From the IMG/VR virus record IMGVR_UViG_3300037042_004723, positions 32,001-96,000 of that record: DNA of 64,000 nt. One strand, given 5' to 3'. The DNA comes from a virus. Shown here one piece after another: positions 1 through 64,000 of this stretch (within the stretch, counting starts at the first letter, position 1; each line of letters starts with the position of its first letter). The notes beneath the pieces were generated by a model. The model had not been told where the DNA came from. It was given only the letters and a program-made list of their open reading frames with translations, and did not search any database. Both the position numbers and the translations under genes were made by a program.

Positions 1-1
1 C

Positions 2-463
2 CTGAACCTCATCATCATCGACCATGCCAAGGATATGGTCACCCGCCGCAAGCACATCGGCACGGGCATCGAGGCGGCTGTCGCCGACGGTATCGCCACG
101 GCCATGGGCAAGGTCAAGGTGTTCGCGGACAAGTGGTCCGAGGCGTCCCTGGAGAACGTGCTGGAGAAGTACGGTGCCCACGACATCGAGGCCGTGATGC
201 GCGGTCTGGTGTTCAACAAGGTGGTTCACGTCTCGGGTGTCCGTCCCGACGACATGTTCGAGCGGTTGATGCGCGCCTACCAGGCCGAGCCTGGCTATGG
301 CAAGACCGCCATCGTCAACGCGGTCACCCGCGCAGCCCACAGCGAGACGTGGGGCTCATGGGCGGACGTGGAGGACCTGGAGCGCAAGGGTGGGGAGCTT
401 CTCTTCGCCAAGCAGTGGTCTGTTTCTATCCCCGACGACGAGCGCGAGGGGCTGTCGTACTAG
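2..463 (+). CDS. Hypothetical protein, probably 5'-truncated by the window edge
   Basis: Frame is open from position 2 through ORF 35..463; followed by a GC hairpin. Confidence 0.7.
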   Translation: MNLIIIDHAKDMVTRRKHIGTGIEAAVADGIATAMGKVKVFADKWSEASLENVLEKYGAHDIEAVMRGLVFNKVVHVSGVRPDDMFERLMRAYQAEPGYGKTAIVNAVTRAAHSETWGSWADVEDLERKGGELLFAKQWSVSIPDDEREGLSY

Positions 464-762
464 GCCCGAGGGGCGGGGCGGTTTCCTGAAAAAAGGAGCC
501 GCCTCAGTTGTAGTGTCTTTGTGACCGGAGGGCGTCGATACCGAACTGGCTGGAGTGATCCCGGTGTCAGGCCGGAGGGTAGGCTGGAGTTCTAGACCCA
601 GCTGATCTCCGGGGCAGAGGGGCCACGCTGTCACCCGTGCATGGGTGCGAAGGCCAGGGCGAGGAGCCCTCCGGTTGCTTTCGTATATAGAGTTTTCTTC
701 GGTATGGAGTTTTCTTCGCTGCGGGCGCTGAAAATTAAGGCGAGCCCAGTTGTAGTAGAGCC

Positions 763-1047
763 ATGAGAGACGCCAAGCCCTACTGGACCAAGCACCCCGC
801 CTACCTGGAGCACTGGCCGTTCGCCACCATGGCGCACGACTCGGGCGACTGGGAGGCATTCGTCGTGGACTACAAGCGAACCCAGGACTACAGCGGCGGG
901 AAGTTCATCGAGTTCTTCTGGGACGGGGATTTTCAGGAGGCGATCAGCTACACGCCGACCTCGAACCCGGCTGAGTGCCTCGCCCAGTTCGCCGTGTTCT
1001 GGCTGGAAACGGAGTACGACTGGGGCAACGCTGAAAAATCCAGCTAG
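763..1047 (+). CDS. Hypothetical protein
   Basis: ATG lies 6 nt after a class I box. Confidence 0.8.
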   Translation: MRDAKPYWTKHPAYLEHWPFATMAHDSGDWEAFVVDYKRTQDYSGGKFIEFFWDGDFQEAISYTPTSNPAECLAQFAVFWLETEYDWGNAEKSS

Positions 1048-1065
1048 CTCAGTTGTAGTAAGAGC

Positions 1066-1185
1066 ATGGACCCAACAATTGATCGATGGCCAGACAACGA
1101 CGGTGGCTACAGGCCAGGGAACGTTCGTTGGGCTACTCGGAAACAACAGTATCAAAACAGGAGAAAACGTCGTGGATCCAAATAG
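1066..1185 (+). pseudogene. 39-aa fragment of an HNH-type endonuclease (IDRWPDNDGGYRPGNVRWAT)
   Basis: ATG 6 nt after a class I box; closely resembles [20 protein letters not shown] of 33501..34469. Confidence 0.7.
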
Positions 1186-1357
1186 TGACCTCAAGAAGAT
1201 GCTGAAGCTGGCAGCTAAGATGCTGCGCGACCACGAGGACGAGGACCTTGAAGGCATTGATCGGGACGATGCGAATCGCCTGGCCGAGATGGTCGAAGCC
1301 CTGGATGGATGGCTGAGCAAGGGCGGATTTCTGCCCGGAAAGTGGGAGCGCAAGTGA
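1172..1357 (+). CDS. Hypothetical protein
   Basis: GTG start after AGGAGA; C-terminal part of track ORF 1079..1357. Confidence 0.7.
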   Translation: MDPNSDLKKMLKLAAKMLRDHEDEDLEGIDRDDANRLAEMVEALDGWLSKGGFLPGKWERK

Positions 1358-1623
1358 GCAAGTCAAAGAAGCAGGTCGTTCACGTTTGCCTGTACAGCCA
1401 CAGGCACTGGATCGACGTTTGCGTCTACAAGACAGCCAAGGCGATGGAGGCCGGAGTCCTCAACGTGATGCACCTCCGGGTCGACGAGTGGGACGACGGC
1501 GACGTGGCCAAGTTCCGCAAGCTGCGCAGCTTCGACAAGAAGCTGGCCCTGTTCCACGATGTCGAGATGGGCATCAGCTACGGCGAGACGCTGGAGATGT
1601 TCGAGAGGACGGTGGAGGGGTAA
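1354..1623 (+). CDS. Hypothetical protein
   Basis: GTGA overlap with the previous stop; followed by a hairpin and the compact palindrome. Confidence 0.7.
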   Translation: MSKSKKQVVHVCLYSHRHWIDVCVYKTAKAMEAGVLNVMHLRVDEWDDGDVAKFRKLRSFDKKLALFHDVEMGISYGETLEMFERTVEG

Positions 1624-1693
1624 GGTCAGCGCGGCTGAGCCGCCATTCAGTCGGAGAAAACTCTAAGAGTTTTCTATGCGTATACGACGAGAG

Positions 1694-1722
1694 GACCTAA
1701 GGTAAAAGTTTTACCTTAGGTC
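1694..1722. repeat. Perfect 14-bp inverted repeat GACCTAAGGTAAAA-G-TTTTACCTTAGGTC
   Basis: Read directly; lies between convergent genes. Confidence 0.8.
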
Positions 1723-1739
1723 TGAGCCCCCTCTGGTTT

Positions 1740-2150
1740 CTAGAACTCCTGCTCGGTGGCGGGTGCCGGCACGGCGGTCAGGGTGGGCTTGACCTTGGCC
1801 GGCTTGGCGGGCTCCGTGTCCTTGACCAGCCGACGGAGGCGGTCCAGGGCGTTCTTCGTCAGCCGGTACTTGCCGTCACCAACCTCGCTCTCGTGGGTGA
1901 CCCACTGGCTACGAACCAGGCGGCGGAGGGTGTTGCGGACCCGTGAGCATCCGCGCGCCCGTCCGCCCTGAATCTTGTGCCAGTTCAGGTCATCCATGAT
2001 CTCCTGAATGGTCCGCACAGGGCGACCCTCGGTTGCCAGCGAGGTGACCAGGAGCTGCTCGTTCTTGGTTAGCTCGTTGAAGGTTAGCTGAAGTGCGCCA
2101 GCGCGCTGTCCTTGCGAGGACGTGAATTCTGTCTTGGTTTGGGTGCTCAT
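1740..2150 (-). CDS. Putative winged-helix DNA-binding protein
   Basis: wHTH-like pattern SRVRNTLRRLVRSQWV...GKYRLT; class I promoter. Confidence 0.65.
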   Translation of the reverse strand: MSTQTKTEFTSSQGQRAGALQLTFNELTKNEQLLVTSLATEGRPVRTIQEIMDDLNWHKIQGGRARGCSRVRNTLRRLVRSQWVTHESEVGDGKYRLTKNALDRLRRLVKDTEPAKPAKVKPTLTAVPAPATEQEF

Positions 2151-2266
2151 GCCATTACTACAACTGGCTGTGGATAAACTTTCGCGGAAAAAGGGCGCTC
2201 TTGCCTGGGGGCTAACTTTGATCGTCCGATCGTGAAAATCCCAACAGGCTCAGTTGTAGTAGCTAC

Positions 2267-2695
2267 ATGATGACTGCAACCACTGAGAAGCAAAGATCAA
2301 ACATGTTCTTTTCGTGCGGTCCGAACGAGGAGGACCGGCAGGTTGTGTCCTCCAAGTTCTACCGGGAGGATGAGTGCGGTCACTACTACAAGCTAACGGC
2401 CCCGCTGTTCGTGAACCTCAAGGACGGGGATGGCAAGCGGAAGCTGACGCAGGTGACCGGCCCCGTCGTGTTCACGGCGGATGGCTGTGATTTCTGGGGC
2501 GGGGAGAAGGCCAAGGGCTTTCGCTCCAAGGTGATCGAGAACCCGACCTACCGCTCGCTCATGGGCGCGGCGAAGTCATCGCAGGCGAAGACCAAGGACT
2601 ACCACCACTCGTTCATCGAGGGTGCCTACTTCAAGGGCTACGAGGAGATCGACGGCCGCCAGGTGATGATCCTCCAGATGGCGTTAGGTAGCTGA
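2267..2695 (+). CDS. Hypothetical protein
   Basis: Class I promoter with ATG at +6. Confidence 0.8.
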   Translation: MMTATTEKQRSNMFFSCGPNEEDRQVVSSKFYREDECGHYYKLTAPLFVNLKDGDGKRKLTQVTGPVVFTADGCDFWGGEKAKGFRSKVIENPTYRSLMGAAKSSQAKTKDYHHSFIEGAYFKGYEEIDGRQVMILQMALGS

Positions 2696-2726
2696 AAAAG
2701 CACCCTGGCCCAGTTGTAGTAGAGAC

Positions 2727-2819
2727 ATGAACCTCCAGGAAATTGTCCAAGCTCTTGCGCCGCTGGTTGATCACAAGAATCACGATGTGTGCGTCATGCC
2801 GCCCCGATCAGATCGGTGA
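2727..2819 (+). CDS. Putative 30-aa peptide, overlapping the XRE gene 3' end in antisense
   Basis: ATG 6 nt after the class I box at 2713. Confidence 0.35.
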   Translation: MNLQEIVQALAPLVDHKNHDVCVMPPRSDR

Positions 2820-2991
2820 CGCGACACCCGAGCGCCCTTGCGATCGACCGCAGGCTGCGGAGCGTCGGCTCGTGCGTCCCGTGGATCCACCCGTGAACTG
2901 TGCTGCGCGGACAGCCGCAGCGTCGTGCAATCTCCGCGTCTATGATGCCGGCGCGATCACGCGCTCGGACGATGCGTTGCGAGGTCGTCAT
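2794..2991 (-). CDS. XRE/Cro-CI family helix-turn-helix regulator
   Basis: AEIARRCGCPRSTVHGWIHGTHEPTLRSLRSIARALGC matches the HTH_3 pattern; start taken at MTTSQ. Confidence 0.85.
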   Translation of the reverse strand: MTTSQRIVRARDRAGIIDAEIARRCGCPRSTVHGWIHGTHEPTLRSLRSIARALGCRVTDLIGAA

Positions 2992-3130
2992 GTGGTTACC
3001 GTTCGCACAAAACGAACAGAATAACAAGAAGTAATATCGACGGGTTGGGCGGCGATTCCACCGGGGGCGTAATTGTCCTCCGGTGTTGTTGTCTTTTGAA
3101 AAGCCTAATGGATAAGGCTGCGTGCCAACG

Positions 3131-3180
3131 TTATCCACAGGGATCTGTTAACCACACGATTCCACAGGAAATTCACAGGG
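3131..3180 (+). promoter_or_regulatory. DnaA box TTATCCACA plus three degenerate CCACA(G/C)-like repeats; second perfect box at 2169-2177 (-)
   Basis: Exact match to the DnaA consensus in an A/T-richer intergenic region. Confidence 0.5.
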
Positions 3181-3288
3181 TGATTTTCTTGACCACCCTG
3201 ATTATCGCGTAGTACGAGCGTTGTCCGCGAAGTAAATGAAAAAAACGAGCTGCCCTGGTTGTAGTAGGGGTGCGGAAGGAGCCTTGAT

Positions 3289-3990
3289 ATGGATGAATCT
3301 ATGATGGCAGGCAAGGATGACACGCTCTCGTTCGAGGATATGAAGCCGGAGGAGCGTGCGATCCTCCAGGCGCTGCAAGCTGCTCATGATGCTGGGCAAA
3401 ACGTCCTGCGGATCGCTGAGATCATGTCGGCGAACGGCTGGGATGACGTGGACGACCACGAGTGTCCCGATGGCAACTGCTCGGTGTGCAGTGCTGCGTT
3501 GCGTCTTGGAAACAGCAAGGTTCGCAACAACTTGCGCCGCCTCATGCGGTGCGGACTGATCCACCGCCCGCTCGATGGCTCCTACGCCCTGACGCCTGAG
3601 CCCCGCCGAACCGCTCCACAGGCTGAGGCGGTTCCCAAGCTGTTGCGAATCAAGCGGAACCCCAGAGAACTGAATGTTTCCGAGGTCCGCATCCTGCGGG
3701 GCGTGGAGTACGGATCGCTCAATGTCAAGATGGTCGAGTCGGTCAAGAAGACGGACTGCACCATCTACAACGCCTGCTTGTCCCAGGCGATCTCCGGCAA
3801 GTGGGCGGGCTTCTCCTGCGCCGATTGCACGGCCTACGATGCGCCTACCCAGTTCCAGAGGGAGTGCGATGTGCTCGCCCTGCGTGCGCTCGATACCGCC
3901 GCAGAGATGGTCGAGGAGCACGGCAAGGTCAACCGCATCCGTGGCGTGAAGCCGGGCGCGGATGCCAAGCGGACCGAGGCCGGCGAGTAG
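3289..3990 (+). CDS. Putative winged-helix regulator with Cys clusters
   Basis: SKVRNNLRRLMRCGLI...DGSYALT, paralogous to 1740..2150; several Cys pairs; AAGGAG RBS. Confidence 0.7.
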   Translation: MDESMMAGKDDTLSFEDMKPEERAILQALQAAHDAGQNVLRIAEIMSANGWDDVDDHECPDGNCSVCSAALRLGNSKVRNNLRRLMRCGLIHRPLDGSYALTPEPRRTAPQAEAVPKLLRIKRNPRELNVSEVRILRGVEYGSLNVKMVESVKKTDCTIYNACLSQAISGKWAGFSCADCTAYDAPTQFQRECDVLALRALDTAAEMVEEHGKVNRIRGVKPGADAKRTEAGE

Positions 3991-4135
3991 GGGACGCGGC
4001 GCGCAAGCGCTTGCGCGGCTCGGAAAACTCTTAGAGTTTTCCGCTTCACCTAAAGAAAAAAGCCCCGCCGACCAGGGTTATGCTGAACACACGACGGAAT
4101 TGCCGCTATTCACCCTGGCCGGCGGGAGAAACAGT

Positions 4136-4543
4136 CTACCTGCAATCGATGGGCGTGAACATCCCTGATGCGTATCGGCCGCTCTGATACTCAACCGACC
4201 GCCTGGGGACGACGACGAGGCGCTCCTCGCCGAACTCGCCGTTCATGGTCCCGATATCGATGCAGTAGTCGTAGTCGTATGCCTTGGGTGCGCGGGTGCG
4301 CAGGAGGGAGAACCGGTCGGTCACATCCTCGATGAGATGCGGCGGGTCGCCCACGAGGGAGCGCAGGCACTGCTCGGCGATGAAGAATTGCTTGCTCGTC
4401 GTGGACATGGGCACGGACACGTAGGCCCCATCGACCTTCGCCACGTTGGCCTTCTCGTGGAACCGGAGGGTAGCGTCCGGGCGGTCCTCGATCAGCTGCT
4501 CGTACTGCTCGGCGGGAATCTTGACTTGGATGATTCTGAACAT
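4136..4543 (-). CDS. Hypothetical protein
   Basis: Class I promoter. Confidence 0.75.
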   Translation of the reverse strand: MFRIIQVKIPAEQYEQLIEDRPDATLRFHEKANVAKVDGAYVSVPMSTTSKQFFIAEQCLRSLVGDPPHLIEDVTDRFSLLRTRAPKAYDYDYCIDIGTMNGEFGEERLVVVPRRSVEYQSGRYASGMFTPIDCR

Positions 4544-4611
4544 GCCCTAACTACAACTGAGCCAACCGAAACTTTCTCGAAAAAATCAGCTTGCTCAGGT
4601 GTAGTATAGGT

Positions 4612-4992
4612 ATGACAAAGACAATCAATCAGCCAGAAGAGCACGTTCCGGCGGCTCAGATGTTCCGCAGGGCGCTCGAAAAGACGCTGGAGGCGCTCCA
4701 GGCCATGAAGGACGCGCACCACGCAACGATCAAGGCGCACGGGTTCAGCGCGAGTACGGAGGGCACGCTGTTCGATAGCGTGGTGCCCGTGGTCGATGTG
4801 ATCTCCACGATGCTCGCCAGGAACGTTGCCTTCGTTGAGGAGCAAGATAAGAAGTGGTTGGCGGCCCGTCGCATCGTTTCGCAGTTGGACGAGGACGCTC
4901 CGGCCGTGCCGCCGGGGCTGATCCTTCGCGATGGGGTGGAGTATGGATGTCACAATGATGCATGTCGAGATTGCTATGAGGGGGGAAGTTAA
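4612..4992 (+). CDS. Hypothetical protein
   Basis: ATG 6 nt after GGTGTAGT; divergent partner of 4136..4543. Confidence 0.75.
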   Translation: MTKTINQPEEHVPAAQMFRRALEKTLEALQAMKDAHHATIKAHGFSASTEGTLFDSVVPVVDVISTMLARNVAFVEEQDKKWLAARRIVSQLDEDAPAVPPGLILRDGVEYGCHNDACRDCYEGGS

Positions 4993-5099
4993 GTAGTCGG
5001 CGGGCTTCGGCCCAGTCCGAAGAGAGAAAACTCTTAGAGTTTTCCGGCCTGTCGGCGGGCTTCGGGCCGGCAGCGCGGGCGGGTGCTAGCGGGCGACCC

Positions 5100-5339
5100 T
5101 CACGCGGCCACCTTGCGCTCGATCAGCAGCGCCCACCTGATCGCTGTGACCTTCACCACGTCGTGCCCGTCGAGCGCGGCGCGGATGGCGGTGCGCTGGC
5201 GCGCGGCCTCCTCGGTGGTGCGCGCCGACACGATCCCCTCCGGGATCAGCAGCGTGATCGGCGCATCGGCAAGATCACCCGTCCAGGTCAGGCCGGTGTA
5301 GTCGCCGCCGACGACCGTGACCGTGACCGGCAGGCTCAC
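5100..5339 (-). CDS. Hypothetical protein
   Basis: GTG start overlapping the stop of 5336..6142. Confidence 0.6.
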   Translation of the reverse strand: MSLPVTVTVVGGDYTGLTWTGDLADAPITLLIPEGIVSARTTEEAARQRTAIRAALDGHDVVKVTAIRWALLIERKVAA

Positions 5340-6142
5340 GACGCCACCTCGACCAGCAGCGCGCGGCCGAGCGCGCTGGTCGCGGGGTCGTCGCCGTAGT
5401 CGTCCTCGATCCTGCCAGCCTCGACGAGGGCGTCGATCACGCCCCGGAGGTCGCCGTCCTCGTAGGCCACGACGGCGCGCTCCAGCGCCTCGACGCACCC
5501 GCGCGCGGCATCGAGGGCCGTCCTCGCGTACTCCACGGCCGACTCGTAGGCGGCGCGCTCCTCGTCCGACGCGCCGGCCGGGCACTCGGCGGCGACGATT
5601 TCCGCGTCGCGGAGGCCGTCTAGCTGCTCGATCGTACAGACGGGGTGAGTGACCTCTCCCTGGTCGCGCCCGTCCTCGCTGTACCAGCCGGCCGAGTAGC
5701 CGAGTCCGTCGTACCAGTCCTCCACGTCCTCGTGGTCCGTGGAGGCGTCCGGCCGGAGGACGACCAGCCGGTCCTGGTACTCCACGCTCACGCGGCGGAC
5801 CAGCGGTGCCGCGTACCGGATCGAGTGGGTGCCCGTGGCCGTGAGATCGATCTGGGACGACCAGTCCACCGACCAGCCCTCCGGGATCTCCGCCTCGACA
5901 GTCTCGGCGTCCTGCGCCCCGTAGACGACGCGCGGGCCGTTCGGGCCGTCGAGGGTGATCTGGATCTCGGTTGGCTCGATTGGCTCGGGTTCGTCGTTCT
6001 CGTCGTCCTCGCTGGAGTGGAGGTAGAGAACCTCGTTACGCTCGTCCGCCATCCGCTGCGCGATCCGGTGCGCGAGGTGGTCCACGAGTCCCGTGGTAAT
6101 CTGGTTGCCGTGGCCGTCGTCGATTGAGTAGGTCGTGTACAT
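5336..6142 (-). CDS. Acidic hypothetical protein
   Basis: Class I promoter; strong GC3 bias. Confidence 0.8.
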   Translation of the reverse strand: MYTTYSIDDGHGNQITTGLVDHLAHRIAQRMADERNEVLYLHSSEDDENDEPEPIEPTEIQITLDGPNGPRVVYGAQDAETVEAEIPEGWSVDWSSQIDLTATGTHSIRYAAPLVRRVSVEYQDRLVVLRPDASTDHEDVEDWYDGLGYSAGWYSEDGRDQGEVTHPVCTIEQLDGLRDAEIVAAECPAGASDEERAAYESAVEYARTALDAARGCVEALERAVVAYEDGDLRGVIDALVEAGRIEDDYGDDPATSALGRALLVEVAS

Positions 6143-6210
6143 GTTCTCACTACAACTAGGGTTGGTGGTTTTTTCGCGAAAAAGTGAGCCCCCACAGTTG
6201 TAGTGAAACC

Positions 6211-6465
6211 ATGAGCAAGACCATCAAGGAACTGGCGCAGGAAGCCCTGGACGTTCAGAATGCCTGCAACCTGACGGCGGTTATCCAGTCTTTCGCCCGC
6301 GCGATGATTGACCTGGGCGAGCACGTCAAGGGCACCGATGCCCGCAACTCTCACCCCGTCACGGTCCTCTGGGCGGACAAGGTGGCCCACCTAACGGGCA
6401 TCCAGGATATCGGCAACGACGCCACCATGAAGGCATACAACGCGGTCTACGCCTTGGCCGCCTGA
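6211..6465 (+). CDS. Hypothetical protein
   Basis: ATG 6 nt after a class I box. Confidence 0.8.
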   Translation: MSKTIKELAQEALDVQNACNLTAVIQSFARAMIDLGEHVKGTDARNSHPVTVLWADKVAHLTGIQDIGNDATMKAYNAVYALAA

Positions 6466-6593
6466 CAGCTTCGACGAGCTAGCCCGAGGCGCAAGCACGC
6501 TGCCAGCACGGGGCCGAGGGATAATGCAGCTGCTCGTCACCATGGTTCAGAAAACTCTAAGAGTTTTCCGACACACGGCTTACGCCGGGCTGG

Positions 6594-7238
6594 CTAGATG
6601 CTCACACCGTCGCCGCAGGTCTTGCAGTCCGGGTTGATGCCGCCATCCATCCCGCAGTCGTCGCACCCGTGGGTCTGGTCCCATAGCTCGTTGACTTCAT
6701 CCTCGACGTACTGAACCGCGCCATCCAGGTCCTTGGCCTCGCACGGCAGGTAGACCGGAGATGCGGTTACCTCCGCGTCAGTGCCCTCGACGATGCTCCC
6801 CATGAGAAACATCCCGTTGTGCGGCTCCATGATGGGCACGTCCACCGTATCGGTCAGCTCGAAGCTGGAACGCCCCTTGGCTTCCAGGGTGAGGAACTCC
6901 TGCATCCCGTTGTCCGTGACCGGCGGGACGATGGAGTCGAACGGGGGCCAAAAGTACTCCAGCACCGCACGGGGCACCTTGCTGTCGATCACCCGGTCAC
7001 CATTGAACGAGAACATCCCACGCTCCCAGATGCCGTCCACCTTGCGGAAGTAGCAGGTCCACGTCTCCTGACGCTTGCCGACCTGACGCAGACCGGGCGT
7101 GGTAATGCTCGCCCACGCTCCGCAGTCCGTATCCTTGTAGAGCCGGCGGCTCAGGCGCGCGTTGCTGTGCTCCAGGTTGTCGGGCTCAAAGTCCGCGTCG
7201 AAGTGCGCGAACAGATCCTCAATGGTCTTGATGCTCAT
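6594..7238 (-). CDS. Hypothetical protein with C-terminal Cys cluster
   Basis: Class I promoter; start at MSIKT. Confidence 0.8.
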   Translation of the reverse strand: MSIKTIEDLFAHFDADFEPDNLEHSNARLSRRLYKDTDCGAWASITTPGLRQVGKRQETWTCYFRKVDGIWERGMFSFNGDRVIDSKVPRAVLEYFWPPFDSIVPPVTDNGMQEFLTLEAKGRSSFELTDTVDVPIMEPHNGMFLMGSIVEGTDAEVTASPVYLPCEAKDLDGAVQYVEDEVNELWDQTHGCDDCGMDGGINPDCKTCGDGVSI

Positions 7239-7269
7239 GACTTTACTACACCTGCGAGGGTTGGAATTT

Positions 7270-7410
7270 TCACGAAGTGGAAATGACCACACTCATCGCA
7301 TCGCATGAATCTTCACCGGAGTACCCGCAGAGCGACGGCACCTCGATGACGGTTCCGACCACGGCGGCGTAGTCGGCTCGGGCTTTCTCGATGGCTTCTT
7401 CCAGGGTCAT
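7270..7410 (-). CDS. Small hypothetical protein
   Basis: Class I promoter; start at MTLEE. Confidence 0.55.
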   Translation of the reverse strand: MTLEEAIEKARADYAAVVGTVIEVPSLCGYSGEDSCDAMSVVISTS

Positions 7411-7530
7411 GGTCCTACTACAACTGAGGTCGCCGGTTTTTTCTCGGACCATGGTGCAGGTACGGCCCGGAAAACTCTAAGAGTTTTCTCAACCGCCTCA
7501 CAGGCTGAAGCGGTTTCCCGCCTCAGCCTC

Positions 7531-7704
7531 TCAGAAGGTTGGGGTGTGAACGATGTCGGCGCGCATGACGGTCACCTCGTAGGTCTTTTTGGCCTTGAGG
7601 ATTGCGGCGGCGAGCTGCTGCGCCTCATACGAGGTCACCGCGAAGACCTCGCAGCGCTTGCCCCGGTACAGCCCGACGAATGGATGCTTGGTGGTTTCGC
7701 TCAT
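7531..7704 (-). CDS. 57-aa hypothetical protein (MSETTKHPF...), not in the ORF track
   Basis: ATG 6 nt from a class I box; translated by hand. Confidence 0.7.
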   Translation of the reverse strand: MSETTKHPFVGLYRGKRCEVFAVTSYEAQQLAAAILKAKKTYEVTVMRADIVHTPTF

Positions 7705-7951
7705 GGCCTTACTACAACTGAGCTAGGCCAACTTTTCAGCGAAGTTCTCGGCCAGCCGCTCACGCTTGCGAGCCGCCCAGCCCTCAGCGATGGAGCACGA
7801 CTCGGCACACGCCGCAATTCCCCGAGTGGTTTCCTTTTTGCCCTGAGAAAACTCTTAGAGTTTTCCGAATCCGCCGTCAGTCGATGCCCTCCCAGGCGTC
7901 CGTTGCTCTGGCGGGCAAGATCGCCCGTGGTGCGCTGCGAGGTCGCGTATT

Positions 7952-8566
7952 TCAGCCGACCACGCGACCGACGACCGCGCGCGGCTCGTAGGGCTTCGCG
8001 CTCTCGATGTGGTAGGTCGCCAACGTCTTGCCCTCGTCGCCGATATGGCGCTTGGCGAGGGCGTAGGCGTCAGCCTCGGTTTCCGCCTCAATAATGAGGC
8101 GGCTCTGAGGGTTGTAGTTGGTTGGGATGCGCGAGTAGAGCACGCACCACGTCGGCAGTGCGGGCGGAGTGACGATCACCTGAGGCTCCTTCGCGTATTT
8201 CAGCTTGAGAAGGTTGTCGATAAGCTTCATCACGATGCGCGGGTTCGCCTGGTCAGAGAACTTTTCCGCCGCGTCGTCGCTTGCCTCGTCGCTTGCGGCG
8301 GCCTTCGCGCAGGCGCGCAGGTTCAACAGGTCCAACTCGGTAAGCGTGTCCCCTACCGAGCCGTAGCGGTCGTCAACGTCATCGAGGACAGCTTCCAGTG
8401 ACTCGAACTCGTTGCCGTCGATCCGGTAGACCCACCTGTTGGGGAGGTCATCGACCGTGATCGTTTGCCCCCGGTACTCAACGCTGAGGTCGCCCTCATC
8501 GACGCGGAGGGCAACGAGGTCTCGCTCGCTCGCTGTCATTTTCTTTTTCTTTTTTGCGATGCTCAT
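7952..8566 (-). CDS. Hypothetical protein
   Basis: Class I promoter at 8573 places the start at MSIAKKKKK. Confidence 0.75.
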   Translation of the reverse strand: MSIAKKKKKMTASERDLVALRVDEGDLSVEYRGQTITVDDLPNRWVYRIDGNEFESLEAVLDDVDDRYGSVGDTLTELDLLNLRACAKAAASDEASDDAAEKFSDQANPRIVMKLIDNLLKLKYAKEPQVIVTPPALPTWCVLYSRIPTNYNPQSRLIIEAETEADAYALAKRHIGDEGKTLATYHIESAKPYEPRAVVGRVVG

Positions 8567-8597
8567 GTTCTCACTACAACTGGGGTTGGATGTTTTT

Positions 8598-8870
8598 TCA
8601 GCTGAAGATGCCGGAGCGCGTATCCACCTGGCACTGCTTACCAGGGTTGGCGACGAGGAAGGCGCACGCCTCTCGGGCCGAACGGAAGTACGGCAACGGC
8701 TGGCCGTCCTCGGTGAGCCCACAGCGGGCGTCGTAGGCGTCACGGGTGTAGACCCGATCCGGACCGTTCCCGCCGTTGTAGCCCAGCGTGCGGACGTTGT
8801 TGAGGTCGCCGTCCGGACTCCAGACAATCCAGACCGATTCCGTTCTCTGCTTGAGCTGTGCGTTTGCCAT
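8598..8870 (-). CDS. Hypothetical protein
   Basis: Class I promoter. Confidence 0.75.
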   Translation of the reverse strand: MANAQLKQRTESVWIVWSPDGDLNNVRTLGYNGGNGPDRVYTRDAYDARCGLTEDGQPLPYFRSAREACAFLVANPGKQCQVDTRSGIFS

Positions 8871-8939
8871 GCCCTTACTACAACTGAGCTAGCTAGCATT
8901 TTCGTTGAAAATTCAGGCTGGCTCAGTTGTAGTTACGTT

Positions 8940-9040
8940 GCTTGCTTGGCGCGTACGTGGACAGCCCTCAAGCCCGAAGTAGTCGTAGGCTGGCGACGAA
9001 AGGGTGAGAGCCACGTATGGGGGTTCGATTCCCCCTGGCA
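8940..9040 (+). ncRNA. Putative structured RNA with a tRNA-like T-arm
   Basis: Class I promoter with no ORF after it; 9-bp stem CGTACGTGG/CCACGTATG; T-arm GGGGG-TTCGATT-CCCCC at 9019-9035. Confidence 0.55.
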
Positions 9041-9205
9041 TTACTATTTGAAAATTGAAGTAGCGGTTCAGTCCGTCATAAAAGGCACCCTCCCCAGCCG
9101 GTACTCAGGCCATGTCATGGGAGCTACTGACCTTCAATTTTCTGTTTCAAGTGGAAAACTCTAAGAGTTTTCTCCCCGTCACCTGGCCCGAAGGCCGGGG
9201 CTGCA

Positions 9206-9736
9206 CTAGCCCAGCAGCTGGGCCAGTGCAGCCTTCGCCCGGCTGGCCATGGCCACGGTCACGCCCACCTCACGGGCCGCATCGGTCCACGACTGGCTAC
9301 GCATGAACGCTTCAACAACGGCACGGTGAACCGGCTTGAGCGACGCAACGGCTGCGCGAACCCCCGCAATCTCCTGGCCCCTCACCATGTCGAGGTGCGG
9401 ATCACTGTCGGCGGGCAACGCCTCAGCCACGGGGATGCTGCGCCCGTCGTCGCTCACGACCTGGGGCATCTGAGACTCGAACCTGTGATGAGCCAAGCGC
9501 AGCCAGTTGTGTGCGCGGTACTTCGCAAAGCACGTGAAGTGTGACCGGGCCGAACCCTTGCCCGCATCGAAGGTACGCACGCCGTAGTCGAGCGCCTCGA
9601 CCATGACGCGGCTCATGCACTCGTCGAGGTCGCTCTCGGTGGAGTAGCGCGACCGGCGCAGCACGTTAGCCACGGTGGCGCGCATGGCGGGAAGGACGGT
9701 TAGAATCTCGGAGTGAATCGCTTTGGTGTTCAGCAT
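9206..9736 (-). CDS. ECF-type sigma-70 family factor (paralog 1)
   Basis: Region 2-like FDAGKGSARSHF..FAKYRAHNWLR and a C-terminal HTH; sigma70-like promoter. Confidence 0.75.
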   Translation of the reverse strand: MLNTKAIHSEILTVLPAMRATVANVLRRSRYSTESDLDECMSRVMVEALDYGVRTFDAGKGSARSHFTCFAKYRAHNWLRLAHHRFESQMPQVVSDDGRSIPVAEALPADSDPHLDMVRGQEIAGVRAAVASLKPVHRAVVEAFMRSQSWTDAAREVGVTVAMASRAKAALAQLLG

Positions 9737-9857
9737 GGTAAGAATCATATACTAAGGGATTGTCAATGTCAACACCTAAGATGGCCATACTGAAGATCTT
9801 TTTGAGAAAACTCAATCAAAGCAATGCAAGAGCGGGCAACCCTTGCGTTACTTCTGA

Positions 9858-10640
9858 TCAGCCGCCCGGCGTGGCCGAAGCTTCGAGCTTCGATCCGCAG
9901 CACGGGCAGAGCCCCGAGCGATCGGACTGGACGTGCAGCTTGCCCGCCTCCCACGACTCGCCCTTGTCCTGCTCCGTGCGATCGTACGCCTCTAATTGCG
10001 TCTTAGCGCCGAAGCCAGCCGCGCCATCACGATACCAATTGTTCGCGTTGTCGGTGTCCCAGCATGCGCCGCAAGCGTCACGATCGCCCGTGCAGTAGAT
10101 GGAAGCCCGAGCATTATCGAAAATGCTCATTTCCTCGCCGCTCACCTCGAACACGCGGGGCCGCGTGTAGCCGCCCCGGACATCCGCTCCGCCGTGGATT
10201 GAGAGCACCACGTATGCCTGGAAATCCAGAACGAAATAAGTGAACTGAATAACCTGGGAAAGGAGATCTTCCCCGTTGTACGTGTTGACGGTCACGGGAT
10301 TCTCATCATTGTAGATGCCACGGGGCCGGTTCTCGCCCTTGCCGAGGTACTCAAGCCAGAGCCCGACGAGCGCGAAACACGACTCGTCCTTGTGCTCCGC
10401 CCTCGCACAGAAGCGGCGGAACTTCTGATCCATGGACTTGGACAGCGTGAGGCGGTCCGCGAGCCAGTGGTACACGTTGAGCGTGACTTCGATCCCGTAC
10501 TTGAAATCGAGGGTAGCCAGTGGTTCCGCATCGAACTTGCGACCCTGGTTACGCTGCCACGCGCGACCGTTCGTGCCGCCGCTGTCGAGGAAGTGGGTGC
10601 CCGTGTTCTCCGTCAGCATATTTGCGATGGTGTTGTTCAT
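9858..10640 (-). CDS. Hypothetical phage protein (ENTGTHFLDSGG / IHGGADVRGGYT motifs)
   Basis: 260-aa ORF; class I promoter. Confidence 0.8.
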   Translation of the reverse strand: MNNTIANMLTENTGTHFLDSGGTNGRAWQRNQGRKFDAEPLATLDFKYGIEVTLNVYHWLADRLTLSKSMDQKFRRFCARAEHKDESCFALVGLWLEYLGKGENRPRGIYNDENPVTVNTYNGEDLLSQVIQFTYFVLDFQAYVVLSIHGGADVRGGYTRPRVFEVSGEEMSIFDNARASIYCTGDRDACGACWDTDNANNWYRDGAAGFGAKTQLEAYDRTEQDKGESWEAGKLHVQSDRSGLCPCCGSKLEASATPGG

Positions 10641-10708
10641 GTCTCTACTACAACTGGACTAGCTGAGATTTTCGCGAAATTGCATGGGCCCTCAGTTGTA
10701 GTCTATGC

Positions 10709-10918
10709 ATGAGGAAACAAATATCAGTCCACACGGCAACACCTGGGGATCTCGTTCGTCTCGCGCGTGAGAATGGATACGAGATTCTCCCCGGCAGGGG
10801 AAAGGGATCACACATCGTCCTAACCAAAGCAGGTTCACCAAATGTCACAATCCCAGGCGGAAAGCATGTCGGCCGCAACGTGGTCCGCCGCATGATAAAG
10901 GTAATCATGGCAGCATGA
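10709..10918 (+). CDS. hicA: HicA-family mRNA interferase (toxin-like)
   Basis: 69 aa, basic, with the GKGSH motif followed by VTIP; class I promoter. Confidence 0.8.
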   Translation: MRKQISVHTATPGDLVRLARENGYEILPGRGKGSHIVLTKAGSPNVTIPGGKHVGRNVVRRMIKVIMAA

Positions 10919-10989
10919 AGCAAGGCAAGGGGGGCTCGGCATCCCCCGAGCCACACACTCGGAAAACTCTAAGAGTTTTCTCTCCTGCC

Positions 10990-11136
10990 TCACGGCACCT
11001 TCACCGAAGTGGCTGCCGCCTGGGCGAACGAGGTTGTTTCGCCCGGTCGGGTCATGTTCATCTGGGCCATGCGAGACTTCATCCAGCGCCAGAACTCCTT
11101 GGCGCACCATGGACACTGTGGGCTGCAATTCTTCAT
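10990..11136 (-). CDS. 48-aa hypothetical protein (MKNCSPQCPWC...), not in the ORF track
   Basis: ATG 6 nt from a class I box. Confidence 0.6.
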   Translation of the reverse strand: MKNCSPQCPWCAKEFWRWMKSRMAQMNMTRPGETTSFAQAAATSVKVP

Positions 11137-11206
11137 GCAAAGACTACAACTGAGCTAGCTCAGATTTTCAGGTGAAAAAACCAGCTAGCTGAATTGTAGT
11201 AAGGGC

Positions 11207-11575
11207 ATGACCAAGAATACACTGACCGTTATCGTCTGCCGCGTGGGCCAGTTGGCCGTGGTTGAGCAGATGGCCCCTGGGCTCAAGCCCATGCAGGACA
11301 TCGTGGGCGGGCACATCGAGTGCGTCGGCCTGGAAGGCACGCCCTTTGAGCACGGTATCGACCTGTGGTGCGATGAAGAGTTCCTCCTCAAGGACTACAA
11401 GCCAAACCGAACGATCGGCCCCCGGCTTGTCATCCACGGTGATTTCTTCATCGCCGCTCATGACGGGGAGGGCGAAACCCTTGGGCTCACCGATGCAGAG
11501 GTCGCCCGCCTCTTGCCCAAGGTGAAGTCGTGGCCGGTCTTCCTTGGTGCCGGGCTCACGGTTCAGGAGGTCTAA
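11207..11575 (+). CDS. DUF3846-like protein
   Basis: MQDIVGGHIECV...LWCDEE...IHGDFFI pattern (recalled, not searched); class I promoter. Confidence 0.6.
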   Translation: MTKNTLTVIVCRVGQLAVVEQMAPGLKPMQDIVGGHIECVGLEGTPFEHGIDLWCDEEFLLKDYKPNRTIGPRLVIHGDFFIAAHDGEGETLGLTDAEVARLLPKVKSWPVFLGAGLTVQEV

Positions 11576-11647
11576 CCGGTCGGGCTACGGCCTTGGCCCG
11601 GTAAAACTCTAGACGCCCGGAGGGCGCAAGCGCCGACGCCAGCCGGC

Positions 11648-11941
11648 CTAGCCGAGCACCGCGAACTCGTGGCGACCGCCGCCCAGCTTGCTCCCGCAGC
11701 ACCCGCACGAGCGCCACGAGAACTCATCACAGCCCTTGCCCGCCTCGCTGTCGAAGTTCGGCACGAGATTAGGGCCGAGCGACGCCAGCCCGGCGTTCAC
11801 CTCAGCGATGCGCGCGTCACGCTTGGCCTCAGCCTCAGCGCCCCGCCCGTTCATCTGGTAGTCGAAGATGGAGTAGTCGCCGTTGACGGCGACCGTGGTG
11901 CAGTCGTCGCAGAGTAGGATTCCGTCCCTGATGATTTCCAT
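11648..11941 (-). CDS. Hypothetical protein with Cys pairs
   Basis: Class I promoter. Confidence 0.75.
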   Translation of the reverse strand: MEIIRDGILLCDDCTTVAVNGDYSIFDYQMNGRGAEAEAKRDARIAEVNAGLASLGPNLVPNFDSEAGKGCDEFSWRSCGCCGSKLGGGRHEFAVLG

Positions 11942-12011
11942 GTAGCAACTACAACTGAGCTAGCTCAGGTTTTCAGGTGAAAATACCGGCGCTCTCAGTT
12001 GTAGTAGCTAC

Positions 12012-12221
12012 ATGAAGAACAACATCACCGAGTACAGCGACGAGGAACTGAGCCTCACCGTCATGAACGACTACCAGCTCTACAAGATGCGCCGCCTACC
12101 GCTGCGCCACCTGCGCGCGACGCTGGAGGAGATTTTCATCTTCACCACCGATCAGTGGGTCGATCTGGTCGAGACCATCGAGGCCGACCTGGCCGAGGGC
12201 GACGAGGCGACGAGCAACTAA
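12012..12221 (+). CDS. Hypothetical protein
   Basis: Class I promoter. Confidence 0.75.
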   Translation: MKNNITEYSDEELSLTVMNDYQLYKMRRLPLRHLRATLEEIFIFTTDQWVDLVETIEADLAEGDEATSN

Positions 12222-12311
12222 GGCTCGGGGCTACGGCCCACTGGAAGAAAACTCTAAGAGTTTTCTGAACCACCTCACAGGCTGAGGCGGTTGCCTGTCA
12301 GATTCCGACGG

Positions 12312-12512
12312 CTAGTGCGTCTTCTTCCCGTAGCTGATGCGGAACCACACCCCGCCGTGCATCGCGGCGTCACTCTTGCCCACGAAGCATTTGAAGTCGG
12401 CGTGCTTCAGGTCGGCGGGCATGTTGCGTACGCCAAGCCTCATCGCCCCTGCGCGGGTCATGGGCTTGTCGAACGTGTGTAGACCGCATTTCACGAACAG
12501 CTTTTCGTCCAT
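12312..12512 (-). CDS. Hypothetical protein
   Basis: Class I promoter. Confidence 0.75.
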   Translation of the reverse strand: MDEKLFVKCGLHTFDKPMTRAGAMRLGVRNMPADLKHADFKCFVGKSDAAMHGGVWFRISYGKKTH

Positions 12513-12653
12513 ATCCCTACTACAATTCAGCCCTTAGAAAGTTTCGTGCGATGGAGCGAAAATTCAGTGTCAGCCAGTTGTAGTAAGACCACGAGAGCGA
12601 AATCAACCGGCCCCGATTCCCGGACGCCCCCCGATTCGCAAAGGATGATTCAG

Positions 12654-12995
12654 ATGAGCACCGCGACCAAGACCGTCCACGCCACCCTTCCCGTGTTCGT
12701 TGCCAAGCAGGAGGGCACCGTCGAGGTGACCCTCGATGAGGCGCTCGCCAACATCAAGGCGCTGCGCGCCCAGATGGCCCCGCTGGAGAAGGCCGAGAAG
12801 CAGCTTATCGAGCTGACCAAGGCCATGATGAAGGCCAAGGGCGTGGAGACGTACACCGCCCCCAGCGGTGACCGCGCGCTCTGGTCGGAGAGCCAGCGCA
12901 GCGAGTTCGACAAGGAGCTTGCCAAGGAGTTGCTCAAGGAGGATTGGGCGCGGGTCCACTCCTTCAAGACCGTCAAGAGCTTCACGGTCAAGTAG
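12654..12995 (+). CDS. Hypothetical coiled-coil protein
   Basis: Class I promoter, about 70-nt leader, AAGGA RBS. Confidence 0.75.
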   Translation: MSTATKTVHATLPVFVAKQEGTVEVTLDEALANIKALRAQMAPLEKAEKQLIELTKAMMKAKGVETYTAPSGDRALWSESQRSEFDKELAKELLKEDWARVHSFKTVKSFTVK

Positions 12996-13202
12996 GGTTC
13001 GTCCCCCGGGAGATAAAACCGGGCTCTGTGACCGCCAGCGCAGCACAACGCTGGACTACTGGCGGCGTCGGTTCAGCGACGTAAACATCTGTGGGAGGCT
13101 GCACACGCCCACGGCGCTCGCTCCCTGGCGGTCAGGGGGCACTTTTCTTTTCGGCTCAAGAAAACTCTAAGAGTTTTCCGGTTGAGGGCCGAAGCCCAGC
13201 GG

Positions 13203-13664
13203 CTAGCCCCACGAGATGTGGCGGTTGCCAGCCTTCTCGCAGATGCGGAGCATTTGCTCCGTACGCATCCGCAGGTAGCCAGGCATGCGGTCGCCCACGA
13301 TCACGCGCGGGTTCCCCGCAACGCCCATGGCAGCCGCACGGTCCTCGCCCGAGAGGGCGGGGTCGTGGTTGCGCGATTCGTCCCACAGGCGACGACGGCA
13401 ACGTGCGGCCAGTTCGGGCGCAGGAATATCCCCACCGTAATCGGCGCGGATGCTAATCCACTCCATGAATTCCAGCGCGTTGCCGTTGCCCATGTTGACT
13501 TCGGTGTCTGTGCAGTCGGAGCACGAGAACATTTCGGGCGTCTTCTGATCATTTGCCCACGCGGCATCGCACGCATCGCACCAGCGTTGCGAGCAATCGC
13601 AACGGTAGGCCCTGACCATCTGGCCAGCCGCGTTCACTTCCGTGATGTAGAACGTGATGCTCAT
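13203..13664 (-). CDS. Hypothetical Cys-rich protein
   Basis: Class I promoter; start at MSITF. Confidence 0.75.
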   Translation of the reverse strand: MSITFYITEVNAAGQMVRAYRCDCSQRWCDACDAAWANDQKTPEMFSCSDCTDTEVNMGNGNALEFMEWISIRADYGGDIPAPELAARCRRRLWDESRNHDPALSGEDRAAAMGVAGNPRVIVGDRMPGYLRMRTEQMLRICEKAGNRHISWG

Positions 13665-14179
13665 GGTTCTACTACAACTGAGGCAGCCTGGATTTTCATG
13701 GATTCGACGGCAAGGTCTTCGCTCTGATACACGTCCTTCCCATCGATCATGATGATGCGCGTGCGGATGGGCACCCACACGCCGTCACGGAGAGCCCTTG
13801 CCTCGCTCCACGTGGTCCGGTCGGCGAGCACGTAGCCCCTGCCAACCTTCTGAACCCACCCGATGATCGTCCCTGGGAACCTGTCTGTGTCGTACCAGAT
13901 CGGCGCGGTGACGTTGGCGTAGACGGTATCGCCCTCGATCCCGCCCTTGTCCTTGAAGTCACCCACGATGACGTAGGGGACCGTCGCGCCCTTGCCCATC
14001 ACGTTGTGCGCGTTGCGCTCGGTGTTGGCCTCGGTCAGCTTGTAGCCGTTGTAGCCGTAATCGCCCTTCCACATCGACGAGTGGCGGTAGGCGTACGAGT
14101 AGAGGTGAGCCGAGACCTTCGCCCCGTTCACGGCCAGCTGGACCGTCCTGCTGCGTAGCGAGTAGATGTAGATTCCCAT
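13661..14179 (-). CDS. Hypothetical protein
   Basis: Class I promoter. Confidence 0.75.
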   Translation of the reverse strand: MGIYIYSLRSRTVQLAVNGAKVSAHLYSYAYRHSSMWKGDYGYNGYKLTEANTERNAHNVMGKGATVPYVIVGDFKDKGGIEGDTVYANVTAPIWYDTDRFPGTIIGWVQKVGRGYVLADRTTWSEARALRDGVWVPIRTRIIMIDGKDVYQSEDLAVESMKIQAASVVVEP

Positions 14180-14483
14180 GACCTAACTACAACTGGGCTC
14201 CCTGGTATTTTCATGAAAAAACCAGCCCGCCTAGTTGTAGTAAGACCACAGGAACAAACAAGCCAACCGGCCAAAAAATAAACACCCCAAACCACAGGAA
14301 TCAATCAATGCTCATATAAGTGACGGTCAATCCCCTCTTGCTCTACCGTAAGCGTGGGGGTCCGAGAATATCTAAGGTAGCCGAGGGGGCTGATCTCCCC
14401 TCGGAGGAATCGCGTCGAGAGTTTTCCGAACGACACTGCATCGATTGCCTGAAAATCCCAGGTGGCCCAGTTGTAGTAGAACC

Positions 14484-14705
14484 ATGAGCAAGTTCAGCAT
14501 CAACGACACGGTCCGGGCGCTACACGACATCATCGACGGCGACGACGTGGTGTGCGCCCGCAAGGGCGACGAGGGCATCATCATCGACATCATCGAGGAC
14601 GAGCCGGACTGCCCGGCGGGCGCGGCCTTCGATGTGCTCTGGCCGCACATGATTACCATCACGAGCGCAAGCGAGATGGAACCGCTGGGCACGCTGCTCA
14701 ACTGA
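14484..14705 (+). CDS. Hypothetical protein
   Basis: Class I promoter; start at MSKFS. Confidence 0.7.
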   Translation: MSKFSINDTVRALHDIIDGDDVVCARKGDEGIIIDIIEDEPDCPAGAAFDVLWPHMITITSASEMEPLGTLLN

Positions 14706-14812
14706 GCGGCTGGCCTTCGGGCTCGCAGGCGTTGGAAAACTCCTATGGTTATTCGGCCTAGAGTTTTCCGCCCTGGGCGGCCGGGGTCGGGCCCGGCCGC
14801 CTCCTGTGGGGG

Positions 14813-15061
14813 CTAGGCCGCCACCTCCACGAACCCGTGGGAGACGAGCAGCGCCTCGAACTGGGCCAGCAGCTTGTCGGGCTTGCCCGAGAGCCCGAAC
14901 TCCTTACGGAGGATCGTGCTGCACTTGGGGGCCTTGGCGGTGAGCCGCATCCCTGGGTACTTGATCTCGAACTTGAGCCCGCTGAGGATCATCCGGAGTC
15001 GGATGCCGCCCATGGCGTAGGTCTTGTGATGCTCGATCTGCTCGGTCGCCTTGGTGTTCAT
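14813..15061 (-). CDS. Hypothetical protein
   Basis: Class I promoter. Confidence 0.75.
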   Translation of the reverse strand: MNTKATEQIEHHKTYAMGGIRLRMILSGLKFEIKYPGMRLTAKAPKCSTILRKEFGLSGKPDKLLAQFEALLVSHGFVEVAA

Positions 15062-15141
15062 GTACCTACTACAACTGAGCTAGCTGGTATTTTCACAGCA
15101 CATCAAATGAAAATCCGGGGCACCCCAGTTGTAGTAGGTAC

Positions 15142-15345
15142 ATGAAGAAGCTGACCACCAAGAAGCTGGACGCGCACATCTCCTCGGTCTACTACCGCGT
15201 GGCCGATGGCAAGGCTATCAACATCATGGACATCGGCAAGGTGTTCAAGGCCGCGCGTGATGCCTATCAGGCCATGCCGGATCTCGCCGTCGTCGAAGCG
15301 GCCATCATCGGCGCGGTCGCCAAGTACTGCAGGGCGGTGAACTAA
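15142..15345 (+). CDS. Hypothetical protein
   Basis: Class I promoter; first gene of a four-gene operon. Confidence 0.75.
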   Translation: MKKLTTKKLDAHISSVYYRVADGKAINIMDIGKVFKAARDAYQAMPDLAVVEAAIIGAVAKYCRAVN

Positions 15346-15581
15346 TGGACACCACCAAGAAGCAAACCGTCACCTGCATCGTCCGCGACAATCACCGTCA
15401 TGGCTACCCGGATCCCCTGATCTATGTGGTCGACGTGTCCGATCCACAGGACGAGGTCGAGGTACTCAAGGCTGTCACCGAGTCTCGCCGTGCGGACCTC
15501 GGTGGCGACGACAAGCTCGATCTAACCATCCTGTTGGTCTTTTCCGGCACCCTCAACACAATTTCAGATTGGCGCGAGTGA
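15345..15581 (+). CDS. Hypothetical protein
   Basis: TAATG coupling. Confidence 0.7.
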   Translation: MDTTKKQTVTCIVRDNHRHGYPDPLIYVVDVSDPQDEVEVLKAVTESRRADLGGDDKLDLTILLVFSGTLNTISDWRE

Positions 15582-15585
15582 ACTA

Positions 15586-15783
15586 ATGCCCCATTTCACA
15601 TTCACCGTCACCCGCGAGACCACCGAGAGCGTGACCGTCACCGTCGAGGCTGACTCCATCAAGGAGGCACATCGCAAAGCGCTGGCCACCCAGTACGGGA
15701 TTCGAGGGTGGGCATATGACGAAGGGAATCACCCTCGCGAGGCATACATCCCCGACGAGGACGATTACAAGGAGGAGGTCTAG
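15586..15783 (+). CDS. Hypothetical protein
   Basis: Operon spacing. Confidence 0.7.
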   Translation: MPHFTFTVTRETTESVTVTVEADSIKEAHRKALATQYGIRGWAYDEGNHPREAYIPDEDDYKEEV

Positions 15784-15785
15784 CC

Positions 15786-15995
15786 ATGCGCGAATGGCGC
15801 GGATACTGTGAACGCTGCGGCGATAAGTCGTTCAGCTACACGATGTCGCGGTTCAACACTCAGTTGATCTGCGGCCCCTGCAAAAAGAAAGAACGCGAGC
15901 ACCCTGATTACCAGCGCGCGGCGGATGCCGAGCTGGCGTCGTTGAAGCGTGGTGAGCGCAACTTTCCGGGCATCGGGAAGCCGAAGGACCTCTAA
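15786..15995 (+). CDS. Small Zn-finger-like protein (CxxC...CxxC)
   Basis: GGAGG RBS; Cys pairs. Confidence 0.7.
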   Translation: MREWRGYCERCGDKSFSYTMSRFNTQLICGPCKKKEREHPDYQRAADAELASLKRGERNFPGIGKPKDL

Positions 15996-16077
15996 CCAAG
16001 AAGGAGGAGGGGGCGCGCAAGCGCTTGCGTCGATAGAAAACTCTTAGAGTTTTCCGTTAAGGGCCTTAGCCCGAGGG

Positions 16078-16299
16078 CTACCAGCGCCCCTCGCCATACC
16101 CGTAATCGGGTTCGATGGGCTCGTCGACGTCGGCCTGCGAGTACCCCGTGAGGATCTCCGGGCGGTAGCGACTGAGCTTCGCCGCCCGACACTCGTCGCA
16201 CACCCGGCAGAGCGGGATGCCCTGCGCGTCGTGCTCCCACCACGAGCCGTCGGACTTAGTGTGCGGGTGCCGCTTCAGATGCTCGCTCGGTTGCTTCAT
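16078..16299 (-). CDS. Hypothetical protein
   Basis: Class I promoter; start at MKQPS. Confidence 0.75.
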   Translation of the reverse strand: MKQPSEHLKRHPHTKSDGSWWEHDAQGIPLCRVCDECRAAKLSRYRPEILTGYSQADVDEPIEPDYGYGEGRW

Positions 16300-16368
16300 G
16301 TAGCTACTACAATTCAGCTCGCCCCAATTTTCACTGAAAATACCAGCTAGCCCAGTTGTAGTAGGTAC

Positions 16369-16566
16369 ATGAAGACGATGACCATCAAGGTTCCCCAGTC
16401 CACCCGCCGCTCGGGCGCTGCCATCGCGGCGATGCACCGCAATCCCGTCATCATGCGCCACCGGCTACAGCCTCGGGGCGGGGCGCGCAACGTCCAGGCG
16501 TCCTACTTCGACGAGATCATCGTCGAGGATGAGTCGCACTGGTTCGACGAGGACCGGGACGGCTGA
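16369..16566 (+). CDS. Hypothetical protein
   Basis: Class I promoter. Confidence 0.7.
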   Translation: MKTMTIKVPQSTRRSGAAIAAMHRNPVIMRHRLQPRGGARNVQASYFDEIIVEDESHWFDEDRDG

Positions 16567-16574
16567 TCAGTCCT

Positions 16575-16640
16575 GGCACTGACCGGGACGGTTCCCGGCG
16601 GATGATAGCCTGAAAGGCGGTTCGACCCCGCCCAGTGCCA
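16575..16640 (+). ncRNA. tRNA-like element lacking a canonical anticodon arm
   Basis: Acceptor GGCACTG/CAGTGCC+A, D-like stem CCGGGA/TCCCGG, T-arm GGCGG-TTCGACC-CCGCC. Confidence 0.65.
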
Positions 16641-16721
16641 CCGCAGCGGAAAACTCTAAGAGTTTTCTAAGCCGCGCTGGGCTTGGTAGCCCGTCACCCT
16701 TGGTAGGGCTTGCGCTGTCGC

Positions 16722-17027
16722 TCACGCCGGGCGGGAGACGTGGCCCTCCGTTCCGTCGTCGAAGGTGATCGGATCGTGCTCCCCGCAGAGCTTGGCGACC
16801 GTGAGCCCATCGGGCAGGTTGGGCACGCTGAACAGGAGCGAGCCACGGTCGAACACCCAGGGCTCGAAGGTGATCGGCGTGTCGAGCGGAATGTCGATGG
16901 CAACGCTCATCGCATCGAAGGTCAGCACGTCACCCTTGACGGTGAGTCTGCGAACCAGCCTGCCCGAGTAGAGGCAGCGAATTTCCGCACCATGGTGCCC
17001 GTTCATCAAGTCAGCGAAAGTCTTCAT
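16722..17027 (-). CDS. Hypothetical protein
   Basis: Class I promoter. Confidence 0.75.
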   Translation of the reverse strand: MKTFADLMNGHHGAEIRCLYSGRLVRRLTVKGDVLTFDAMSVAIDIPLDTPITFEPWVFDRGSLLFSVPNLPDGLTVAKLCGEHDPITFDDGTEGHVSRPA

Positions 17028-17097
17028 GGTTCTACTACAACTGGGCCAACCGAAACTTTCACCTGAAAACCTGAGCTAGCTCAGTTGTAGTTAGACC

Positions 17098-17679
17098 ATG
17101 AGCATCATCGTTAAAATCATCCAGGACGACAACGCAGAGTCGCCCCGCACCTTCGACAACGTTGGCGTCATGGCGTGTTGGCACCGACGCTACAACCTTG
17201 GTGACGTGCAGCCTAAGGGCGAGGATCCGGCCGAGTGGCTCAAGGAGAATGCCCCCAAGGGCTCAGTGGCGCTTCCCCTGTATCTGTACGATCACAGCGG
17301 GATCACCATGAGCACGGGCTCCTTTGGTGACGTGTGGGATTCCGGCCAGGTCGGCTGGATTGTCGCCACGCCCGACGCAATCCGTAAGAACTTCATGGTC
17401 AAGCGCATCACGGCCAAGATGCGCGCAACCGTTGAGGAAATCCTCAAGTCCGAAGTGAAGATTTACGACCACTACCTCACGGGCAACGTGTGGGGCTACA
17501 CCATCGAATCCGTCAAGGATTGCGATTCGTGCGGCCACGAAACCAAGGGGGACGAGGACGTGGACGATTCGTGTTGGGGGTTCTTCGGCGATGATCTGGC
17601 CTTCACCGGGATCAAGGATCACGTGGACGCGAAGTATCACGAAGCTCTCGAAGCAGCGTGGGACATGCGGTTCCGGTAG
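17098..17679 (+). CDS. Mobile-element-type hypothetical protein (YLYDHSG / WDSGQVG / DSCWGF motifs)
   Basis: Motif pattern recalled from phage/ICE proteins; class I promoter. Confidence 0.8.
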   Translation: MSIIVKIIQDDNAESPRTFDNVGVMACWHRRYNLGDVQPKGEDPAEWLKENAPKGSVALPLYLYDHSGITMSTGSFGDVWDSGQVGWIVATPDAIRKNFMVKRITAKMRATVEEILKSEVKIYDHYLTGNVWGYTIESVKDCDSCGHETKGDEDVDDSCWGFFGDDLAFTGIKDHVDAKYHEALEAAWDMRFR

Positions 17680-17796
17680 GCGGACCGGCGGGGTTCGTTG
17701 CCTCGCAGGCTTGGAAAACTCTGGCCCATAGGGAGTTTTCTTGGCCGCGCCCGCCGGGCGGCCAAGGCTACGGCTTGTCCTTTACCTCGGCCACGG

Positions 17797-18204
17797 TTAC
17801 GTTGAACGGGCCGCTTCGATTTGGTGAGCGCGCCACTCTTGGTAGCCGAGCCGCGTGTCGCCGTTGGCTACCTCGTGCTGCCAATCTTCCTCGGGGTACG
17901 CCCACGTCAGCAGCACCCAGACCTGGGATTCGCCGCCTTCGTAGTCATCCGGGATGACATCAAGCCGGTTGCCATGCTCGTCGAATGGGCGGAGGTCAAC
18001 GCCCTCCAGCGCGCCACGGACTGCGTGAGCAATTTCATCCTGATCAATGTGATCGGGCACGTTGACATCATTGAGCATGTCGTCGAAGGCGCTCTCGATG
18101 GTTCCGCCAAGGTATGCGCCGACCAGGCATTCACCGGGACGGTTGTGATGGTCCTGTAGGTAGTCCGAGAAGCACGTGTCGATGTAGCGAGCGTTGATGG
18201 TCAT
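17797..18204 (-). CDS. Hypothetical protein
   Basis: Class I promoter. Confidence 0.75.
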   Translation of the reverse strand: MTINARYIDTCFSDYLQDHHNRPGECLVGAYLGGTIESAFDDMLNDVNVPDHIDQDEIAHAVRGALEGVDLRPFDEHGNRLDVIPDDYEGGESQVWVLLTWAYPEEDWQHEVANGDTRLGYQEWRAHQIEAARST

Positions 18205-18273
18205 GGTCCTACTACAATTCAGTTCATCGGGATTTTCACTGAAAATTATAGGATACTCGGTTGTAGTAAGGTC

Positions 18274-18486
18274 ATGGAGTTCTTCAGCGAGAAGGTTCGG
18301 CGCATCGCGTATCTGCGCATGTATGGCAGAACGGTTGAGGAGATTCTCAAGCAGGTTGAGGCCACCGAGACTGAGCTGAGGCTGCTCGTGGCGTGCGCAG
18401 ATCTGTTCATCGACTACTCGCCGTTCGATCCGCCCAAGCGGACGGAGCCCATCTCGCCGGTCAGCGGGGAGTTCACGGCCCGCTAG
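18274..18486 (+). CDS. Hypothetical protein
   Basis: Class I promoter. Confidence 0.7.
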   Translation: MEFFSEKVRRIAYLRMYGRTVEEILKQVEATETELRLLVACADLFIDYSPFDPPKRTEPISPVSGEFTAR

Positions 18487-18551
18487 GGCTTTGCGTGTAG
18501 AAGAAAACTCTTAGAGTTTTCTTAACCGCACCCGCTTGCGCGGGCTCGGGC

Positions 18552-18719
18552 CTAGTAGCCCCGGTCATCCCCTTCCTTAGCACGATCTTTCCAGGCATCC
18601 CAGTCGAACCCGGAGTCATCACCCTGGGCCATCATGCGGGCCACGGCGGCCCACGAGCACGCCGGGGGCTCGACGGTGGACGGGGCGGGTTTCTCGGTCT
18701 GCTTCTTCGTGTTGCTCAT
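18552..18719 (-). CDS. 55-aa hypothetical protein (MSNTKKQ...), not in the ORF track
   Basis: ATG 6 nt from a class I box. Confidence 0.65.
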   Translation of the reverse strand: MSNTKKQTEKPAPSTVEPPACSWAAVARMMAQGDDSGFDWDAWKDRAKEGDDRGY

Positions 18720-18752
18720 GTAGCTACTACAACTGAGCCCGCCCGGATTTTC

Positions 18753-19001
18753 TCAAGAGCCGAACTTTTTATCAGAGCCTGCGTCCCGCCAGGTGTACGA
18801 CTTCGTTGTCGGCTTCTCTGGCACTTGTTGCGGGTCGATTCTTCCGAGGGACGCACTCGGATCGCCGGCCTTGTATTTCTTACTGGTCATGCCGAGATCG
18901 CGCAGCCGCTTCTCAATCTCCTTTAGAGTTTTCTCGGATGGCTTGTTGAGCCATGGCGTTACGATGGCTTCGCGGATGGACTCGATCAGCGACTTGAGCA
19001 T
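18753..19001 (-). CDS. Basic hypothetical protein
   Basis: ORF track; no promoter of its own. Confidence 0.6.
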   Translation of the reverse strand: MLKSLIESIREAIVTPWLNKPSEKTLKEIEKRLRDLGMTSKKYKAGDPSASLGRIDPQQVPEKPTTKSYTWRDAGSDKKFGS

Positions 19002-19013
19002 TCCCTGGGTATA

Positions 19014-19460
19014 TCAGAGAGCCGCGACAAGCGCGATTGCCTTGCCGAAGTTGGCGACATCAGGCAAGGCGAAGCTGTGCGCCGCCACCGTGCGGGCGAA
19101 CTCCACGACCTGGGCAACGGTGACGTAGGGGAGCACGTCGTCACCGCTGAAGCGCGGGTCAGGGTTGAACCACTTACGCTTTGTTCCCCAGTCCTCGCCA
19201 CAGACCACCCACGGCTCATCAAACGCCTCGGGATACCACGCAGCCGCCTCGAAGGTCGGCTCGTCGCCCGGCTTCCAGTAGCCACGGCCGACGTTGCTGT
19301 ACGCGCCAGAGTGCCACTGAACGCTCAGGGTCATCCCATTCTCGAAGGTGACGAGCAGCCCCGTCTGTGGGCCACCGTCGCGCTCGAAGCACGGCTCAAC
19401 CTCCTGCACGGGGAGGTTGGCGGAACCGAGGGAGTCAGCGAGGGTCAGGTGGTTCATCAT
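19014..19460 (-). CDS. Hypothetical protein
   Basis: Class I promoter. Confidence 0.75.
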   Translation of the reverse strand: MMNHLTLADSLGSANLPVQEVEPCFERDGGPQTGLLVTFENGMTLSVQWHSGAYSNVGRGYWKPGDEPTFEAAAWYPEAFDEPWVVCGEDWGTKRKWFNPDPRFSGDDVLPYVTVAQVVEFARTVAAHSFALPDVANFGKAIALVAAL

Positions 19461-19596
19461 GGCGTAACTACAACTGAGCTTATCTGGATTTTCATGTAAT
19501 CGACAGACGCCCGCGCCGCTTGATGCGTGACGGCCCTGAACATAGAAAACTCTTAGAGTTTTCCGATGCCATCACGGCGCGGTGCGCCTTGGGCCC

Positions 19597-19821
19597 TTAG
19601 TAGCCTCCACCTTCTGCGCGGTCAGCGCACGGGTCACACTGGTATCCCCTGGCGCGGTCAGCCGGCGTGAGCCTGTTTGGCTTGCGACACGTGGGGCAAG
19701 GCAGGTTGCGAGGGTTGCTCGCGGTTGCGGCGCGAAGGGCAGAGTTCCCGCCGGGGTCGGCGAAGTCGCAACCGTCGTGATCCGACCAGTCGTCGCCGAT
19801 TTCGTTGTAGTAGTTGGACAT
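19597..19821 (-). CDS. Hypothetical Zn-finger-like protein
   Basis: Class I promoter; CPTC...CDPC. Confidence 0.75.
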   Translation of the reverse strand: MSNYYNEIGDDWSDHDGCDFADPGGNSALRAATASNPRNLPCPTCRKPNRLTPADRARGYQCDPCADRAEGGGY

Positions 19822-19856
19822 GAAGCTACTACAACTCAGCCCGGCCGAATTTTCAC

Positions 19857-20120
19857 TCAATTCGCGCTGATTGCCGGCCATTGCTGGGCCTTGATCAGGC
19901 CGGACATGGACGGGTCATCCGACGGCTCCCATCCTTCCGCAAGGAGCGCATCGCACGCCTGGCGGAGCTGTTGACAGGCACCTCGCAGATGCGACGAGTC
20001 GCCACCACGCGCAGCTCGGTTAGCGCGCACCATCGCAAGCTTGGCCGACCAGAAGTCAGCGAGTAGCTCAGTCCACAGGTCGAGCTTGCCGTATCTCATC
20101 GCGATTTCCCTGGTGTTCAT
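19857..20120 (-). CDS. Hypothetical protein
   Basis: Class I promoter; start at MNTRE. Confidence 0.7.
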   Translation of the reverse strand: MNTREIAMRYGKLDLWTELLADFWSAKLAMVRANRAARGGDSSHLRGACQQLRQACDALLAEGWEPSDDPSMSGLIKAQQWPAISAN

Positions 20121-20289
20121 TTTGCTACTACACCTGGGCTTGCTCAGATTTTCAGGCAATCGACAGACGCCTGATCAGCGCACTTCTGACAGAGAAAACT
20201 CTAAGAGTTTTCCGACGCACGGCAGTAACGGGGAGCCCGCCGCCCCCCCCCTTCCCGGCCGCACTCGCCGGGTGGGCTAGCCGTTATTT

Positions 20290-20499
20290 TCACTCCGCGT
20301 AGAGCACGTGGCCTTCCTGGCGCACCTTGCCAGCCCGCACCAAGATCCCCACGATGCTCTGGAACTGACCCAGCGTGCAGCCCTGGCCCATGAGCACGGC
20401 ATACAGCGGACCCTCGGGGGCACCGTCCGGACCCATCTCCTTGATGGTATCGAACACGGCAGCGATGACAGCGATGACGGCCTTTTGTTGGTTGCTCAT
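20290..20499 (-). CDS. Small hypothetical protein, possibly winged-helix
   Basis: Class I promoter. Confidence 0.7.
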   Translation of the reverse strand: MSNQQKAVIAVIAAVFDTIKEMGPDGAPEGPLYAVLMGQGCTLGQFQSIVGILVRAGKVRQEGHVLYAE

Positions 20500-20637
20500 G
20501 TACCTACTACAACTGGGCTAGCCTGGATTTTCAGGCAATCGACCGAGCGTATTTCTGACACTCGGGACGCCCACGGCCAGAGAAAACTCTAAGAGTTTTC
20601 TTAACCCCGAAGGGCGGCGAGCCCGGCCCGGCCCCGT

Positions 20638-21159
20638 CTAGCGGAGCGCCTTCAGCTTGGCGGCGATTTCCCGGCGGCGGCGGGTGGCCGTGGCCGGCGA
20701 CCATCCCACCAGTGCGCCCGCCTCGGTCTGGGTCATGCCCCGGTTGATTGCCAGGATGAACGCGCGCTCGCCCTCGGGGAGCGTGGCAAGCGCCATGGCA
20801 AGCCACTGGCCTTCCTCGGTGCGCAGGGCATCCGCCCGACCGTCAGAGCCCGGAAGGCCGTCCACAATCCGGTCCATCCCTTCCGCCCGGTCTGAATCGC
20901 CGTCCGACTTCTTGGTCACCACGTCGTGGGTGCGGTAGCCCTCCGACTTGACGTGGTTGCGGGCAACGTTGCCCGCGAGCTTGGCGCAGAACGTCGCCAC
21001 CTTGCCACGGGTGGGGTCGAAAACCTCGCCCTTTTCCAGGCACTCAACAACGGAATTATTAAGGATATCCTCCTCGTCGCCGCGCTTGCCCACGGCGCGC
21101 AGGATGGCGACGGTCATAGCGGTGAGAACTTCGGTGGTCATGTCGTTGCGGTTGAGCAT
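20638..21159 (-). CDS. ECF-type sigma-70 family factor (paralog 2)
   Basis: EDILNNSVVECL..FDPTRGKVATFCAKLAGNVARNHVK (region 2); QTEAGALVGWSPATATRRR (region 4 HTH). Confidence 0.85.
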   Translation of the reverse strand: MLNRNDMTTEVLTAMTVAILRAVGKRGDEEDILNNSVVECLEKGEVFDPTRGKVATFCAKLAGNVARNHVKSEGYRTHDVVTKKSDGDSDRAEGMDRIVDGLPGSDGRADALRTEEGQWLAMALATLPEGERAFILAINRGMTQTEAGALVGWSPATATRRRREIAAKLKALR

Positions 21160-21371
21160 TCATCAGTTGTAGCCTATCATGAGCCGATAGTCAAGGTATC
21201 TTTTGTCATGGTATGCAGATACTTGGCACGATCATTGACAATGCATTGGTATGACCGGAAAACTCTACGGCGCAAGCGTAAGAGTTTTCCTGGTGCGCCA
21301 AGCGGCGCGGTGCGCCAAGCGGGGCCAGAACGCGCCACGCCAACCCCCGTGGGGGCCGCGCCGGGCGTGGC

Positions 21372-21662
21372 CTAGTCGTCGATGCTCGCCACCATCTCGC
21401 GGAACTTCGCCATGATGGCGGCCATCTCCCCCTCGGTCGGGCTCAGTTCGTAGTCGACCAACCCGGCGGCATCGCGGATGTCCTCCTCGGTGTAGGGCAC
21501 GCGACGGGCGGAGCAGTCCGCGAGGACGGTGACCTCCGCTGTGGTGTACCGGCGCGCGGGTCGCCAGCCGGGCGGCAGCTTGCCGCCGGTCAGAACCCAC
21601 GTGTCCGTGATGTTCTCGTAGATGGAGATAGCGGCCTCTTCGATTGCGGTGTGATTCATCAT
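21372..21662 (-). CDS. Hypothetical protein
   Basis: Class I promoter (N8 to ATG). Confidence 0.7.
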   Translation of the reverse strand: MMNHTAIEEAAISIYENITDTWVLTGGKLPPGWRPARRYTTAEVTVLADCSARRVPYTEEDIRDAAGLVDYELSPTEGEMAAIMAKFREMVASIDD

Positions 21663-21802
21663 CTGTATCCACTACAACTGTGCTTTCCGGGATTTTCGTA
21701 CAATCGACATCGCGCCCCGGCAGCTCGAAATCTGACAGGCGACCGAGAAAACTCTTAGAGTTTTCCTGGCCCGGCAAGAGCCGGGGCCCCCGGCCCCGCC
21801 TC

Positions 21803-22306
21803 CTAGCGGAGCGCCGCCAGCTTCTCGGCGATTGCCTTGCGGCGGCGGGTGGAGGTGGCCGGGGACCATCCGACCAGCGCGCCCGCCTCGGTCTGGCCCA
21901 TGCCCTGATTGATTGCCCGGATGAAGGCCCGTTCCTCGTCGGTGAGCGTGGCGAGCGCCATGGCAAGCCACTGGCCTTCCTCGGTGCGCAGGGCATCGGC
22001 CCGGCCATCGTCGCCCGGAAGGCCATCCACGATGCGCGTGGGCTCGCCTTCCTCGCCCTTGGTCACCACGTCATGCGAGCGGTATCCCTCAGCCTTGACG
22101 TGGTTACGGGCCACGTTGCCCGCGAGCTTGGCGCAGAACGTCGCCACCTTGCCCCGGGCGGCATCGAACGCCTCGCCCTTCTCCAGGCACTCCACCACGG
22201 AATCGTTGAGGATATCCTCAAGGTCGGCACGCTTGCCGACAGCGCGGACAATGGCGACGGTCATGGCGGTGAGGACTGCGGAGGTCATGTCGGTGTGGTT
22301 CAGCAT
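21803..22306 (-). CDS. ECF-type sigma-70 family factor (paralog 3)
   Basis: Close paralog of 20638..21159. Confidence 0.85.
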   Translation of the reverse strand: MLNHTDMTSAVLTAMTVAIVRAVGKRADLEDILNDSVVECLEKGEAFDAARGKVATFCAKLAGNVARNHVKAEGYRSHDVVTKGEEGEPTRIVDGLPGDDGRADALRTEEGQWLAMALATLTDEERAFIRAINQGMGQTEAGALVGWSPATSTRRRKAIAEKLAALR

Positions 22307-22466
22307 GGGATTGACCTTAAGCTATATCTTATCTCAATGCAACAACAATCGACAGGGATCTGCACTTATTTTTCCGGGCCAGCTTCCGGTGGCTTACGGA
22401 AAACTCTAAACGTCTGACAGTGCATGGAGTTTTCCGGTTGCCCGGTGGCGCGGTGCGCCCGGTGGC

Positions 22467-22700
22467 TCACATCGCGGCGATCTCGGCGAGGAGAGCCGCC
22501 GTCTCGGACGCGGGGATCGGCCCGTGGTCGCAGACCCGGTCGTCAAGGTCTGCGATCAGGTCGCCGAGGTTGATCACCTCGTCCAGTAGGATTGCGGCAT
22601 CCTCGTTGCTCGCATCGATGGAGCGACGCTCCGTCTCAAGCTGATCCGCGACGAGGATGGCGCGGACCGTGGTGCAGTGGTGGCACTTGTTGTTCTTCAT
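22467..22700 (-). CDS. Hypothetical protein
   Basis: Class I promoter (N8 to ATG). Confidence 0.7.
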   Translation of the reverse strand: MKNNKCHHCTTVRAILVADQLETERRSIDASNEDAAILLDEVINLGDLIADLDDRVCDHGPIPASETAALLAEIAAM

Positions 22701-22871
22701 CTGTATCCACTACAACTGTGCTCGGCGGGATTTTCAGGCAATCGACATCGCGTTCAGGCCCGTGAGCTGGTCAGGCCCGTGAGCTGGTCAGGCCGGAAAA
22801 CTCTAATTAGGTTAGAGCTATTAGAGTTTTCTTGACCACAACGGTCGGCGCGGACCGTCGTGGTCTTGCGC

Positions 22872-23093
22872 CTAGGACATCGCCAGAAGGTTGCGCGCTT
22901 CCTGATCAGTCAAGATCATGTCAGTCCCGCAATCCAGATAGGCGTGCCGTCCCGTCGTCGGCTGCCAGCAATAGAGCAACCGCGCGCCGGTCCGCGTGGT
23001 GAACGGTACCTCGGTACCGTTGCAGGCTGCGACCCACATCCCTTGCTCTGCTTTCGCCTCACGCTCTGTGATGGTTTCAATAATTGTCTTCAT
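22872..23093 (-). CDS. Hypothetical protein
   Basis: Downstream of 23124..23315. Confidence 0.7.
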   Translation of the reverse strand: MKTIIETITEREAKAEQGMWVAACNGTEVPFTTRTGARLLYCWQPTTGRHAYLDCGTDMILTDQEARNLLAMS

Positions 23094-23123
23094 GTCTTTT
23101 TCAGCCTTTCGAAGGTTCGAAGG

Positions 23124-23315
23124 TTAGCGGACCTGCTTCGCGAGTTGCTCAGTGCTCGCCAGGAAGATATCGCTACCGCCGCACTTGGGGCACCCGTCGC
23201 ACCCGTAGGTAGCCTTTTCGGCCTGCTTCAAGGTGAGTAGCTTGCCGCACTCCTGGCAAGCCCAGTCCTTGATCGTGCGAGTCTTAACCTTCGTCGTCGT
23301 GGTGTTGTTCAGCAT
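23124..23315 (-). CDS. Small Zn-ribbon protein (CQEC...CPKC)
   Basis: Class II promoter; start at MLNNT. Confidence 0.7.
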   Translation of the reverse strand: MLNNTTTTKVKTRTIKDWACQECGKLLTLKQAEKATYGCDGCPKCGGSDIFLASTEQLAKQVR

Positions 23316-23490
23316 TGATAGACAGTACACCTATTGACGTGCATTGTCAAGGTATCTTTTGCCTATCAATGTCGAATGTCTCGCAATGGGCGATAGAAAA
23401 CTCTAATGGGCTTTAGGCTCCCAATGATTACAGAGTTTTCTATTGGACAGTTGGCGGGCTCGGTGTCCCGCTGTCCTTTAGAACTGTCCC

Positions 23491-23844
23491 TTAGGCGACG
23501 CCGAGGGCCTGCGCCACGTCAACAACCCAGTTGACCGGCTCGGGGTAGCGATGCACGCGGCCGTTATCGACCCGGCCCTGACGCATGGTGATGTTCGAGT
23601 AGCGCACCAGGGTGAAGCGCCACGTCTTCGTGGTCGGCTCCCAGCGGAAGCCACGCGCCTTGAGAGCGTTACGGGCCTGGTAGGCATTGCCGACCACGAT
23701 CTCCGTCTCGGTGTACTTGATCGAGATCTTCGCCTCCACGGCCTCCCACAGCGCGGCGCGCTTGAAGGTCTCGGCCATCATGGCGGCCATCTCGGCCATC
23801 TCGGGTTGCGTCTCGGCGGTGTCCGTCTCGGTGTGATTCAGCAT
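23491..23844 (-). CDS. Hypothetical protein
   Basis: Class II unit; MLNHT start. Confidence 0.75.
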   Translation of the reverse strand: MLNHTETDTAETQPEMAEMAAMMAETFKRAALWEAVEAKISIKYTETEIVVGNAYQARNALKARGFRWEPTTKTWRFTLVRYSNITMRQGRVDNGRVHRYPEPVNWVVDVAQALGVA

Positions 23845-23993
23845 TCCCCTTTATCGCACGGACCGAGGTGCATTGTCAAGCATGTAATGCCATGCAATGC
23901 AGATAGTTGTACGGAAAACTCTAAGCTCTGACAGTGGGGTGGAGTTTTCTGATGCGCTTGCGGCGCGCGGTCTGCGGCCTGCCCGGCGGGGCC

Positions 23994-24278
23994 TTACTCG
24001 CCCGGATCTCCGTAGGAGGATTCAATCTCGGCACCGCAGTGATCGCAGGGCATCGGCGGACCCTCCCAGTAAACATCAGCACCGATCAGCCGCCACTGCT
24101 TATCGGTGTCCGGGGCCTCGGACGCCTCGCTTCCGTTGTCGCCGTTGGCGCAGGCGGGGCACAGACACCCTCCGTCGGCCACGTAGTAGACCAGCGTGTA
24201 GCAGCCGATCGAGGTGAAGGAGTACAAACGACCATTGCCCATACGCGGGAGGGCGGCGGAAGCGGTGTTGTTCAGCAT
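23994..24278 (-). CDS. Cys-rich hypothetical phage protein (LCPACA...CDHC..IESSY)
   Basis: Class II promoter. Confidence 0.75.
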   Translation of the reverse strand: MLNNTASAALPRMGNGRLYSFTSIGCYTLVYYVADGGCLCPACANGDNGSEASEAPDTDKQWRLIGADVYWEGPPMPCDHCGAEIESSYGDPGE

Positions 24279-24419
24279 GTACAGACCTTAGCAGGTCTTG
24301 CGTGTATTGTCAATCGCATAATGCCATTCAATGCAGATAGTTAGGCGGAAAACTCTAACCTATAAGCTGTTAAAGGGAGTTTTCTTAGCGTGCGTCGGCC
24401 GGGCGAACCCGGCGGGCTG

Positions 24420-24641
24420 CTAAGCGCCGGTCGGGATGTACTTCGACCCCTTGATGAACGGGCCCCAGACGGTGAGACCACCCGAGGTGATCTCGATGGC
24501 TTCGTCCTCGCGGAGCGTGCGGTACATGTCGATCGCCAGGTTCCTGACGTCATCGAACGCGCGGCCCTGCTGCGCAGGGTGCGAGGAGATGGTCTCGAAG
24601 CGGGCGGCGGGCTTGGCAACTGCGATGTGGTAGTTCAGCAT
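24420..24641 (-). CDS. Hypothetical protein
   Basis: Class II promoter. Confidence 0.7.
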   Translation of the reverse strand: MLNYHIAVAKPAARFETISSHPAQQGRAFDDVRNLAIDMYRTLREDEAIEITSGGLTVWGPFIKGSKYIPTGA

Positions 24642-24843
24642 TTAATGACCTTAGCAGGTGATGGTTGCATTGTCAATGCATTGAATGCGTGACAATGATG
24701 AATTGCTTCGAGTGGCGGCGTATCCTGCCCCTACTACAATTGTGCTCGCCTGAATTTTCATCATATCAATGCAGGGGAAAACTCTAAGGTCTGACAGCAG
24801 GTAGAGTTTTCTTAACGCCTGACCGGGCGAACCCGGCGGGGCC

Positions 24844-25149
24844 CTAGAACATCCACTGAACCGGCGGGGCGTTCTCGCTCCACGCGGCGACCAGCATGTC
24901 TCGGTCGTCGTCGAACACAACAGGCTCGAACGACACCACGCACTCGCTCTCGGCCTGCGTCAGCTTGCGGTACTGACGGAGCGCGGCCTTACGCTCTTGC
25001 TTGGCCCAGTCCAGCCACCCGCAGTCGGCGCAGCAGGGGTCCCACACCTGGCACTGCCAGTCGATGAACGCTGCCAGGGCTTCCTCGATAGCCAGGTCGT
25101 TCTCGTGGTCTGCCAGCCCTTCGGCTAGCGCGGCTTGTCTGTTCAGCAT
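24844..25149 (-). CDS. Hypothetical protein
   Basis: AGGAGG RBS; MLNRQ start. Confidence 0.7.
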   Translation of the reverse strand: MLNRQAALAEGLADHENDLAIEEALAAFIDWQCQVWDPCCADCGWLDWAKQERKAALRQYRKLTQAESECVVSFEPVVFDDDRDMLVAAWSENAPPVQWMF

Positions 25150-25199
25150 CTGTCCTCCTAGTGGTGATGACGTGGCGGGGCGCGCGAATCTGACGGGGG

Positions 25200-25337
25200 C
25201 TAGCCCATGACTCGCTGGAACGGGTCAGCGATGGCGATGGCTTGCGCCATGGTCATCTGCCCGATGGCTCGGCTACCATTGCGACCGAGGAGGGTCAGGG
25301 CGCGGCAGGAAACGACCTTCACGATGATTTGCTTCAC
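25200..25337 (-). CDS. Small hypothetical protein
   Basis: GTG 6 nt from a class I box. Confidence 0.55.
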   Translation of the reverse strand: MKQIIVKVVSCRALTLLGRNGSRAIGQMTMAQAIAIADPFQRVMG

Positions 25338-25465
25338 GCTATCACTACAACTGTGCTCGGTCGGATTTTCAGGTGATTTTATCGAAGACCAGGCCGGGCT
25401 AGACCAGGCCGGAAAACTCTTAGAGTTTTCTTGATGCAGCATCGGCGCGGTGCGCCGGGCCCCGC

Positions 25466-25852
25466 CTAGATGAGCGACAGGAGGGCCGCTCCGTCCGGCG
25501 TGGCCGGGGCCACGTTCCAGTGGGGGCCGAACGAGATCCCGACCACATCGGGCGTCTCATCCTGGCGCGCGTCGCCCATCACCGTGCCGATGATGTAGCT
25601 GCCATCGCGGGCCACCAGGGCCACGTTGCAGCCCAGGGAAGCGGCCACGGTGGCCTGCTTCGCGAAGATTAGCCGATCGGGGCCGATGAGGGCCTCGATC
25701 TCGGCCAGTCGCTCGGCGATGAACTCGGCCTCATCGTCGCCGCCACCGCAGCACCAGTCGCAACCCACCAGGGTGTCGCTCATGACCGCGCGACGCGCGC
25801 GGAGGGTGATGCGCTCGGAGAGGAGGAGGGCGACCGTGGAGTGGTTCAGCAT
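25466..25852 (-). CDS. Hypothetical protein
   Basis: Class II unit. Confidence 0.75.
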   Translation of the reverse strand: MLNHSTVALLLSERITLRARRAVMSDTLVGCDWCCGGGDDEAEFIAERLAEIEALIGPDRLIFAKQATVAASLGCNVALVARDGSYIIGTVMGDARQDETPDVVGISFGPHWNVAPATPDGAALLSLI

Positions 25853-26030
25853 TCATCAGTTGTAGCATGGTTACCTTGACAATGCAACAACTATCTACTA
25901 ACAATCGACTGTCAAGATCTGCGGATCCTGTTAGGAAAACTCGGGTTGGCGCAACGCAGTGCGTGGCCATATGAGAGTTTTCCAAACCCACGGGCGAGAT
26001 CGGGCGGGGTGCCCGGTCGCCCCGGTCGGG

Positions 26031-26588
26031 CTACTCGTCGCCGTCCTCGTCGCCGTCCTCGCCGGACACAGCGGCCTTGAGCGCGGCGAGGAGCGCGGCC
26101 CGCTTGCGCGTGGCCTTGACGGCGTTCCAGCCGAACGCCTTGCCAGCGTCCCCGATGGACTCGCCCCGGATGAGGGCCCGGACGAAGGCCCGGTCGGTCT
26201 CGTCCTGGATCTCGGAGATCGCCAGGGCCAGATCTTGAGCCTCCATCGAACGGGCCACCTCGACCCGCCCATCGGCACCGGGCAGGGACTCGACGATCAT
26301 CTCGCCGCCATTCTCGCCCTCATCGTCGCTCGCCGTCACCACGTCATGCGAGCGGTAGCCCTCGGCCTTCATGTGGTTGCGGGCCGTGTTCCCGGCGATC
26401 TTGCAGCAGAAGTTGCTGAAGTTGCCACGGGCCGCGTCGAAGCTCTCGATCTGCTCCATGACGCGCACGCACGAATCGTTCAGGATGTCGTTCAGGTCGG
26501 CATTCTTGCCAACGGCGCGGACGATCGCGCCCGTCATGGATCCGATGGTGGTGGTGGTGATGATGGTCGGGACCGTGTGATTCAGCAT
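26031..26588 (-). CDS. ECF-type sigma-70 family factor (paralog 4)
   Basis: NDILNDSCVRVMEQIESFDAARGNFSNFCCKIAGNTARNHMK; C-terminal HTH. Confidence 0.85.
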   Translation of the reverse strand: MLNHTVPTIITTTTIGSMTGAIVRAVGKNADLNDILNDSCVRVMEQIESFDAARGNFSNFCCKIAGNTARNHMKAEGYRSHDVVTASDDEGENGGEMIVESLPGADGRVEVARSMEAQDLALAISEIQDETDRAFVRALIRGESIGDAGKAFGWNAVKATRKRAALLAALKAAVSGEDGDEDGDE

Positions 26589-26777
26589 TCATCAGTTGTA
26601 GCCTATCAAGAGCCGATAGTCAAGGTATCTTTTGCCATGCAATGCAGATAGTTTGCACTGTCCTTAACAATGCATTAACCTGACCGGAAAACTCTAAACC
26701 ACCATTGAGGGCACATGGCCTTTAGAGTTTTCTCCATGGCGGAAAAATCTGACGCGGTGCGCCAGCCCGCCGGGCTG

Positions 26778-27089
26778 CTACTCGGTGTAGCAGCCGGGGC
26801 AGGTGGTCACCCCGAGCGCGTCACAGTGGCCGCCCTCGTCGAGACGGTGGCCGACCGTGAGCCCGGCCCGGGTGGCGTCTTCGAGGGTAGCGCCCACGTT
26901 GACAGCGTTCGCGGCTTCGATCTCAGCGTCGCAGACGTCGCACGTCTCGACGGCGAACATTCTGATCATGCCAGGGTAAACGCTGGCAGTCGCATTCGAG
27001 AAACCCCAGTTCTTCGCCAGCGAACGGAGTGCCATAACGGCGAGGGGGAGGTGGCGGGTGGAACCAAAGAACTTCGTGTGATTCAGCAT
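26778..27089 (-). CDS. Hypothetical protein
   Basis: Class II unit. Confidence 0.7.
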   Translation of the reverse strand: MLNHTKFFGSTRHLPLAVMALRSLAKNWGFSNATASVYPGMIRMFAVETCDVCDAEIEAANAVNVGATLEDATRAGLTVGHRLDEGGHCDALGVTTCPGCYTE

Positions 27090-27268
27090 TCATCAGTTGT
27101 AGCCTATCAAGAGCCGATAGTCAATGTATCTTTTGCCTTGCTATGCAGATAGTTGGCACGATCCTTGACAATGCACTGGTCAGACCGGAAAACTCTGTTT
27201 AACCATTAAGGCACATGGCCTTTAGAGTTTTCTCCCAGCACTGGCGGCCCCGGCGGCGGGCCGGGGGG

Positions 27269-27613
27269 CTAGCGGTCCAGCGGGTGGCAGGTGTTGATCA
27301 CCTGTCCCATGTAGTCCATTGCGGCCAGGAAGTCCCCAGCGGGGCGGATCAGCAAGGCGCACAGGTCGCCCGGCAGCATGGCCAGGGCATCCGCGCAGAA
27401 GGCGTCCCACACGTGACCCGGCTGGAAGATGAACGGGGCCAGGTCCGCCAGGTCGATCATCCCGTCCTCCCACTGGTCACGGCGCTCGGCGTCCGTGGTG
27501 GCCAGGAGGGTGCCGAAGGACGGCAGGGCGGCCACGGTGGCCTGGTAGGCGACCCATGCCTCCATGGTGGCAACGGTGGCGGGGGAGGTGGCGGGAGCGG
27601 TGTTCTTGAGCAT
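27269..27613 (-). CDS. Hypothetical protein
   Basis: Class II unit. Confidence 0.7.
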   Translation of the reverse strand: MLKNTAPATSPATVATMEAWVAYQATVAALPSFGTLLATTDAERRDQWEDGMIDLADLAPFIFQPGHVWDAFCADALAMLPGDLCALLIRPAGDFLAAMDYMGQVINTCHPLDR

Positions 27614-27791
27614 CCATCAGTTGTAGCCTATCAAGAGCCGATAGTCAAGGTATCTTTTGCCATGCAATACAGATAGTTGGCACACATCTTGACAATGCAT
27701 TGGTCAGACCGGAAAACTCTATTTAGTCATTAAGCATTAGCTTAAGTGGAGTTTTCCTGTCTGGAGTCGGCGCGGTGCGCCGGCCCGGATC

Positions 27792-28170
27792 TCAGAGCGA
27801 AGCGCCGGCCAGATAGGCGGCGATCACGAGCCGATCTGCCTGAGCGCGGAGGATGGCATCGGCCTGATCGTCCTCCTGCGCGAGCTGGCGATACCAGTTC
27901 TCCTCGCGTCGCCAGCTCGCCAGCTCGGCGAAGTAATCGAAATAACGCTCCTCGTCGCTCGTCATGTGGTACTCGTCCCACATGTCAGCGTCCATGATTG
28001 CGCACTCGGCGCAATCACAGCCCCGGAGCGGACAGGCCGTCCAGAACGGGGCCACGTCCAGATCCAGGCCGTTGTCGGCCAGAGTCATCGCCTTGCGTCG
28101 GGCAAGGTTCGCGAGGTGGAGCTTGTGCCCCTGGTAGCGGTGCATCGTGTGGCCGGTGGTGTTCGACATC
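27792..28170 (-). CDS. Hypothetical protein
   Basis: Class II unit; start at MSNTT. Confidence 0.7.
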
Positions 28171-28347
28171 TGAGAACCATCATGGACTATCATCGCCCGA
28201 TTGTCAAGGTATCTTTTGCCATGCAATGCAGATAGTTTGCGCGTACCTGACAATGCATTTACTTTAACCGGAAAACTCCATTAATGGCCTGGTAATGGAG
28301 TTTTCTTGACAGGCCTAGTCGGCGCCGGAGGGCGCCCGGCCCTGAGG

Positions 28348-28923
28348 CTAGATCTTGTCGGCCAGAGCGGCCGTGATCGAGCGGTAGCGGCGCGTCGTGG
28401 TCGCGGGTGACCAGCCCAAGAGGGCGCCGGCCTCGCACTGGCCCATGCCCCCGGCCATCGCATCCAGGAACGTCTGCGAGTCAGCGTCAAGCGCGAGCAT
28501 GGCATCGGCCAGAGCCTTGCGCTCGAAGTAGCGCACCATGTCAGCGGCGCCATCCACGCCCACGAGCGTATCGACGAGCGCGACCTCGGAGTCATCGTCG
28601 CCGAGGTTCGTCTCGGAGTCGTGGTTACGGTTCGCGTGAGCCTTGCGCCAGTTGCGCGCAGCGTTCGCAGCGATGCGGCACGCCCACGAGACGATCGACC
28701 CCTTCGACCAGTCGAACGACTCGGCGTGCTCCATCATGCTCACGAGCGCATCCTGCACAACGTCAGACGTTGCGCTCGTCTCGCCGATGGTACGCTCGAC
28801 GGTGCGCGCCATGGTCTTGAACAGGTCGGGGTTGCCGATCTGGCTCATGACGTCCAAGCGAGTCTCGCTCGACGCGCCCGTGGAAGTGAAACCGTTGTGA
28901 CCGATGTTCGTGTGATTCACCAT
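28348..28923 (-). CDS. ECF-type sigma-70 family factor (paralog 5)
   Basis: SDVVQDALVSMMEHAESFDWSKGSIVSWACRIAANAARNWRK is a typical ECF region 2; QCEAGALLGWSPATTTRR is region 4. Confidence 0.9.
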   Translation of the reverse strand: MVNHTNIGHNGFTSTGASSETRLDVMSQIGNPDLFKTMARTVERTIGETSATSDVVQDALVSMMEHAESFDWSKGSIVSWACRIAANAARNWRKAHANRNHDSETNLGDDDSEVALVDTLVGVDGAADMVRYFERKALADAMLALDADSQTFLDAMAGGMGQCEAGALLGWSPATTTRRYRSITAALADKI

Positions 28924-29169
28924 ACATAGCATGGCTATCTTTACAATGATACATCAATCGACTAACAAATCACTGTCAAGATCTGTGGATCCTGTTAGGA
29001 AAACTCTATGGTGCGAGGCCATATGGAGTTTTCCGCTTAAGCCAGTTGGCCCGGCGGGGCCGGTCGGGCTACTTCTTGAAGGTGGCCGTAGCCAGATCGA
29101 GCGTGATGCACTCGCCGGTCGCCGGATCTACGAAGTAGACCGGGGCCGTGGGGCGCTTGGCCCGCTTCA

Positions 29170-29481
29170 CTAGCGGCCCCTCCGGCCGCGCACGTAGTTG
29201 AGTTCCTCCATGGCGGCATCGGCTCCGACCCCGGCCGCGAACGCCGCGCCGAAAACCTCGGCATCCTCCTCGGCGTAGGACTCGGACGAGCGGACCGTGC
29301 GGCCCGTGGTCAGGCGACCCGAGCGGGCCAGGGGGCGGCCGTCCGGGGCCACCTCGGCGAGCTTGCGCAGGGTCTTGAGGGAGACGGCGTTACCCTCGGA
29401 GGGGGCGCACGTGGTGACCTTCCCGCCCTTCGCGAGGAAGGCGGCGAGGGCGGCGGCGGCGGACTCGGTCTTGTTCAGCAT
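29170..29481 (-). CDS. Hypothetical protein
   Basis: Class II unit. Confidence 0.75.
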   Translation of the reverse strand: MLNKTESAAAALAAFLAKGGKVTTCAPSEGNAVSLKTLRKLAEVAPDGRPLARSGRLTTGRTVRSSESYAEEDAEVFGAAFAAGVGADAAMEELNYVRGRRGR

Positions 29482-29657
29482 TCACCATACATAGCATGGC
29501 TATCTTGACAATGCAACAACTATCTAACAACAATCGACTGTCAAGATCTGTGGATCCTGTTAGTGATAAGCGGAAAACTCGCTTTAGCTTTTAAGCGGGG
29601 CTTAGGCGGAGTTTTCCCGATGCCCCGGTGGCGGGATCCGCCCCCCGACCCGGTCGC

Positions 29658-29930
29658 CTACCGGAAGGCGGCGGGGTGCGGGTAGGTCTGGCGGAACCCG
29701 TACTCGACCTCCCGGAGGTCATCCTCGGCGACCTCGAAGGCCGCAAAGGCCGCGTCCATGGCATCGGACGCCTCACCCTCGCCGTCCGTCCCGTTCGCCT
29801 TGCGCATGGCCTTGCAGGCCGCTTCGAGCGCACGGGCCGCGCCGTCCCGCAGGTCCAGGAAGCGGGCAACCGTGGCCGGGTCGGCCACGAACATCTCAAC
29901 CGCGCGCTGGGCATTCCGTTTGTTCAGCAT
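29658..29930 (-). CDS. Hypothetical coiled-coil protein
   Basis: TTGACT-N17-TAAGGT promoter. Confidence 0.75.
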   Translation of the reverse strand: MLNKRNAQRAVEMFVADPATVARFLDLRDGAARALEAACKAMRKANGTDGEGEASDAMDAAFAAFEVAEDDLREVEYGFRQTYPHPAAFR

Positions 29931-30118
29931 GCCTAACCTTAACCCAGGACTTAAGCTAAGTCAATCACCGAATGCGACGCAATGACGATTTATTTAGGTG
30001 GCCTTTAACAAGAAAACTCCCGCGCAAGCGCTTGCGTTGGAGTTTTCCTGATGTGCTAGCGGCCCCGGCGGGGGCGGGGCGCTTTTCCGGGCTAGCGGCC
30101 CCGGCGGGGGCGAGGGAG

Positions 30119-30532
30119 CTAGCGATCCCAGCGACCGCCGATCCGGGGGCCGTCGTCGCCGGACTGCCACGGGAGCGCGCGGGGCGGGAGCGATGCCGCT
30201 CGGACCCGCTCGGCCTCAATCTCGCGCCACTGGCGCGCCTCGCGCGCTTCGTCCGTCTCGCCCGTGTCCCACCACTCCTTCTCCGGCGGGGCAGCCGCTA
30301 GGGCTGCTGCCTTAGCAGCTTCGCGCGCGTCCCGCTCGGCGGAGAGCCGCACGTCGATCGCGTCCCGCTCGGCGCGGATCGCGGCGAGCTTGCGCTCCTT
30401 GATCGTCATGGGAGGCGCCTCCACAGTGAAGCTCGCCGGAGCCTCCGGCTCCAACGCGAGCGGGGCCACGGGCCCCACGGGGGCCGGGGAGAGGGAAGCG
30501 AGCGCTGCAAAGGACTTGAAGGTCTTGCTCAT
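30119..30532 (-). CDS. Hypothetical Ala/Arg-rich protein
   Basis: Class II promoter. Confidence 0.75.
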   Translation of the reverse strand: MSKTFKSFAALASLSPAPVGPVAPLALEPEAPASFTVEAPPMTIKERKLAAIRAERDAIDVRLSAERDAREAAKAAALAAAPPEKEWWDTGETDEAREARQWREIEAERVRAASLPPRALPWQSGDDGPRIGGRWDR

Positions 30533-30728
30533 GTCAATGAATGTAGCCTATCAAGAGCCCATTGTCAAGGTATCCTTTGCCATGCAATGCAGATAGTTTG
30601 CGCGTACCTGACAATGCATTAACCTGACCGGAAAACTCTATTTAACCATTAAGCATTAGCTTAAAAGGAGTTTTCCTGTCTGGGGTCGGCGTGGCCGACT
30701 AGCGCTAGTCGGCCACGCTGCCGGGGCG

Positions 30729-31055
30729 CTACACCCGGTAGAAGCCCCGGCACCCAACCACGGCCCCACCCTCGTCGCGCACGAGCGCGCCGGGGGTCAG
30801 CAGGTCCGCAGTGGACCGGCCCGCCTCGCGCGCGGCGCTCGCCGCGAGCGCGCTCACGACGAGCCAAACCCCGCTCTGGGGCGCGGGGAGACCGACCGGC
30901 TCCCCGCGCGTGACGCGCGACGTCGGGACGCCACAGACGTCCTCCGTGGTCTCGGTTGTCTCGGTGGCACGGGCGACCCCCTCCGAGGGGAGGGTGCGGG
31001 TGGAGCCGTCCGCGAGGACGACCGCGACGATGTGCGGGGTGAGGTTCTTGAGCAT
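30729..31055 (-). CDS. Hypothetical phage protein (NLTPH...LVRD..G.V.GC.G motif)
   Basis: Class II promoter places the start at MLKNLTPH. Confidence 0.75.
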   Translation of the reverse strand: MLKNLTPHIVAVVLADGSTRTLPSEGVARATETTETTEDVCGVPTSRVTRGEPVGLPAPQSGVWLVVSALAASAAREAGRSTADLLTPGALVRDEGGAVVGCRGFYRV

Positions 31056-31221
31056 GATAAGACCATAGCAGTTCATCACTGCATTGTCAATGTATATTTT
31101 GCCATGCAATGGGGAATATTTAACCGACCTTGACAACTGCCTTAGTGCAACGAGAAAACTCCCTTTAACAGGCCATTAATAGAGTTTTCCGCTTGGCCGG
31201 TTAGCCCGGCGGGCCGGTCGG

Positions 31222-31632
31222 CTACTCGTAGCGGACGGTGAGGCTCGCCGCGTAGGGAGCGGGCGAGAATACGAGGGTGAGCGCGGTAACGTCGCACGTG
31301 GGGACGTCGCGGGGGATCTTGGCGAGCAGTAGCTCGGCAACGTGGCGTGCGAGTCTCTCGCACGAGAGCGCGGTGCCACGCTCGGCGATCCGGTCCATGT
31401 ACAGGCCCACCATGGCCTGGTCGAACAGGAAGCCCCGGTCGTCCAGGCGCGGCGCGCACGTCACGGTCAGGTCCCACCGGACCGGGATCGCCTTGCGGCC
31501 CCCGTCGACGTTCACAAGGGCCCCAGCGGGGCCACAGTGGTTCGGGCCCGAGACAACGAAATTCGAGATCCCCGCGCGCTGCAGCGTGAAGCTGGCGAGC
31601 TTGAGCGCGGGGCGGGCGGTGTGATTCAGCAT
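31222..31632 (-). CDS. Possible T-fold (QueD-like) protein
   Basis: LDDRGFLFD and SCERLA resemble QueD motifs, but the metal-binding His residues are absent. Confidence 0.45.
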   Translation of the reverse strand: MLNHTARPALKLASFTLQRAGISNFVVSGPNHCGPAGALVNVDGGRKAIPVRWDLTVTCAPRLDDRGFLFDQAMVGLYMDRIAERGTALSCERLARHVAELLLAKIPRDVPTCDVTALTLVFSPAPYAASLTVRYE

Positions 31633-31821
31633 TCATCAGTGATAGCACAGCTACCTTGACAATGATACAACAATCGAACAACAATCGACTGTCAAGGTAA
31701 GGCAATCCTGTCAGGAAAACTCTATGGTGCAAGGCCCTTAATGGAGTTTTCCGGTTAGGCCAGTGGCCCGGCGGGGCCGGGGGCTAGCGGTTGGCCGGTC
31801 GGGCCGCTTACCCGGCGGGGG

Positions 31822-32082
31822 CTAGCGGTCCCAGCGACCCGCGATTCTGGGGCCGTGACCCTCGTCGGGAGCGGTCGCGCGGGCCCGTGCGGCGCGTACC
31901 TTTTCCTCTTCGACGGCGAGCCGCGCCGCCGTCTCCTCCGCCGACTCGGCGGCCCTTGCCGCCTCCCAGGCAGCGCGCCCCGCGCGATACATCTCCCTGA
32001 TCTCCCGCGCTTCTGCGCGGAGGCGCTCGTTGCGCGAGAGGGTGGCGGTCGCGGGGGGGGTGGTCGCGGTGTTCTTGAGCAT
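31822..32082 (-). CDS. Hypothetical Ala/Arg-rich protein
   Basis: Class II unit. Confidence 0.75.
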   Translation of the reverse strand: MLKNTATTPPATATLSRNERLRAEAREIREMYRAGRAAWEAARAAESAEETAARLAVEEEKVRAARARATAPDEGHGPRIAGRWDR

Positions 32083-32277
32083 TCATCAGTTGTAGCCTAT
32101 CGAGAGCCCATTGTCAAGGTATCCTTTTCCATGCAATGCAGATAGTTTGCACGGTCTTTGACAATGCATTTGACAGACCGGAAAACTCTGTTTAGTCATT
32201 AAGCATTAGCTTAAGTGGAGTTTTCCTGACCACCTTTGGCAAAAAAGGCGCCCCGGTGAGGGGGCGCACTCCTTTCT

Positions 32278-32808
32278 TCAGGCTGCCATCGCAGCGGTGA
32301 TCGTGGCGATCGATCGCTGTTTGGCACGAGTGACGCCAGCGTTTGACGTACGGCAGGCGATGGCTACGACCTTCGCCGGGGTACCGGCGAGCAGCATCTC
32401 AAGCACGCGACGGTCGGACGCTTCGATAGACGCCATGGCAAGGGCCAGGCGCGCTTCATCGGCGCCGGACTTGCTCGGCATAGGGGCCGCAACGCTCTCG
32501 ACGTTGCGAGCGTAGGACGTGAACCGTGGGGCTTCGAAACCGGTCTTGATCACGTTGATCGTGCAACGGGTCACGACCTTCCGGATGAAGCGGGCAAGGC
32601 CCGTCATGCCCGAGCGGTTAAAGTCCCGCAGGGCCACGATGAGGCGGATCGTAGCGGTCGAGATCAGATCATCGATCATGCCCCACACCCGGGTGTCGCT
32701 GTCCTCGATCACTCCCATCACGGCAAGCTCGATCAGGTTCGCGTGCTCCACGACAACGGTGTTGATCTCAGAGGCGGTTAGCTTGGGTTGGTTCGTCATC
32801 TGTTCCAA
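32278..32808 (-). CDS. Divergent ECF-type sigma-70 family factor (paralog 6)
   Basis: DDLISTATIRL..LRDFNRSG..LARF..VVTRCTIN..K; C-terminal HTH PAKVVAIACRTSNAGVTRAKQR. Confidence 0.65.
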   Translation of the reverse strand: MEQMTNQPKLTASEINTVVVEHANLIELAVMGVIEDSDTRVWGMIDDLISTATIRLIVALRDFNRSGMTGLARFIRKVVTRCTINVIKTGFEAPRFTSYARNVESVAAPMPSKSGADEARLALAMASIEASDRRVLEMLLAGTPAKVVAIACRTSNAGVTRAKQRSIATITAAMAA

Positions 32809-33500
32809 CCACCCTACACCCGTTGGCCGTGCATTGTCAAGGTATCATTGCCATGCAATGCAGTGCAGATCCCTGGCGAATGACGCTTGACAATCGCACT
32901 GATACATGGTATCGTGGTCTGTTACGTCTAGATGCGTCACACGTCGATCAAGCTGCGAAGCATACCACGTATTCGATGAATTGTCAATCACGCAATGCAT
33001 CGAAGTTTCAGCGAAAGCGCCGGATAGCACCACGACCGAGCACGCATTGTCAAGCACAATCGACATGGAGATCTTGGCACAATCCTTGACAATGCACTGG
33101 TCAGACCGGAAAGCTCTATTTAACCATATGCACTGTGGCCATAAGGAGTTTTCTTGACCCCTTGGGCAAGTGATTACAATGGCTTGGGCTGTCAGAACAA
33201 AAGCTCTCCGCGCCCTAGGCTTTTATAACCCTATAGAGCGTGCCGACCCATTTCCATATTCGTCCTATGAAAACAGCCAATATGGGTTATGAAGTGCATT
33301 GTCAATTGAACAATGCTGTCGGGACGCGCACTTGCGCATCTGTCCACTTGCGTTGATGTCCATCTCGTGGAACGCAAGTGGTATTGAGGGGTCCTGAGGT
33401 TGAGATCCACTTGCCGAGGTCATTGGGGGCCAATAGGTAAATCGAAAATTTGGGAGGTATTTTTTCACCTCCGGATTGACAGTTCTGATAATAGGTAACA

Positions 33501-34469
33501 ATGCACTGGTACGGACGTGAGCTGATCACCGAGGACGATCTATGTACAGCCGTTCACTCGATTCGCATTTTCCCGGAGGCTGAGCGATTCACGGCGGCTT
33601 GCCTGGAATCAGGCATCGACCTGCAGGCCATTCTCAAGCGGATATCCTCCTATTCAGGGCGCATGGAGATGCACAGGATCAGCGGACTCTTTGGGCCGTC
33701 CTTCCATTTGCGAGACCTCCTTATCGAGACCATTGGGCCGAAACAAATCACCCTCGTAGGTCGGCGCTATGGGGCGCTCAAGGTTGAACATGCCGTCCTG
33801 AACGCAGAGGGGCGTAGCGCATACGCCTGTCTATGTGACTGCGGTGAGCGGCCTGTCTTCACAGGCGACCATCTCAGATTCAAAAAGAGCTGCGGCCACC
33901 ACATACTCACAAACGGCAAGGGGCGCTCGAAAGACTCGAATCGGTACACGATGGTTTCCTGGAAAGGCCTATGGGACCGCACCACGAACCCGAATTCACA
34001 ACACTGGAAACACTACGGAGGCAGGGGAATCCGGGTATGCGAGCGTTGGCGCCGATTTGAAAATTTTTTCGCTGACATGGGTCCTAGGCCTCCGGGCACG
34101 TCTATTGATCGCTTTCCGGACAACGATGGGAATTACGAACCTGGGAATTGCCGGTGGGCCACGCCCAGGCAGCAGGCAAACAACAAGCGTTGGAATGGTC
34201 GACCCAAGGGATTCAAGGCTGCCAAGCCGTACAAGCTCAGCACCCATTGCAAGAACGGTCATGAGTTCATCGAAGGCTCGTTCAAGACCGTATTCAACAG
34301 GCAGAAAGGGAAGGAGCAGCGACAATGTATTGCTTGCGTTGAAGGCAGGAAGCCAAGGAACGCAATCAAAGCGAAAGCCTACAAGCTTCTCAACATGGAG
34401 AAACGCCGGGCATGGCAACGCGAATACGATCGCAAGCGGCGGCATAAGTCACCGCAACCACAGACTTGA
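33501..34469 (+). CDS. HNH-type phage endonuclease with Zn-binding motifs
   Basis: [48 protein letters not shown]. Confidence 0.8.
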
Positions 34470-34500
34470 CAATGGCGGTCTTTACCGGGAAGTTGGGCCC

Positions 34501-34707
34501 ATGTCGCAAGTACTGTTCTCGGTGATTGGCGGGTCCCTGGTGAACCTGGCGAAGGTGAACTCCATCGAGAATTCGACCTTGGACAAGGGGAAGGTCATCG
34601 TCTCCTTCGAGTGCGGCCAGAAGCTGGTGTTGGATGGAACCGTGGAGACGGTCATCCTGAAGATTGGCGGCTCCAGGGATGACTTGAGCGAGAAGAAGAG
34701 GGCCTAG
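34501..34707 (+). CDS. Hypothetical protein
   Basis: Start at MSQVL within track ORF 33835..34707. Confidence 0.65.
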   Translation: MSQVLFSVIGGSLVNLAKVNSIENSTLDKGKVIVSFECGQKLVLDGTVETVILKIGGSRDDLSEKKRA

Positions 34708-34754
34708 CGGTAGCGTCCTCTCCTCGTTCTTTCTGCCCGTAACCGATTACCTGT

Positions 34755-35156
34755 ATGGGGGCGGCCTTGATGCCTCCCCCTATCGGGAGCGCCGAATTCG
34801 AAAGCCGTCTAGACAATCAGCGGTATAGGCGATACGGGTTAGGCATGGACGAGCCCGTGTTGGTCAATAAATTGGCGTTGGAGGTCACGCCGTATGAGCA
34901 TGGCATCTGGTGCGCGATTGCGGACGGGCGGCCGTTCGTGAACACCATCGTCCTGCGGCGGTGGTCGGAGAACGGGGAGAAGATCCACTTCATGCTCGAT
35001 ACGCACAATTTCTTGATCATGGCGCCCGACGAGGAGATGGAGGTCGTCGAGAAGCCGGAGCCCTTCTACACCGCAGCCTTTCAGGCCGAACGCCTGGTAA
35101 AGGATGCCGAGAAGATGAGGACCCGGCCTGGAGGTGACCGATGGAGGGCGCCATGA
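34755..35156 (+). CDS. Hypothetical protein
   Basis: ORF track, operon context. Confidence 0.6.
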   Translation: MGAALMPPPIGSAEFESRLDNQRYRRYGLGMDEPVLVNKLALEVTPYEHGIWCAIADGRPFVNTIVLRRWSENGEKIHFMLDTHNFLIMAPDEEMEVVEKPEPFYTAAFQAERLVKDAEKMRTRPGGDRWRAP

Positions 35157-35368
35157 TCACAAATGGAGCCTACGCCAAGCACCGACGTGATGCGCTCGCC
35201 GCCGAGGGCAACTGCATCAACGGCGGGCACCACCCGAAGCCGGCGCGAGGCACCAAGTGCGACTGGTGCCGGGTCGTCCACAGGATAGGCGTCAAGCAGG
35301 CCTTGGCGATGGCATCGGCGTCGCTGCTGGCGCCTCAGCCGCCTATCAGCAAGAGGATTTACCGATGA
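35141..35368 (+). CDS. Small Cys/His-containing protein
   Basis: ORF track; GGAGG upstream. Confidence 0.55.
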   Translation: MEGAMITNGAYAKHRRDALAAEGNCINGGHHPKPARGTKCDWCRVVHRIGVKQALAMASASLLAPQPPISKRIYR

Positions 35369-35870
35369 ACGAGAGCAGTTTCGTGACCTGATGGAGCGCC
35401 TCCGCGATGGGCGGAAGGTGGGCTACGAGCAGCCGTTGCTGGCTTCGCTGGCAGCGTGCGTGGCTTGAGCGGTTCCGATCAATAAAGGCGCAGGCTGTCA
35501 TGAACAAGACCTAGCCTACGTCGTCGCTTGGAGGCATCGCCGCCCCACATGTCAGGCTCAGCGGCTATCGTGCGCCTCATGTGGAGATCTCCGGTGACCG
35601 GCGTCAGGGCCTTGGAGTATAAGAACGGGCGATGATTAAAAACACGTGCCGGTGGTGCAAGTCCGCAGACTGCACCCCAGCTACGTCGCCGCATTGCTAT
35701 TGCCTGGATTGCGAGACGCCGCTGGAACCATGCCGGTGTCGTCCCGATTGTACGGGCTGCCGTCGCTGACAATCGGATTGCCACTGACTAATGAAAAATT
35801 GTCCACACCGTAGTCAGAGGTGGTCAAAAGTGAAAAATTTGCGGTTGACCAGAGAAAAGACACCTCGAAA

Positions 35871-36317
35871 ATGAACCGACAGGACGAACGCGAATGGGTG
35901 GAGTTGAGCGTGGACGACGACGATGACGGTGACATGGACGCCGACGAGAACTTGGCGACGGAGATGCATCGTTACGTTCAGTTTCGGCTGAATAGCATGA
36001 TCCGGACCCCCGGCTCCTACGGCAAGACCAGGGAGGCGGTGATTCTGCAGTTGATGCTCATCGTCGAATTTGCGTTGCTCACGCATCCTCTCCATGAGGA
36101 CGAGCCGGATGCGTCCTTCGAGGAGTTGTTGGCGATGTTTCCTGATGCCAAGGTGAAACCGCAGCGCGTGCCTGCGCACGACTGGATTCGGGCGTGTGCT
36201 TCGGCGACGGGCGCGTACATCTCCATGAAGGTGCTGGCGGCGCAATTGGCGCATCGGGCGTCGTGTCCGCACTGCGGGCCGGAGTCCGAGGGTGAGGCCG
36301 AGAGCCTGAAGAACTAG
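35871..36317 (+). CDS. Acidic hypothetical protein
   Basis: Start at MNRQD; CPHC near the C-terminus. Confidence 0.65.
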   Translation: MNRQDEREWVELSVDDDDDGDMDADENLATEMHRYVQFRLNSMIRTPGSYGKTREAVILQLMLIVEFALLTHPLHEDEPDASFEELLAMFPDAKVKPQRVPAHDWIRACASATGAYISMKVLAAQLAHRASCPHCGPESEGEAESLKN

Positions 36318-36355
36318 GGGTCAGTTGCGCTGGCATCTATTGGGATGATAGTTGG

Positions 36356-36691
36356 GTGATGATCGAGCTGTACGGGACGGTCTGGACCGAGACCATGCTC
36401 CAAAACCTGATCGAGGATGTTGCCCGGCAGCGGACTCATCTCGACGACCTGCGCCTGAGGGTTACGCAGCAGGCAGCGGAGGTCGTGCGAATCAAGATCG
36501 AACTATCCGGCCGCAACGAGCGGGTCAAGCAGCTTACGGCCGAGACCCAGGCCCTCAGGCAATTGTCGGCCATCGATCGCAAGCGGGCCCAGGAAGCCGT
36601 CAGCAGCGAGCGGTCGTGGCATGGTCAGGCTGTGCAGTTTCGCTACGAACTGGAGGCGCTGAAAGAATCTCTGAAAAAATCAGCGCCCTGA
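36356..36691 (+). CDS. Coiled-coil hypothetical protein
   Basis: ORF track. Confidence 0.65.
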   Translation: MMIELYGTVWTETMLQNLIEDVARQRTHLDDLRLRVTQQAAEVVRIKIELSGRNERVKQLTAETQALRQLSAIDRKRAQEAVSSERSWHGQAVQFRYELEALKESLKKSAP

Positions 36692-36705
36692 GTTGTAGTA
36701 AGGGC

Positions 36706-36999
36706 ATGACCAAGGAAGACCTCGATAAGGCCAAGCGGAACGCCGAAAGCTGGCTGAACCGCTCGGACGAAGACAAGGCGTACCTGGGAGCCGCCATGCG
36801 CGAGGCGCAGGCCAACGAAATGGCCCAGACAATGCTCAAGCTGTTGGCGTACGTCCAGCAGCTGACCGAGGGGCTGTGCGACGTTGCCCGGGATGAGGTC
36901 GCCCGGTGCTGCGATGAGGCCCACGACATCGACAAAGATGCCGTTCGGCTCATCACGCGCCTCCTGGCGACCGTGGCTCAGGGTATTAAGAAGGTATGA
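36706..36999 (+). CDS. Hypothetical protein
   Basis: ATG 6 nt after a class I box. Confidence 0.75.
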   Translation: MTKEDLDKAKRNAESWLNRSDEDKAYLGAAMREAQANEMAQTMLKLLAYVQQLTEGLCDVARDEVARCCDEAHDIDKDAVRLITRLLATVAQGIKKV

Positions 37000-37166
37000 A
37001 TCGCTGCACCAGAGCCGCCTGCCGGGTCGAAATCGACGCTCGCCACACCGCCTACCATCGGGACACCAACGCGCCCTACTGCATCAAGTGCGCGCGGATG
37101 ATCAACGACGCCGCTGGCGAAAAAGTCGTGCCCTGGTCGGTTTTGCCGAAAAAGAAGCCGGCTTGA
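36996..37166 (+). CDS. 56-aa Cys-containing protein, not in the ORF track
   Basis: ATGAA overlap with the previous stop; translated by hand. Confidence 0.5.
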   Translation: MNRCTRAACRVEIDARHTAYHRDTNAPYCIKCARMINDAAGEKVVPWSVLPKKKPA

Positions 37167-37259
37167 ATTGTAGGTAGCGCATGAAGAAGACCATCAAAGA
37201 ATTTACGATTTCACGCCGCCCCCATGGGGCCTTGACGGCTTTCTATGGCCACAGCCTAG

Positions 37260-37670
37260 ATGGACACTTTGAACGAGACCACTGAGCGCGAGGACGTCGA
37301 CTTCTACAACCTCATCACGGCCGAGCGTGGCATGCCTGCGGGATGGCGGTGGTTCGAGCTGAAGTGTGTCGGTGAGCTGGCCGACGATGGTTCTGGCGTG
37401 CTTGTGACTGGCGCAGTTTGTACGGCGACGTTTTCTCGTGGGAAGCGTAAGGGCGAGACGAACTGGGCCAAGCGAGACTGGAGCACCCAGCGGGATCTGT
37501 TCATCTCGCGCAACGAATACGACAAGCGGCGCAAGCGGTGGCAGGCCGACACCGGCAAATGCGTCGAGTGTCTTGGCTCTGGCCAGCGATTTGCCAGCTC
37601 TAGCATCCACACAGGAACGACGTACAAGCCGTGCAGCAAATGCGGCGCTACGGGGAGGATTGCACCATGA
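37260..37670 (+). CDS. Hypothetical protein with CxxCxGxG Zn finger
   Basis: CVECLGSG...CSKCGATG. Confidence 0.7.
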   Translation: MDTLNETTEREDVDFYNLITAERGMPAGWRWFELKCVGELADDGSGVLVTGAVCTATFSRGKRKGETNWAKRDWSTQRDLFISRNEYDKRRKRWQADTGKCVECLGSGQRFASSSIHTGTTYKPCSKCGATGRIAP

Positions 37671-37975
37671 GCGACAAGAAGGACGATCAGAACGAACCGC
37701 TGACGGAGGGTAGCTTCTCGGTCAATCTGGCGGAGTTGAGGCCGGTTGATCGGGTGTTTCCGGAGGCGCATCGCCCCGTGGCCATCGCAACAGGGAACTG
37801 CGTCGCTTCGCCGCTGGGCTGCGGCCGGAAGGTTCAGGGCTTCCTGGATGAAATTTCCGCCAAGGAATATCAGATCACCGGGCACTGCCAAAAATGCCAA
37901 GATCGCATCTACGCCGAGCTGGCCGAAGATGCGGAGGAGGCCATGTCTCAGGTTAGAACGCATCCTGTGGATTAA
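37667..37975 (+). CDS. Hypothetical protein
   Basis: ATGA coupling; GGAGG RBS. Confidence 0.7.
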   Translation: MSDKKDDQNEPLTEGSFSVNLAELRPVDRVFPEAHRPVAIATGNCVASPLGCGRKVQGFLDEISAKEYQITGHCQKCQDRIYAELAEDAEEAMSQVRTHPVD

Positions 37976-38129
37976 GGACGGAATTCTGTGAGTGAACTCT
38001 TGATGTCGTTAGCGACGAACATCGTCCCGGTGGTCGCCGTCGCGATCTTGGTCAAAATCAAGATGCGAGAGGCGCGTCGGTGTGCCTGCTACGACCCACG
38101 CATCGGTCGGCTGGGCGAAATCGCACGAG

Positions 38130-38582
38130 ATGATTGAGGATTTGACTCCCGTCGAGCTGGCCTGCCAGCACATTCGTGGCGCCACCGACGAGGAGGATCC
38201 TCAGTGCAGGGTGTGCCATGGGGAAATTCATGTAACGCAGGGCAATGAGCCGACGGCGTTTTGTGACTCTTGTGCCTGGAAGGCGTTGGACGCGCTTGCC
38301 GATGAAATCGTTCGTCTCGATGACAAGTCCGACTTGCTGAACGCTCAGCGTAGGGCCCTCGTGGCTGAGCAAGCTCTTGCGGTTAGCGCCGATGAGATTC
38401 GTCACCTGAAGATGCTCATGACGTTCATCAGCGAGCACGCGATGACGGTTTCTCAGACGGCCCTGGGTCCGCTTAGTGAGATTCAGCGGACGATGCTCAG
38501 GGAGATCAAGCAGGCTGCTCGTGGCACTGCGCCCGACTGGTTCCTGGAGGATTGGGGCGAGCGAACCAAGGGCGAAGAATGA
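38130..38582 (+). CDS. Hypothetical protein with Zn finger and coiled coil
   Basis: CRVC...CDSC; start uncertain. Confidence 0.6.
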   Translation: MIEDLTPVELACQHIRGATDEEDPQCRVCHGEIHVTQGNEPTAFCDSCAWKALDALADEIVRLDDKSDLLNAQRRALVAEQALAVSADEIRHLKMLMTFISEHAMTVSQTALGPLSEIQRTMLREIKQAARGTAPDWFLEDWGERTKGEE

Positions 38583-38639
38583 ACAAGTAATTTGTTTATA
38601 TTTTGTGAAAATCCGAGTAATATCAGTTGTAGTTAAACC

Positions 38640-40700
38640 ATGAGCATCAGCGTTCAAAACGGTGTCTGGGTAGCCACATATCCATACGAGCAGCGTAACG
38701 TGCCGAAGGAGGCAGGCTTCTGGTGGCACGGCGGCGACTGCAAGGACAGCTGCATCGGCTGCAAGAACGGGCTCCGGCTCAAGGTCTGGTGGACGCCCAA
38801 GTCGGAGTGCGCCGCCCGCCTGTTGTCGCAGTGCGACCAGGAGGCGAAGGACCTGCTTGCCGGCCACATCAAGACCATCCAGGCGTCCCGGGCGACTGAT
38901 GCGGATATCGAGATTCCCTGCAACGAGGGCCTCGCTTATCTGCCTTACCAGAAGGGTGGAATTGCATATGCCGTGGCGCGAAAGAACACGCTCATTGGCG
39001 ACGAAATGGGCCTAGGTAAGAGTATCGAGGCCTTAGGCGTAATCAACGCCGTAAATGAAGTAAAGTCAGTGCTCCTGGTCTGCCCGGCGTCGTTGCGTCT
39101 CAATTGGAAGCGCGAGGCAACTAAGTGGCTGACTCGGCCGTTTGAGATCTTCGTTGTTGAGAAGATGAAGGATGTTATTCCAGAGACGGCAGCCTTCGTC
39201 ATCGTGAACTATGAGTTGGTCCGTGGGAGGCGTATTGATGACCCGAATGGAGCGATGGCGCCGAATGGGAATGTGCTGAAGATTGTTCAGTCTTCGCCCA
39301 TTCACGCCCAGCTCATGGCCCGTAACTGGGACGTGATGGTCGTGGACGAATGCCATCGCCTCAAGGACACCAAGGCCCTCCAGTCAATCGCCGTGCTTGG
39401 GTCGACGGGAAATAAAAAGAAGGGTGATCTGCCGGTCCACGGCCTCAAGGACCAGGCTGCGCGTAACGTCTTCCTGACCGGCACGCCGTTCCTGAATCGC
39501 CCCATCGAGCTGCAGCCAATCCTCGCGGCGCTTGCTCCGGCCGAGTTCGGCAACTTCTTTGCCTTCGCCAAGCGCTACGCCGCAGCGCATCAGGATGAGC
39601 GCGGGCACTGGGATTTCAGCGGGTCGTCAAATCTCGGAGAGCTTCAAGAACGCCTTAGATCGACGGTGCTCGTTAGACGCCTGAAGCGTGATGTTTTGCG
39701 CGAGCTTCCGCCCAAGCGCCGGCAGGTCATCGTCCTCCCCACGGATGGCGCTGCCAAGGCAGTGGCTGCTGAGGCGAAGGCCTGGGCAGCACACGAGGAG
39801 CGTCTGGCGACCCTCAGAGGCGATGCCGACTTCGCCCACGCCTCCGGCGACCCGAGCGCCTACAAAGCAGCCGTAGAGGCCCTGAAGGCAGCCTCGAATA
39901 TTGGATTCCAGGAGATCTCCCAAGAGCGTAAGAACGTCGCCGTCGCCAAGATTCCAAAAGTCATCGAGCACGTCGAGGACATGTACGAGCAAGGAATCGA
40001 GAAGCTGGTTTTATTTTGTCACCACCACGACGTCGCGAACGCTATCTCTGCGCATTTTGGGGCTGCTTGCGTCAAGCTGACCGGAGAGGTGACGTCGAAC
40101 AAGGAGCGCCAGGACGCGGTCGATCGATTCCAGAACGATCCAAGTATCAAGCTGTTCGTCGGCTCCATCGGAGCGGCCGGCGTCGGCCATACGCTGACGG
40201 CATCATCAACGGTCGTGTTTGCAGAGCTGGACTGGGTCCCGGCGAATGTGAGCCAGGCTGAAGACAGAACGCATCGACTCGGGCAAGCCAACAGCGTCCT
40301 CGTTCAGCATCTAGTGCTTGATGGTTCGCTCGATGCGCGGATGGCTGCGATCTTGGTCGAGAAGCAGGATATCGCAGACAAGGCGCTGGACAAGGACACG
40401 GAGATTGACGTACCGGCGCCTGCTGCCGTGGCCCGCCGTCCGCATGGATACCCCATCGCGACGGATATCAAGCGTGCGGCTGCCCACCAGGCGATGAAGA
40501 CGCTGGCCAGCATGTGTGACGGCGCAGTCGTTGAAGATGGCGCCGGATTTAACAAGACCGACACGTCCGTTGGACACAAGCTCGCTGCTGCGGTTGAGCT
40601 GACCGATGGGCAGGTCTGGCTCGCGGCTTCCTTCGCTCGTAAATATCGCCGCCAGCTCCCGGAGGCCACGTTGGTTGGTTGCGGTCTTGAGCCCTTCTAG
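38640..40700 (+). CDS. SNF2-family helicase/ATPase
   Basis: GDEMGLGKS (I), VVDECH (II), TGTP (III), QAEDRTHRLGQ (VI); class I promoter. Confidence 0.95.
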   Translation: MSISVQNGVWVATYPYEQRNVPKEAGFWWHGGDCKDSCIGCKNGLRLKVWWTPKSECAARLLSQCDQEAKDLLAGHIKTIQASRATDADIEIPCNEGLAYLPYQKGGIAYAVARKNTLIGDEMGLGKSIEALGVINAVNEVKSVLLVCPASLRLNWKREATKWLTRPFEIFVVEKMKDVIPETAAFVIVNYELVRGRRIDDPNGAMAPNGNVLKIVQSSPIHAQLMARNWDVMVVDECHRLKDTKALQSIAVLGSTGNKKKGDLPVHGLKDQAARNVFLTGTPFLNRPIELQPILAALAPAEFGNFFAFAKRYAAAHQDERGHWDFSGSSNLGELQERLRSTVLVRRLKRDVLRELPPKRRQVIVLPTDGAAKAVAAEAKAWAAHEERLATLRGDADFAHASGDPSAYKAAVEALKAASNIGFQEISQERKNVAVAKIPKVIEHVEDMYEQGIEKLVLFCHHHDVANAISAHFGAACVKLTGEVTSNKERQDAVDRFQNDPSIKLFVGSIGAAGVGHTLTASSTVVFAELDWVPANVSQAEDRTHRLGQANSVLVQHLVLDGSLDARMAAILVEKQDIADKALDKDTEIDVPAPAAVARRPHGYPIATDIKRAAAHQAMKTLASMCDGAVVEDGAGFNKTDTSVGHKLAAAVELTDGQVWLAASFARKYRRQLPEATLVGCGLEPF

Positions 40701-40742
40701 CACCTAGACAATCGACGATACGGGTGAGAAGGTCTGCGGCGA

Positions 40743-40973
40743 ATGTCAGCGCTCATCGAAGGACTGCTTGCCCAAGCGGTCGATAAGTCGGACGAGGATT
40801 CCATCTTGGTGCGAGCGGCAGATCTAAGACTGGTGTGCCAGCAGGCGACCGCACGGGCGCAGATGATTGCTATCTACGAGGAGCTGCTTGCGCATGCAGC
40901 TGAGGCGATCACTACCGGCAAGCCGAACCTTGATTTGGCCAACGTTATCCTGCGCGCAATCGCCGCGAGGTAA
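40743..40973 (+). CDS. Hypothetical protein
   Basis: Operon context. Confidence 0.6.
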   Translation: MSALIEGLLAQAVDKSDEDSILVRAADLRLVCQQATARAQMIAIYEELLAHAAEAITTGKPNLDLANVILRAIAAR

Positions 40974-40976
40974 TCC

Positions 40977-41423
40977 ATGATTTACGAAATCGCAAACCCA
41001 TCAGATGCCTGCACCATCGAAGCCGACGACAGCGTCCTGGCAGCCATCGCCGTTCTTATCCTGAGCAATGGCGCCTATGGCCTGTACGATGAGGATGGGC
41101 GCACGGTCCTTCCGATCTTTGCCTTCTCAGGCCCGGAGAGGCTCATCGAGTGGCTCAAGGACCACGGCATCGAAGACGGCAAGATCGACGAGTTCTACGC
41201 CAAGAACGGCGACGAAATGGCGAAGATCCTGGAGTCTGTCGCCTACGGTAAAATCGACGACCGTAAGGGCATTACGGCGTTGACCGACAAGATGTCCGCC
41301 GCCGATCGACTTGAGGCCCTTTCCAAGTGGAACGAATCCAGGCGGTCATCAGTGACGGACATCAGCGCGGCTTGCCTTGGGTTAGCCAAGGTTTTTCGCG
41401 AGAAGGCTACCGGCAATGGGTAG
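40977..41423 (+). CDS. Hypothetical protein
   Basis: Operon context; GAGG RBS. Confidence 0.7.
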   Translation: MIYEIANPSDACTIEADDSVLAAIAVLILSNGAYGLYDEDGRTVLPIFAFSGPERLIEWLKDHGIEDGKIDEFYAKNGDEMAKILESVAYGKIDDRKGITALTDKMSAADRLEALSKWNESRRSSVTDISAACLGLAKVFREKATGNG

Positions 41424-41724
41424 GTCGATGACGTTCGACGATCTCATGGGGCTGGCAAGCATCGCCGTTTCCCCTCATGCCGTGGGCACCATTTTGAGGA
41501 CGGACCGTGAGGTCTGCGAGATGATGTCCAAGGCGTTGCTGAACCTGTTCGGCGAGGCTCAGCCGTGTGGCTGGCCGGAACCACTCATTGCCGATGATGG
41601 CGAGGGTGCCGCCGTTGACATCGGGATAGGGGATCCAATTTCAACTGGAGAGCTTCGCGCGCTCTGCGCAATATGGATGCGCGCATGCGACGAGGCGGAG
41701 GCCAAGGAACATGCCGGAGACTAA
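41416..41724 (+). CDS. Hypothetical protein
   Basis: Overlapping operon gene. Confidence 0.65.
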   Translation: MGRSMTFDDLMGLASIAVSPHAVGTILRTDREVCEMMSKALLNLFGEAQPCGWPEPLIADDGEGAAVDIGIGDPISTGELRALCAIWMRACDEAEAKEHAGD

Positions 41725-42106
41725 GACCCTGATGGAAATCCTGGCAGGCGTGAAGTCGGAGCAGTCTGGCAGTCCTGGCAAGGTTCAGTCGGCCGCGCTG
41801 GTCTGTAACGGCCAGTACGGCGGGATGCTCGTTCAGGTCAAGCCTGGCTGTTGCCTTGAGACGGATTCCAGCGAAGGAGAAACGTTCATGCTTGGCGATT
41901 TCGGCTTGGACGATGCCCCGAATGGGCTGTCAGTCTGGGAGGGGTACGACCATTGGCAGCCCGGCGGCTATGAGTACCCGCAGGACGGCGAACTCTACTA
42001 CACCGGAAAATTCAGGCCGCTGACCGCCGGAGAAGTTGCGGTGCTGGCATCCGGTGGGTCGTTGTGGCCGATTCAAGAGGATCGCGGGGAGGAAGACGGT
42101 GGGTGA
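41711..42106 (+). CDS. Hypothetical protein
   Basis: AAGGA RBS. Confidence 0.65.
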   Translation: MPETKTLMEILAGVKSEQSGSPGKVQSAALVCNGQYGGMLVQVKPGCCLETDSSEGETFMLGDFGLDDAPNGLSVWEGYDHWQPGGYEYPQDGELYYTGKFRPLTAGEVAVLASGGSLWPIQEDRGEEDGG

Positions 42107-42290
42107 CGAGCCCGTCAAGCTGCCGACGCGCGAGGAGATGCTCGCCGCTGTGCTTCCAGTTGAATGGAGCAGCTTAGCGAGGGCAGGCGACCGCACGTTC
42201 GGTCCTGTCGTCTATCGGTTTGCTACCGAAGCAGACAGGGATAATTTTGGAAAGGCCGGGACCCGCGCCTTAGCATTTCGGAGCAAGTAA
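42099..42290 (+). CDS. Hypothetical protein
   Basis: GTG start after GGAGG. Confidence 0.5.
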   Translation: MGDEPVKLPTREEMLAAVLPVEWSSLARAGDRTFGPVVYRFATEADRDNFGKAGTRALAFRSK

Positions 42291-42314
42291 TGGCTGTTTA
42301 TTGATGCCGGTGCC

Positions 42315-42617
42315 TTGACGACGAAGAAGATCCGGAGCCAGGCATCCTGGGTTGGTCGCAGGTATTATCCTGGTCCGGAAGATCAGGAACGTGCGGCCGA
42401 GCTGAAGGCGCAGCGCTCCCTGCCGACGTCGTTTCCCGGCAGGCGTGCCGAGAAGGACAAGAACGAACAGTATTGGTGGTGGGTGACTCAGGAGCTTCCG
42501 AGCAAGCAGAGCGTGTCCAGTTCGTTCAAGGCCACGTCAGCCGAAGATGCTATCGAAGCATCTCGATATTCGCTACCTTACGTGCCTGCGGAGGATCTGG
42601 AGCCAAATGGGAAGTAG
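42315..42617 (+). CDS. Hypothetical protein
   Basis: ORF track. Confidence 0.55.
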   Translation: MTTKKIRSQASWVGRRYYPGPEDQERAAELKAQRSLPTSFPGRRAEKDKNEQYWWWVTQELPSKQSVSSSFKATSAEDAIEASRYSLPYVPAEDLEPNGK

Positions 42618-42972
42618 AGATCACAGCATCGAGTGCGAGAAATGCGGTGCCTGCAAGGGCGGGATGAACGACCTCAAGTGTCTCTGCGAGACCGGCCAGT
42701 TCGAGCGGGAGGCTCCGCTTGCCTGGGTTGGGACGCCTGAGCAGGCCGACGCCGCACGAGCCCTGATCGATGCGCTGATTTATCCCAACCGGGACTTCGA
42801 GCACGCCTGGGAGCAGGCCAGCCTGCACTGGGGCAGGTTTGGCGAAGTTCCGGCCAGGATCGCCCTGCTGGAGGTTGCCCTAATAGAGGCATGCGAGATC
42901 GCGATAGCGTCAGGGCGCTGTGATAAAGACCGGATCGGGACCCTGCTTGCCATGGCCGTCGCCAAATGTTGA
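42607..42972 (+). CDS. Hypothetical protein
   Basis: Start at MGSRD. Confidence 0.6.
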   Translation: MGSRDHSIECEKCGACKGGMNDLKCLCETGQFEREAPLAWVGTPEQADAARALIDALIYPNRDFEHAWEQASLHWGRFGEVPARIALLEVALIEACEIAIASGRCDKDRIGTLLAMAVAKC

Positions 42973-42980
42973 GTAAATAG

Positions 42981-43196
42981 ATGGAAGACCACAAGTGGGA
43001 AGATGCAGCCACGGAATGGCAGAAGAACTATCTTAGGATAAAGGCAGATCGAGATGCGCTTGAAGCAAAACTGCGGAATATCTGCGAAGCTGGTATGAAG
43101 GTTCAGCGAGGATGTGACTGCGAGTACGATTACCGCTGTGGTAACTGCTCGCATGTAGTGGCACTGCATAACGTTATACAGGAAATGATGAAATGA
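42981..43196 (+). CDS. Hypothetical protein
   Basis: ATGA coupling to the next gene. Confidence 0.6.
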   Translation: MEDHKWEDAATEWQKNYLRIKADRDALEAKLRNICEAGMKVQRGCDCEYDYRCGNCSHVVALHNVIQEMMK

Positions 43197-44185
43197 CGCT
43201 AAAGCCTGGTGATAAGGGTCCGGAAGTTGAACAACTGCAGCTTCGTCTCAAGGCTGCCGGATATGACCCCGGAGAGATTGACGGCGACTACGGCAAGAAG
43301 ACTGAAGCCGCAGTGCTTGCCTTCCAGGTGGATCGTCCAGACATCGACGACGACGGCATGGCCGGGCCCCAGACCATGGGCTCGCTGAATGCTGCCATCC
43401 TGAAGATCAGCCTGGCTCCGCCCAGGCCGCCTGTCGAGAGCGATATCGTCCCATGCGATGATGCGACGTGGGCGCATTTTCAGTTCCTTGTTGATTCGAT
43501 TACGAACAAGCCGGTCAGGTATGGTCCAGGGCGCGGGCTCTGGATTGACGACAAGTTCGTCATCACCTACGGGGCCGGGAAGCTTGGAGGGACCACCAGG
43601 CAGTGGCCGAACGTCCTCGGAAAGACGTATCCGGCGTTCCACTGCACGTCATGGTGCAATTTCTTCATCAGCTGGCTGTGCCGTCGGAACCAGGACTATA
43701 CGCACGCCGGCAACATCCCGGCGATCTGGGATCTTCTCCTGAAGAGCCCCGACGTCCACCAGAACCCGGGCGCTGGCCCCTATCGTGGCTTCGGCGATGT
43801 TTGCTATCAGATTCCGCAGGACGGTTCGGCCGTCAAGCGCAGCGGAATTCCAAAGGTTATGGACGCGCGAGAGCTGTACGATCGTCGTTCGGACCTGCCG
43901 ACGTTCATGCTGTTCGGTCAGTCAACCAAGCGGAGCACCGGATGGAGCTGGTGGCACCACACGGGCGTGTACGTGGCTCGCGACGGAAAGCTGTTCCGGA
44001 TCGCCGCAGACGGCTCGAAGGGGTCGAACGGCTACTCGGGAAGCCCGATGAAGTACACGGAGATCACCGACAAGAACCTCGCCAATTATAGCAACGTGGT
44101 CTACCGCGTCTATGGCGTCAGGACGACCAACGGAACGTACGGCGATACCTCTCGGCCAATCGCCCGAGTAGAGTTCGAGCAGTAG
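43193..44185 (+). CDS. Putative endolysin: N-terminal peptidoglycan-binding domain plus a Cys/His catalytic-like domain
   Basis: LKPGDKGPEVEQLQLRL...IDGDYGKKTEAAVLAFQ...DDDGMAGPQT (PG_binding_1 pattern); HCTSWC and HHTG downstream. Confidence 0.75.
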   Translation: MTLKPGDKGPEVEQLQLRLKAAGYDPGEIDGDYGKKTEAAVLAFQVDRPDIDDDGMAGPQTMGSLNAAILKISLAPPRPPVESDIVPCDDATWAHFQFLVDSITNKPVRYGPGRGLWIDDKFVITYGAGKLGGTTRQWPNVLGKTYPAFHCTSWCNFFISWLCRRNQDYTHAGNIPAIWDLLLKSPDVHQNPGAGPYRGFGDVCYQIPQDGSAVKRSGIPKVMDARELYDRRSDLPTFMLFGQSTKRSTGWSWWHHTGVYVARDGKLFRIAADGSKGSNGYSGSPMKYTEITDKNLANYSNVVYRVYGVRTTNGTYGDTSRPIARVEFEQ

Positions 44186-44188
44186 GCC

Positions 44189-44449
44189 GTGACTGCTGGC
44201 GAGCTAAAAGACGAATGCGAGCGAGCCCGTCAGCAGGGACTGAAGTTCGTTGTCATTCGGATCGAGCGTCATGGCGGCGCCCGTATTCAAATCGTCAAGG
44301 GACTGCTTGGCAGCGTCGTGGGATCCGATAAGCATGGGTCCTTCGTTGCGCTTGAAATCGCCAAGGCCGAAGCGAAGCTTGCTGGGATGGATCCGGCGAC
44401 GAATATCCCGAAGGTATTCGCTCACAGAGCCAAGGTTATTCTCCCATGA
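44189..44449 (+). CDS. Hypothetical protein
   Basis: ORF track. Confidence 0.55.
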   Translation: MTAGELKDECERARQQGLKFVVIRIERHGGARIQIVKGLLGSVVGSDKHGSFVALEIAKAEAKLAGMDPATNIPKVFAHRAKVILP

Positions 44450-44690
44450 CAATTACATCATGCATCTCATGCAATCAGATGTATGCGCCAAGGCTGGGTC
44501 GCGGCAAGTCGCTCATGACAATCCGCCTGCGTCTGCCGGTCTCCGCAGGGCTTCAGGCGAACCACTAGCTGGCCAAGGCAACGCTTCTCGACAGGAAGCC
44601 GTGGTGGTATTGGAGGAGATACCGATGTTCTCCTGTCCAAACCGCGCGAGCGCTTGCGCGGGAGTCTGCGAAGGCTGCCCCAGGAAGAAG

Positions 44691-44993
44691 CTAGAACCGG
44701 CGCTCGGACTTGATGTGGTCGCTGAGTCGCTCCAGGGCGTCAATCTCATCAGGAGAGACGACCTTGCGTCGTGCGGGGAAGCAGATGTCGTCGATGACGG
44801 CGAGCGGTTCGTATCTGAGATCGAGCGGAGTTCTGTCAGGAACGTCCAGCGGGGCGATGTCGGCGGGTGTCTCGTCGAACCTGCGGACAGCGGGAGGAGT
44901 CCCCATGGTGCGGCCAGCGATAAGCACTACGAGTGCTGCGACCGCAACGATGACGATGACGAGAGCTAACATTTCTATCCTAGGACTATTCAT
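44691..44993 (-). CDS. Membrane-anchored hypothetical protein
   Basis: N-terminal hydrophobic helix. Confidence 0.6.
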   Translation of the reverse strand: MNSPRIEMLALVIVIVAVAALVVLIAGRTMGTPPAVRRFDETPADIAPLDVPDRTPLDLRYEPLAVIDDICFPARRKVVSPDEIDALERLSDHIKSERRF

Positions 44994-45198
44994 CGTGCTG
45001 TCGGCTGGCGATCAGCGGGAGCACGTGCATTGCGGGCACCCGGCAGATCGGGGTTGACGGGTCCCTTCCACAATAGCTGCAGAGGCCCTTCTCAGCAAGG
45101 TCAGACCTTTGGTTGATCTCCCTGATGATGTCTATTTTTGGGGGCCCGGATCCGTCGCTCATTGCGGCGGATCTACATCTAATGGCTGATAATTTCCA

Positions 45199-45666
45199 CT
45201 ACTTTTTGTCCAGCATAATCTCGTGAGCCATCTTTATCAAGCGGGCCCGGTCGGCATCTCGCTGTCTGCGAATCGCCTCCCTGGCGACCGGATTCCCCCA
45301 GAAGCGCAGGTCGTCTTCCATTTCCTCCCGCCTGCGACCATGGAATCCCAACGGATCGAAGTTGTCGGCGCCGAGTTGTGTACGGCTGCGTGCGGGTCCT
45401 CGATAGCGAGACTTCAGGAAGGAGTCATGGACGGACCTGAGCCCCTTGAACCGCTCCTCCTTGAGCTTGATCTCCTCTGCTGGGAGGTGCTGGTTGTGGT
45501 CAGGGTGATAGCTGGAGGCGATGGCGCGGAAGCCTTTGCGGCAGACCTCCTTGGCTTCCTCAAGCAACCTGGTGCCGTCCGTGTGATTGGAGGCAGCCCT
45601 GATGGTGGCGAATACCTCTTCGGTGACGCCCATCTCGGCAAGGCATTCGCGCACCTCGTCGGTCAT
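45199..45666 (-). CDS. J-domain (DnaJ-like) protein
   Basis: KGFRAIASSYHPDHN...EERFKGL, an HPD motif between helices. Confidence 0.7.
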   Translation of the reverse strand: MTDEVRECLAEMGVTEEVFATIRAASNHTDGTRLLEEAKEVCRKGFRAIASSYHPDHNQHLPAEEIKLKEERFKGLRSVHDSFLKSRYRGPARSRTQLGADNFDPLGFHGRRREEMEDDLRFWGNPVAREAIRRQRDADRARLIKMAHEIMLDKK

Positions 45667-45802
45667 GCCAGTGACCCTGCGCATCAGAATAATCCCTTAG
45701 GCCAATGGGAATTCTCTTTCTCGTGCATGACGGCTTTGATGAACCGTCGAGCCTGTTCGTTGGTTATCTTGAACTCAGCGGCTGCGGCGTAGATCGCCAA
45801 GG

Positions 45803-46174
45803 CTAGACAGTCGCCAGATGGATTGTTCCTGTTGGCATAACGGTCGCCACCCCCGAGTACGGCAGATGGCACTTGAATAGCGAGATCGCCGCATCGGGTT
45901 GGGCCGTCACCGCATTGGAGGCGTGCTCCAAGAAGTCGTTGCACAGCTCCGCGTCGTCTTCCAGGACGATGTGATGGGTCGCCTGCAGATCTCTTGCGTG
46001 CCAAGCGCGGGATGCAATAGGCCACGGGCCCGTTCGCCCCGCGACCGTCAAGGTTCCGTCCCGTTTGTCATCGGATACCACAGTGGCCTGTGGAATTTGT
46101 TCGAGGATGCACCGAAGGGAGTCGACTCTGTCTGAACGCCATGGGGCGTGCATAACAGAAACAGAGATCTTCAT
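45803..46174 (-). CDS. Glycosyltransferase-like protein, possibly truncated
   Basis: THHIVLEDDA motif of GT-A-fold enzymes; only 123 aa. Confidence 0.5.
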   Translation of the reverse strand: MKISVSVMHAPWRSDRVDSLRCILEQIPQATVVSDDKRDGTLTVAGRTGPWPIASRAWHARDLQATHHIVLEDDAELCNDFLEHASNAVTAQPDAAISLFKCHLPYSGVATVMPTGTIHLATV

Positions 46175-46175
46175 A

Positions 46176-49100
46176 TCATTGACCGATTACGTTTTGAACA
46201 ACAACATCTGTGATTGGTCCTGGTCCGGTGTAATCGGCGCCGAGGGTATCGATCGTGTCAGAAGTCCAGAAGACGATTCTCGTGAGAGTCGAGTCGTACG
46301 CGCGCATGCGATACTGCGCACCAGACACAGGGGGCGCCTGCACAATTTCCAGCGGTTCCTGCGTTTGGATGTCATCCAAGATCACCTGTGCCTGCGTAGC
46401 GCCGGGCAAGATGAATCCAGGCGCGTCCAGGCGCGTCGCAAAGAGATTTGTCATGGCAGGAACGGCCTGACTGAACGACTCATCGTTTCCTGAGTACGGT
46501 CCGTAATTGACGTCTACGCTAAAGGTTGGAACCGTTAACGAATTCCACGGCAGCACGATAGATCTCTTCGCTGCCTGATACCCCTGAACATCTCCCGCCT
46601 TTAACATGATCTTGTCACGGGACAGAAACCCGGCAGTCGAGACGGCAACCGGGGCGAATCCGAACGTGTTCGCCGGGAGCAAGCATAGGCTTGACTCCCC
46701 CTTCAGACCCCTGTCCTGAGTCATCCAGTACAACGGAAACAGTGGCACGCCGGTCGTCGGCATCAATGCGGGGTCGTTGCTGAGACCGCCGGGAACGTCA
46801 AATCCAAAGTTGGATTCGTCATAATTCGATGGAAATACATTTAGAGCTATTTGGCCGGGAAGTCCCTGCCTGAGGTTCGCACGAGCCGAGCCGCTCCACA
46901 TGCTTGACAGCCCACTATCGGAATCCTGAGCAATGCCGAGATTCTTACTGAAGAAGTAGACATACGGATCTGCGTCATCGACCGACGCATTTTTAATCGG
47001 GTCAAACATCATGAACCCGGATCCATACCCATCAAACTTCCCAGAGATGGACATGTACGAGTTGCTGAGATGGACGATGCGAGTTCCGCACCATGCTGCC
47101 GATCCGCTCACTACGGAAGATGAAATCTGGCTTGGTCCATATCCTGGACCGAAATGCTGCGGCTCCTCGGTCCAGCTCGACCCGTCCCATAGCCATGTCT
47201 TGCCGTCGTTGACTGGCGACTGGTTTTGGGCGTTGCCACCGATCAGGACGATTCGCTGACGAACCGGATCCCACACCAAGTCGGCCTGCTGGCGCGGGTC
47301 TGGGGAGGTTCCTGGGGTTACATTCGTCCAAGTGGTGCCGTCATAGGTCCACGTCTCGTTTGATACCGTTCCAGCGACTCGACCGCCGAAGATCACACAG
47401 ACGTTGTTCACCTCGTCGTAGGCCATCGCAGGGTACAGCCGAGCAGATGGCGAGGTGGTTGGAGCCTTCAGGACCCAGGTGACACCTCCATCGCTGGTTT
47501 CGTGGGTCATGTTCGTTGCGGTAAGCGAGAACGCACCGCCGCTATTCCCGCCGAACATGACCACCTGCCCACGCGAGATGTCATAGGCCATGCCCATGTC
47601 CTTGCGCGGCCCAAAACCCGTAAAATTTGTTTGAGTCCAGGTGACGTTGTTGTATGTCCACGTATCAGAAAGTCGACTATCGGCGGTGGTTTGCCCGCCA
47701 GCCATAACGACAACATTCAACGTGGAGTCGAACGCCATGCCATGGTTGTAGCGAAACCCAGGCGTCAGCGCGGGATATCTCAGCTGCCATTCGTAGTCGG
47801 TGTAGACCCACGTGTAATTCGAAGCGATCGTCGGAGATACGCCTGCTTGTCCTGCGTACAGAAGAAGATCGTTATGCGTCGAGCGGTAGACTGCGCGCTG
47901 GCCTCCCCAAAGCCGTGGCCACTGTGTTTTGGTTGTCCAGACTGCGCCGTCCCATAGCCAAGTCCAATTGCTGCCGTAGGCTGAGCTATTGGGTTCGTTT
48001 AGTTCGTCGCCGTCGCTGCCCCACATGACGATCTCGCTGCGAATCGTGTCGTAGGTGAGAGCGCCCATCTGACGTTGACCTGGTCGCTGGCCTGACAGGG
48101 CAACTTGAAGCCATGTAGTCCCGTCCCATAGCCAGGTTTCGCGACTTGGCGATCCGGCATAGCCTCCAAACAAAACGACGCGCGCATTGACGGCGTCCAG
48201 TGCCATGTGGTTGTGGATCTGATCTCTGGCCGTTGGCGATGTTCCTGGCGACAGCATCGCCCAAGTGTTTCCAACGGTATCGAATTGCCACGTCTGGTTA
48301 TTGGGGGCGCCGGCATCCTGACCGCCAAAGATCAGAACTTGACCGTTGACTGGATCGATCGAAATACCAAACGAATCCCTTGGCCCAGGCGCTCCACTCA
48401 CTCCGTCATGGAGGAGAACCCAGTCAGTGCCATCCCACGTCCACGTGTCGTTAAGCGTTGATGCCGTTGATCCAGTAGTGCGACCGCCGAACATGACGAC
48501 TGCGCCAAGTGTCGGCGAGTACACCATGCCGTGGTTCGCGCGCTGCGACGGGATCGTGGCGGGGAACAGCTGAGTCCACTTGCTGCCGTCAAACGACCAT
48601 GTCTCGTCGCTGGTCTCTGCCGGATCGTCGATAAAGCCACCGAACAGAATAGTTCGCTGAAGCGTCTCGTCGTACGCCATCGAGAGGCCGCCGCGCTTGG
48701 ACGGGAATTTAGTGGTCGTAACCGCCCGCCAGGCATCGCCGTCCCATGTCCAGGTCTCGTCGGCTCCCTCGTATCCGCCAACACCGGCCGGGGTGCCACC
48801 GAACAGGACGACAACCTCGTTGTTGACGTCGAACGTCATTGCGTGTCCGGCTCTATTGGCCGGCGTGTGATCGTACCACATCGGTCCAGGATTCGGCCCC
48901 ACCAGCCAGTCCTGGAGATTGTACCCATGTCCACCGGCCCACCACCCATGCGGAGCGGCATCGTCGGCTACGATGTTGAATGTTTGCTGCCCATCCGGAT
49001 AAAGCGGGATCGCCTCGAACGTGGGTCCAGCATCAGGTCCGAGGCCGACCAGAACGATTTCGTCGGTCGCTGATGGAACCTCGGTCGCTGATGGTGTGCC

Positions 49101-49406
49101 TCCAGTAAACCCCGCAGAGACTGATAGCTTGATATACCAGGTCGTCGTTGTGTCTATCTGAAAGCAGAACTGGCGCGTCCCGCCTGGTTGCTGGAGCACA
49201 AACCACGCGAGCGAGTTCTCCATGCCGCCTGCGCCGATGCCAGCAGACGTGATTGCGTCGTTGACGTTGCCTGGAGTCGTCGTGAACGTCGTGCCGTCGC
49301 TGGACGCCTGATGGATCCATCCAGCAGTCTTAAGCAGCTGTTTGAGTCTGAAGATCGCTTCAGCAAACGTAGCCGGGATAAAGTTGACATCATATTGCAT
49401 CGTCAT
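46176..49406 (-). CDS. Putative virion protein with Kelch/beta-propeller repeats
   Basis: More than 10 repeats of ..YD....VVLFGG......ETW.WDG..W; N-terminal domain shared with the two upstream genes. Confidence 0.8.
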   Translation of the reverse strand: MTMQYDVNFIPATFAEAIFRLKQLLKTAGWIHQASSDGTTFTTTPGNVNDAITSAGIGAGGMENSLAWFVLQQPGGTRQFCFQIDTTTTWYIKLSVSAGFTGGTPSATEVPSATDEIVLVGLGPDAGPTFEAIPLYPDGQQTFNIVADDAAPHGWWAGGHGYNLQDWLVGPNPGPMWYDHTPANRAGHAMTFDVNNEVVVLFGGTPAGVGGYEGADETWTWDGDAWRAVTTTKFPSKRGGLSMAYDETLQRTILFGGFIDDPAETSDETWSFDGSKWTQLFPATIPSQRANHGMVYSPTLGAVVMFGGRTTGSTASTLNDTWTWDGTDWVLLHDGVSGAPGPRDSFGISIDPVNGQVLIFGGQDAGAPNNQTWQFDTVGNTWAMLSPGTSPTARDQIHNHMALDAVNARVVLFGGYAGSPSRETWLWDGTTWLQVALSGQRPGQRQMGALTYDTIRSEIVMWGSDGDELNEPNSSAYGSNWTWLWDGAVWTTKTQWPRLWGGQRAVYRSTHNDLLLYAGQAGVSPTIASNYTWVYTDYEWQLRYPALTPGFRYNHGMAFDSTLNVVVMAGGQTTADSRLSDTWTYNNVTWTQTNFTGFGPRKDMGMAYDISRGQVVMFGGNSGGAFSLTATNMTHETSDGGVTWVLKAPTTSPSARLYPAMAYDEVNNVCVIFGGRVAGTVSNETWTYDGTTWTNVTPGTSPDPRQQADLVWDPVRQRIVLIGGNAQNQSPVNDGKTWLWDGSSWTEEPQHFGPGYGPSQISSSVVSGSAAWCGTRIVHLSNSYMSISGKFDGYGSGFMMFDPIKNASVDDADPYVYFFSKNLGIAQDSDSGLSSMWSGSARANLRQGLPGQIALNVFPSNYDESNFGFDVPGGLSNDPALMPTTGVPLFPLYWMTQDRGLKGESSLCLLPANTFGFAPVAVSTAGFLSRDKIMLKAGDVQGYQAAKRSIVLPWNSLTVPTFSVDVNYGPYSGNDESFSQAVPAMTNLFATRLDAPGFILPGATQAQVILDDIQTQEPLEIVQAPPVSGAQYRMRAYDSTLTRIVFWTSDTIDTLGADYTGPGPITDVVVQNVIGQ

Positions 49407-49409
49407 GGT

Positions 49410-50474
49410 TCAGACCCTCGGCAGCGTTCCGTTCCATGGCAGCGACGCCCACCCGATGACGATCGCATCACGTGGCGTGCTTACCTGGAGAACTTGTCCA
49501 TAGGGGAGCTTTTGTGCGACCCAGTGCATCATCGTTGAGCGCCCCTTGTAGCCGGTCGCGAACCTGCCCGTCGCCGGACTTCTGGAGTAGTCTATGCTCC
49601 ATCCGGCATTAACCATATAGACCATTGGGAATCGATCTATTTTGTTGTTTGCAGGATTAAATGGACCGACGTCGGTTGCCCCGCTGAGCGGGGCGATGGC
49701 AAACCCTTGCCAGGCTTCGTTGGGTCCGCCCTTGTCGAACCATCCATGAGCGGATGCCTGATCATTCGGTGTGCTGCCAGAGAATTGGTAAAATTCCTCG
49801 CTCCACGGCTCGTGTGTGTTTCGAGAGAAATAAAATCCAAATGGGTCAGGATCGGCTGGATCTGTATCGACGAGTGGATCGAACACGGCTGCCATGCGCG
49901 GGCTTGTTCCGATCCCGACAATCGGGTAGCCAGCAAGCCAGAATCCGTACGGCGCCGCGTTGTCGGCTGCCATGTGACAGATCGATCCAACCTTATTGCT
50001 GCCATACGGATAGGAAAGCCATGGCTCGAACACTGGAGCTGCATCGGTCCCGCCGCCCATCAGGAACTGCTGATCGGTGGCGCTGCTAGTCTCGAATTCC
50101 GACGGGGTTCCACCCGTAAATCCAGCATTGAACGAATACTTTATGCGCCACCAGGACATGTTGTTCGCCTGGCCCTGGATCTGAAACTGAAGCTGGCGTG
50201 CAGATCCGGGGTGCTTGAGCACAAACCACGCAAGGTCATTGTTCATGCCGTTAGGGCCAGACAGCTCGTGCGTAATAACGTCATTGACGTTGCCTAGCGT
50301 TGTAGAGAACACGCCATCCCCATCGCCCGATGCTTGATGGATCCATCCTGCGGACTTAAGAAGTGCCTTGAGGCGAAATCCGACCCGGGCGCCCTGGAAC
50401 GACTTGTTCGGAGGCGGCGTGTTGCTGCTGTTGCCTTCGTCTTCCAGTAGAATATTGGTGTCAAAAACAAGCAT
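49410..50474 (-). CDS. Putative virion protein, paralog of its neighbours
   Basis: FRLKALLKSAGW..ASGDG...AWFVL...GFTGGTPS...SATD. Confidence 0.75.
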   Translation of the reverse strand: MLVFDTNILLEDEGNSSNTPPPNKSFQGARVGFRLKALLKSAGWIHQASGDGDGVFSTTLGNVNDVITHELSGPNGMNNDLAWFVLKHPGSARQLQFQIQGQANNMSWWRIKYSFNAGFTGGTPSEFETSSATDQQFLMGGGTDAAPVFEPWLSYPYGSNKVGSICHMAADNAAPYGFWLAGYPIVGIGTSPRMAAVFDPLVDTDPADPDPFGFYFSRNTHEPWSEEFYQFSGSTPNDQASAHGWFDKGGPNEAWQGFAIAPLSGATDVGPFNPANNKIDRFPMVYMVNAGWSIDYSRSPATGRFATGYKGRSTMMHWVAQKLPYGQVLQVSTPRDAIVIGWASLPWNGTLPRV

Positions 50475-51397
50475 CAGACATCCCTCTTTGGGAGAGACCC
50501 ATTCCATGGGGCGATGAGGCTTGAACCGATTGTTATAAGGTCGCCCGGCGTGGTCTTGGTCAGCACGGTCCCTGGGTTTCGATTATTGCTAGTGTAGCGA
50601 AGCATTGTCGATATCCCCTTGGAGCCCTGTCCTCGATTCGAAATAGCCCCGTAGACTACTGCAGCCAGATCGTCTTTCCCGTTGTATTGATTAGAACCAG
50701 ATCCCGCAGCGTAGGCGTACTGAGGTAATCCGGGCCACAATGCTTGGCCTGATATTTCACCATACGCAAGCATGTTTAAGCGTGCAAATCTCTCATCGGT
50801 AGTGTCGGTGCGAGTATACCCAAACGGAATAATTTCGCCGCCGCTGCAGAGAACATAGACGAACGGATCCGGGTCGAGCGCTGCGCCCACGGTTGGTGCG
50901 AGAGTATCCATCATGACGACGCAGCCTGTGTTAACAACGTCATCCGAATGAAGAGGCGAAGCCCAGAATCGGTATTGGTCAGTGTCTTCTGCTCCAATGT
51001 TATACCTGAGCGCGTTGCCGCTTAAGCCGCTGGACAGCGTTCCTTCATCCGTGGCGGACGGCGGAGTATTCGCATCGGGTGACCCGCCGGTGAATCCGGC
51101 GCGAGACACTCGGACAGTCCATATTGTTTCGGTAGCGTATGGCGGAATGTTGTCCCAAAACATCCACGCATGGCCTTCGGGGGATTGCACGACAAACCAC
51201 GCCGTGAAGTTGATGCCGCCCGGTACGTCTCGTGTTTCTACTGTGATCTGATCGCCGGTCGGGTTGTACGTAATCCCGTCCGACGACTGAGGGACGGTCC
51301 AGCCGGCCAACTTGAGCTGTTCCTTAAGGTGGAACAGCGCAGAGCTGACATCACCGGCGTTGCCTAGCCAGATATTGGTTTCAAAGATGAATGCCAT
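50474..51397 (-). CDS. Putative virion protein, paralog of its neighbours
   Basis: FHLKEQLKLAGW..SSDG...AWFVV...GFTGGSP...SATD. Confidence 0.75.
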   Translation of the reverse strand: MAFIFETNIWLGNAGDVSSALFHLKEQLKLAGWTVPQSSDGITYNPTGDQITVETRDVPGGINFTAWFVVQSPEGHAWMFWDNIPPYATETIWTVRVSRAGFTGGSPDANTPPSATDEGTLSSGLSGNALRYNIGAEDTDQYRFWASPLHSDDVVNTGCVVMMDTLAPTVGAALDPDPFVYVLCSGGEIIPFGYTRTDTTDERFARLNMLAYGEISGQALWPGLPQYAYAAGSGSNQYNGKDDLAAVVYGAISNRGQGSKGISTMLRYTSNNRNPGTVLTKTTPGDLITIGSSLIAPWNGSLPKRDV

Positions 51398-51659
51398 GGG
51401 CAGGGACTCCTGTCATACGCTGGCAGATCTCTAAAGACAATCCCCAGTCATTCTTAGATCTTCAGCAGTAACCAGTATCATAGTCGGCCATCGGCAACAA
51501 CGCTCCGGACCAGGCACGCCAGGGCGCCATGGACGGTGAGTCGAACTGCCTGTGGAAAACCTGTGAGTAGTTGAAATTCTTGACAATGGCGGAAGCTGGA
51601 GGTACTTCAACTTCGAATAAGCGGCAGTCTGGGTCTCCGCCAAGGGGGTGGAGCATGAT

Positions 51660-52040
51660 CGACGGCCAAGGGAGACCGTGATGCAAGAGATGAGAAGCGA
51701 ATTGAAGAATTTTGCAGTCCTACAGGAGCAGGTACTGCGCAGCCATGACGAGACCAAAGGCGAGGCCAGCTGGAAGCACAACAGCGCGCAAGCGCTTGCG
51801 TCGCGCCTGACTGAGGAGTTCGGCGAGGTGTTGACGCACCTGTTCGGCCAGGACCCGGTCTGCGACTTCCTGATCGCCTCGCTCAGGGACCACGTGGAGG
51901 AATCCGGAGTGAGCCTGGACTACAAGCCGGAGACCATGCAAAGGGAGCTGGCCGACGTAGCCAACTTCTGCATGATGCTGCACGATGTGGCCGGCGGGAT
52001 TGACCCGCGCCACTCCGACACTTCAACCATCAAGGCCTAG
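51660..52040 (+). CDS. MazG-like nucleotide pyrophosphohydrolase
   Basis: LTEEFGEV and RELADVANFCMM acidic motifs. Confidence 0.65.
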   Translation, partial: RRPRETVMQEMRSELKNFAVLQEQVLRSHDETKGEASWKHNSAQALASRLTEEFGEVLTHLFGQDPVCDFLIASLRDHVEESGVSLDYKPETMQRELADVANFCMMLHDVAGGIDPRHSDTSTIKA

Positions 52041-52044
52041 ACGC

Positions 52045-52284
52045 ATGTCATTTCGTTGCGACTTCTGCTCCGTGCCCCAGCCTGCCGGTACTGTCCCGAA
52101 TGTAGTTGTTACCAAGACCCGTCCACGGGACTACAATGGCATCCCAGGGAGCGAGATTGCCCAGGAAAAGCGCTCCTGCGCCGATTGTTTCCCGGCAGCT
52201 CAAGGCAATGTAGAGGTTCTAGCGCCGAAGCCATCGCTCTACACTGCAGTCGATTCCCGATTCGACGAATCGACTGATCACTGA
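52045..52284 (+). CDS. Small Zn-finger protein
   Basis: CDFC...CADC. Confidence 0.6.
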   Translation: MSFRCDFCSVPQPAGTVPNVVVTKTRPRDYNGIPGSEIAQEKRSCADCFPAAQGNVEVLAPKPSLYTAVDSRFDESTDH

Positions 52285-52713
52285 ATCCAGTTGGAAGTTG
52301 TCCTCGTAGCGGGGGAAGAAAACGTCGCAGTCGAAGGACTTGTCGACCTTCGTTACGATGAGTTCCGTGCAGGCTGGGTGATCGATGGCCTCAGCGTAGA
52401 TTTGCCCTCCGCCGATCACGAACTTCCTGTCTGCTGGGACCTCAAGCGCAGCGTCAAGGCTGCCCAGAGTAATCGCCCCGGCTGGTACCGAGCTGCGCGA
52501 TAGCACGATGTTGGTGCGCCCCGGCAGCGGCCTGAACTTCTCAGGAATCGACTCCCACGTCTTCCTGCCCATGATGACGGAGTTGGCCCCTCCTCCGCTG
52601 GTAGTCAGCTCACGGAAGTGCTTCATGTCTTCCTTGAGGCGCCATGGCAGCGCTCCGGTCTTGCCAATTCCAAGCTCGGAGTCCGTGGCCACGACGATCG
52701 TGAAGTTTTTCAT
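52219..52713 (-). CDS. folA: Dihydrofolate reductase
   Basis: GIGKTGALPWRLKEDMKHF, VIMGRKTWESIP, RPLPGRTNIVLS, FVIGGGQIY, DCDVFFP. Confidence 0.95.
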   Translation of the reverse strand: MKNFTIVVATDSELGIGKTGALPWRLKEDMKHFRELTTSGGGANSVIMGRKTWESIPEKFRPLPGRTNIVLSRSSVPAGAITLGSLDAALEVPADRKFVIGGGQIYAEAIDHPACTELIVTKVDKSFDCDVFFPRYEDNFQLDSVISRFVESGIDCSVERWLRR

Positions 52714-52742
52714 CGCATACTGGATGCAGGTCATGCCTCCGA

Positions 52743-53405
52743 TTGTCAACCTTCCGGATGAGGTTTGACAGGCGATTATCTAGTAGTATCAAGGTCGTGT
52801 ATCGTCTGACACCAGACTCTCGATACTTCATCAGGTACGGCATCGAGTCGTGCCTTGGTGACGTCGATGATGATGGGAAGTACTCCATCCAGGTTGAAGG
52901 AATAGTCCTTTGTTCTTCATCGGATGATGATGACGGAACCGTATGTGGCAGGTTGCGCGCCTACATCCTCAAGACTGAGGACATGATCGAGGCCGAAGGG
53001 TTCGACATCGATGCGTGGGAGGGGGAGGACGAGCTGGACGATGTTGCCAGGTCGATTTACACGACATCCGGCACATGGTCCGATGATGTCAGGTCCGTGT
53101 GGCCCGACGTTACGAGCATGGATGTGCTTGTAATAGAAGACATATTCCTTGAAAAGCCGCACCGAAGGATGGGCATAGGGCTGGCGATTGCCGATCGCAC
53201 CATCTCTGTGTTTGGACGTGGTTGCGGATTGGCTGCCATCAGCCCATGGCCGTCCGAGGTCGAGAACAGAGACGACGAGGATGAAGCCAAGCAGGCCCAT
53301 CGCAAGATAGGCAAGTATTCTCAGAGACTTGGGTTCAAGATCGTTCCAGGGACTGACCTCTGGGTCATGTCTCTTGAGCATGTGATCGATCGTGATAGCA
53401 ACTAG
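52743..53405 (+). CDS. GNAT-like acetyltransferase (tentative)
   Basis: IEDIFLEKPHRRMGIG resembles acetyl-CoA-binding motif A; start uncertain. Confidence 0.55.
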   Translation: MSTFRMRFDRRLSSSIKVVYRLTPDSRYFIRYGIESCLGDVDDDGKYSIQVEGIVLCSSSDDDDGTVCGRLRAYILKTEDMIEAEGFDIDAWEGEDELDDVARSIYTTSGTWSDDVRSVWPDVTSMDVLVIEDIFLEKPHRRMGIGLAIADRTISVFGRGCGLAAISPWPSEVENRDDEDEAKQAHRKIGKYSQRLGFKIVPGTDLWVMSLEHVIDRDSN

Positions 53406-53486
53406 CCCTGCTATTCGTAACTTTTCCGTGGAGAGACTTTTGTAATTCACCATTGGCTGCTGAGGCCAACGACAGGGGGTTCGTGC

Positions 53487-53768
53487 ATGAGGGCAGAGAT
53501 TCTCTCCGTAATCAGACCGTTCCTGTTCCAGGATACAGTCTCCAAGGTATCCGTCATGCTTGATCAATATCGGTCGGAGATTGAGTCTGGGATGGCCACA
53601 AAGAAGGATAAGCCTGGAGATATTCGCCTGCTTGAAGATCAGGTCGATCATCTGCTGAAGGCTATGACGATGATCTTGAAGGTGTCGACAAATTCAGACG
53701 GCGCTATGATGGCGAGGGGAATTGCCGAAGAGGCAATCTCAACGACCGCCGCCAATGACCGACCATAA
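53487..53768 (+). CDS. Hypothetical protein
   Basis: ORF track. Confidence 0.6.
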   Translation: MRAEILSVIRPFLFQDTVSKVSVMLDQYRSEIESGMATKKDKPGDIRLLEDQVDHLLKAMTMILKVSTNSDGAMMARGIAEEAISTTAANDRP

Positions 53769-53943
53769 ACTCCATGAGTTGTTAGAGCGCATAGCCGTTC
53801 AGCTTGAACGGCTAGCCTCCGCCATGGAAAAAACGAATGCTTTGTCAGAAAAGCTGATGAAGTGCCCTGGGTGCATGGGCGACGGCAAGGCGTACGGAAG
53901 TGGTAGATGTATACGCTGCGCTGGTACGGGCGTTAAGCAGTAG
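53755..53943 (+). CDS. Small protein with CxxCxGxG Zn finger
   Basis: CPGCMGDG...CIRCAGTG. Confidence 0.6.
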   Translation: MTDHKLHELLERIAVQLERLASAMEKTNALSEKLMKCPGCMGDGKAYGSGRCIRCAGTGVKQ

Positions 53944-53961
53944 TCGCCAGCGCTCTTTTTC

Positions 53962-54450
53962 GTGATGGGCTATTCTGGATCCTGGGGGTACAGGTCCATG
54001 GACGTAGCTAAATCTCGCAAAACGACGCGGGTACTCTACCTGTATCTGACCATTCCGTTGATAATCCTGACGGCAGTCTTTGGGATGATCGCCCTGATGA
54101 CTCGCACGAAGGACGCTGCGGCGCCTAGACCTGAGTCTGCGGCCCCTGTCAGACCTGATGCCGGACCGGAAGCCGCTGGCAGCTCATGGGCCGGCAGGAG
54201 ACCATCTGTTGAACTGGCGCCGCTTGACGAGCATGCCAGCGGCAAGGACGAGGTCAAGTCCAGCGGATCTAAGGAGTCCACGGCCGGTAATGCGGCCATT
54301 GTAACTGCAATTATGGGCGGGCTCACCGGCTTGATGGGGGCCATGACTCAGACGTTCATGGCGTTCCTGAAGATGCGGGACCGGCGGAGGCATAGATCTA
54401 ACGACGAAGAAACAGGCGAAACGCTACCGGACGATCAGGAACACGGCTAG
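53962..54450 (+). CDS. Membrane protein with two hydrophobic segments
   Basis: Hydrophobic stretches near both ends. Confidence 0.6.
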   Translation: MMGYSGSWGYRSMDVAKSRKTTRVLYLYLTIPLIILTAVFGMIALMTRTKDAAAPRPESAAPVRPDAGPEAAGSSWAGRRPSVELAPLDEHASGKDEVKSSGSKESTAGNAAIVTAIMGGLTGLMGAMTQTFMAFLKMRDRRRHRSNDEETGETLPDDQEHG

Positions 54451-54475
54451 AATCACTGCAGGTAGCGTAGCGATC

Positions 54476-54796
54476 ATGGGCCTTTGCGTGGGATACCTCG
54501 GCTGGAGAGCGCCGGCCATACGGCGCCACACCGGAGAGCCAGCCATGGAATCACTTGATACGGATGGGTCGGAAGTTATTTGGCCCAAGCCTTCCAATAG
54601 GCAACGGCTAGTTCACGTCGGCGAGCGAACCGAACGCGAACCTGCCCTGCTCACCTGCCAGGGCGCATGCAGCAAGCCCCACGTGAAGTGGACCACGCAT
54701 CACATCGTTAACTCGTCATCGTTTCAGTGCGGCGCGTGTGGAACGACAAGACGGTGGGGCCTGGGCTTCGGATTTGACGGCCGTACAGATAAATAG
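54476..54796 (+). CDS. Hypothetical Zn-ribbon protein
   Basis: CQGAC...CGACG; start uncertain. Confidence 0.5.
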   Translation: MGLCVGYLGWRAPAIRRHTGEPAMESLDTDGSEVIWPKPSNRQRLVHVGERTEREPALLTCQGACSKPHVKWTTHHIVNSSSFQCGACGTTRRWGLGFGFDGRTDK

Positions 54797-54936
54797 ACGT
54801 CCCATATCCTCGAAATTAAAGGACGCCGCAACGGCTCTACGGAATTTGGTTTTTGATAAAACCCCAATCTTGACAATGCGTCGATGGCGCGGTCTTATGT
54901 CAGCTATACGAGCATGTGTTCGCTCGGTGAGGCTGA

Positions 54937-55365
54937 ATGTCCGACGACGTCAAAAAGAAAAGCTGCAAGCGCTGTCATAGGTCCAAGCTGCTGAAGGAAT
55001 TCGTGCCTTCGGCTATGTCGAAGGATGGCACGCTTGGCTACTGTAGGACCTGCTGGTCGGCCAAGATGGAGGAGGCGGCCCAGGTTCGCTCTAACAATGC
55101 AAAGCCAAGGAAGGCCAAGATTGGTCGCCCCGAGGGAGGCAAGACCAAGAACAAGTCGCCAGACATTCAGGCCGCTAACGATGCCCTCATGGCCTCCGGC
55201 TCCGTCAAGGAGAAGTTCCTCGTTCGCGCAAACGACGGGGACGTCTCTGAGTTCACCCATGAAGGCAAGGCGCTGCGTCAGGCCATGGAGTGGAAGATGG
55301 CTGGGTTCGTCGTGACCGTGTGGCGCCAGTGCGAGTTCGAAATGGTTCTGCGGATTATCGGATAG
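54937..55365 (+). CDS. Zn-finger protein
   Basis: KSCKRCHRSKLLKEF...KDG...YCRTC. Confidence 0.7.
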   Translation: MSDDVKKKSCKRCHRSKLLKEFVPSAMSKDGTLGYCRTCWSAKMEEAAQVRSNNAKPRKAKIGRPEGGKTKNKSPDIQAANDALMASGSVKEKFLVRANDGDVSEFTHEGKALRQAMEWKMAGFVVTVWRQCEFEMVLRIIG

Positions 55366-55373
55366 GAAGAAAC

Positions 55374-55745
55374 ATGAAAGAGCTGAAGCTAAAGACTTTC
55401 ATCCATGCTGACTTTCGCAAGTCGGAGGAGACGCTGTTCAACGAGTTCCTCAAGACTGATTACGGCGCGTCCATCAAAAATGGCGAGCACGTGATGTTCA
55501 TCAGCATGAGCGACAATCTGTATCAATTCGTCGAGGCCCCTGACGAATTCGACACCATCAACCGCCGTGGACAGAAGGTCCGCGTCAAGGTGCTGGCATC
55601 GCAGCGGTTCAGAATTCGTGGCGGCAAATGGGATCCGCTGATGCTGTCCGTGTACGCCGAAAGGGCAGGCTACCGTATCACGGGGATCAAGCGCTTCGAG
55701 TGGTATCTCAAGGAGCGCGTCCTGGAGCTAAAGAAGGCCGCATAG
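55374..55745 (+). CDS. Hypothetical protein
   Basis: AGGAAG RBS; start at MKELK. Confidence 0.7.
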   Translation: MKELKLKTFIHADFRKSEETLFNEFLKTDYGASIKNGEHVMFISMSDNLYQFVEAPDEFDTINRRGQKVRVKVLASQRFRIRGGKWDPLMLSVYAERAGYRITGIKRFEWYLKERVLELKKAA

Positions 55746-55843
55746 CCGCGCAAGCGCTTTCGTCTCCGACGTTCTTGACAATTAGCTCTTGTGGCAGCAT
55801 CGTTTTTGGGGTTTATCGATCCCGATGGAAGCGATGGTGACGA

Positions 55844-56362
55844 ATGCCAGGACCTGATTTTGAACCGCTTGAAGGGCTGTCAGAGGAAGATAAGTCTTAC
55901 CTGGACAGCCACAAGAATGCTTTCCAGCGCCAGGCAGCGGCTCGCGCCGGGGATGAGGCGCGGAAAAAGGCTGCGGAGGAGCACATGAGGTCTGTGCGGA
56001 CTGCCGCCGGGTTTCCGCCGGATGCTCCTGTTTCTGCCCCTTCGATAAACGGAACGTCGGCGCATCATGCTGCTCCGCTGGTTCCGGCTGGCCGGATTTC
56101 CATCATGGTAGCCGTCCCCGACGCTAACGGTGGGCTCCCTTCGACGACCGAGAAGTTCGCTCCTGACTGGAACGCCATAAAGGACAGGATTTCCAAGTTC
56201 AACGGAACCTGGGTGGTGTCCAGGCATGAGTTCTCTGGGCAGGTTGCGGACATACTTGGATTCTTCGGCAAGGACGGCTGGCCCAAGCCGGAGGATTCCG
56301 AGAAGGAAGTTTTCGAGGCCATCGTGAAGAATGGTCGAGTATTCAGAACGGATCCGGAATAG
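55844..56362 (+). CDS. Hypothetical protein
   Basis: ORF track. Confidence 0.65.
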   Translation: MPGPDFEPLEGLSEEDKSYLDSHKNAFQRQAAARAGDEARKKAAEEHMRSVRTAAGFPPDAPVSAPSINGTSAHHAAPLVPAGRISIMVAVPDANGGLPSTTEKFAPDWNAIKDRISKFNGTWVVSRHEFSGQVADILGFFGKDGWPKPEDSEKEVFEAIVKNGRVFRTDPE

Positions 56363-56409
56363 ATCTGGACGTGTGGACTCTTGCTTTGGTTAGGCTATAA
56401 GATCTATCC

Positions 56410-56802
56410 TTGGCTTACATTGGCCAGGGAAAGTTCACGATGCCAACCAAGAATGGCCTGAAGCGAATCTCCGATGCCATTTCCAGGAAGCAAGGCATCG
56501 CGGCGGTCCTTGTTCCCAGGCGTGTTGCTCTTGATCTTGTCGAGGAGATGTATCCGCACTCCGACTTTGACGGCGTGACAGGCGATGCTCTCGATATTGT
56601 CGTCGATAGAGCACGGGACAAGTACATCAAGCTCGTGACCCAGGGTGGCTATATCGGGACCGTGATGTCTGTTCCGATGGTGGTCGCCGATGATGTCGTT
56701 GTCTGCTCACTGACCGAGCAGGAGCTTGTGGATTCAGCTGGCAGGCTTGGTGTCGACATGAACGAGCTGTACCGTGATCGTCGTCGGGCAGGGGCTGCCT
56801 GA
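56410..56802 (+). CDS. Hypothetical protein
   Basis: TGATG coupling to the next gene. Confidence 0.65.
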   Translation: MAYIGQGKFTMPTKNGLKRISDAISRKQGIAAVLVPRRVALDLVEEMYPHSDFDGVTGDALDIVVDRARDKYIKLVTQGGYIGTVMSVPMVVADDVVVCSLTEQELVDSAGRLGVDMNELYRDRRRAGAA

Positions 56803-57284
56803 TGTTCTCCAGAGGTACTCCGGCCATACAGCGAGTTGAGGTTACCAGCAGCACCCTGCCTGTGCGAGGTAGCAATCACGCCGCCTTTGTGGACATGCGT
56901 TTCCTCTGGGGGGCTCCGCTTGAAGCGGACCCTGGGTTCCGCTCGGTGGTTCTTCCATCCGGGTTCTCTTTGGTGCCGGCCCTGGGGTCCCGATGGGATG
57001 TCATGGATCTCAACGGGTTTCCACGCGCCGTTGTTCTCGCCTCCGGCGACAGGGGCTCGGTCCCGTCAATTGCTCCGGTCAAGAGATTTCACATGGGAGC
57101 CGACCCATTACGCGCTGGATTTCGAGGGTTTGTGAGCGATTGGGATTCGATTGTTTATCGGACGACCGTGCGTGGAACGCAGGAAGATGCGCTGTGCCTG
57201 GCGAAAAAATGGCTTGATGACAACAAGCCAAGATGGGATAGCTATACGTCTGCGATAAATTTCGAGCGCAGGCCGGCTGGGTGA
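56802..57284 (+). CDS. Hypothetical protein
   Basis: Operon context. Confidence 0.6.
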   Translation: MFSRGTPAIQRVEVTSSTLPVRGSNHAAFVDMRFLWGAPLEADPGFRSVVLPSGFSLVPALGSRWDVMDLNGFPRAVVLASGDRGSVPSIAPVKRFHMGADPLRAGFRGFVSDWDSIVYRTTVRGTQEDALCLAKKWLDDNKPRWDSYTSAINFERRPAG

Positions 57285-57308
57285 TAGTTTCTGGATCAGA
57301 AAATCACT

Positions 57309-57674
57309 ATGAGGGTTGCTATCGTAGGCTCCAGAGGTTATCTAGACCTCAATTCAGTGGCTAGTTTCATCGATTCACTCCCGGCCAATACGGTTGTGAT
57401 AACCGGCGAAACCAAAGGCGTTGATGCCGCTGCTGCGGCTGCGGCTAAACAGCGCGGCCTTGAGGTTGTGGTTCACCTTGCCGATTGGGTTCAGTACGGT
57501 AAGGCTGCCGGTCAGATCAGAAACCAAAAAGTGGTTGACGACTGTGATCGCCTGGTTGCTTTCTGGGATGGGACCAGTCCAGGCACCAAGGGTACAATTT
57601 CGATCGCCTCCAAGGCCGGCAAGCTTGAAAAAGTGTTCAAGGACAGAAATCCAACTCAGGGCAATCTCTTTTAG
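57309..57674 (+). CDS. SLOG-superfamily (DUF2493/YspA-like) protein
   Basis: VAIVGSR, G.KGVD, W..YGKAAG.IRN, AFWDG.S.GTK. Confidence 0.8.
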   Translation: MRVAIVGSRGYLDLNSVASFIDSLPANTVVITGETKGVDAAAAAAAKQRGLEVVVHLADWVQYGKAAGQIRNQKVVDDCDRLVAFWDGTSPGTKGTISIASKAGKLEKVFKDRNPTQGNLF

Positions 57675-57688
57675 AGATTGACAATTTC

Positions 57689-57931
57689 TTGAACTCGCAA
57701 AATAATAAAGAAATGAACTATAGCAAGCGAGACATGAAGATGATGGCGTACGGGGAGTACGCAGCTTTTCTTCTTGGTCCGGCTGCAGCAATCAGGACGG
57801 CCATGGCCCTTGACGGCTTTGGATTTGTCTTTAGGTTCGTCTGGTTCCTGCTTGCGTGGTATTTCGCGACCAGCATGGGGCTCAGATTGGTTCATCTTGG
57901 TTACGTACCTGTGAAGGCAGGTAAGGCGTAG
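57689..57931 (+). CDS. Small membrane protein
   Basis: Hydrophobic C-terminal half; start uncertain. Confidence 0.55.
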   Translation: MNSQNNKEMNYSKRDMKMMAYGEYAAFLLGPAAAIRTAMALDGFGFVFRFVWFLLAWYFATSMGLRLVHLGYVPVKAGKA

Positions 57932-58008
57932 CTAATTACGTATGCTCTCGTCGGTGGTCGATTTGGCTATCGACTCATTATATGGTAGAGATCTAGAAGG
58001 AGACAGAT

Positions 58009-58446
58009 ATGAGTTCGAACGTTGATAAGATTGTTGGTGACATCATCGAGCGGTTCCGTCCTTTGGTTCGTGAGGCGGTCCAGAGGGCTGACGCTGACGC
58101 CAGAGGTGAGCTGCTCGCGCAGTTCAATAAGGCCGTCGGCGGAGCGAACGGCTCCACCAAGGCGCCGACGGCAGCCGTGGGCGCCTTGGTGAAGCGCAAG
58201 GTCGGTCGCCCCAGGAAGAACCCGCAGCCGGAGACGGCGCAGGCTGCTCCGGCTGCTGAGAAGCCGAAGAAGAAGGCCAAGGCCAAGCGCGTGGTTTCCG
58301 ACGAGGTTCGCCAGAAGCTCGCTGACAACCTCAAGAAGGCTCGCGAGGCGAAGTCGGACAAGGCGAGGCCGGAGGGCGTCAAGCGCAAGCCTGGTCGTCC
58401 CCGGAAGGTTCAGCCCGACGCCGTCGCTGCCGCTCCATCGGCCTAA
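58009..58446 (+). CDS. Basic AT-hook (HMGA/histone-like) DNA-binding protein
   Basis: Two GRPRK AT-hooks; Lys/Ala-rich; AAGGAG RBS. Confidence 0.75.
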   Translation: MSSNVDKIVGDIIERFRPLVREAVQRADADARGELLAQFNKAVGGANGSTKAPTAAVGALVKRKVGRPRKNPQPETAQAAPAAEKPKKKAKAKRVVSDEVRQKLADNLKKAREAKSDKARPEGVKRKPGRPRKVQPDAVAAAPSA

Positions 58447-58449
58447 CCA

Positions 58450-58644
58450 ATGGGACGGCGGCCTAGTCCAGTTGCGCAGCAGCAGGACGACGTCGTCACC
58501 TATCGCCAGGTGGCGGAGTTCGTCTCCAACGCCAGGAGTAGAATTCCAGGACTGAAGTCCCTCAAGATCGAGGTGGCCGAAGACGGAACTGTCTCCTTCG
58601 AATTTGAAGTCTCCCGCATCATCGGTGGCAGGGGGAAGGTCTAA
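58450..58644 (+). CDS. Hypothetical protein
   Basis: Operon context. Confidence 0.6.
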   Translation: MGRRPSPVAQQQDDVVTYRQVAEFVSNARSRIPGLKSLKIEVAEDGTVSFEFEVSRIIGGRGKV

Positions 58645-58889
58645 ACGCCTGGCGATCGGAAGGTAAGCCGTCTTCTAGGTCATCGAAATGCAAGGAGTAG
58701 TCAAGGCTGGCCGGTCGCGCTTGGCTGGGGGTCGTGAAACGCTGCCACGGACTGCTTCCTGTGTGGAATGCAGAGGATCGTCCGGCCAGTCCTCAGAGCT
58801 TGATCAGCGACGAAAATAAAACCGGCCTTGCACCAATGACAAGGCCGGTCGTCCGACGCGGGATGAAGCAGTACGTCATTTTCCATTCG

Positions 58890-58963
58890 TGACCCAGGCA
58901 GGAATCGAACCTGCGACCTATTCTTTAGGAAAGAATTGCTCTATCCAACTGAGCTACTTGGTC
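58890..58963 (-). tRNA. tRNA-Arg(CCT)
   Basis: Cloverleaf: ATTCT-TTCCTAA-AGAAT anticodon arm; GCAGG-TTCGATT-CCTGC T-arm. Confidence 0.92.
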
Positions 58964-58964
58964 T

Positions 58965-59040
58965 TGGTGCATCCGGTTGGATTCGAACCAACGTAATTTC
59001 GCTTAGAAGGCGAACGCATAATCCACTAGACTACGGATGC
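58965..59040 (-). tRNA. tRNA-Arg(TCT), CCA encoded
   Basis: GCATCCG/CGGATGC acceptor; TTCGC-CTTCTAA-GCGAA anticodon arm. Confidence 0.9.
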
Positions 59041-60855
59041 AGTAACAGGCTTGGAGCGTACATCATCGTCAGATGAGTCCTCATTGTCAAAGGCCAATAC
59101 ACCCTTCGTCGCCCTGCGAGTCGACGGGATATACGGGCCGTCGTCGGGTCCCTTGACGTACGAGTTCTTCCAGAACCGCTTGATGGCGATCCACTCGTTT
59201 TCTTGACGCGGGGGCTGTCCACGCTCACGGAGCGCTTCGATAGTCACATCATCGAGGGGCTTGGTCTTGAAGATGTTATAGTTCAACTTCTCCAGGTCTA
59301 GCTCCATCTCGGCGTCCATGGGCATCTGCCCACGGTAGATCTTGAAGCACCAGTGGCCACGGACATCGAATCGATGGGCGTACTTCGCGCGGAGGGCGCC
59401 GGCTCCGTAGCCCCTGACGATTTCCCTGATGACCTTGTCACGCAGGTGGACCGTGTAAAACGGCGGCGGGACGGGCTTCTTGAGGCCAAGGTCCAGCATG
59501 CCCTTTCTGATTTTGCTCTGGCTGTGGATGCTGAGCTTGCGCTGGGCAACGATAGTGGTCTGGTGATCGTTGACGCAGTCGATCATGCTGTGAAGGATGA
59601 ACGGCGCTAAGCTCATCGGGCGGAGCCACTCTGGCTTCTCCTCGACTCGGTGCGTGACGATGTTGAGGTTCGTGTCAACATCGTCGCCACGGCGGTTGGT
59701 GCCCTGGGACAGCAGCAGCTCGTGGTGCTCGCCATCTTCTCCGACGAGAATTCCCGCCAGGAGGTAGGCGCCTGTCGGACCCGTGAGACCACGGGTCCGG
59801 ATTTGATGCTCGGAGAGGGCAACCCCCTCGGAGATTGCAAACCAGCAGACGTTGAACGGGAACTTATCCGGGAACGGAAGTTCTTCGCACGCCTTCAGCT
59901 GGCGCTTGTAGAGGATGAATCCTTCATTGTCCAGCACCTCCTGGTCGACCTTAGGGTCATTTGGATGATGGAACGGAATCTGGGCGATTTCTTCGGTGAC
60001 GTAGCGGTCCACCTGCATGTGCAGCTCGACGTAGGACTCCGGGGCGACTTCGAAGATCTTGGCCTGCCGAAGCAAGACGTACATCTTGCCGCACTCGCGC
60101 CGGAACTTTTCGTTGATTTGCTTGCTGTCGTAGTTCCGCTTCAGCACATTCAGAATGGTGAGGTACACGTTGATGACGTTGTCGTGGGTCCTGTTGCTGG
60201 GCTTGCCCCAGTGCGGAAGGTCATTGACCACCCACGGCAGCGGACCGCCACCCAGTTCCTCCAGGATGGCGGGAATCTTCGAGAAGGCGATGGCGCGCTT
60301 GTGCAGAACGTCCTCGGACGCCGGAAGTAGATGGGGTGCCTGCTCCATCGTCATCTTGACGGTCTCCTGCCACGCCTCCAAGATCTTCCGCTGAAGCTCC
60401 TGTGCGTTACCCTGCTGGACGTATTCATCCATGCGCATCGCAATGGCCCCAGCCTGCCAGCCGCCATCGTTGAAGAAGGTGAGATATATATCTTTCCCCT
60501 CGCCCTGGCGACGAACGCGCATGAACCACATCCCCCACTTCTTGCGCAACCTCTCGAAAAGCTCACGGTCCTTGTCGGTCACGCGATAGCCAATCCACTG
60601 CTGGCCCTCGTCGGTCATCAAGCCGATGTACTTTGGGGTCGGAGATTTGCTGGGCTTGGCAGCGTCAAGCTTGTCCTGCCAGCGAACCGTCAGGTTGCCC
60701 TGAGGATTGGGATATCCCTCTGTGGACGGCCAGATAAGCTGGATGACCGGGTAGATGTAATGTTCTGCGCCGTTGGGGCACGGAATATGATCGGCACCCA
60801 CGCGGACGATGACATTGCCTTCGTGGATAGGGGTTCCCGGGTCGATCTTCGCCAT
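59026..60855 (-). CDS. Large hypothetical protein with a C-terminal HRFDVRGHW...FWKNSYVKGP motif
   Basis: 609-aa ORF; class I promoter with ATG at +6. Confidence 0.85.
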   Translation of the reverse strand: MAKIDPGTPIHEGNVIVRVGADHIPCPNGAEHYIYPVIQLIWPSTEGYPNPQGNLTVRWQDKLDAAKPSKSPTPKYIGLMTDEGQQWIGYRVTDKDRELFERLRKKWGMWFMRVRRQGEGKDIYLTFFNDGGWQAGAIAMRMDEYVQQGNAQELQRKILEAWQETVKMTMEQAPHLLPASEDVLHKRAIAFSKIPAILEELGGGPLPWVVNDLPHWGKPSNRTHDNVINVYLTILNVLKRNYDSKQINEKFRRECGKMYVLLRQAKIFEVAPESYVELHMQVDRYVTEEIAQIPFHHPNDPKVDQEVLDNEGFILYKRQLKACEELPFPDKFPFNVCWFAISEGVALSEHQIRTRGLTGPTGAYLLAGILVGEDGEHHELLLSQGTNRRGDDVDTNLNIVTHRVEEKPEWLRPMSLAPFILHSMIDCVNDHQTTIVAQRKLSIHSQSKIRKGMLDLGLKKPVPPPFYTVHLRDKVIREIVRGYGAGALRAKYAHRFDVRGHWCFKIYRGQMPMDAEMELDLEKLNYNIFKTKPLDDVTIEALRERGQPPRQENEWIAIKRFWKNSYVKGPDDGPYIPSTRRATKGVLAFDNEDSSDDDVRSKPVTASVV

Positions 60856-60894
60856 GCCCTAACTACAACTGGGCTGGTTGAAACTTTCGAACAA

Positions 60895-61392
60895 TTATTG
60901 GTTGGCCATCAGTTCGTTATAGTTGAAGTCTTCTCCGAGCGATTCCTGAATTGATGTAGTTTCCTCATCGCGTCGCTTCACTGGCTCTTGGTTGTACAGG
61001 AAAACATGCCTTGGGACGCGGGTCAGGCCCTGCACGAACTTCTTTCCTTCTTCGGTGATTCGGTAGTTACCAACGCGCTCGCTGCCGTCATCCCGGGTGC
61101 CTTTCTGGTCTTCGATCAGTCCCCAGTAGCGAAGCTTGGACCAGTCACCGCCGCGAACAGTGGCCCCACTAATAATTCGTGACAGGTACGATGGGACGTG
61201 TAGCCATTGTTCAGCTGGATTGGATTCGAAGTATTTGTAAATGTAGATCAAGGCAAGCGACATGGAACCGTTTAGCTTGCGCTTATAGAGCTTCACGAAC
61301 TGGTTGCAGCAAGGGCAGTCGGCGCCCTCACTGAATCGCTCACGAAGCCATCGCTTGGCTTCCTCTAGGGTGCGCGTGTCAGCTTCAGCCAT
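60895..61392 (-). CDS. Hypothetical protein (CPCC, winged-helix-like C-terminus)
   Basis: Start at MAEAD. Confidence 0.7.
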   Translation of the reverse strand: MAEADTRTLEEAKRWLRERFSEGADCPCCNQFVKLYKRKLNGSMSLALIYIYKYFESNPAEQWLHVPSYLSRIISGATVRGGDWSKLRYWGLIEDQKGTRDDGSERVGNYRITEEGKKFVQGLTRVPRHVFLYNQEPVKRRDEETTSIQESLGEDFNYNELMANQ

Positions 61393-61448
61393 TGATACGA
61401 CGGTCGCAACCAGCCAGCCAATTGTCAACATCGGCGCAAGCGCTTGCG

Positions 61449-61536
61449 TGGTGGAAGACAGAGGACTCGAACCTCAAGCCCGTCAGGGCTCCAACCGCCT
61501 TCCGGGCAGGTCAGGACCATGGCCTGTTTATCTTCC
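61449..61536 (-). tRNA. tRNA-Ser(GGA) with an 8/4 acceptor/T-stem fold and long variable arm
   Basis: GGAAGATA/TGTCTTCC (8 bp), GAGG/CCTC (4 bp), variable stem AGCCC/GGGCT, loop CCGGAAG, CCA encoded. Confidence 0.75.
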
Positions 61537-61752
61537 ATGACGACGTTTTTTATCTGGGAGCGGGATGAGCTTGGCGATGGCTCCGCCTTTGATCGGCTTG
61601 CCGGCGGGGGGGTGGCGGATATGCGCCCATCTCTCTCTGGGCGGATCTCTTTTCACTTCCGTCGTGTGACCACATTGCTGGCAGTAGGTGATCATCGCTT
61701 CACCGGTCCGGTGAACATCGACGTGTTCGTATCCGCATTTGTCGCAAATCAA
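61528..61752 (-). CDS. Small Zn-ribbon protein
   Basis: CDKC...CQQC. Confidence 0.65.
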   Translation of the reverse strand: MICDKCGYEHVDVHRTGEAMITYCQQCGHTTEVKRDPPRERWAHIRHPPAGKPIKGGAIAKLIPLPDKKRRHGR

Positions 61753-62381
61753 TCCCAGTCACCCCGCAGGTACTTTTTTAGCTGCCACTGTTTCCCGAGG
61801 ACGTGATCTGTCACGACTCCATCCTGGGATCTGATGGTCCGGCGCTTGTCTGCCCGCATTCCCGACCCCACTTGCTCTCTGCGTGACGACGACAGGGCTG
61901 ACGACCTTTGCTCGTTTGCAGCATCCCATATTCTTGCTCGCAATATCTCCAGGGCGGTTTCTTTGTTGCTGTGCTGAGAGCGCTCAGATTCACAGCGTAC
62001 AGAGATTCCGGTGGGGACATGAGTCAGTTGCACGGCACTGTTGGTGACGTTGCGGTGCTGCCCTCCGGCGCCAGATCCACGGCAGAAGTTCCACTCCAGA
62101 TCGTCGTCTCGAACGACTACTTGGGTAGCAGTTGGCTCAGGAAGAACGGCCACCGTAATCGTGGAAGTTTGCATTCTTCCACCGGATTTCTCCTGCCAGC
62201 GGTGTCCACCCGATTCGTTGGCAAACGCTACATTAGCGCCCTTGCCAGATACCCTGAAGACGATGAGTCCAGGGCGCTCGGTCAGAAGTTCGACGCTAAA
62301 GACACCTCCGGCTCCCCATCTTTGCGTAAATGGAGAACTGGTCTTGAACGAGGCGCTTCGAGTGATCTCCGCCCTCACCAC
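61749..62381 (-). CDS. Peptide-chain release factor homologue (GGQ) lacking domain 1 and the PxT loop
   Basis: RGSGAGGQHRNVTNSAVQLTHVPTGISVRCESERSQ..NK; ESGGHRWQEKSGGRMQTS. Confidence 0.85.
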   Translation of the reverse strand: MVRAEITRSASFKTSSPFTQRWGAGGVFSVELLTERPGLIVFRVSGKGANVAFANESGGHRWQEKSGGRMQTSTITVAVLPEPTATQVVVRDDDLEWNFCRGSGAGGQHRNVTNSAVQLTHVPTGISVRCESERSQHSNKETALEILRARIWDAANEQRSSALSSSRREQVGSGMRADKRRTIRSQDGVVTDHVLGKQWQLKKYLRGDWD

Positions 62382-62427
62382 TTCGGATTTCTACTATTGC
62401 CGACACTGTGGGACGAGCCTAGCATAG

Positions 62428-62598
62428 TTAGAATTCGATAACTATGACTGTAGACTTCGCGGGCTCATCCTGCTGCATCGGGCGCTCTTCTTCGTAGAAT
62501 GGCGCTTCAATCTGCAGTGGTTGCTGAATGTTCTTCTGAGGGCAACTGGGACAGAAGCGCCAAGCTGGCCTTGCGTGGGGGCACAGTGGAATCTGCAT
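62428..62598 (-). CDS. 56-aa hypothetical protein (MQIPLCPH...), not in the ORF track
   Basis: GAGG RBS; translated by hand. Confidence 0.55.
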   Translation of the reverse strand: MQIPLCPHARPAWRFCPSCPQKNIQQPLQIEAPFYEEERPMQQDEPAKSTVIVIEF

Positions 62599-62637
62599 GC
62601 CTCAAGTATACCCCTGGCTAACTTGGCGTGCCTCAGT

Positions 62638-62671
62638 AAGCTAGTGCGTCTACCAACTCCGCCACGATGGC
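62638..62671 (-). pseudogene. 5' half of a tRNA-Leu-like gene
   Basis: GCCATCG-TG-GCG-GAGTTGGTAGA-CGC-A-CTAGC-TT, then unrelated sequence. Confidence 0.55.
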
Positions 62672-62878
62672 TTAAGACTCGTATCCCTTGGTGCCACGAC
62701 GTGGAATATTCTCCTCGCCTGGCGCCTTGGTCTTCAGCTGAAGCTTGGCCTGATTACGCAGGTACCTGTTGGCGCCCTTCTTGGCCAGCTTCACGCCCTC
62801 GCCCGGCTGGCTCCATTTATCAATGGCTCCACGCTGAGCGCCTTCGAGTCGGATGGCTTCGATAAGTTCACGGAACAT
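62672..62878 (-). CDS. Basic hypothetical protein
   Basis: ORF track. Confidence 0.65.
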   Translation of the reverse strand: MFRELIEAIRLEGAQRGAIDKWSQPGEGVKLAKKGANRYLRNQAKLQLKTKAPGEENIPRRGTKGYES

Positions 62879-62919
62879 GAACTGAAACTATGCCATCAGA
62901 TCTACGAAGTCAAACACGG

Positions 62920-62992
62920 TGCGTGGGAAGGGATTCGAACCCTCAAACATCTGACCCTAAATCAGACCGCTCACCAGCTGGCGTACCCACGA
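62920..62992 (-). tRNA. tRNA-Leu(TAG)-like with short variable region, overlapping the upstream tRNA
   Basis: TCTGA-TTTAGGG-TCAGA; GAGGG-TTCGAAT-CCCTT; first acceptor pair mismatched. Confidence 0.65.
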
Positions 62993-63058
62993 CCGGATTC
63001 GAACCGGCACTTTACCCGTCTTAAGCGGGTTGCTTCTACCAAATTGAGCTACGCGGGC
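62984..63058 (-). tRNA. tRNA-Leu(TAA)-like with short variable region
   Basis: GCCCGCG/CGTGGGT+A; ACCCG-CTTAAGA-CGGGT; GCCGG-TTCGAAT-CCGGT. Confidence 0.8.
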
Positions 63059-63063
63059 GTCTG

Positions 63064-63267
63064 CTAGTTCCAGCGGCTCACGGATAAGGCGGTCTTCTTG
63101 ACCATAATCCGTGCGCCATGACGAAAGAACGTCGTCTCTCCATCGTAAGAGTCGGCATCAGCCAAAGCGCGAGCAGCTGCGGATTTGGGGCCCATGACCC
63201 GCGCCGTAGCCTCAAGGACGCTGCGAGGAATCTCGGTCATGTGCTTTTCCTTGGCCATTCTGCTCAA
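63064..63267 (-). CDS. Hypothetical protein
   Basis: ORF track; start uncertain. Confidence 0.6.
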   Translation of the reverse strand: MSRMAKEKHMTEIPRSVLEATARVMGPKSAAARALADADSYDGETTFFRHGARIMVKKTALSVSRWN

Positions 63268-63530
63268 TTGACTGGGGTCGTATTGAAGCCCATGGCCATG
63301 AGCTTATCACGAAGCATCCGGTCGTTTATGTCTGGCTCTGAGACCGTACGGGCGGCCAATTCGATGAACCCGATGAGCGAATCGTTGTTCAGGTTGTCAA
63401 TGCGAGGCCCTGTATGAACGATAGTATCATGCAAGAGTCCAAAACAACGCGCCTTGCGCTCGCTGCTTGCGTTGTCCCGCATCTCCGCCATGTGGAGATG
63501 CATCGTCTTGACTTTTTCCTGAATCGTCAT
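63264..63530 (-). CDS. Hypothetical protein
   Basis: ORF track. Confidence 0.6.
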   Translation of the reverse strand: MTIQEKVKTMHLHMAEMRDNASSERKARCFGLLHDTIVHTGPRIDNLNNDSLIGFIELAARTVSEPDINDRMLRDKLMAMGFNTTPVN

Positions 63531-63535
63531 CTCGG

Positions 63536-63606
63536 TACTCCCAGAAGGAATCGAACCATCGTCAACGGCATGTAAAACCGTCGCACTACCATTGTGCTAT
63601 GGGAGC
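63536..63606 (-). tRNA. tRNA-Val(TAC)
   Basis: GCTCCCA/TGGGAGT+A; ACGGT-TTTACAT-GCCGT; T-loop TTCGATT. Confidence 0.88.
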
Positions 63607-63706
63607 AGATTCTCAGGCTTTCGCCTGATTGTCTAATTTTTAGCGCGTAACGTAAAGCAAATCACTGATATTATAGCTGATCAGTTCTAGCCACTTGATT
63701 TCCGCC

Positions 63707-64000
63707 TTAGTCAAATTCTTGTGGGCCCGCCAGGTCTGAGATTGGTTCAAAAGTATTTAGAAACATCGGCGTCTTCTCGCCCACCCAGGCGTCATCGACG
63801 TTGAAGCTGAAGAACTCCTCGGCGTCCTCTTCGGTCATGCCGTCCCTGGCGATCAGGATGGCGATGCATTTCTCGCGGTCGTAGCAAGCGACCGGTTCGC
63901 GCATCTTTCCGTAGACGACGCCGATAAAGGCGTTCTCGAATCCATCGGCAAGCATAAATTCCTCTTCGCCATGGAATTCTTCGAAATAGGACTGAATCTG
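63707..64000 (-). CDS. Hypothetical phage protein (ADGF..A.IG...YD..KCI..L...GM..EDA.EFF.FN), probably 5'-truncated
   Basis: Frame is open to the window end. Confidence 0.7.
   Translation of the reverse strand, partial: QIQSYFEEFHGEEEFMLADGFENAFIGVVYGKMREPVACYDREKCIAILIARDGMTEEDAEEFFSFNVDDAWVGEKTPMFLNTFEPISDLAGPQEFD

Follow-up and report, generated by a model that had tools for sequence, protein, structure and literature searches.

A conserved inverted repeat as a probable boundary signal of early transcription units in an uncultured T4-type phage

Introduction

The closest known counterparts of the element described here are the REP elements of bacteria, the PeSL cassettes of T4-type phages and the stoperators of mycobacteriophages. 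REP elements and BIMEs are multi-copy short palindromes that lie at the 3' ends of genes and between convergent genes, and are absent from divergent promoter gaps; roles in termination and in the stability of mRNA have been proposed for them. PeSLs (promoter-early stem-loops) are regulatory cassettes of T4-type phages (Arbiol et al. 2010, PMC2839356; Comeau et al. 2014, PMC4122927). Their stem-loops, which serve as terminators or attenuators, are hairpins with G/C runs and no fixed sequence, and are coupled to a promoter of the sigma-70 type and a Shine-Dalgarno site (PMC2839356, PMC4122927). The stoperators of cluster A mycobacteriophages (L5 gp71) are asymmetric 13-bp sites, distributed genome-wide and bound by the monomeric two-domain immunity repressor of these temperate phages, and the bound protein halts the elongating polymerase (PMC9283540).

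As with PeSLs, the present element belongs to a phage of the T4 superfamily, where about 50 intergenic modules of stem-loop plus promoter are mostly gathered in an ORFan-rich early region, near-identical modules precede unrelated genes, and the rearrangements seen among relatives break in these regulatory regions. It differs from them in having a fixed sequence of 8+8 nt, which is also found by itself in convergent gaps that have no promoter and does not vary between lineages whose proteins are 40–75% identical. Single half-sites with a defined orientation occur as well, and the genes served are leaderless and transcribed with phage sigma factors. With stoperators it has in common that a single short word, well conserved, recurs dozens of times in short intergenic gaps and is oriented with transcription (26:5 for the half-sites); here, however, the sites are mostly inverted pairs with a variable loop and occur only in the early region of a phage of the T4 type. 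The position rule is that of REP elements, but these reside in chromosomes, have degenerate sequences and owe their spread to RAYT (Y1) transposases, whereas the arms of our element are invariant and this phage encodes no Y1 transposase. The bacterial genomes searched gave only single chance matches, so the element is phage-specific.

Results

The window, that is, the whole 64,000-nt stretch of DNA analysed, comes from an uncultured, large T4-type phage with a gp23-like capsid and a gp20-like portal. It contains 39 exact GAAAACTC-N(3-32)-GAGTTTTC pairs between positions 1656 and 32225, and one further pair with a single mismatch, which is the sole imperfect copy of this genome (Table 1). By form, 18 pairs are compact (3-nt spacer, TAA or TTA) and 22 extended (spacer of 11–32 nt), and for the compact form the 18 copies observed in the window compare with 0.00 in 100 shuffles. 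Counting both strands, there are 84 occurrences of the 8-mer arm, where 1.57 would be expected. In the whole genome (197,279 bp) there are 45 pairs, all within 20.7–65.2 kb; the five additional ones lie upstream of the window, at genome 20.7–30.7 kb, and none was found after 33.2 kb of the window through the rest of the genome. Our recount thus reproduces the 18 compact and 22 extended copies of a first-pass annotation, as well as its spacer range of 3 to 32 nt, its almost invariant arms and its lack of copies after 33.2 kb. Its statement that all copies are intergenic also agrees with our own gene calls, crude as these are, on which every pair in the window falls between genes.

The placement of the sites was evaluated in seven sequences, which represent at least five lineages. 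Full sites were present in 36 of 42 convergent gaps, in 52 of 148 tandem gaps, and in none of 29 short divergent gaps. In tandem gaps the site has a stop-codon hairpin on one side and the next promoter on the other, and lone half-sites, which are preceded by stable hairpins, are in the sense orientation in 26 cases and antisense in five. Many tandem gaps with a promoter have no site, so the element is dispensable at some gene ends. Of the 39 inter-site units, 38 consist of minus-strand genes followed by plus-strand genes, i.e., divergent genes bounded by sites, so that nearly every convergent junction is a site. The description of these units as single-gene cassettes, made in the first-pass annotation, applies to 21 of the 39, while the others hold two to five genes. 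A conserved hub of some 1 kb, non-coding and situated to the left of the early region, carries three full sites and two half-sites without annotated gene ends. This hub is kept in all lineages, adjoins the gene of a ribbon-helix-helix regulator, and is closer in appearance to a cluster of operators or an origin than to terminators.

Table 1. Coordinates of the sites, half-sites and candidate reader genes in the window
Position	Strand	Feature	Spacer	Gap or context	
690..714	+	two lone half-sites GAGTTTTC (690-697, 707-714)		sense to plus-strand genes, upstream of class A promoter	
1656..1674	.	compact site	TAA	convergent	
1740..2150	-	winged-helix protein, 136 aa		found in every lineage examined; candidate reader of double-stranded DNA	
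3289..3990	+	paralogous winged-helix protein, 233 aa		C-terminal domain rich in Cys; candidate reader	
4023..4041	.	compact site	TTA	convergent	
5026..5044	.	compact site	TTA	convergent	
6550..6568	.	compact site	TAA	convergent	
7470..7488	.	compact site		tandem minus-strand	
7847..7865	.	compact site		tandem minus-strand	
9154..9172	.	compact site		tandem minus-strand	
9806..9813	-	lone half-site, GAGTTTTC on minus (sense) strand		tandem minus	
10962..10980	.	compact site		tandem minus-strand	
11576..11647	.	gap holding a decayed look-alike, GTAAAACTCTAGAC		only site-free convergent gap of window	
12247..12265	.	compact site		convergent	
13160..13178	.	compact site		convergent	
14419..14426	+	lone half-site GAGTTTTC		after hairpin, upstream of class A promoter	
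14735..14768	.	extended site	18	convergent	
16036..16054	.	compact site		tandem plus-strand; GCGCAAGCGCTTGCG hairpin before it	
16649..16667	.	compact site		convergent	
17714..17740	.	extended site	11	convergent	
18503..18521	.	compact site		convergent	
19545..19563	.	compact site		tandem minus, then class A promoter	
20194..20212	.	compact site		tandem minus, then class A promoter	
20582..20600	.	compact site		tandem minus, then class A promoter	
21258..21289	.	extended site	16	GC hairpin inside spacer	
21747..21765	.	compact site		tandem minus	
22399..22434	.	extended site	20		
22796..22831	.	extended site	20		
23396..23440	.	extended site	29		
23914..23949	.	extended site	20		
24348..24384	.	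extended site	21		
24777..24811	.	extended site	19		
25412..25430	.	compact site		tandem minus	
25935..25982	.	extended site	32		
26687..26732	.	extended site	30	begins repeated regulatory module family 1	
27188..27232	.	extended site	29	module family 1	
27712..27756	.	extended site	29	module family 1	
28271..28305	.	extended site	19	13-bp stem possible	
28999..29033	.	extended site	19	module family 2	
29573..29616	.	extended site	28	module family 2	
30012..30047	.	extended site	20	CGCAAGCGCTTGCG hairpin within arms; resembles classical bidirectional terminator	
30631..30675	.	extended site	29		
31154..31189	.	extended site	20		
31715..31751	.	extended site	21	module family 2	
32181..32225	.	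extended site	29	module family 1; canonical hairpin + T6 terminator before it	
33109..33153	.	last site, left arm GAAAGCTC	29		

The same arms were found in at least 10 related metagenomic phage lineages, and they are all-or-none, with 129 perfect pairs against three with one mismatch in 20 sequences. The first-pass proposal that the site is read sequence-specifically is supported by this count and by the constancy of the arms at diverged orthologous junctions, where the loop varies (TAA, TAT, TA) and the flanks have diverged. The gene-end hairpins near orthologous sites preserve their pairing by compensatory substitutions, and the arms show no change at all. Some orthologous sites are compact in one lineage and extended in another, so that the element does not require constant spacing on double-stranded DNA. 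Between lineages with identical arms, protein identity is only 40–75% and the promoter -10 boxes differ, which implies that whatever reads the arms evolves more slowly than the pairs of phage sigma factor and promoter.

Like a rho-independent bidirectional terminator, the element is a palindrome of A-tract, stem and T-tract at gene ends, and the copy at 30012 has a GC hairpin inside its arms. The compact hairpins, however, are weak (-4.0 to -6.4 kcal/mol), with a stem made only of CTC/GAG and A:U pairs and no T-run after it, and are therefore not classical intrinsic terminators; their primary sequence is also invariant. Classical terminators are not enriched in the early region (16 found, 15.2 expected), while in the late region ordinary terminators, made of a hairpin and a T-run, are in use, one of them after the capsid gene. 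Since a canonical terminator lies directly upstream of the site at 32181, that site would be at best redundant as a stop. Regulatory modules of 107–147 nt, composed of site plus promoter, recur before unrelated genes at 84–91% identity.

Discussion

Because the same inverted repeat ends nearly every early unit downstream, in this phage and in its relatives, it is most likely a boundary signal and not an integron-like shuffling site. Our interpretation, which the pattern of the sequences makes probable but by no means assured, is that it acts as a sequence-read stop signal of the early and middle transcription units, with transcription or the RNA ending at the site. Among the three options of the first-pass annotation, its termination, roadblock or RNA 3'-end signal best fits the positions of the sites; a chromosome-organising role is possible, with no support from our analysis.

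It is unlikely that the approximately 45 sites are instead operators by which a global phage regulator switches or organises the early region, comparable with the KorB/KorA sites of IncP plasmids or the phiC31 repressor sites. Their location at gene ends would then arise because all other space is taken up by promoters and coding sequence, and the binder would be a phage winged-helix, ribbon-helix-helix or sigma-region-4-like protein. Perfect 18–19-bp palindromes with half-site centres 10–11 bp apart are typical of dimeric winged-helix binders, yet spacers of 2–32 nt without helical phasing are contrary to a dimer. Two conserved MarR/ArsR-like winged-helix proteins are indeed encoded among the sites, but their recognition helix is conserved over a family of 163 clusters, one member of which comes from a phage contig without any site. 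The gene-free hub beside the ribbon-helix-helix gene also points to operators; the beta-strand of the ribbon-helix-helix protein, however, differs in one lineage despite unchanged arms. The restriction of the sites to the early region and the resemblance of the arm GAAAACTC to the -35 box GAAAATCC of about 56 phage promoters would suit a regulator of promoters, but the distance from site to promoter is not fixed, sites occupy promoter-free convergent gaps and are missing from the short divergent promoter gaps, and the orientation bias of the half-sites relative to transcription is unexpected for a plain operator.

We see very little likelihood that the sites shuffle gene units, whether cut by an Xer/Fim-like recombinase in a shufflon-like or attC-like manner, perhaps on the folded hairpin, or used passively as short identical repeats for homologous exchange, as proposed for PeSLs. 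The first-pass annotation, which had raised the attC-like option, saw no recombinase, which is true of the window alone; elsewhere in the genome, a 199-aa Xer/Fim-like tyrosine recombinase is encoded at genome 21790–22389, 10 kb upstream of the window and beside the first site cluster. It comprises the catalytic domain only, with an intact R..HxxR..H..Y pattern, is 69% identical to that of a second lineage and among the best conserved early proteins, and its gene lies at one end of the site region in two lineages. It is, however, missing from a 175-kb relative and from syntenic fragments, both with perfect sites, and scores 28 bits on the integron-integrase model, whose cut-off is 265. A compact site could be parsed as GGAAAAC-TCTAAGA-GTTTTCC, with 7-bp arms and a 6–7-bp centre, which may resemble a minimal core site. 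The conserved outer boxes, variable-length hairpin and one-per-unit long array recall attC, but the integrase type differs, compact sites have one 8-bp stem and lack the two-box stem of attC, and the units carry their own promoters, often hold divergent genes and are of mixed orientation, unlike promoterless, co-oriented integron cassettes. The order of genes is scrambled from one lineage to the next, an entire unit flanked by two sites is inverted, and the recurring modules also speak for exchange; nevertheless, the breakpoints that could be resolved, which the first-pass annotation suggested looking for at the site, fall at promoters or stop codons and leave the site where it was, and orthologous sites have kept the same junction since the lineages split. 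Just as improbable, in our estimate, is an RNA processing or stability signal, in which read-through transcripts would be cut by an endoribonuclease at or near the A/U hairpin and trimmed by an exonuclease to the protective GC hairpin upstream. A stable gene-specific hairpin always lies just upstream of the word, the word is sense-oriented, and all three one-mismatch variants are transitions that retain a G-U pair on one strand. The sequence AG↓UUU fits the preference of RNase E, but the RNase E sites known so far are degenerate, unlike an all-or-none 8-mer, and the cut motif would be buried in the stem of full sites. Moreover, with a promoter for each unit, polycistronic RNA would hardly need processing, and no candidate phage nuclease for such processing was found.

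Returning to the boundary signal, the working word would be GAGTTTTC(C) on the sense strand, 3' of a gene-specific GC-rich hairpin, and its presence on both strands as GAAAACTC-loop-GAGTTTTC would make the signal bidirectional. The two arms could pair, within either the transcript or the non-template DNA strand, and this would account for the coexistence of loops of 2 to 32 nt with arms that never change. We give about equal weight to a hairpin and U-tract, in the RNA or the non-template strand, acting on RNA polymerase, perhaps with a factor, and to a phage DNA-binding roadblock protein, for which the conserved winged-helix pair (1740–2150 and 3289–3990) are candidates, their binding being putative. 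Each mode leaves a gap, since a hairpin that only pairs needs no invariant arms and a dimeric binder does not tolerate spacers of 2–32 nt. In either case, the signal would separate single-gene or divergent-pair units, each with its own leaderless promoter, and would stop convergent genes from reading into one another.

Copy number and conservation of the site

The site is an inverted repeat of two 8-nt arms, GAAAACTC...GAGTTTTC, with either a 3-nt spacer (compact form, TAA or TTA) or, in the window, a spacer of 11–32 nt (extended form). The array of about 40 copies described by the first-pass annotation was recovered as 39 exact pairs at 1656–32225 and one pair with a single mismatch at 33109, and its division into 18 compact and 22 extended copies held as well. 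In shuffled sequence, the compact form appeared 0.00 times, against 18 in the window, and the 8-mer arm 1.57 times, against 84. Scanning the whole genome raised the count to 45 pairs, all at genome 20.7–65.2 kb, among proteins without a family match, and over 20 sequences, relatives included, there are 129 perfect pairs. By crude codon-usage gene calls, all sites are intergenic. The arms are nearly invariant, as had been noted: beside the 129 perfect pairs stand only three with one mismatch, and nothing intermediate.

Where orthologous junctions were compared, in five to seven lineages, the arms were identical, while the loop varied in sequence and length (TAA, TAT, TA, AG, TT) and the flanks could not be aligned between lineages. 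The gene-end hairpins adjoining the sites retained their pairing through compensatory changes. Because these hairpins need structure alone, and the arms stay identical, the element appears to be read by sequence, in agreement with the earlier proposal of sequence-specific recognition. The −10 box of the repeated promoter differs among lineages (TTGTAGTA, GGTGTTTAC, GGTGTACTA) whereas the arms do not, which suggests that the reader evolves more slowly than the phage sigma–promoter pairs. A single exact word that recurs at the boundaries of genes, about 130 times across a dozen phages that have diverged, implies a specific reader.

A scan of 185,579 species returned only single chance matches in bacterial genomes and no host repeat. 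The core GAAAACTC-NNN-GAGTTTTC was also found, repeated, within a GC-rich 45-bp palindrome (cgacggccgaaa...tttcggccgtcg) in three contigs of 28–39% G+C from brine and other metagenomes (L109, L050, and L068), probably as an unrelated repeat, and single matches occur in Nanohaloarchaeota genomes.

The phage and its relatives

The window spans bases 32001–96000 of a single virus contig of 197,279 bp (57% G+C) that encodes a gp23-like major head protein, a prohead protease, a T4-type portal with inteins, a tail sheath, and a RecA/UvsX-like protein. These genes, together with a capsid protein whose identity to those of GenBank phages does not exceed 37%, indicate that this uncultured phage belongs to the T4 superfamily as a distant member; among GenBank phages there was no nucleotide match and no annotated relative. 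Three IMG/VR contigs (115–200 kb) each carry 15–17 pairs of the same arms within 21–24 kb, and a metagenome scan yielded at least eight further lineages with two or more copies, all of 52–61% G+C and all with homologues of the early genes of the window phage. Protein identity between relatives and window is 40–75%, occasionally up to about 90%.

The HNH endonuclease gene marks the point at which the minus-strand array switches to plus-strand genes. Farther on lies a gene for a Kelch-repeat beta-propeller protein, unusual in a phage, with two same-strand ORFans after it. Rfam models matched only tRNAs across the window. The coordinates of these and other features are collected in the table.

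Features of the window, of other genome stretches (L002, L004, and L005), and of two relatives (L111 and L081); window positions unless stated otherwise
Feature	Position	Strand	Remarks
Gene-free hub	L002:345-1174 = genome 20345-21174		About 1 kb; left edge of early region
Ribbon-helix-helix gene	L002:1329-1793 = genome 21329-21793	+	First gene right of hub; profile matches AvtR, ParG
Tyrosine recombinase	L002:1790-2389 = genome 21790-22389	-	199 aa; catalytic domain only; Xer-like, length of Fim invertases
Class A promoters (examples)	2211-2266, 15086-15141
Second palindrome (examples)	4002-4015, 16016-16029, 30023-30036
Six ECF-like sigma-factor paralogs	9206-9748, 20638-21159, 21803-22306, 26031-26588, 28348-28923, 32278-32799	- (all)
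Most conserved early protein	17098-17679
HNH endonuclease gene	33501-34469	+	322 aa; directly after last site
Kelch-repeat protein gene	46176-49406	-	1076 aa
Five tRNA genes	58889-59040 and 62918-63606	-	Arg-CCT, Arg-TCT, Leu-TAG, Leu-TAA, Val-TAC
Inteins in portal, RecA/UvsX-like protein, and a third protein	L005:6551-11689, L004:1435-3471, L004:10419-12293		HNH or LAGLIDADG domains
Extended site in relative L111	L111:213-257
Extended site in relative L081	L081:265-302

Position of the sites relative to genes

Across seven sequences, a full site was present in 36 of the 42 convergent gaps and 52 of the 148 tandem gaps, and in none of the 29 short divergent gaps, which consist of two back-to-back promoters. 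In tandem gaps the site always lies between the next promoter and the gene-specific GC hairpin that follows the stop codon; in convergent gaps it stands alone, without a promoter. The early region consists of small units. Thirty-eight of the 39 inter-site units of the window have the form of minus-strand genes followed by plus-strand genes, and the remaining one contains a decayed site look-alike. The units had been described as single-gene cassettes, nearly all with their own promoter. Nearly every gene does have its own leaderless promoter, but 18 of the 39 units hold two to five genes, and these multi-gene units are often divergent.

Lone arms (half-sites; working word GAGUUUUC(C) on the sense strand) also occur in the tandem gaps of the seven sequences, where GAGTTTTC was found 26 times in sense and five times in antisense orientation. 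They come after stable hairpins, at a typical distance of about 9 nt in one relative. This orientation, together with the distribution among gaps, assigns the element to the downstream ends of transcription units. The best explanation, which we hold with somewhat more confidence than doubt, is that the element is read by its sequence and acts in both directions as a boundary or stop for early transcription units, a function suggested by its position.

The gene-free hub contains three full sites and two half-sites, as well as a purine-rich stretch in which gggctccaagaatagggg occurs three times. Its layout is kept in all lineages, with the ribbon-helix-helix gene adjoining; possible roles for the hub are those of an origin, a control region, or a small-RNA locus. 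A second recurring palindrome, CGCAAGCGCTTGCG (12 exact copies, 21 with at most two mismatches), is scattered genome-wide through the early and late regions, often no more than 10 nt from a site and in two cases enclosed by the arms. Mismatches are tolerated in it, in contrast to the main element.

Promoters and sigma factors of the early region

Class A promoters (tGAAAAtcc-N9-CAGTTGTAGTA-N5-6-ATG) number about 56 copies, at window 1–25400 and genome 23.6–57.4 kb. They lack a ribosome-binding site, so the genes behind them are leaderless; the genes of the late region have Shine-Dalgarno sites. In this genome, a short divergent gap of 68–70 nt is made up of two class A promoters facing away from each other. 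The arms were considered as −35 boxes and rejected, since C occupies position 6 in every arm and in only two of the 56 promoters, and no conserved −10 box follows the arms.

A second leaderless class, TTGACA(ATGCA)-17-TAnnnT-6-ATG, occupies the minus strand at 21160–33500 and looks, by sequence, like a host-sigma promoter. It precedes, among others, five of the six ECF-like sigma paralogs, two of which scored above the Pfam Sigma70_r2 cut-off, the others being weaker and matching the ECF model over their full length. The six paralogs and two promoter classes suggest a cascade from host sigma to phage sigma. With about 56 leaderless promoters, six phage sigma-like factors, and two promoter tiers, the transcription programme is unusual for a T4-type phage.

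Immediately following the site, a near-palindrome, TGACCAATGCATTGTCAA, often stands ahead of promoters of the second class and could be a separate operator. In L111, the spacer of an extended site holds the box TTGTAGTA 9 nt after the left arm, in exact class A geometry with the left arm in place of the −35 box, and the spacer of an extended site in L081 contains GCATTGTCAA.

Termination and recombination

Terminators of bacteria and phages are normally recognised by shape, not by sequence. The stable GC stem and U-run of a Rho-independent terminator are absent from the site: its compact core folds at −4.0 to −6.4 kcal/mol, as weak as had been judged before, and has U's inside the stem and none after it. 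The 3′-end position is what the two have in common. Classical hairpin-plus-T-run sites showed no excess in window 1–20000 (16 found, 15.2 expected), and the late region has textbook terminators, for instance directly after the capsid gene. The element is not a classical terminator.

Recombination was weighed as well, the first-pass annotation having likened the sites to attC. Integrons are marked by an IntI-type integrase of about 320 aa with an extra IntI domain and by an adjoining attI and common promoter; attC sites have two paired boxes (R″/R′, L″/L′), a central spacer, extrahelical bases, and at least 57 nt, and the cassettes are promoterless, in one orientation, and read from one promoter. 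In contrast, the compact site is a single 8-bp stem of 18–19 nt, and the units of the window are mostly self-promoted, many of them multi-gene and often divergent. That no recombinase is visible holds for the window itself, but the tyrosine recombinase of the table lies 10 kb upstream. Its best matches are XerD/XerC/XerA (75–82 bits), and on the integron-integrase model, whose cut-off is 265 bits, it scored 28. Of the three long relatives, two have the gene in their genomes, and the protein is 69% identical in one relative. Perfect sites persist without it in a 175-kb relative and in syntenic fragments; the relatives G003 and G001 lack it. Searches for a serine recombinase and a Y1 transposase found neither.

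Gene order is strongly shuffled between lineages. Cassette exchange with breakpoints at the site had been named as something to look for. The indels and insertions resolved against the relatives L057 and G003, at a resolution limited by their distance, have their ends at promoters or stop codons and do not displace the sites. Duplicated bidirectional promoter modules lie on both sides of one insertion, and one small gene was removed between its promoter and stop codon, leaving the site in place. Regulatory modules of site plus promoter (107–147 nt) recur at 84–91% identity before unrelated genes; since the modules recur and the junctions lie elsewhere, the palindrome travels with the modules but is not the observed breakpoint. 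With neither an IntI-type integrase, attC architecture, a promoterless array, nor in-site junctions, the attC comparison fails, and recombination is a highly improbable function of the sites beside that of a boundary element.

Reading of the word and candidate readers

The word could be read as a hairpin, formed either by RNA or by the non-template strand. Of the two arms, GAAAACTC invariably comes first and GAGTTTTC second, loop lengths of 2–32 nt show no helical phasing (centre-to-centre distances of 10–11, 18–20, 24, 26–30, and 36–40 bp do not fit 10.5-bp steps), and orthologous sites switch between compact and extended forms. Self-pairing of the spacers is slightly above expectation (mean z −0.9 for 23 sites, copies being related by duplication), and, as a weak point, the three one-mismatch variants are all transitions, each leaving a G-U pair on one of the strands. 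RNA processing as the function of the sites is, like recombination, very unlikely, and ranks behind the boundary element.

Alternatively, a protein could bind the double-stranded DNA, with which the all-or-none conservation of the arms, the 18–19-bp palindrome with half-site centres 10–11 bp apart, the functional-looking half-sites, and the conserved hub beside a ribbon-helix-helix gene are consistent. The sites might then be operators, which we consider unlikely next to a boundary function. Two paralogous MarR/ArsR-like winged-helix proteins are kept in every lineage examined, but their conserved helix is a hallmark of the whole family (163 clusters) and one distant member is encoded on a contig that has no sites, so the pair are candidates only. 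For the most conserved early protein, the structure prediction (pLDDT 36) was too low for use. The ribbon-helix-helix protein ends in ASKIFTF, a C-terminus that does not vary among four lineages and resembles a docking peptide, with a sliding clamp as a possible partner. A search for a T7-type polymerase, run without a positive control, found none.

Comparison with known systems

The likeness to PeSL lies in the T4-type phage (gp23-like capsid, prohead protease, gp20-like portal) and in modules within a variable, ORFan-rich early region. PeSL joins a stem-loop to a strong sigma-70-like early promoter and then a Shine-Dalgarno site. Here a promoter follows the site in tandem gaps and none does in convergent gaps; the promoters are leaderless, without a ribosome-binding site, and mostly of a phage-specific class. 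Recombination between PeSL modules is proposed to create indels and mini-circles. The recurrence of site-plus-promoter modules before unrelated genes agrees with the PeSL picture (Arbiol et al., PMC2839356; Comeau et al., PMC4122927). Comparing the relatives aids this idea, as it separates the repeats that broke, the promoters, from the conserved element that stayed.

Stoperators are likewise many copies of one intergenic word oriented with transcription, as are the half-sites, but full sites carry the word on both strands; and where a phage repressor binds the stoperator word and blocks elongation, here there are candidates only (winged-helix and ribbon-helix-helix). The hallmark of REP sequences, a RAYT (Y1 transposase, PF01797), had no match in the genome, although control genomes did match. 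The element is thus akin to PeSL cassettes, stoperators, and REP-like palindromes, and set apart from them by its exact arms, free loop, and oriented half-sites.

A bolder reading, which we put forward tentatively and think rather doubtful, is that this clade has its own termination or insulation code, in which an invariant word of 8–9 nt and a dedicated, slow-evolving factor end every early unit in both directions. The factor could be encoded by the phage, or host RNA polymerase could supply it through a conserved surface put to unusual use; the word might be read in the non-template strand, in an RNA hairpin, or in double-stranded DNA by the conserved winged-helix pair, and the signal might be switched on or off globally during infection. 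Vaccinia U5NU, the T7 class II signal, and the L5 stoperators come closest to such a code, and not one of them takes this form. Should the word stop polymerase, synthetic biology would gain a compact (19-nt), bidirectional, and possibly switchable insulator. If the clade does use such a code, a bacterial-type polymerase would have a terminator system that is sequence-specific.

Follow-up and report, generated by a model that had tools for sequence, protein, structure and literature searches.

Six predicted ECF-type sigma factor genes of four lineages and an abundant ECF-like promoter class in an uncultured phage from sediment

The source of the DNA described here is an uncultured phage from sediment with a genome of 197 kb. 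The window, by which the whole analysed stretch is meant, comprises 64,000 nt (positions 32,001 to 96,000 of IMG/VR record IMGVR_UViG_3300037042_004723). All six minus-strand ORFs proposed in the original prediction as sigma factor genes, beginning at 9206, 20638, 21803, 26031, 28348 and 32278, are present (Table 1), and their base composition (GC3 of 0.79-0.91 vs. GC2 of 0.45-0.49) is typical of genuine coding DNA. Their length had been put at 167-190 aa; the longest ORFs give 167-194 aa. Since the orthologs begin with MLN, the likely starts lie at 9736, at 28923 or 28932, and at 32799, giving 167-191 aa. There is no seventh copy elsewhere in the 197-kb genome.

Table 1. Sigma factor genes and associated control elements in the window. 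Genes are named after their first coordinate.
Feature	Coordinates	Strand	Details
Sigma gene 9206, orthogroup C	9206..9736	-	176 aa from MLN start; longest ORF extends to 9748
Promoter of 9206	9744..9772	-	TTGACA-N17-TATGAT; ATG (9736) 7 nt on
Hairpin ending the 20638 cassette	20582..20600	-	GAAAACTC-TTA-GAGTTTTC, conserved
Sigma gene 20638, orthogroup B, copy 1	20638..21159	-	173 aa; TIGR02937 8.7e-9; PHROG 1740 2.4e-9
Class II promoter of 20638	21166..21194	-	TTGACT-N17-TACAAC-N6-ATG
Hairpin ending the 21803 cassette	21747..21766	-	Conserved
Sigma gene 21803, orthogroup B, copy 2	21803..22306	-	167 aa; Sigma70_r2 20.3 bits; TIGR02937 1.3e-7
Promoter of 21803	22314..22342	-	TTGCAT-N17-TAAGGT-N7-ATG; adjoins TCGATTGTTG element
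Sigma gene 26031, orthogroup B, older copy	26031..26588	-	185 aa; Sigma70_r2 34.6 bits
Class II promoter of 26031	26595..26623	-	-35, -10 and N6 as for 20638; spacer one base different
Sigma gene 28348, orthogroup A	28348..28932	-	191-194 aa; Sigma70_r2 39.4 bits; TIGR02937 41.1 bits
Promoter region of 28348	28940..28979	-	TTGACA, then TTGTTA-N17-TGTAAA-N7-ATG (28932); TCGATTGATG element; exact promoter uncertain
Sigma gene 32278, orthogroup D	32278..32799	-	173 aa; longest ORF from TTG at 32808; TIGR02937 5.5e-6
Promoter of 32278	32813..32840	-	TTGACA-N16-TGTAGG
Class I promoters	488..60888		TGAAAA-N16-TGTAGT-N6-ATG; 50 in window, 73 in genome

The proposed identity of the six products as members of the ECF-type sigma family is supported by Pfam, NCBIfam and PHROG matches, by leave-one-out HMMs and by hhalign. 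The Sigma70_r2 family of Pfam (PF04542) matches 26031 and 28348 above its cut-off and 21803 below it. In 20638, 9206 and 32278, region 2 is spanned by alignments to TIGR02937 or PRK13919, together with hhalign or leave-one-out HMM matches. TIGR02937 (sigma70-ECF) matches five of the six genes with E values of 1e-10 to 1e-5; the sixth, 9206, matches PRK13919 (sigma E) at 7e-6. The curated threshold of TIGR02937 (42.9 bits) is reached by none of them, with 28348 coming closest and the other four matching genes scoring 25-35 bits. Because the NCBIfam scores of all six fall below every curated subfamily cut-off, the proteins fit no named ECF group among those tested. PHROG sigma families 1740 and 351 are matched by four of the six. 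Region 4 (PF08281/PF04545) is matched only below threshold (15 bits for 20638; 14.2 bits in a six-frame search), and in four genes the TIGR02937 alignments reach positions 161-163 of the 165-position profile. The motif EAGAL.GWSPAT.TRR, said to be common to three copies, is indeed found in 20638, 21803 and 28348.

AlphaFold models of 28348 and 32278 consist of two helical domains joined by a low-confidence linker of 20-28 residues, and the C-terminal helical domain aligns to chains of ECF sigmas. The best PDB matches of the 28348 model are ECF sigmas, and its profile matches in the PDB include sigmaE, SigW, AlgU and CnrH. The 32278 model (pLDDT 82) has a two-domain sigma fold; the PDB matches listed for it are nearly all sigma factors and its neighbors in the ESM Atlas are for the most part clusters of the sigma-70 family. 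The six proteins are predicted to be made of a sigma-2 and a sigma-4 domain separated by a disordered linker and, at 167-191 aa, lack regions 1.1 and 3. Their best matches in sequence and fold are the bacterial ECF sigmas (E. coli sigmaE, B. subtilis SigW, P. aeruginosa AlgU, M. tuberculosis SigH, SigK and SigL, and CnrH), with which they share a size of about 170-190 aa, the region 2 motif D..Q/N...FD..KG...W..IA.N.ARN and, as predicted, the sigma-2/sigma-4 architecture and a C-terminal helix-turn-helix.

The genes described as six paralogs are an unequal set: they fall into four ancient orthogroups, of which one, B, has grown to three copies. BLASTP identity is 79% between 20638 and 21803, 54% between 21803 and 26031, 39% between 21803 and 28348, and 24-27% between 9206 and the others, while 32278 has no BLASTP match to the other five. 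The leave-one-out HMM score is 46.7 bits for 9206 but just 8.5 bits for 32278. Orthogroup D is connected to the others by profile-profile comparison only, in which the 32278 group aligns with the 28348 group over 135 columns across both domains (98.4% probability, E of 8e-15). The 28348 protein is the most canonical and most widespread of the six, and 32278 the most divergent; in orthogroups C and D, the motifs of region 2 are far from canonical. The product of 26031 has an acidic tail and a divergent region 4 helix, GWNAVKATRKR.

Besides its own record, 28348 has 23 homologs with 46-79% identity. Orthologs of 9206 are 49-89% identical and form a clade with a support of 98, those of 32278 are 81-91% identical, and 26031 has an ortholog of its own (P0038, 61% identity). 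A related metagenomic contig of 11.8 kb (L007) carries orthogroups A, B and C together, and the relatives G001 and G002, the only two related contigs found in IMG/VR scans with single proteins and three orthogroup alignments, each carry A and C. Other orthologs lie on contigs of 275 kb and 62.9 kb. Since A, B and C co-occur on related contigs, the possession of multiple sigmas appears to be a conserved trait of this group of phages. Orthogroup B was found in three copies only in the source phage. Among 50,697 phage records, megablast and tblastn returned no significant cultured relative of the sigma genes (best tblastn E of 0.03; the sole megablast match was a stretch of 89 bases).

The original prediction suggested that some copies might be decoys, sequestering host core polymerase or anti-sigma factors; such copies would not initiate transcription. 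The degenerate region 2 motifs of orthogroups C and D and the weak HMM scores of region 4 could be read in this way. However, over the copies compared dN/dS is 0.16-0.62, indicating purifying selection (0.28 for the recent pair 20638/21803). In orthogroup C the ratio is 0.25-0.39 and selection is purifying along the full length; D could be checked only on its closely similar orthologs, but it aligns with A over both domains and is modeled as a two-domain sigma. Conservation within orthogroup A is highest in the segments that read DNA: among members with 46-79% identity, little or no change is seen in the recognition helix GWSPATTTRR or in the segment W.CRIAAN.ARNW.KA. Ten neighboring proteins match no anti-sigma family, and no co-transcribed anti-sigma factor was found among them. 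A decoy function is without supporting evidence and is considered highly improbable.

As had been proposed, each sigma gene sits in a unit of its own behind a promoter resembling that of host sigma-70; these units are single-gene cassettes that end in a hairpin. The promoters have the form TTGACA/T-N16-17-TAnnnn, mostly at a leaderless distance from the ATG, and a scan of the cluster found 12 sigma-70-like sites where 3.2 are expected. In the source phage and its relatives, the sigma genes lie behind TTGACA-N17-TATAAC, TACAAC or TATGAT, placed 6-7 nt ahead of the ATG, and the 9206 ortholog on L007 has an identical promoter layout. A conserved module of about 60 nt precedes the class II promoter of 20638. 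Overall, the upstream control regions are of three types, and one conserved type of hairpin is found 3' of all six genes. The promoter of 32278 is a hybrid whose -35 is sigma-70-like and whose -10, alone among the six, resembles that of class I. Since the ATG lies 13 nt downstream, the 32278 mRNA would not be leaderless. None of the six genes appears to be auto-regulated from an ECF-type promoter of its own. Unlike bacterial ECF modules, these are phage-borne single genes with neither a co-transcribed anti-sigma nor an auto-regulatory promoter. One metatranscriptome library yielded a single contig of 254 nt, at 24601-24854, and none over the sigma genes, and is uninformative about their expression.

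A second type of promoter, class I, is far more abundant, with 50 matches in the window vs. 0.5 expected. According to its position matrix, the ATG lies at a fixed distance in 57 of the 73 sites of the genome, and the GAAA of the -35 is present in 71-73 of them. There are 51 sites in G001 and 54 in G002, compared to 0-1 in the reversed control. Primary sigmas require an A at -11, where class I carries a G. The -35 of ECF promoters contains AAC, their -10 is specific to the group (tGAAAC...CGTA for SigW), and their sequences stay near consensus (PMC5758882). Like the SigW promoter (TGAAAC/CGTA), class I combines an A-rich -35 with a -10 that contains GTA. Because it is ECF-like and unsuited to a primary sigma, class I is a plausible target of the phage sigmas, as originally suggested from sequence.

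An alternative sigma of the host might be the reader of class I instead, in which case the phage sigmas might target host genes by mimicking host ECF regulons. Bacillus phage sigma homologs are known to turn on host programs (PMC9429907), and the lack of auto-regulation would fit such a role. However, a pattern scan of 185,579 GTDB species genomes found no close bacterial relative of orthogroup A, and the nearest relatives of the family begin with the MLN of the phage cassette. The presence of an ECF-like promoter at 50-70 copies in every sigma-carrying relative would also be an odd coincidence. This makes host-gene targeting quite unlikely.

Other transcription machinery was sought in the genome. 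The gp55-type late sigma families (phrog_234 and phrog_12791) have no match at E <= 0.1, with a T4 control at 2.5e-70, and TATAAATA, the late motif of T4, does not occur. PF00940, representing phage RNA polymerases, has no match either, although its control was uninformative. Nor was a phage RNA polymerase that might read class I found among the 11 largest ORFs, which encode helicases, terminase-like, portal, sheath, tape measure and UvsX-like proteins, a Kelch protein, or proteins of unknown function. Like T4, the phage appears from its sequence to be a myovirus reliant on the host RNA polymerase. Unlike T4, which uses gp55 with gp33 and the gp45 clamp, it has six predicted sigmas that are ECF-like, with the full two domains.

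With no gp55-type factor found, the late genes would need another one. The multi-sigma cascade suggested originally could be a serial one like that of SPO1, in which each sigma fires the next and each orthogroup has its own temporal class (early, middle or late). The differences in regions 2 and 4 among the four orthogroups, the three types of upstream control region and the hybrid promoter of 32278 agree with this idea. However, class I precedes none of the six sigma genes, nor any in the relatives. Nor was a second or third repeated class found: a dyad search after masking class I, -10 pairing and an analysis of k-mers enriched ahead of late genes revealed no further abundant phage-specific promoter. 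What they returned was limited to class II modules, hairpins and a faint GATCTAT signal, and the TGAAAA -35 is paired with no other -10 hexamer. A cascade is thus unsupported and rather unlikely. The notion of a separate target for each paralog is unsupported as well: with one abundant phage-specific class found against four orthogroups, most paralogs are left without an identified target.

A single abundant target class might rather point to redundancy or dosage, with several sigmas acting on the same class I promoters and multiplied to outcompete the host sigma or to match the polymerase found in different hosts or host states. The region 4 recognition helix is near-identical in 20638, 21803 and 28348, the expansion of orthogroup B is peculiar to the source phage, and the ECF paralogs of B. 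subtilis overlap in promoter recognition (PMC5758882). On the other hand, A, B and C have been held apart over a long divergence and differ in the segment of region 2 that reads the -10, and pure redundancy seldom lasts so long. Redundancy or dosage is likewise rather unlikely.

Based on family membership, fold, orthogroups, purifying selection, the types and distribution of promoters and conservation in relatives, the best explanation, to which we assign a probability of roughly 0.6 as a whole, is that the products of all six genes are phage-encoded ECF (group 4) sigma factors, expressed in parallel by the host machinery, and that at least one of them redirects the core polymerase to class I. 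Since no sigma gene lies behind class I, the host holoenzyme appears to activate all six in parallel. Upon infection, the primary-sigma holoenzyme of the host would transcribe them early, and from the near-consensus sigma-70-type promoters most of the mRNAs would begin at or near the ATG. We infer that the phage sigmas then bind the host core RNA polymerase, competing for it, and that at least one takes it to the class I promoters, about 73 in number, where transcription would start at the A of the ATG and many small early-region genes would be driven. The most likely class I reader is orthogroup A (28348), with C (9206) as the second choice. The remaining copies probably have overlapping or finely shifted selectivity, act at different times by way of their upstream control regions, or serve late promoters.

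Phage-encoded sigma factors are a classic route to the takeover of host transcription, and known phages have one to three. Among the 4,350 reference phage genomes of a survey from 2022, the highest count per phage was three (PMC9429907), half the number found here, and the published literature yielded no phage that exceeds this count. In SPO1 (gp28, gp33/gp34) and SP10 (g183/g200/g120), sigma-70-family proteins made from host-type promoters redirect the core polymerase (PMC9429907). The present phage resembles them in encoding several such proteins behind host-type promoters, but differs in having six, of four orthogroups, all behind host-type promoters, whereas neither SPO1 nor SP10 has more than three, which act serially.

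A broader, tentative and somewhat doubtful proposal is that, in this clade of myoviruses from sediment and groundwater, four ECF sigma lineages form a private network that replaces the MotA/AsiA and gp55/gp33 systems known from T4 and runs the whole infection program from largely leaderless mRNAs, with the lineages reading class I, sub-variants of it (e.g., with GAAAGTTTC at the -35) and unrecognized late promoters. The coexistence of six ECF-type sigmas of four conserved lineages with about 73 near-identical ECF-like promoters offers a test case for how one host polymerase is partitioned among several phage sigmas, and for how ECF sigmas function without anti-sigma partners. It may also represent a natural, compact set of possibly orthogonal sigma/promoter pairs that could serve in synthetic circuits.

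All six ORFs of the original prediction, named here by their window starts (9206, 20638, 21803, 26031, 28348 and 32278), are present on the minus strand, with a GC3 of 0.79–0.91 against a GC2 of 0.45–0.49, the pattern of real genes. The HMM check proposed at the time succeeded in part: 26031 and 28348 are over the Pfam Sigma70_r2 threshold, but the other four are not, 21803 falling just short. The general sigma70-ECF model of NCBIfam aligned with both domains in five genes (E 1e-10 to 1e-5), and 9206 matched a sigma-E model at 7e-6, with all six scoring below the curated cut-offs. A PDB search with a profile of 28348 orthologs returned only ECF sigmas (sigmaE, SigW, AlgU and CnrH). The AlphaFold model of 28348 (pLDDT 75) has a disordered linker between two helical domains, and its best Foldseek matches are SigK, SigE, SigH, SigL, sigmaE, AlgU, CnrH and SigW.

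The most divergent copy is 32278, which has no BLASTP match to the other five and a leave-one-out HMM score of only 8.5 bits. Profile–profile comparison with the 28348 group gives a probability of 98.4% and covers both domains, the matches of its model (pLDDT 82) are almost all sigma factors, and its ESM Atlas neighbors are for the most part sigma-70-family clusters. These profiles and models place 32278 in the sigma family, and the presence of six ECF-type sigma genes is thus confirmed.

A tree of 115 family members resolved four groups. The clade of orthogroup A (28348) has some 40 members. B unites the older 26031 with two recent copies, 20638 and 21803, which are 79% identical, and 9206 and 32278 fall into the separate groups C and D, respectively. 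The description as six paralogs holds for membership of the sigma family, but not for equal kinship, as the six are very unequal relatives. The related metagenomic contig L007 carries A, B and C inside 11.8 kb, L003 and L004 carry A and B, and two relatives from IMG/VR, G001 and G002, show A and C only, in the sequence available. Multiple sigmas are therefore the ancestral state in this phage group, and the total of six reflects an extra D and a tripled B. Pairwise dN/dS values of 0.16–0.62, with 0.28 for the recent duplicates, indicate purifying selection on the copies compared. Best conserved in group A are W.CRIAAN.ARNW.KA and GWSPATTTRR, which match segments that ECF sigmas use to read DNA. 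In an exhaustive profile search, 85 cluster representatives reached E <= 1e-10, and 7,823 reached E <= 1e-3. The phage sigmas are a small, distinct branch within the huge ECF family.

The window spans bases 32001-96000 of an IMG/VR virus record that is 197,279 bp long and is rated complete by CheckV. The GC content is 57%. PHROG matches to tail sheath, portal, tape measure, terminase-like proteins, a UvsX-like recombinase and helicases point to a large myovirus. No cultured phage was found to be similar in DNA or in sigma proteins; sediment metagenomes from three studies contain nearly identical DNA, and the record probably stems from one of these studies. ORFs for the portal, terminase-like and UvsX-like proteins are larger than normal. 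Two of them, portal and UvsX-like, also match HNH endonuclease families, suggesting inteins or fused homing endonucleases. A 1076-aa protein contains Kelch beta-propeller repeats (Pfam 9e-52).

As predicted, each sigma gene (6/6) forms a single-gene cassette behind a sigma-70-like promoter, that of 28348 being less certain. Five of the six have 6–7 nt between the end of the -10 and the ATG, so their mRNAs should be leaderless. The arrangement recurs with orthologs on other contigs, where the promoter is TTGACA-N17-TATAAC. A conserved hairpin, GGAAAACTC...GAGTTTTCC, is found 3' of all six. The same GGAAAACTC-loop-GAGTTTTCC structure ends each cassette, after every gene at 9–33 kb of the window, and is often preceded by a GC-rich hairpin.

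The upstream contexts are of three kinds. That of 9206 is a plain promoter, that of 21803 and 28348 contains near-palindromic TCGATTGTTG elements, and the third is a class II cassette, in which about 60 nt form a conserved module (ATGCATTGTCA...ATCTGCATTGCATGGCAAAAGATACC). The class II module is also found 5' of seven unrelated small genes that have the first codons M-L-N/K in common. In most class II cassettes the first codons are ATG CTS AAS although the proteins are unrelated, so the conserved block reaches into leaderless coding sequence. Read on the opposite strand, the class II -10 region, CTACAACTG, is identical to CAGTTGTAG, the extended -10 of the phage-specific class I promoter; this may reflect shared origin, dual recognition or chance. 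Two sigma genes and two further early genes are preceded by near-palindromic TTGACAGTCGATTGTTG elements that look like operators of a dimeric regulator. A 63-aa, four-cysteine zinc-ribbon protein with a class II promoter upstream weakly matches ribbons of the TFIIB/RPB9 type and may be a transcription factor.

Positions of promoters, repeated elements and selected genes (window coordinates unless marked genome)
Feature	Sequence	Position	Strand
9206 promoter	TTGACA-N17-TATGAT		minus
20638 and 26031 promoters	TTGACT-N17-TACAAC		minus
21803 promoter	TTGCAT-N17-TAAGGT		minus
28348 promoter (less certain)	TTGTTA-N17-TGTAAA		minus
32278 promoter	TTGACA-N16-TGTAGG		minus
Class II cassettes		21198, 23354, 26627, 27652, 28211, 30572, 31699, 32121, 32844	minus
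Class II -10 regions, including	CTACAACTG	21166-21180, 26595-26609	
Near-palindromic elements	TTGACAGTCGATTGTTG	22352, 28961, 29537, 31677-31688	minus
Near-palindromic elements	TTGACAGTCGATTGTTG	25876, 29505, 31656	plus
Cassette-closing hairpin, examples	GGAAAACTC-loop-GAGTTTTCC	20582-20600, 21747-21766	
Class I sub-variant sites	GAAAGTTTC or GAAACTTTC	2164, 4557, 12526, 17041, 60869	minus
Metatranscriptome contig		24601-24854	
Class I promoter within contig		24740	minus
Zinc-ribbon protein		23124-23315	minus
Kelch-repeat protein		46176-49406	minus
Oversized ORF L018		genome 142551-147689	
Oversized ORF L017		genome 135669-140060	
Oversized ORF L015		genome 117354-119471	
Oversized ORF L013		genome 961-3804	

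The candidate targets are the class I promoters, TGAAAA-N16-TGTAGT-N6-ATG, of which the genome has 73 copies vs. 0–1 for the reversed control. Most lie at 20–60 kb of the genome, many as divergent pairs before small genes, and the sites are very near consensus. In the -10, an invariant G occupies the position at which primary sigmas need A(-11), and the -35 is rich in A. ECF promoters, such as that of SigW (tGAAAC...CGTA), show comparable features (PMC5758882), and by this analogy class I would be of the ECF type. Class I is just as common in G001, with 51 sites, and G002, with 54, where only A and C are seen, making A or C the most likely reader, if the reader is a phage sigma. An arm of the cassette-closing hairpin is similar to the class I -35. 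In a sub-variant that may represent a second specificity, GAAAGTTTC or GAAACTTTC replaces the TGAAAAT of the -35; GAAAGTCC variants are present in the relative L001. A single metatranscriptome contig of 254 nt, which shows no differences, spans a class I promoter with no ATG downstream and could represent a non-coding RNA or DNA carry-over.

From the sequence, we infer a program in which the host sigma would produce the phage sigmas, and all or one of these would then fire the class I promoters. The visible hierarchy has one step only. The original prediction had offered either a multi-sigma cascade or decoys. No class I promoter lies upstream of any of the six sigma genes and no further repeated promoter classes giving each orthogroup its own target were found; neither the cascade nor the decoy reading is supported, though either may still apply. 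Searches for a gp55 family member (T4 control positive) and for the TATAAATA motif found none, there was no match to the T7-like RNA polymerase family, and the largest ORFs tested included no polymerase.

In their proposed mode of working, these proteins would resemble the SPO1-type phage sigmas. In appearance, they are similar to bacterial ECF sigmas, but without the partner anti-sigma factor and auto-regulation that are hallmarks of the latter. Among 4,350 phage genomes surveyed, none had more than three sigma homologs (PMC9429907), and sigma factors come up in jumbo phage reviews with no such expansions reported (PMC7824862, PMC13282480). No earlier report of six sigma genes in one phage was found in the literature. 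In the six genes, a known mechanism has undergone an expansion that is both real and unusual.
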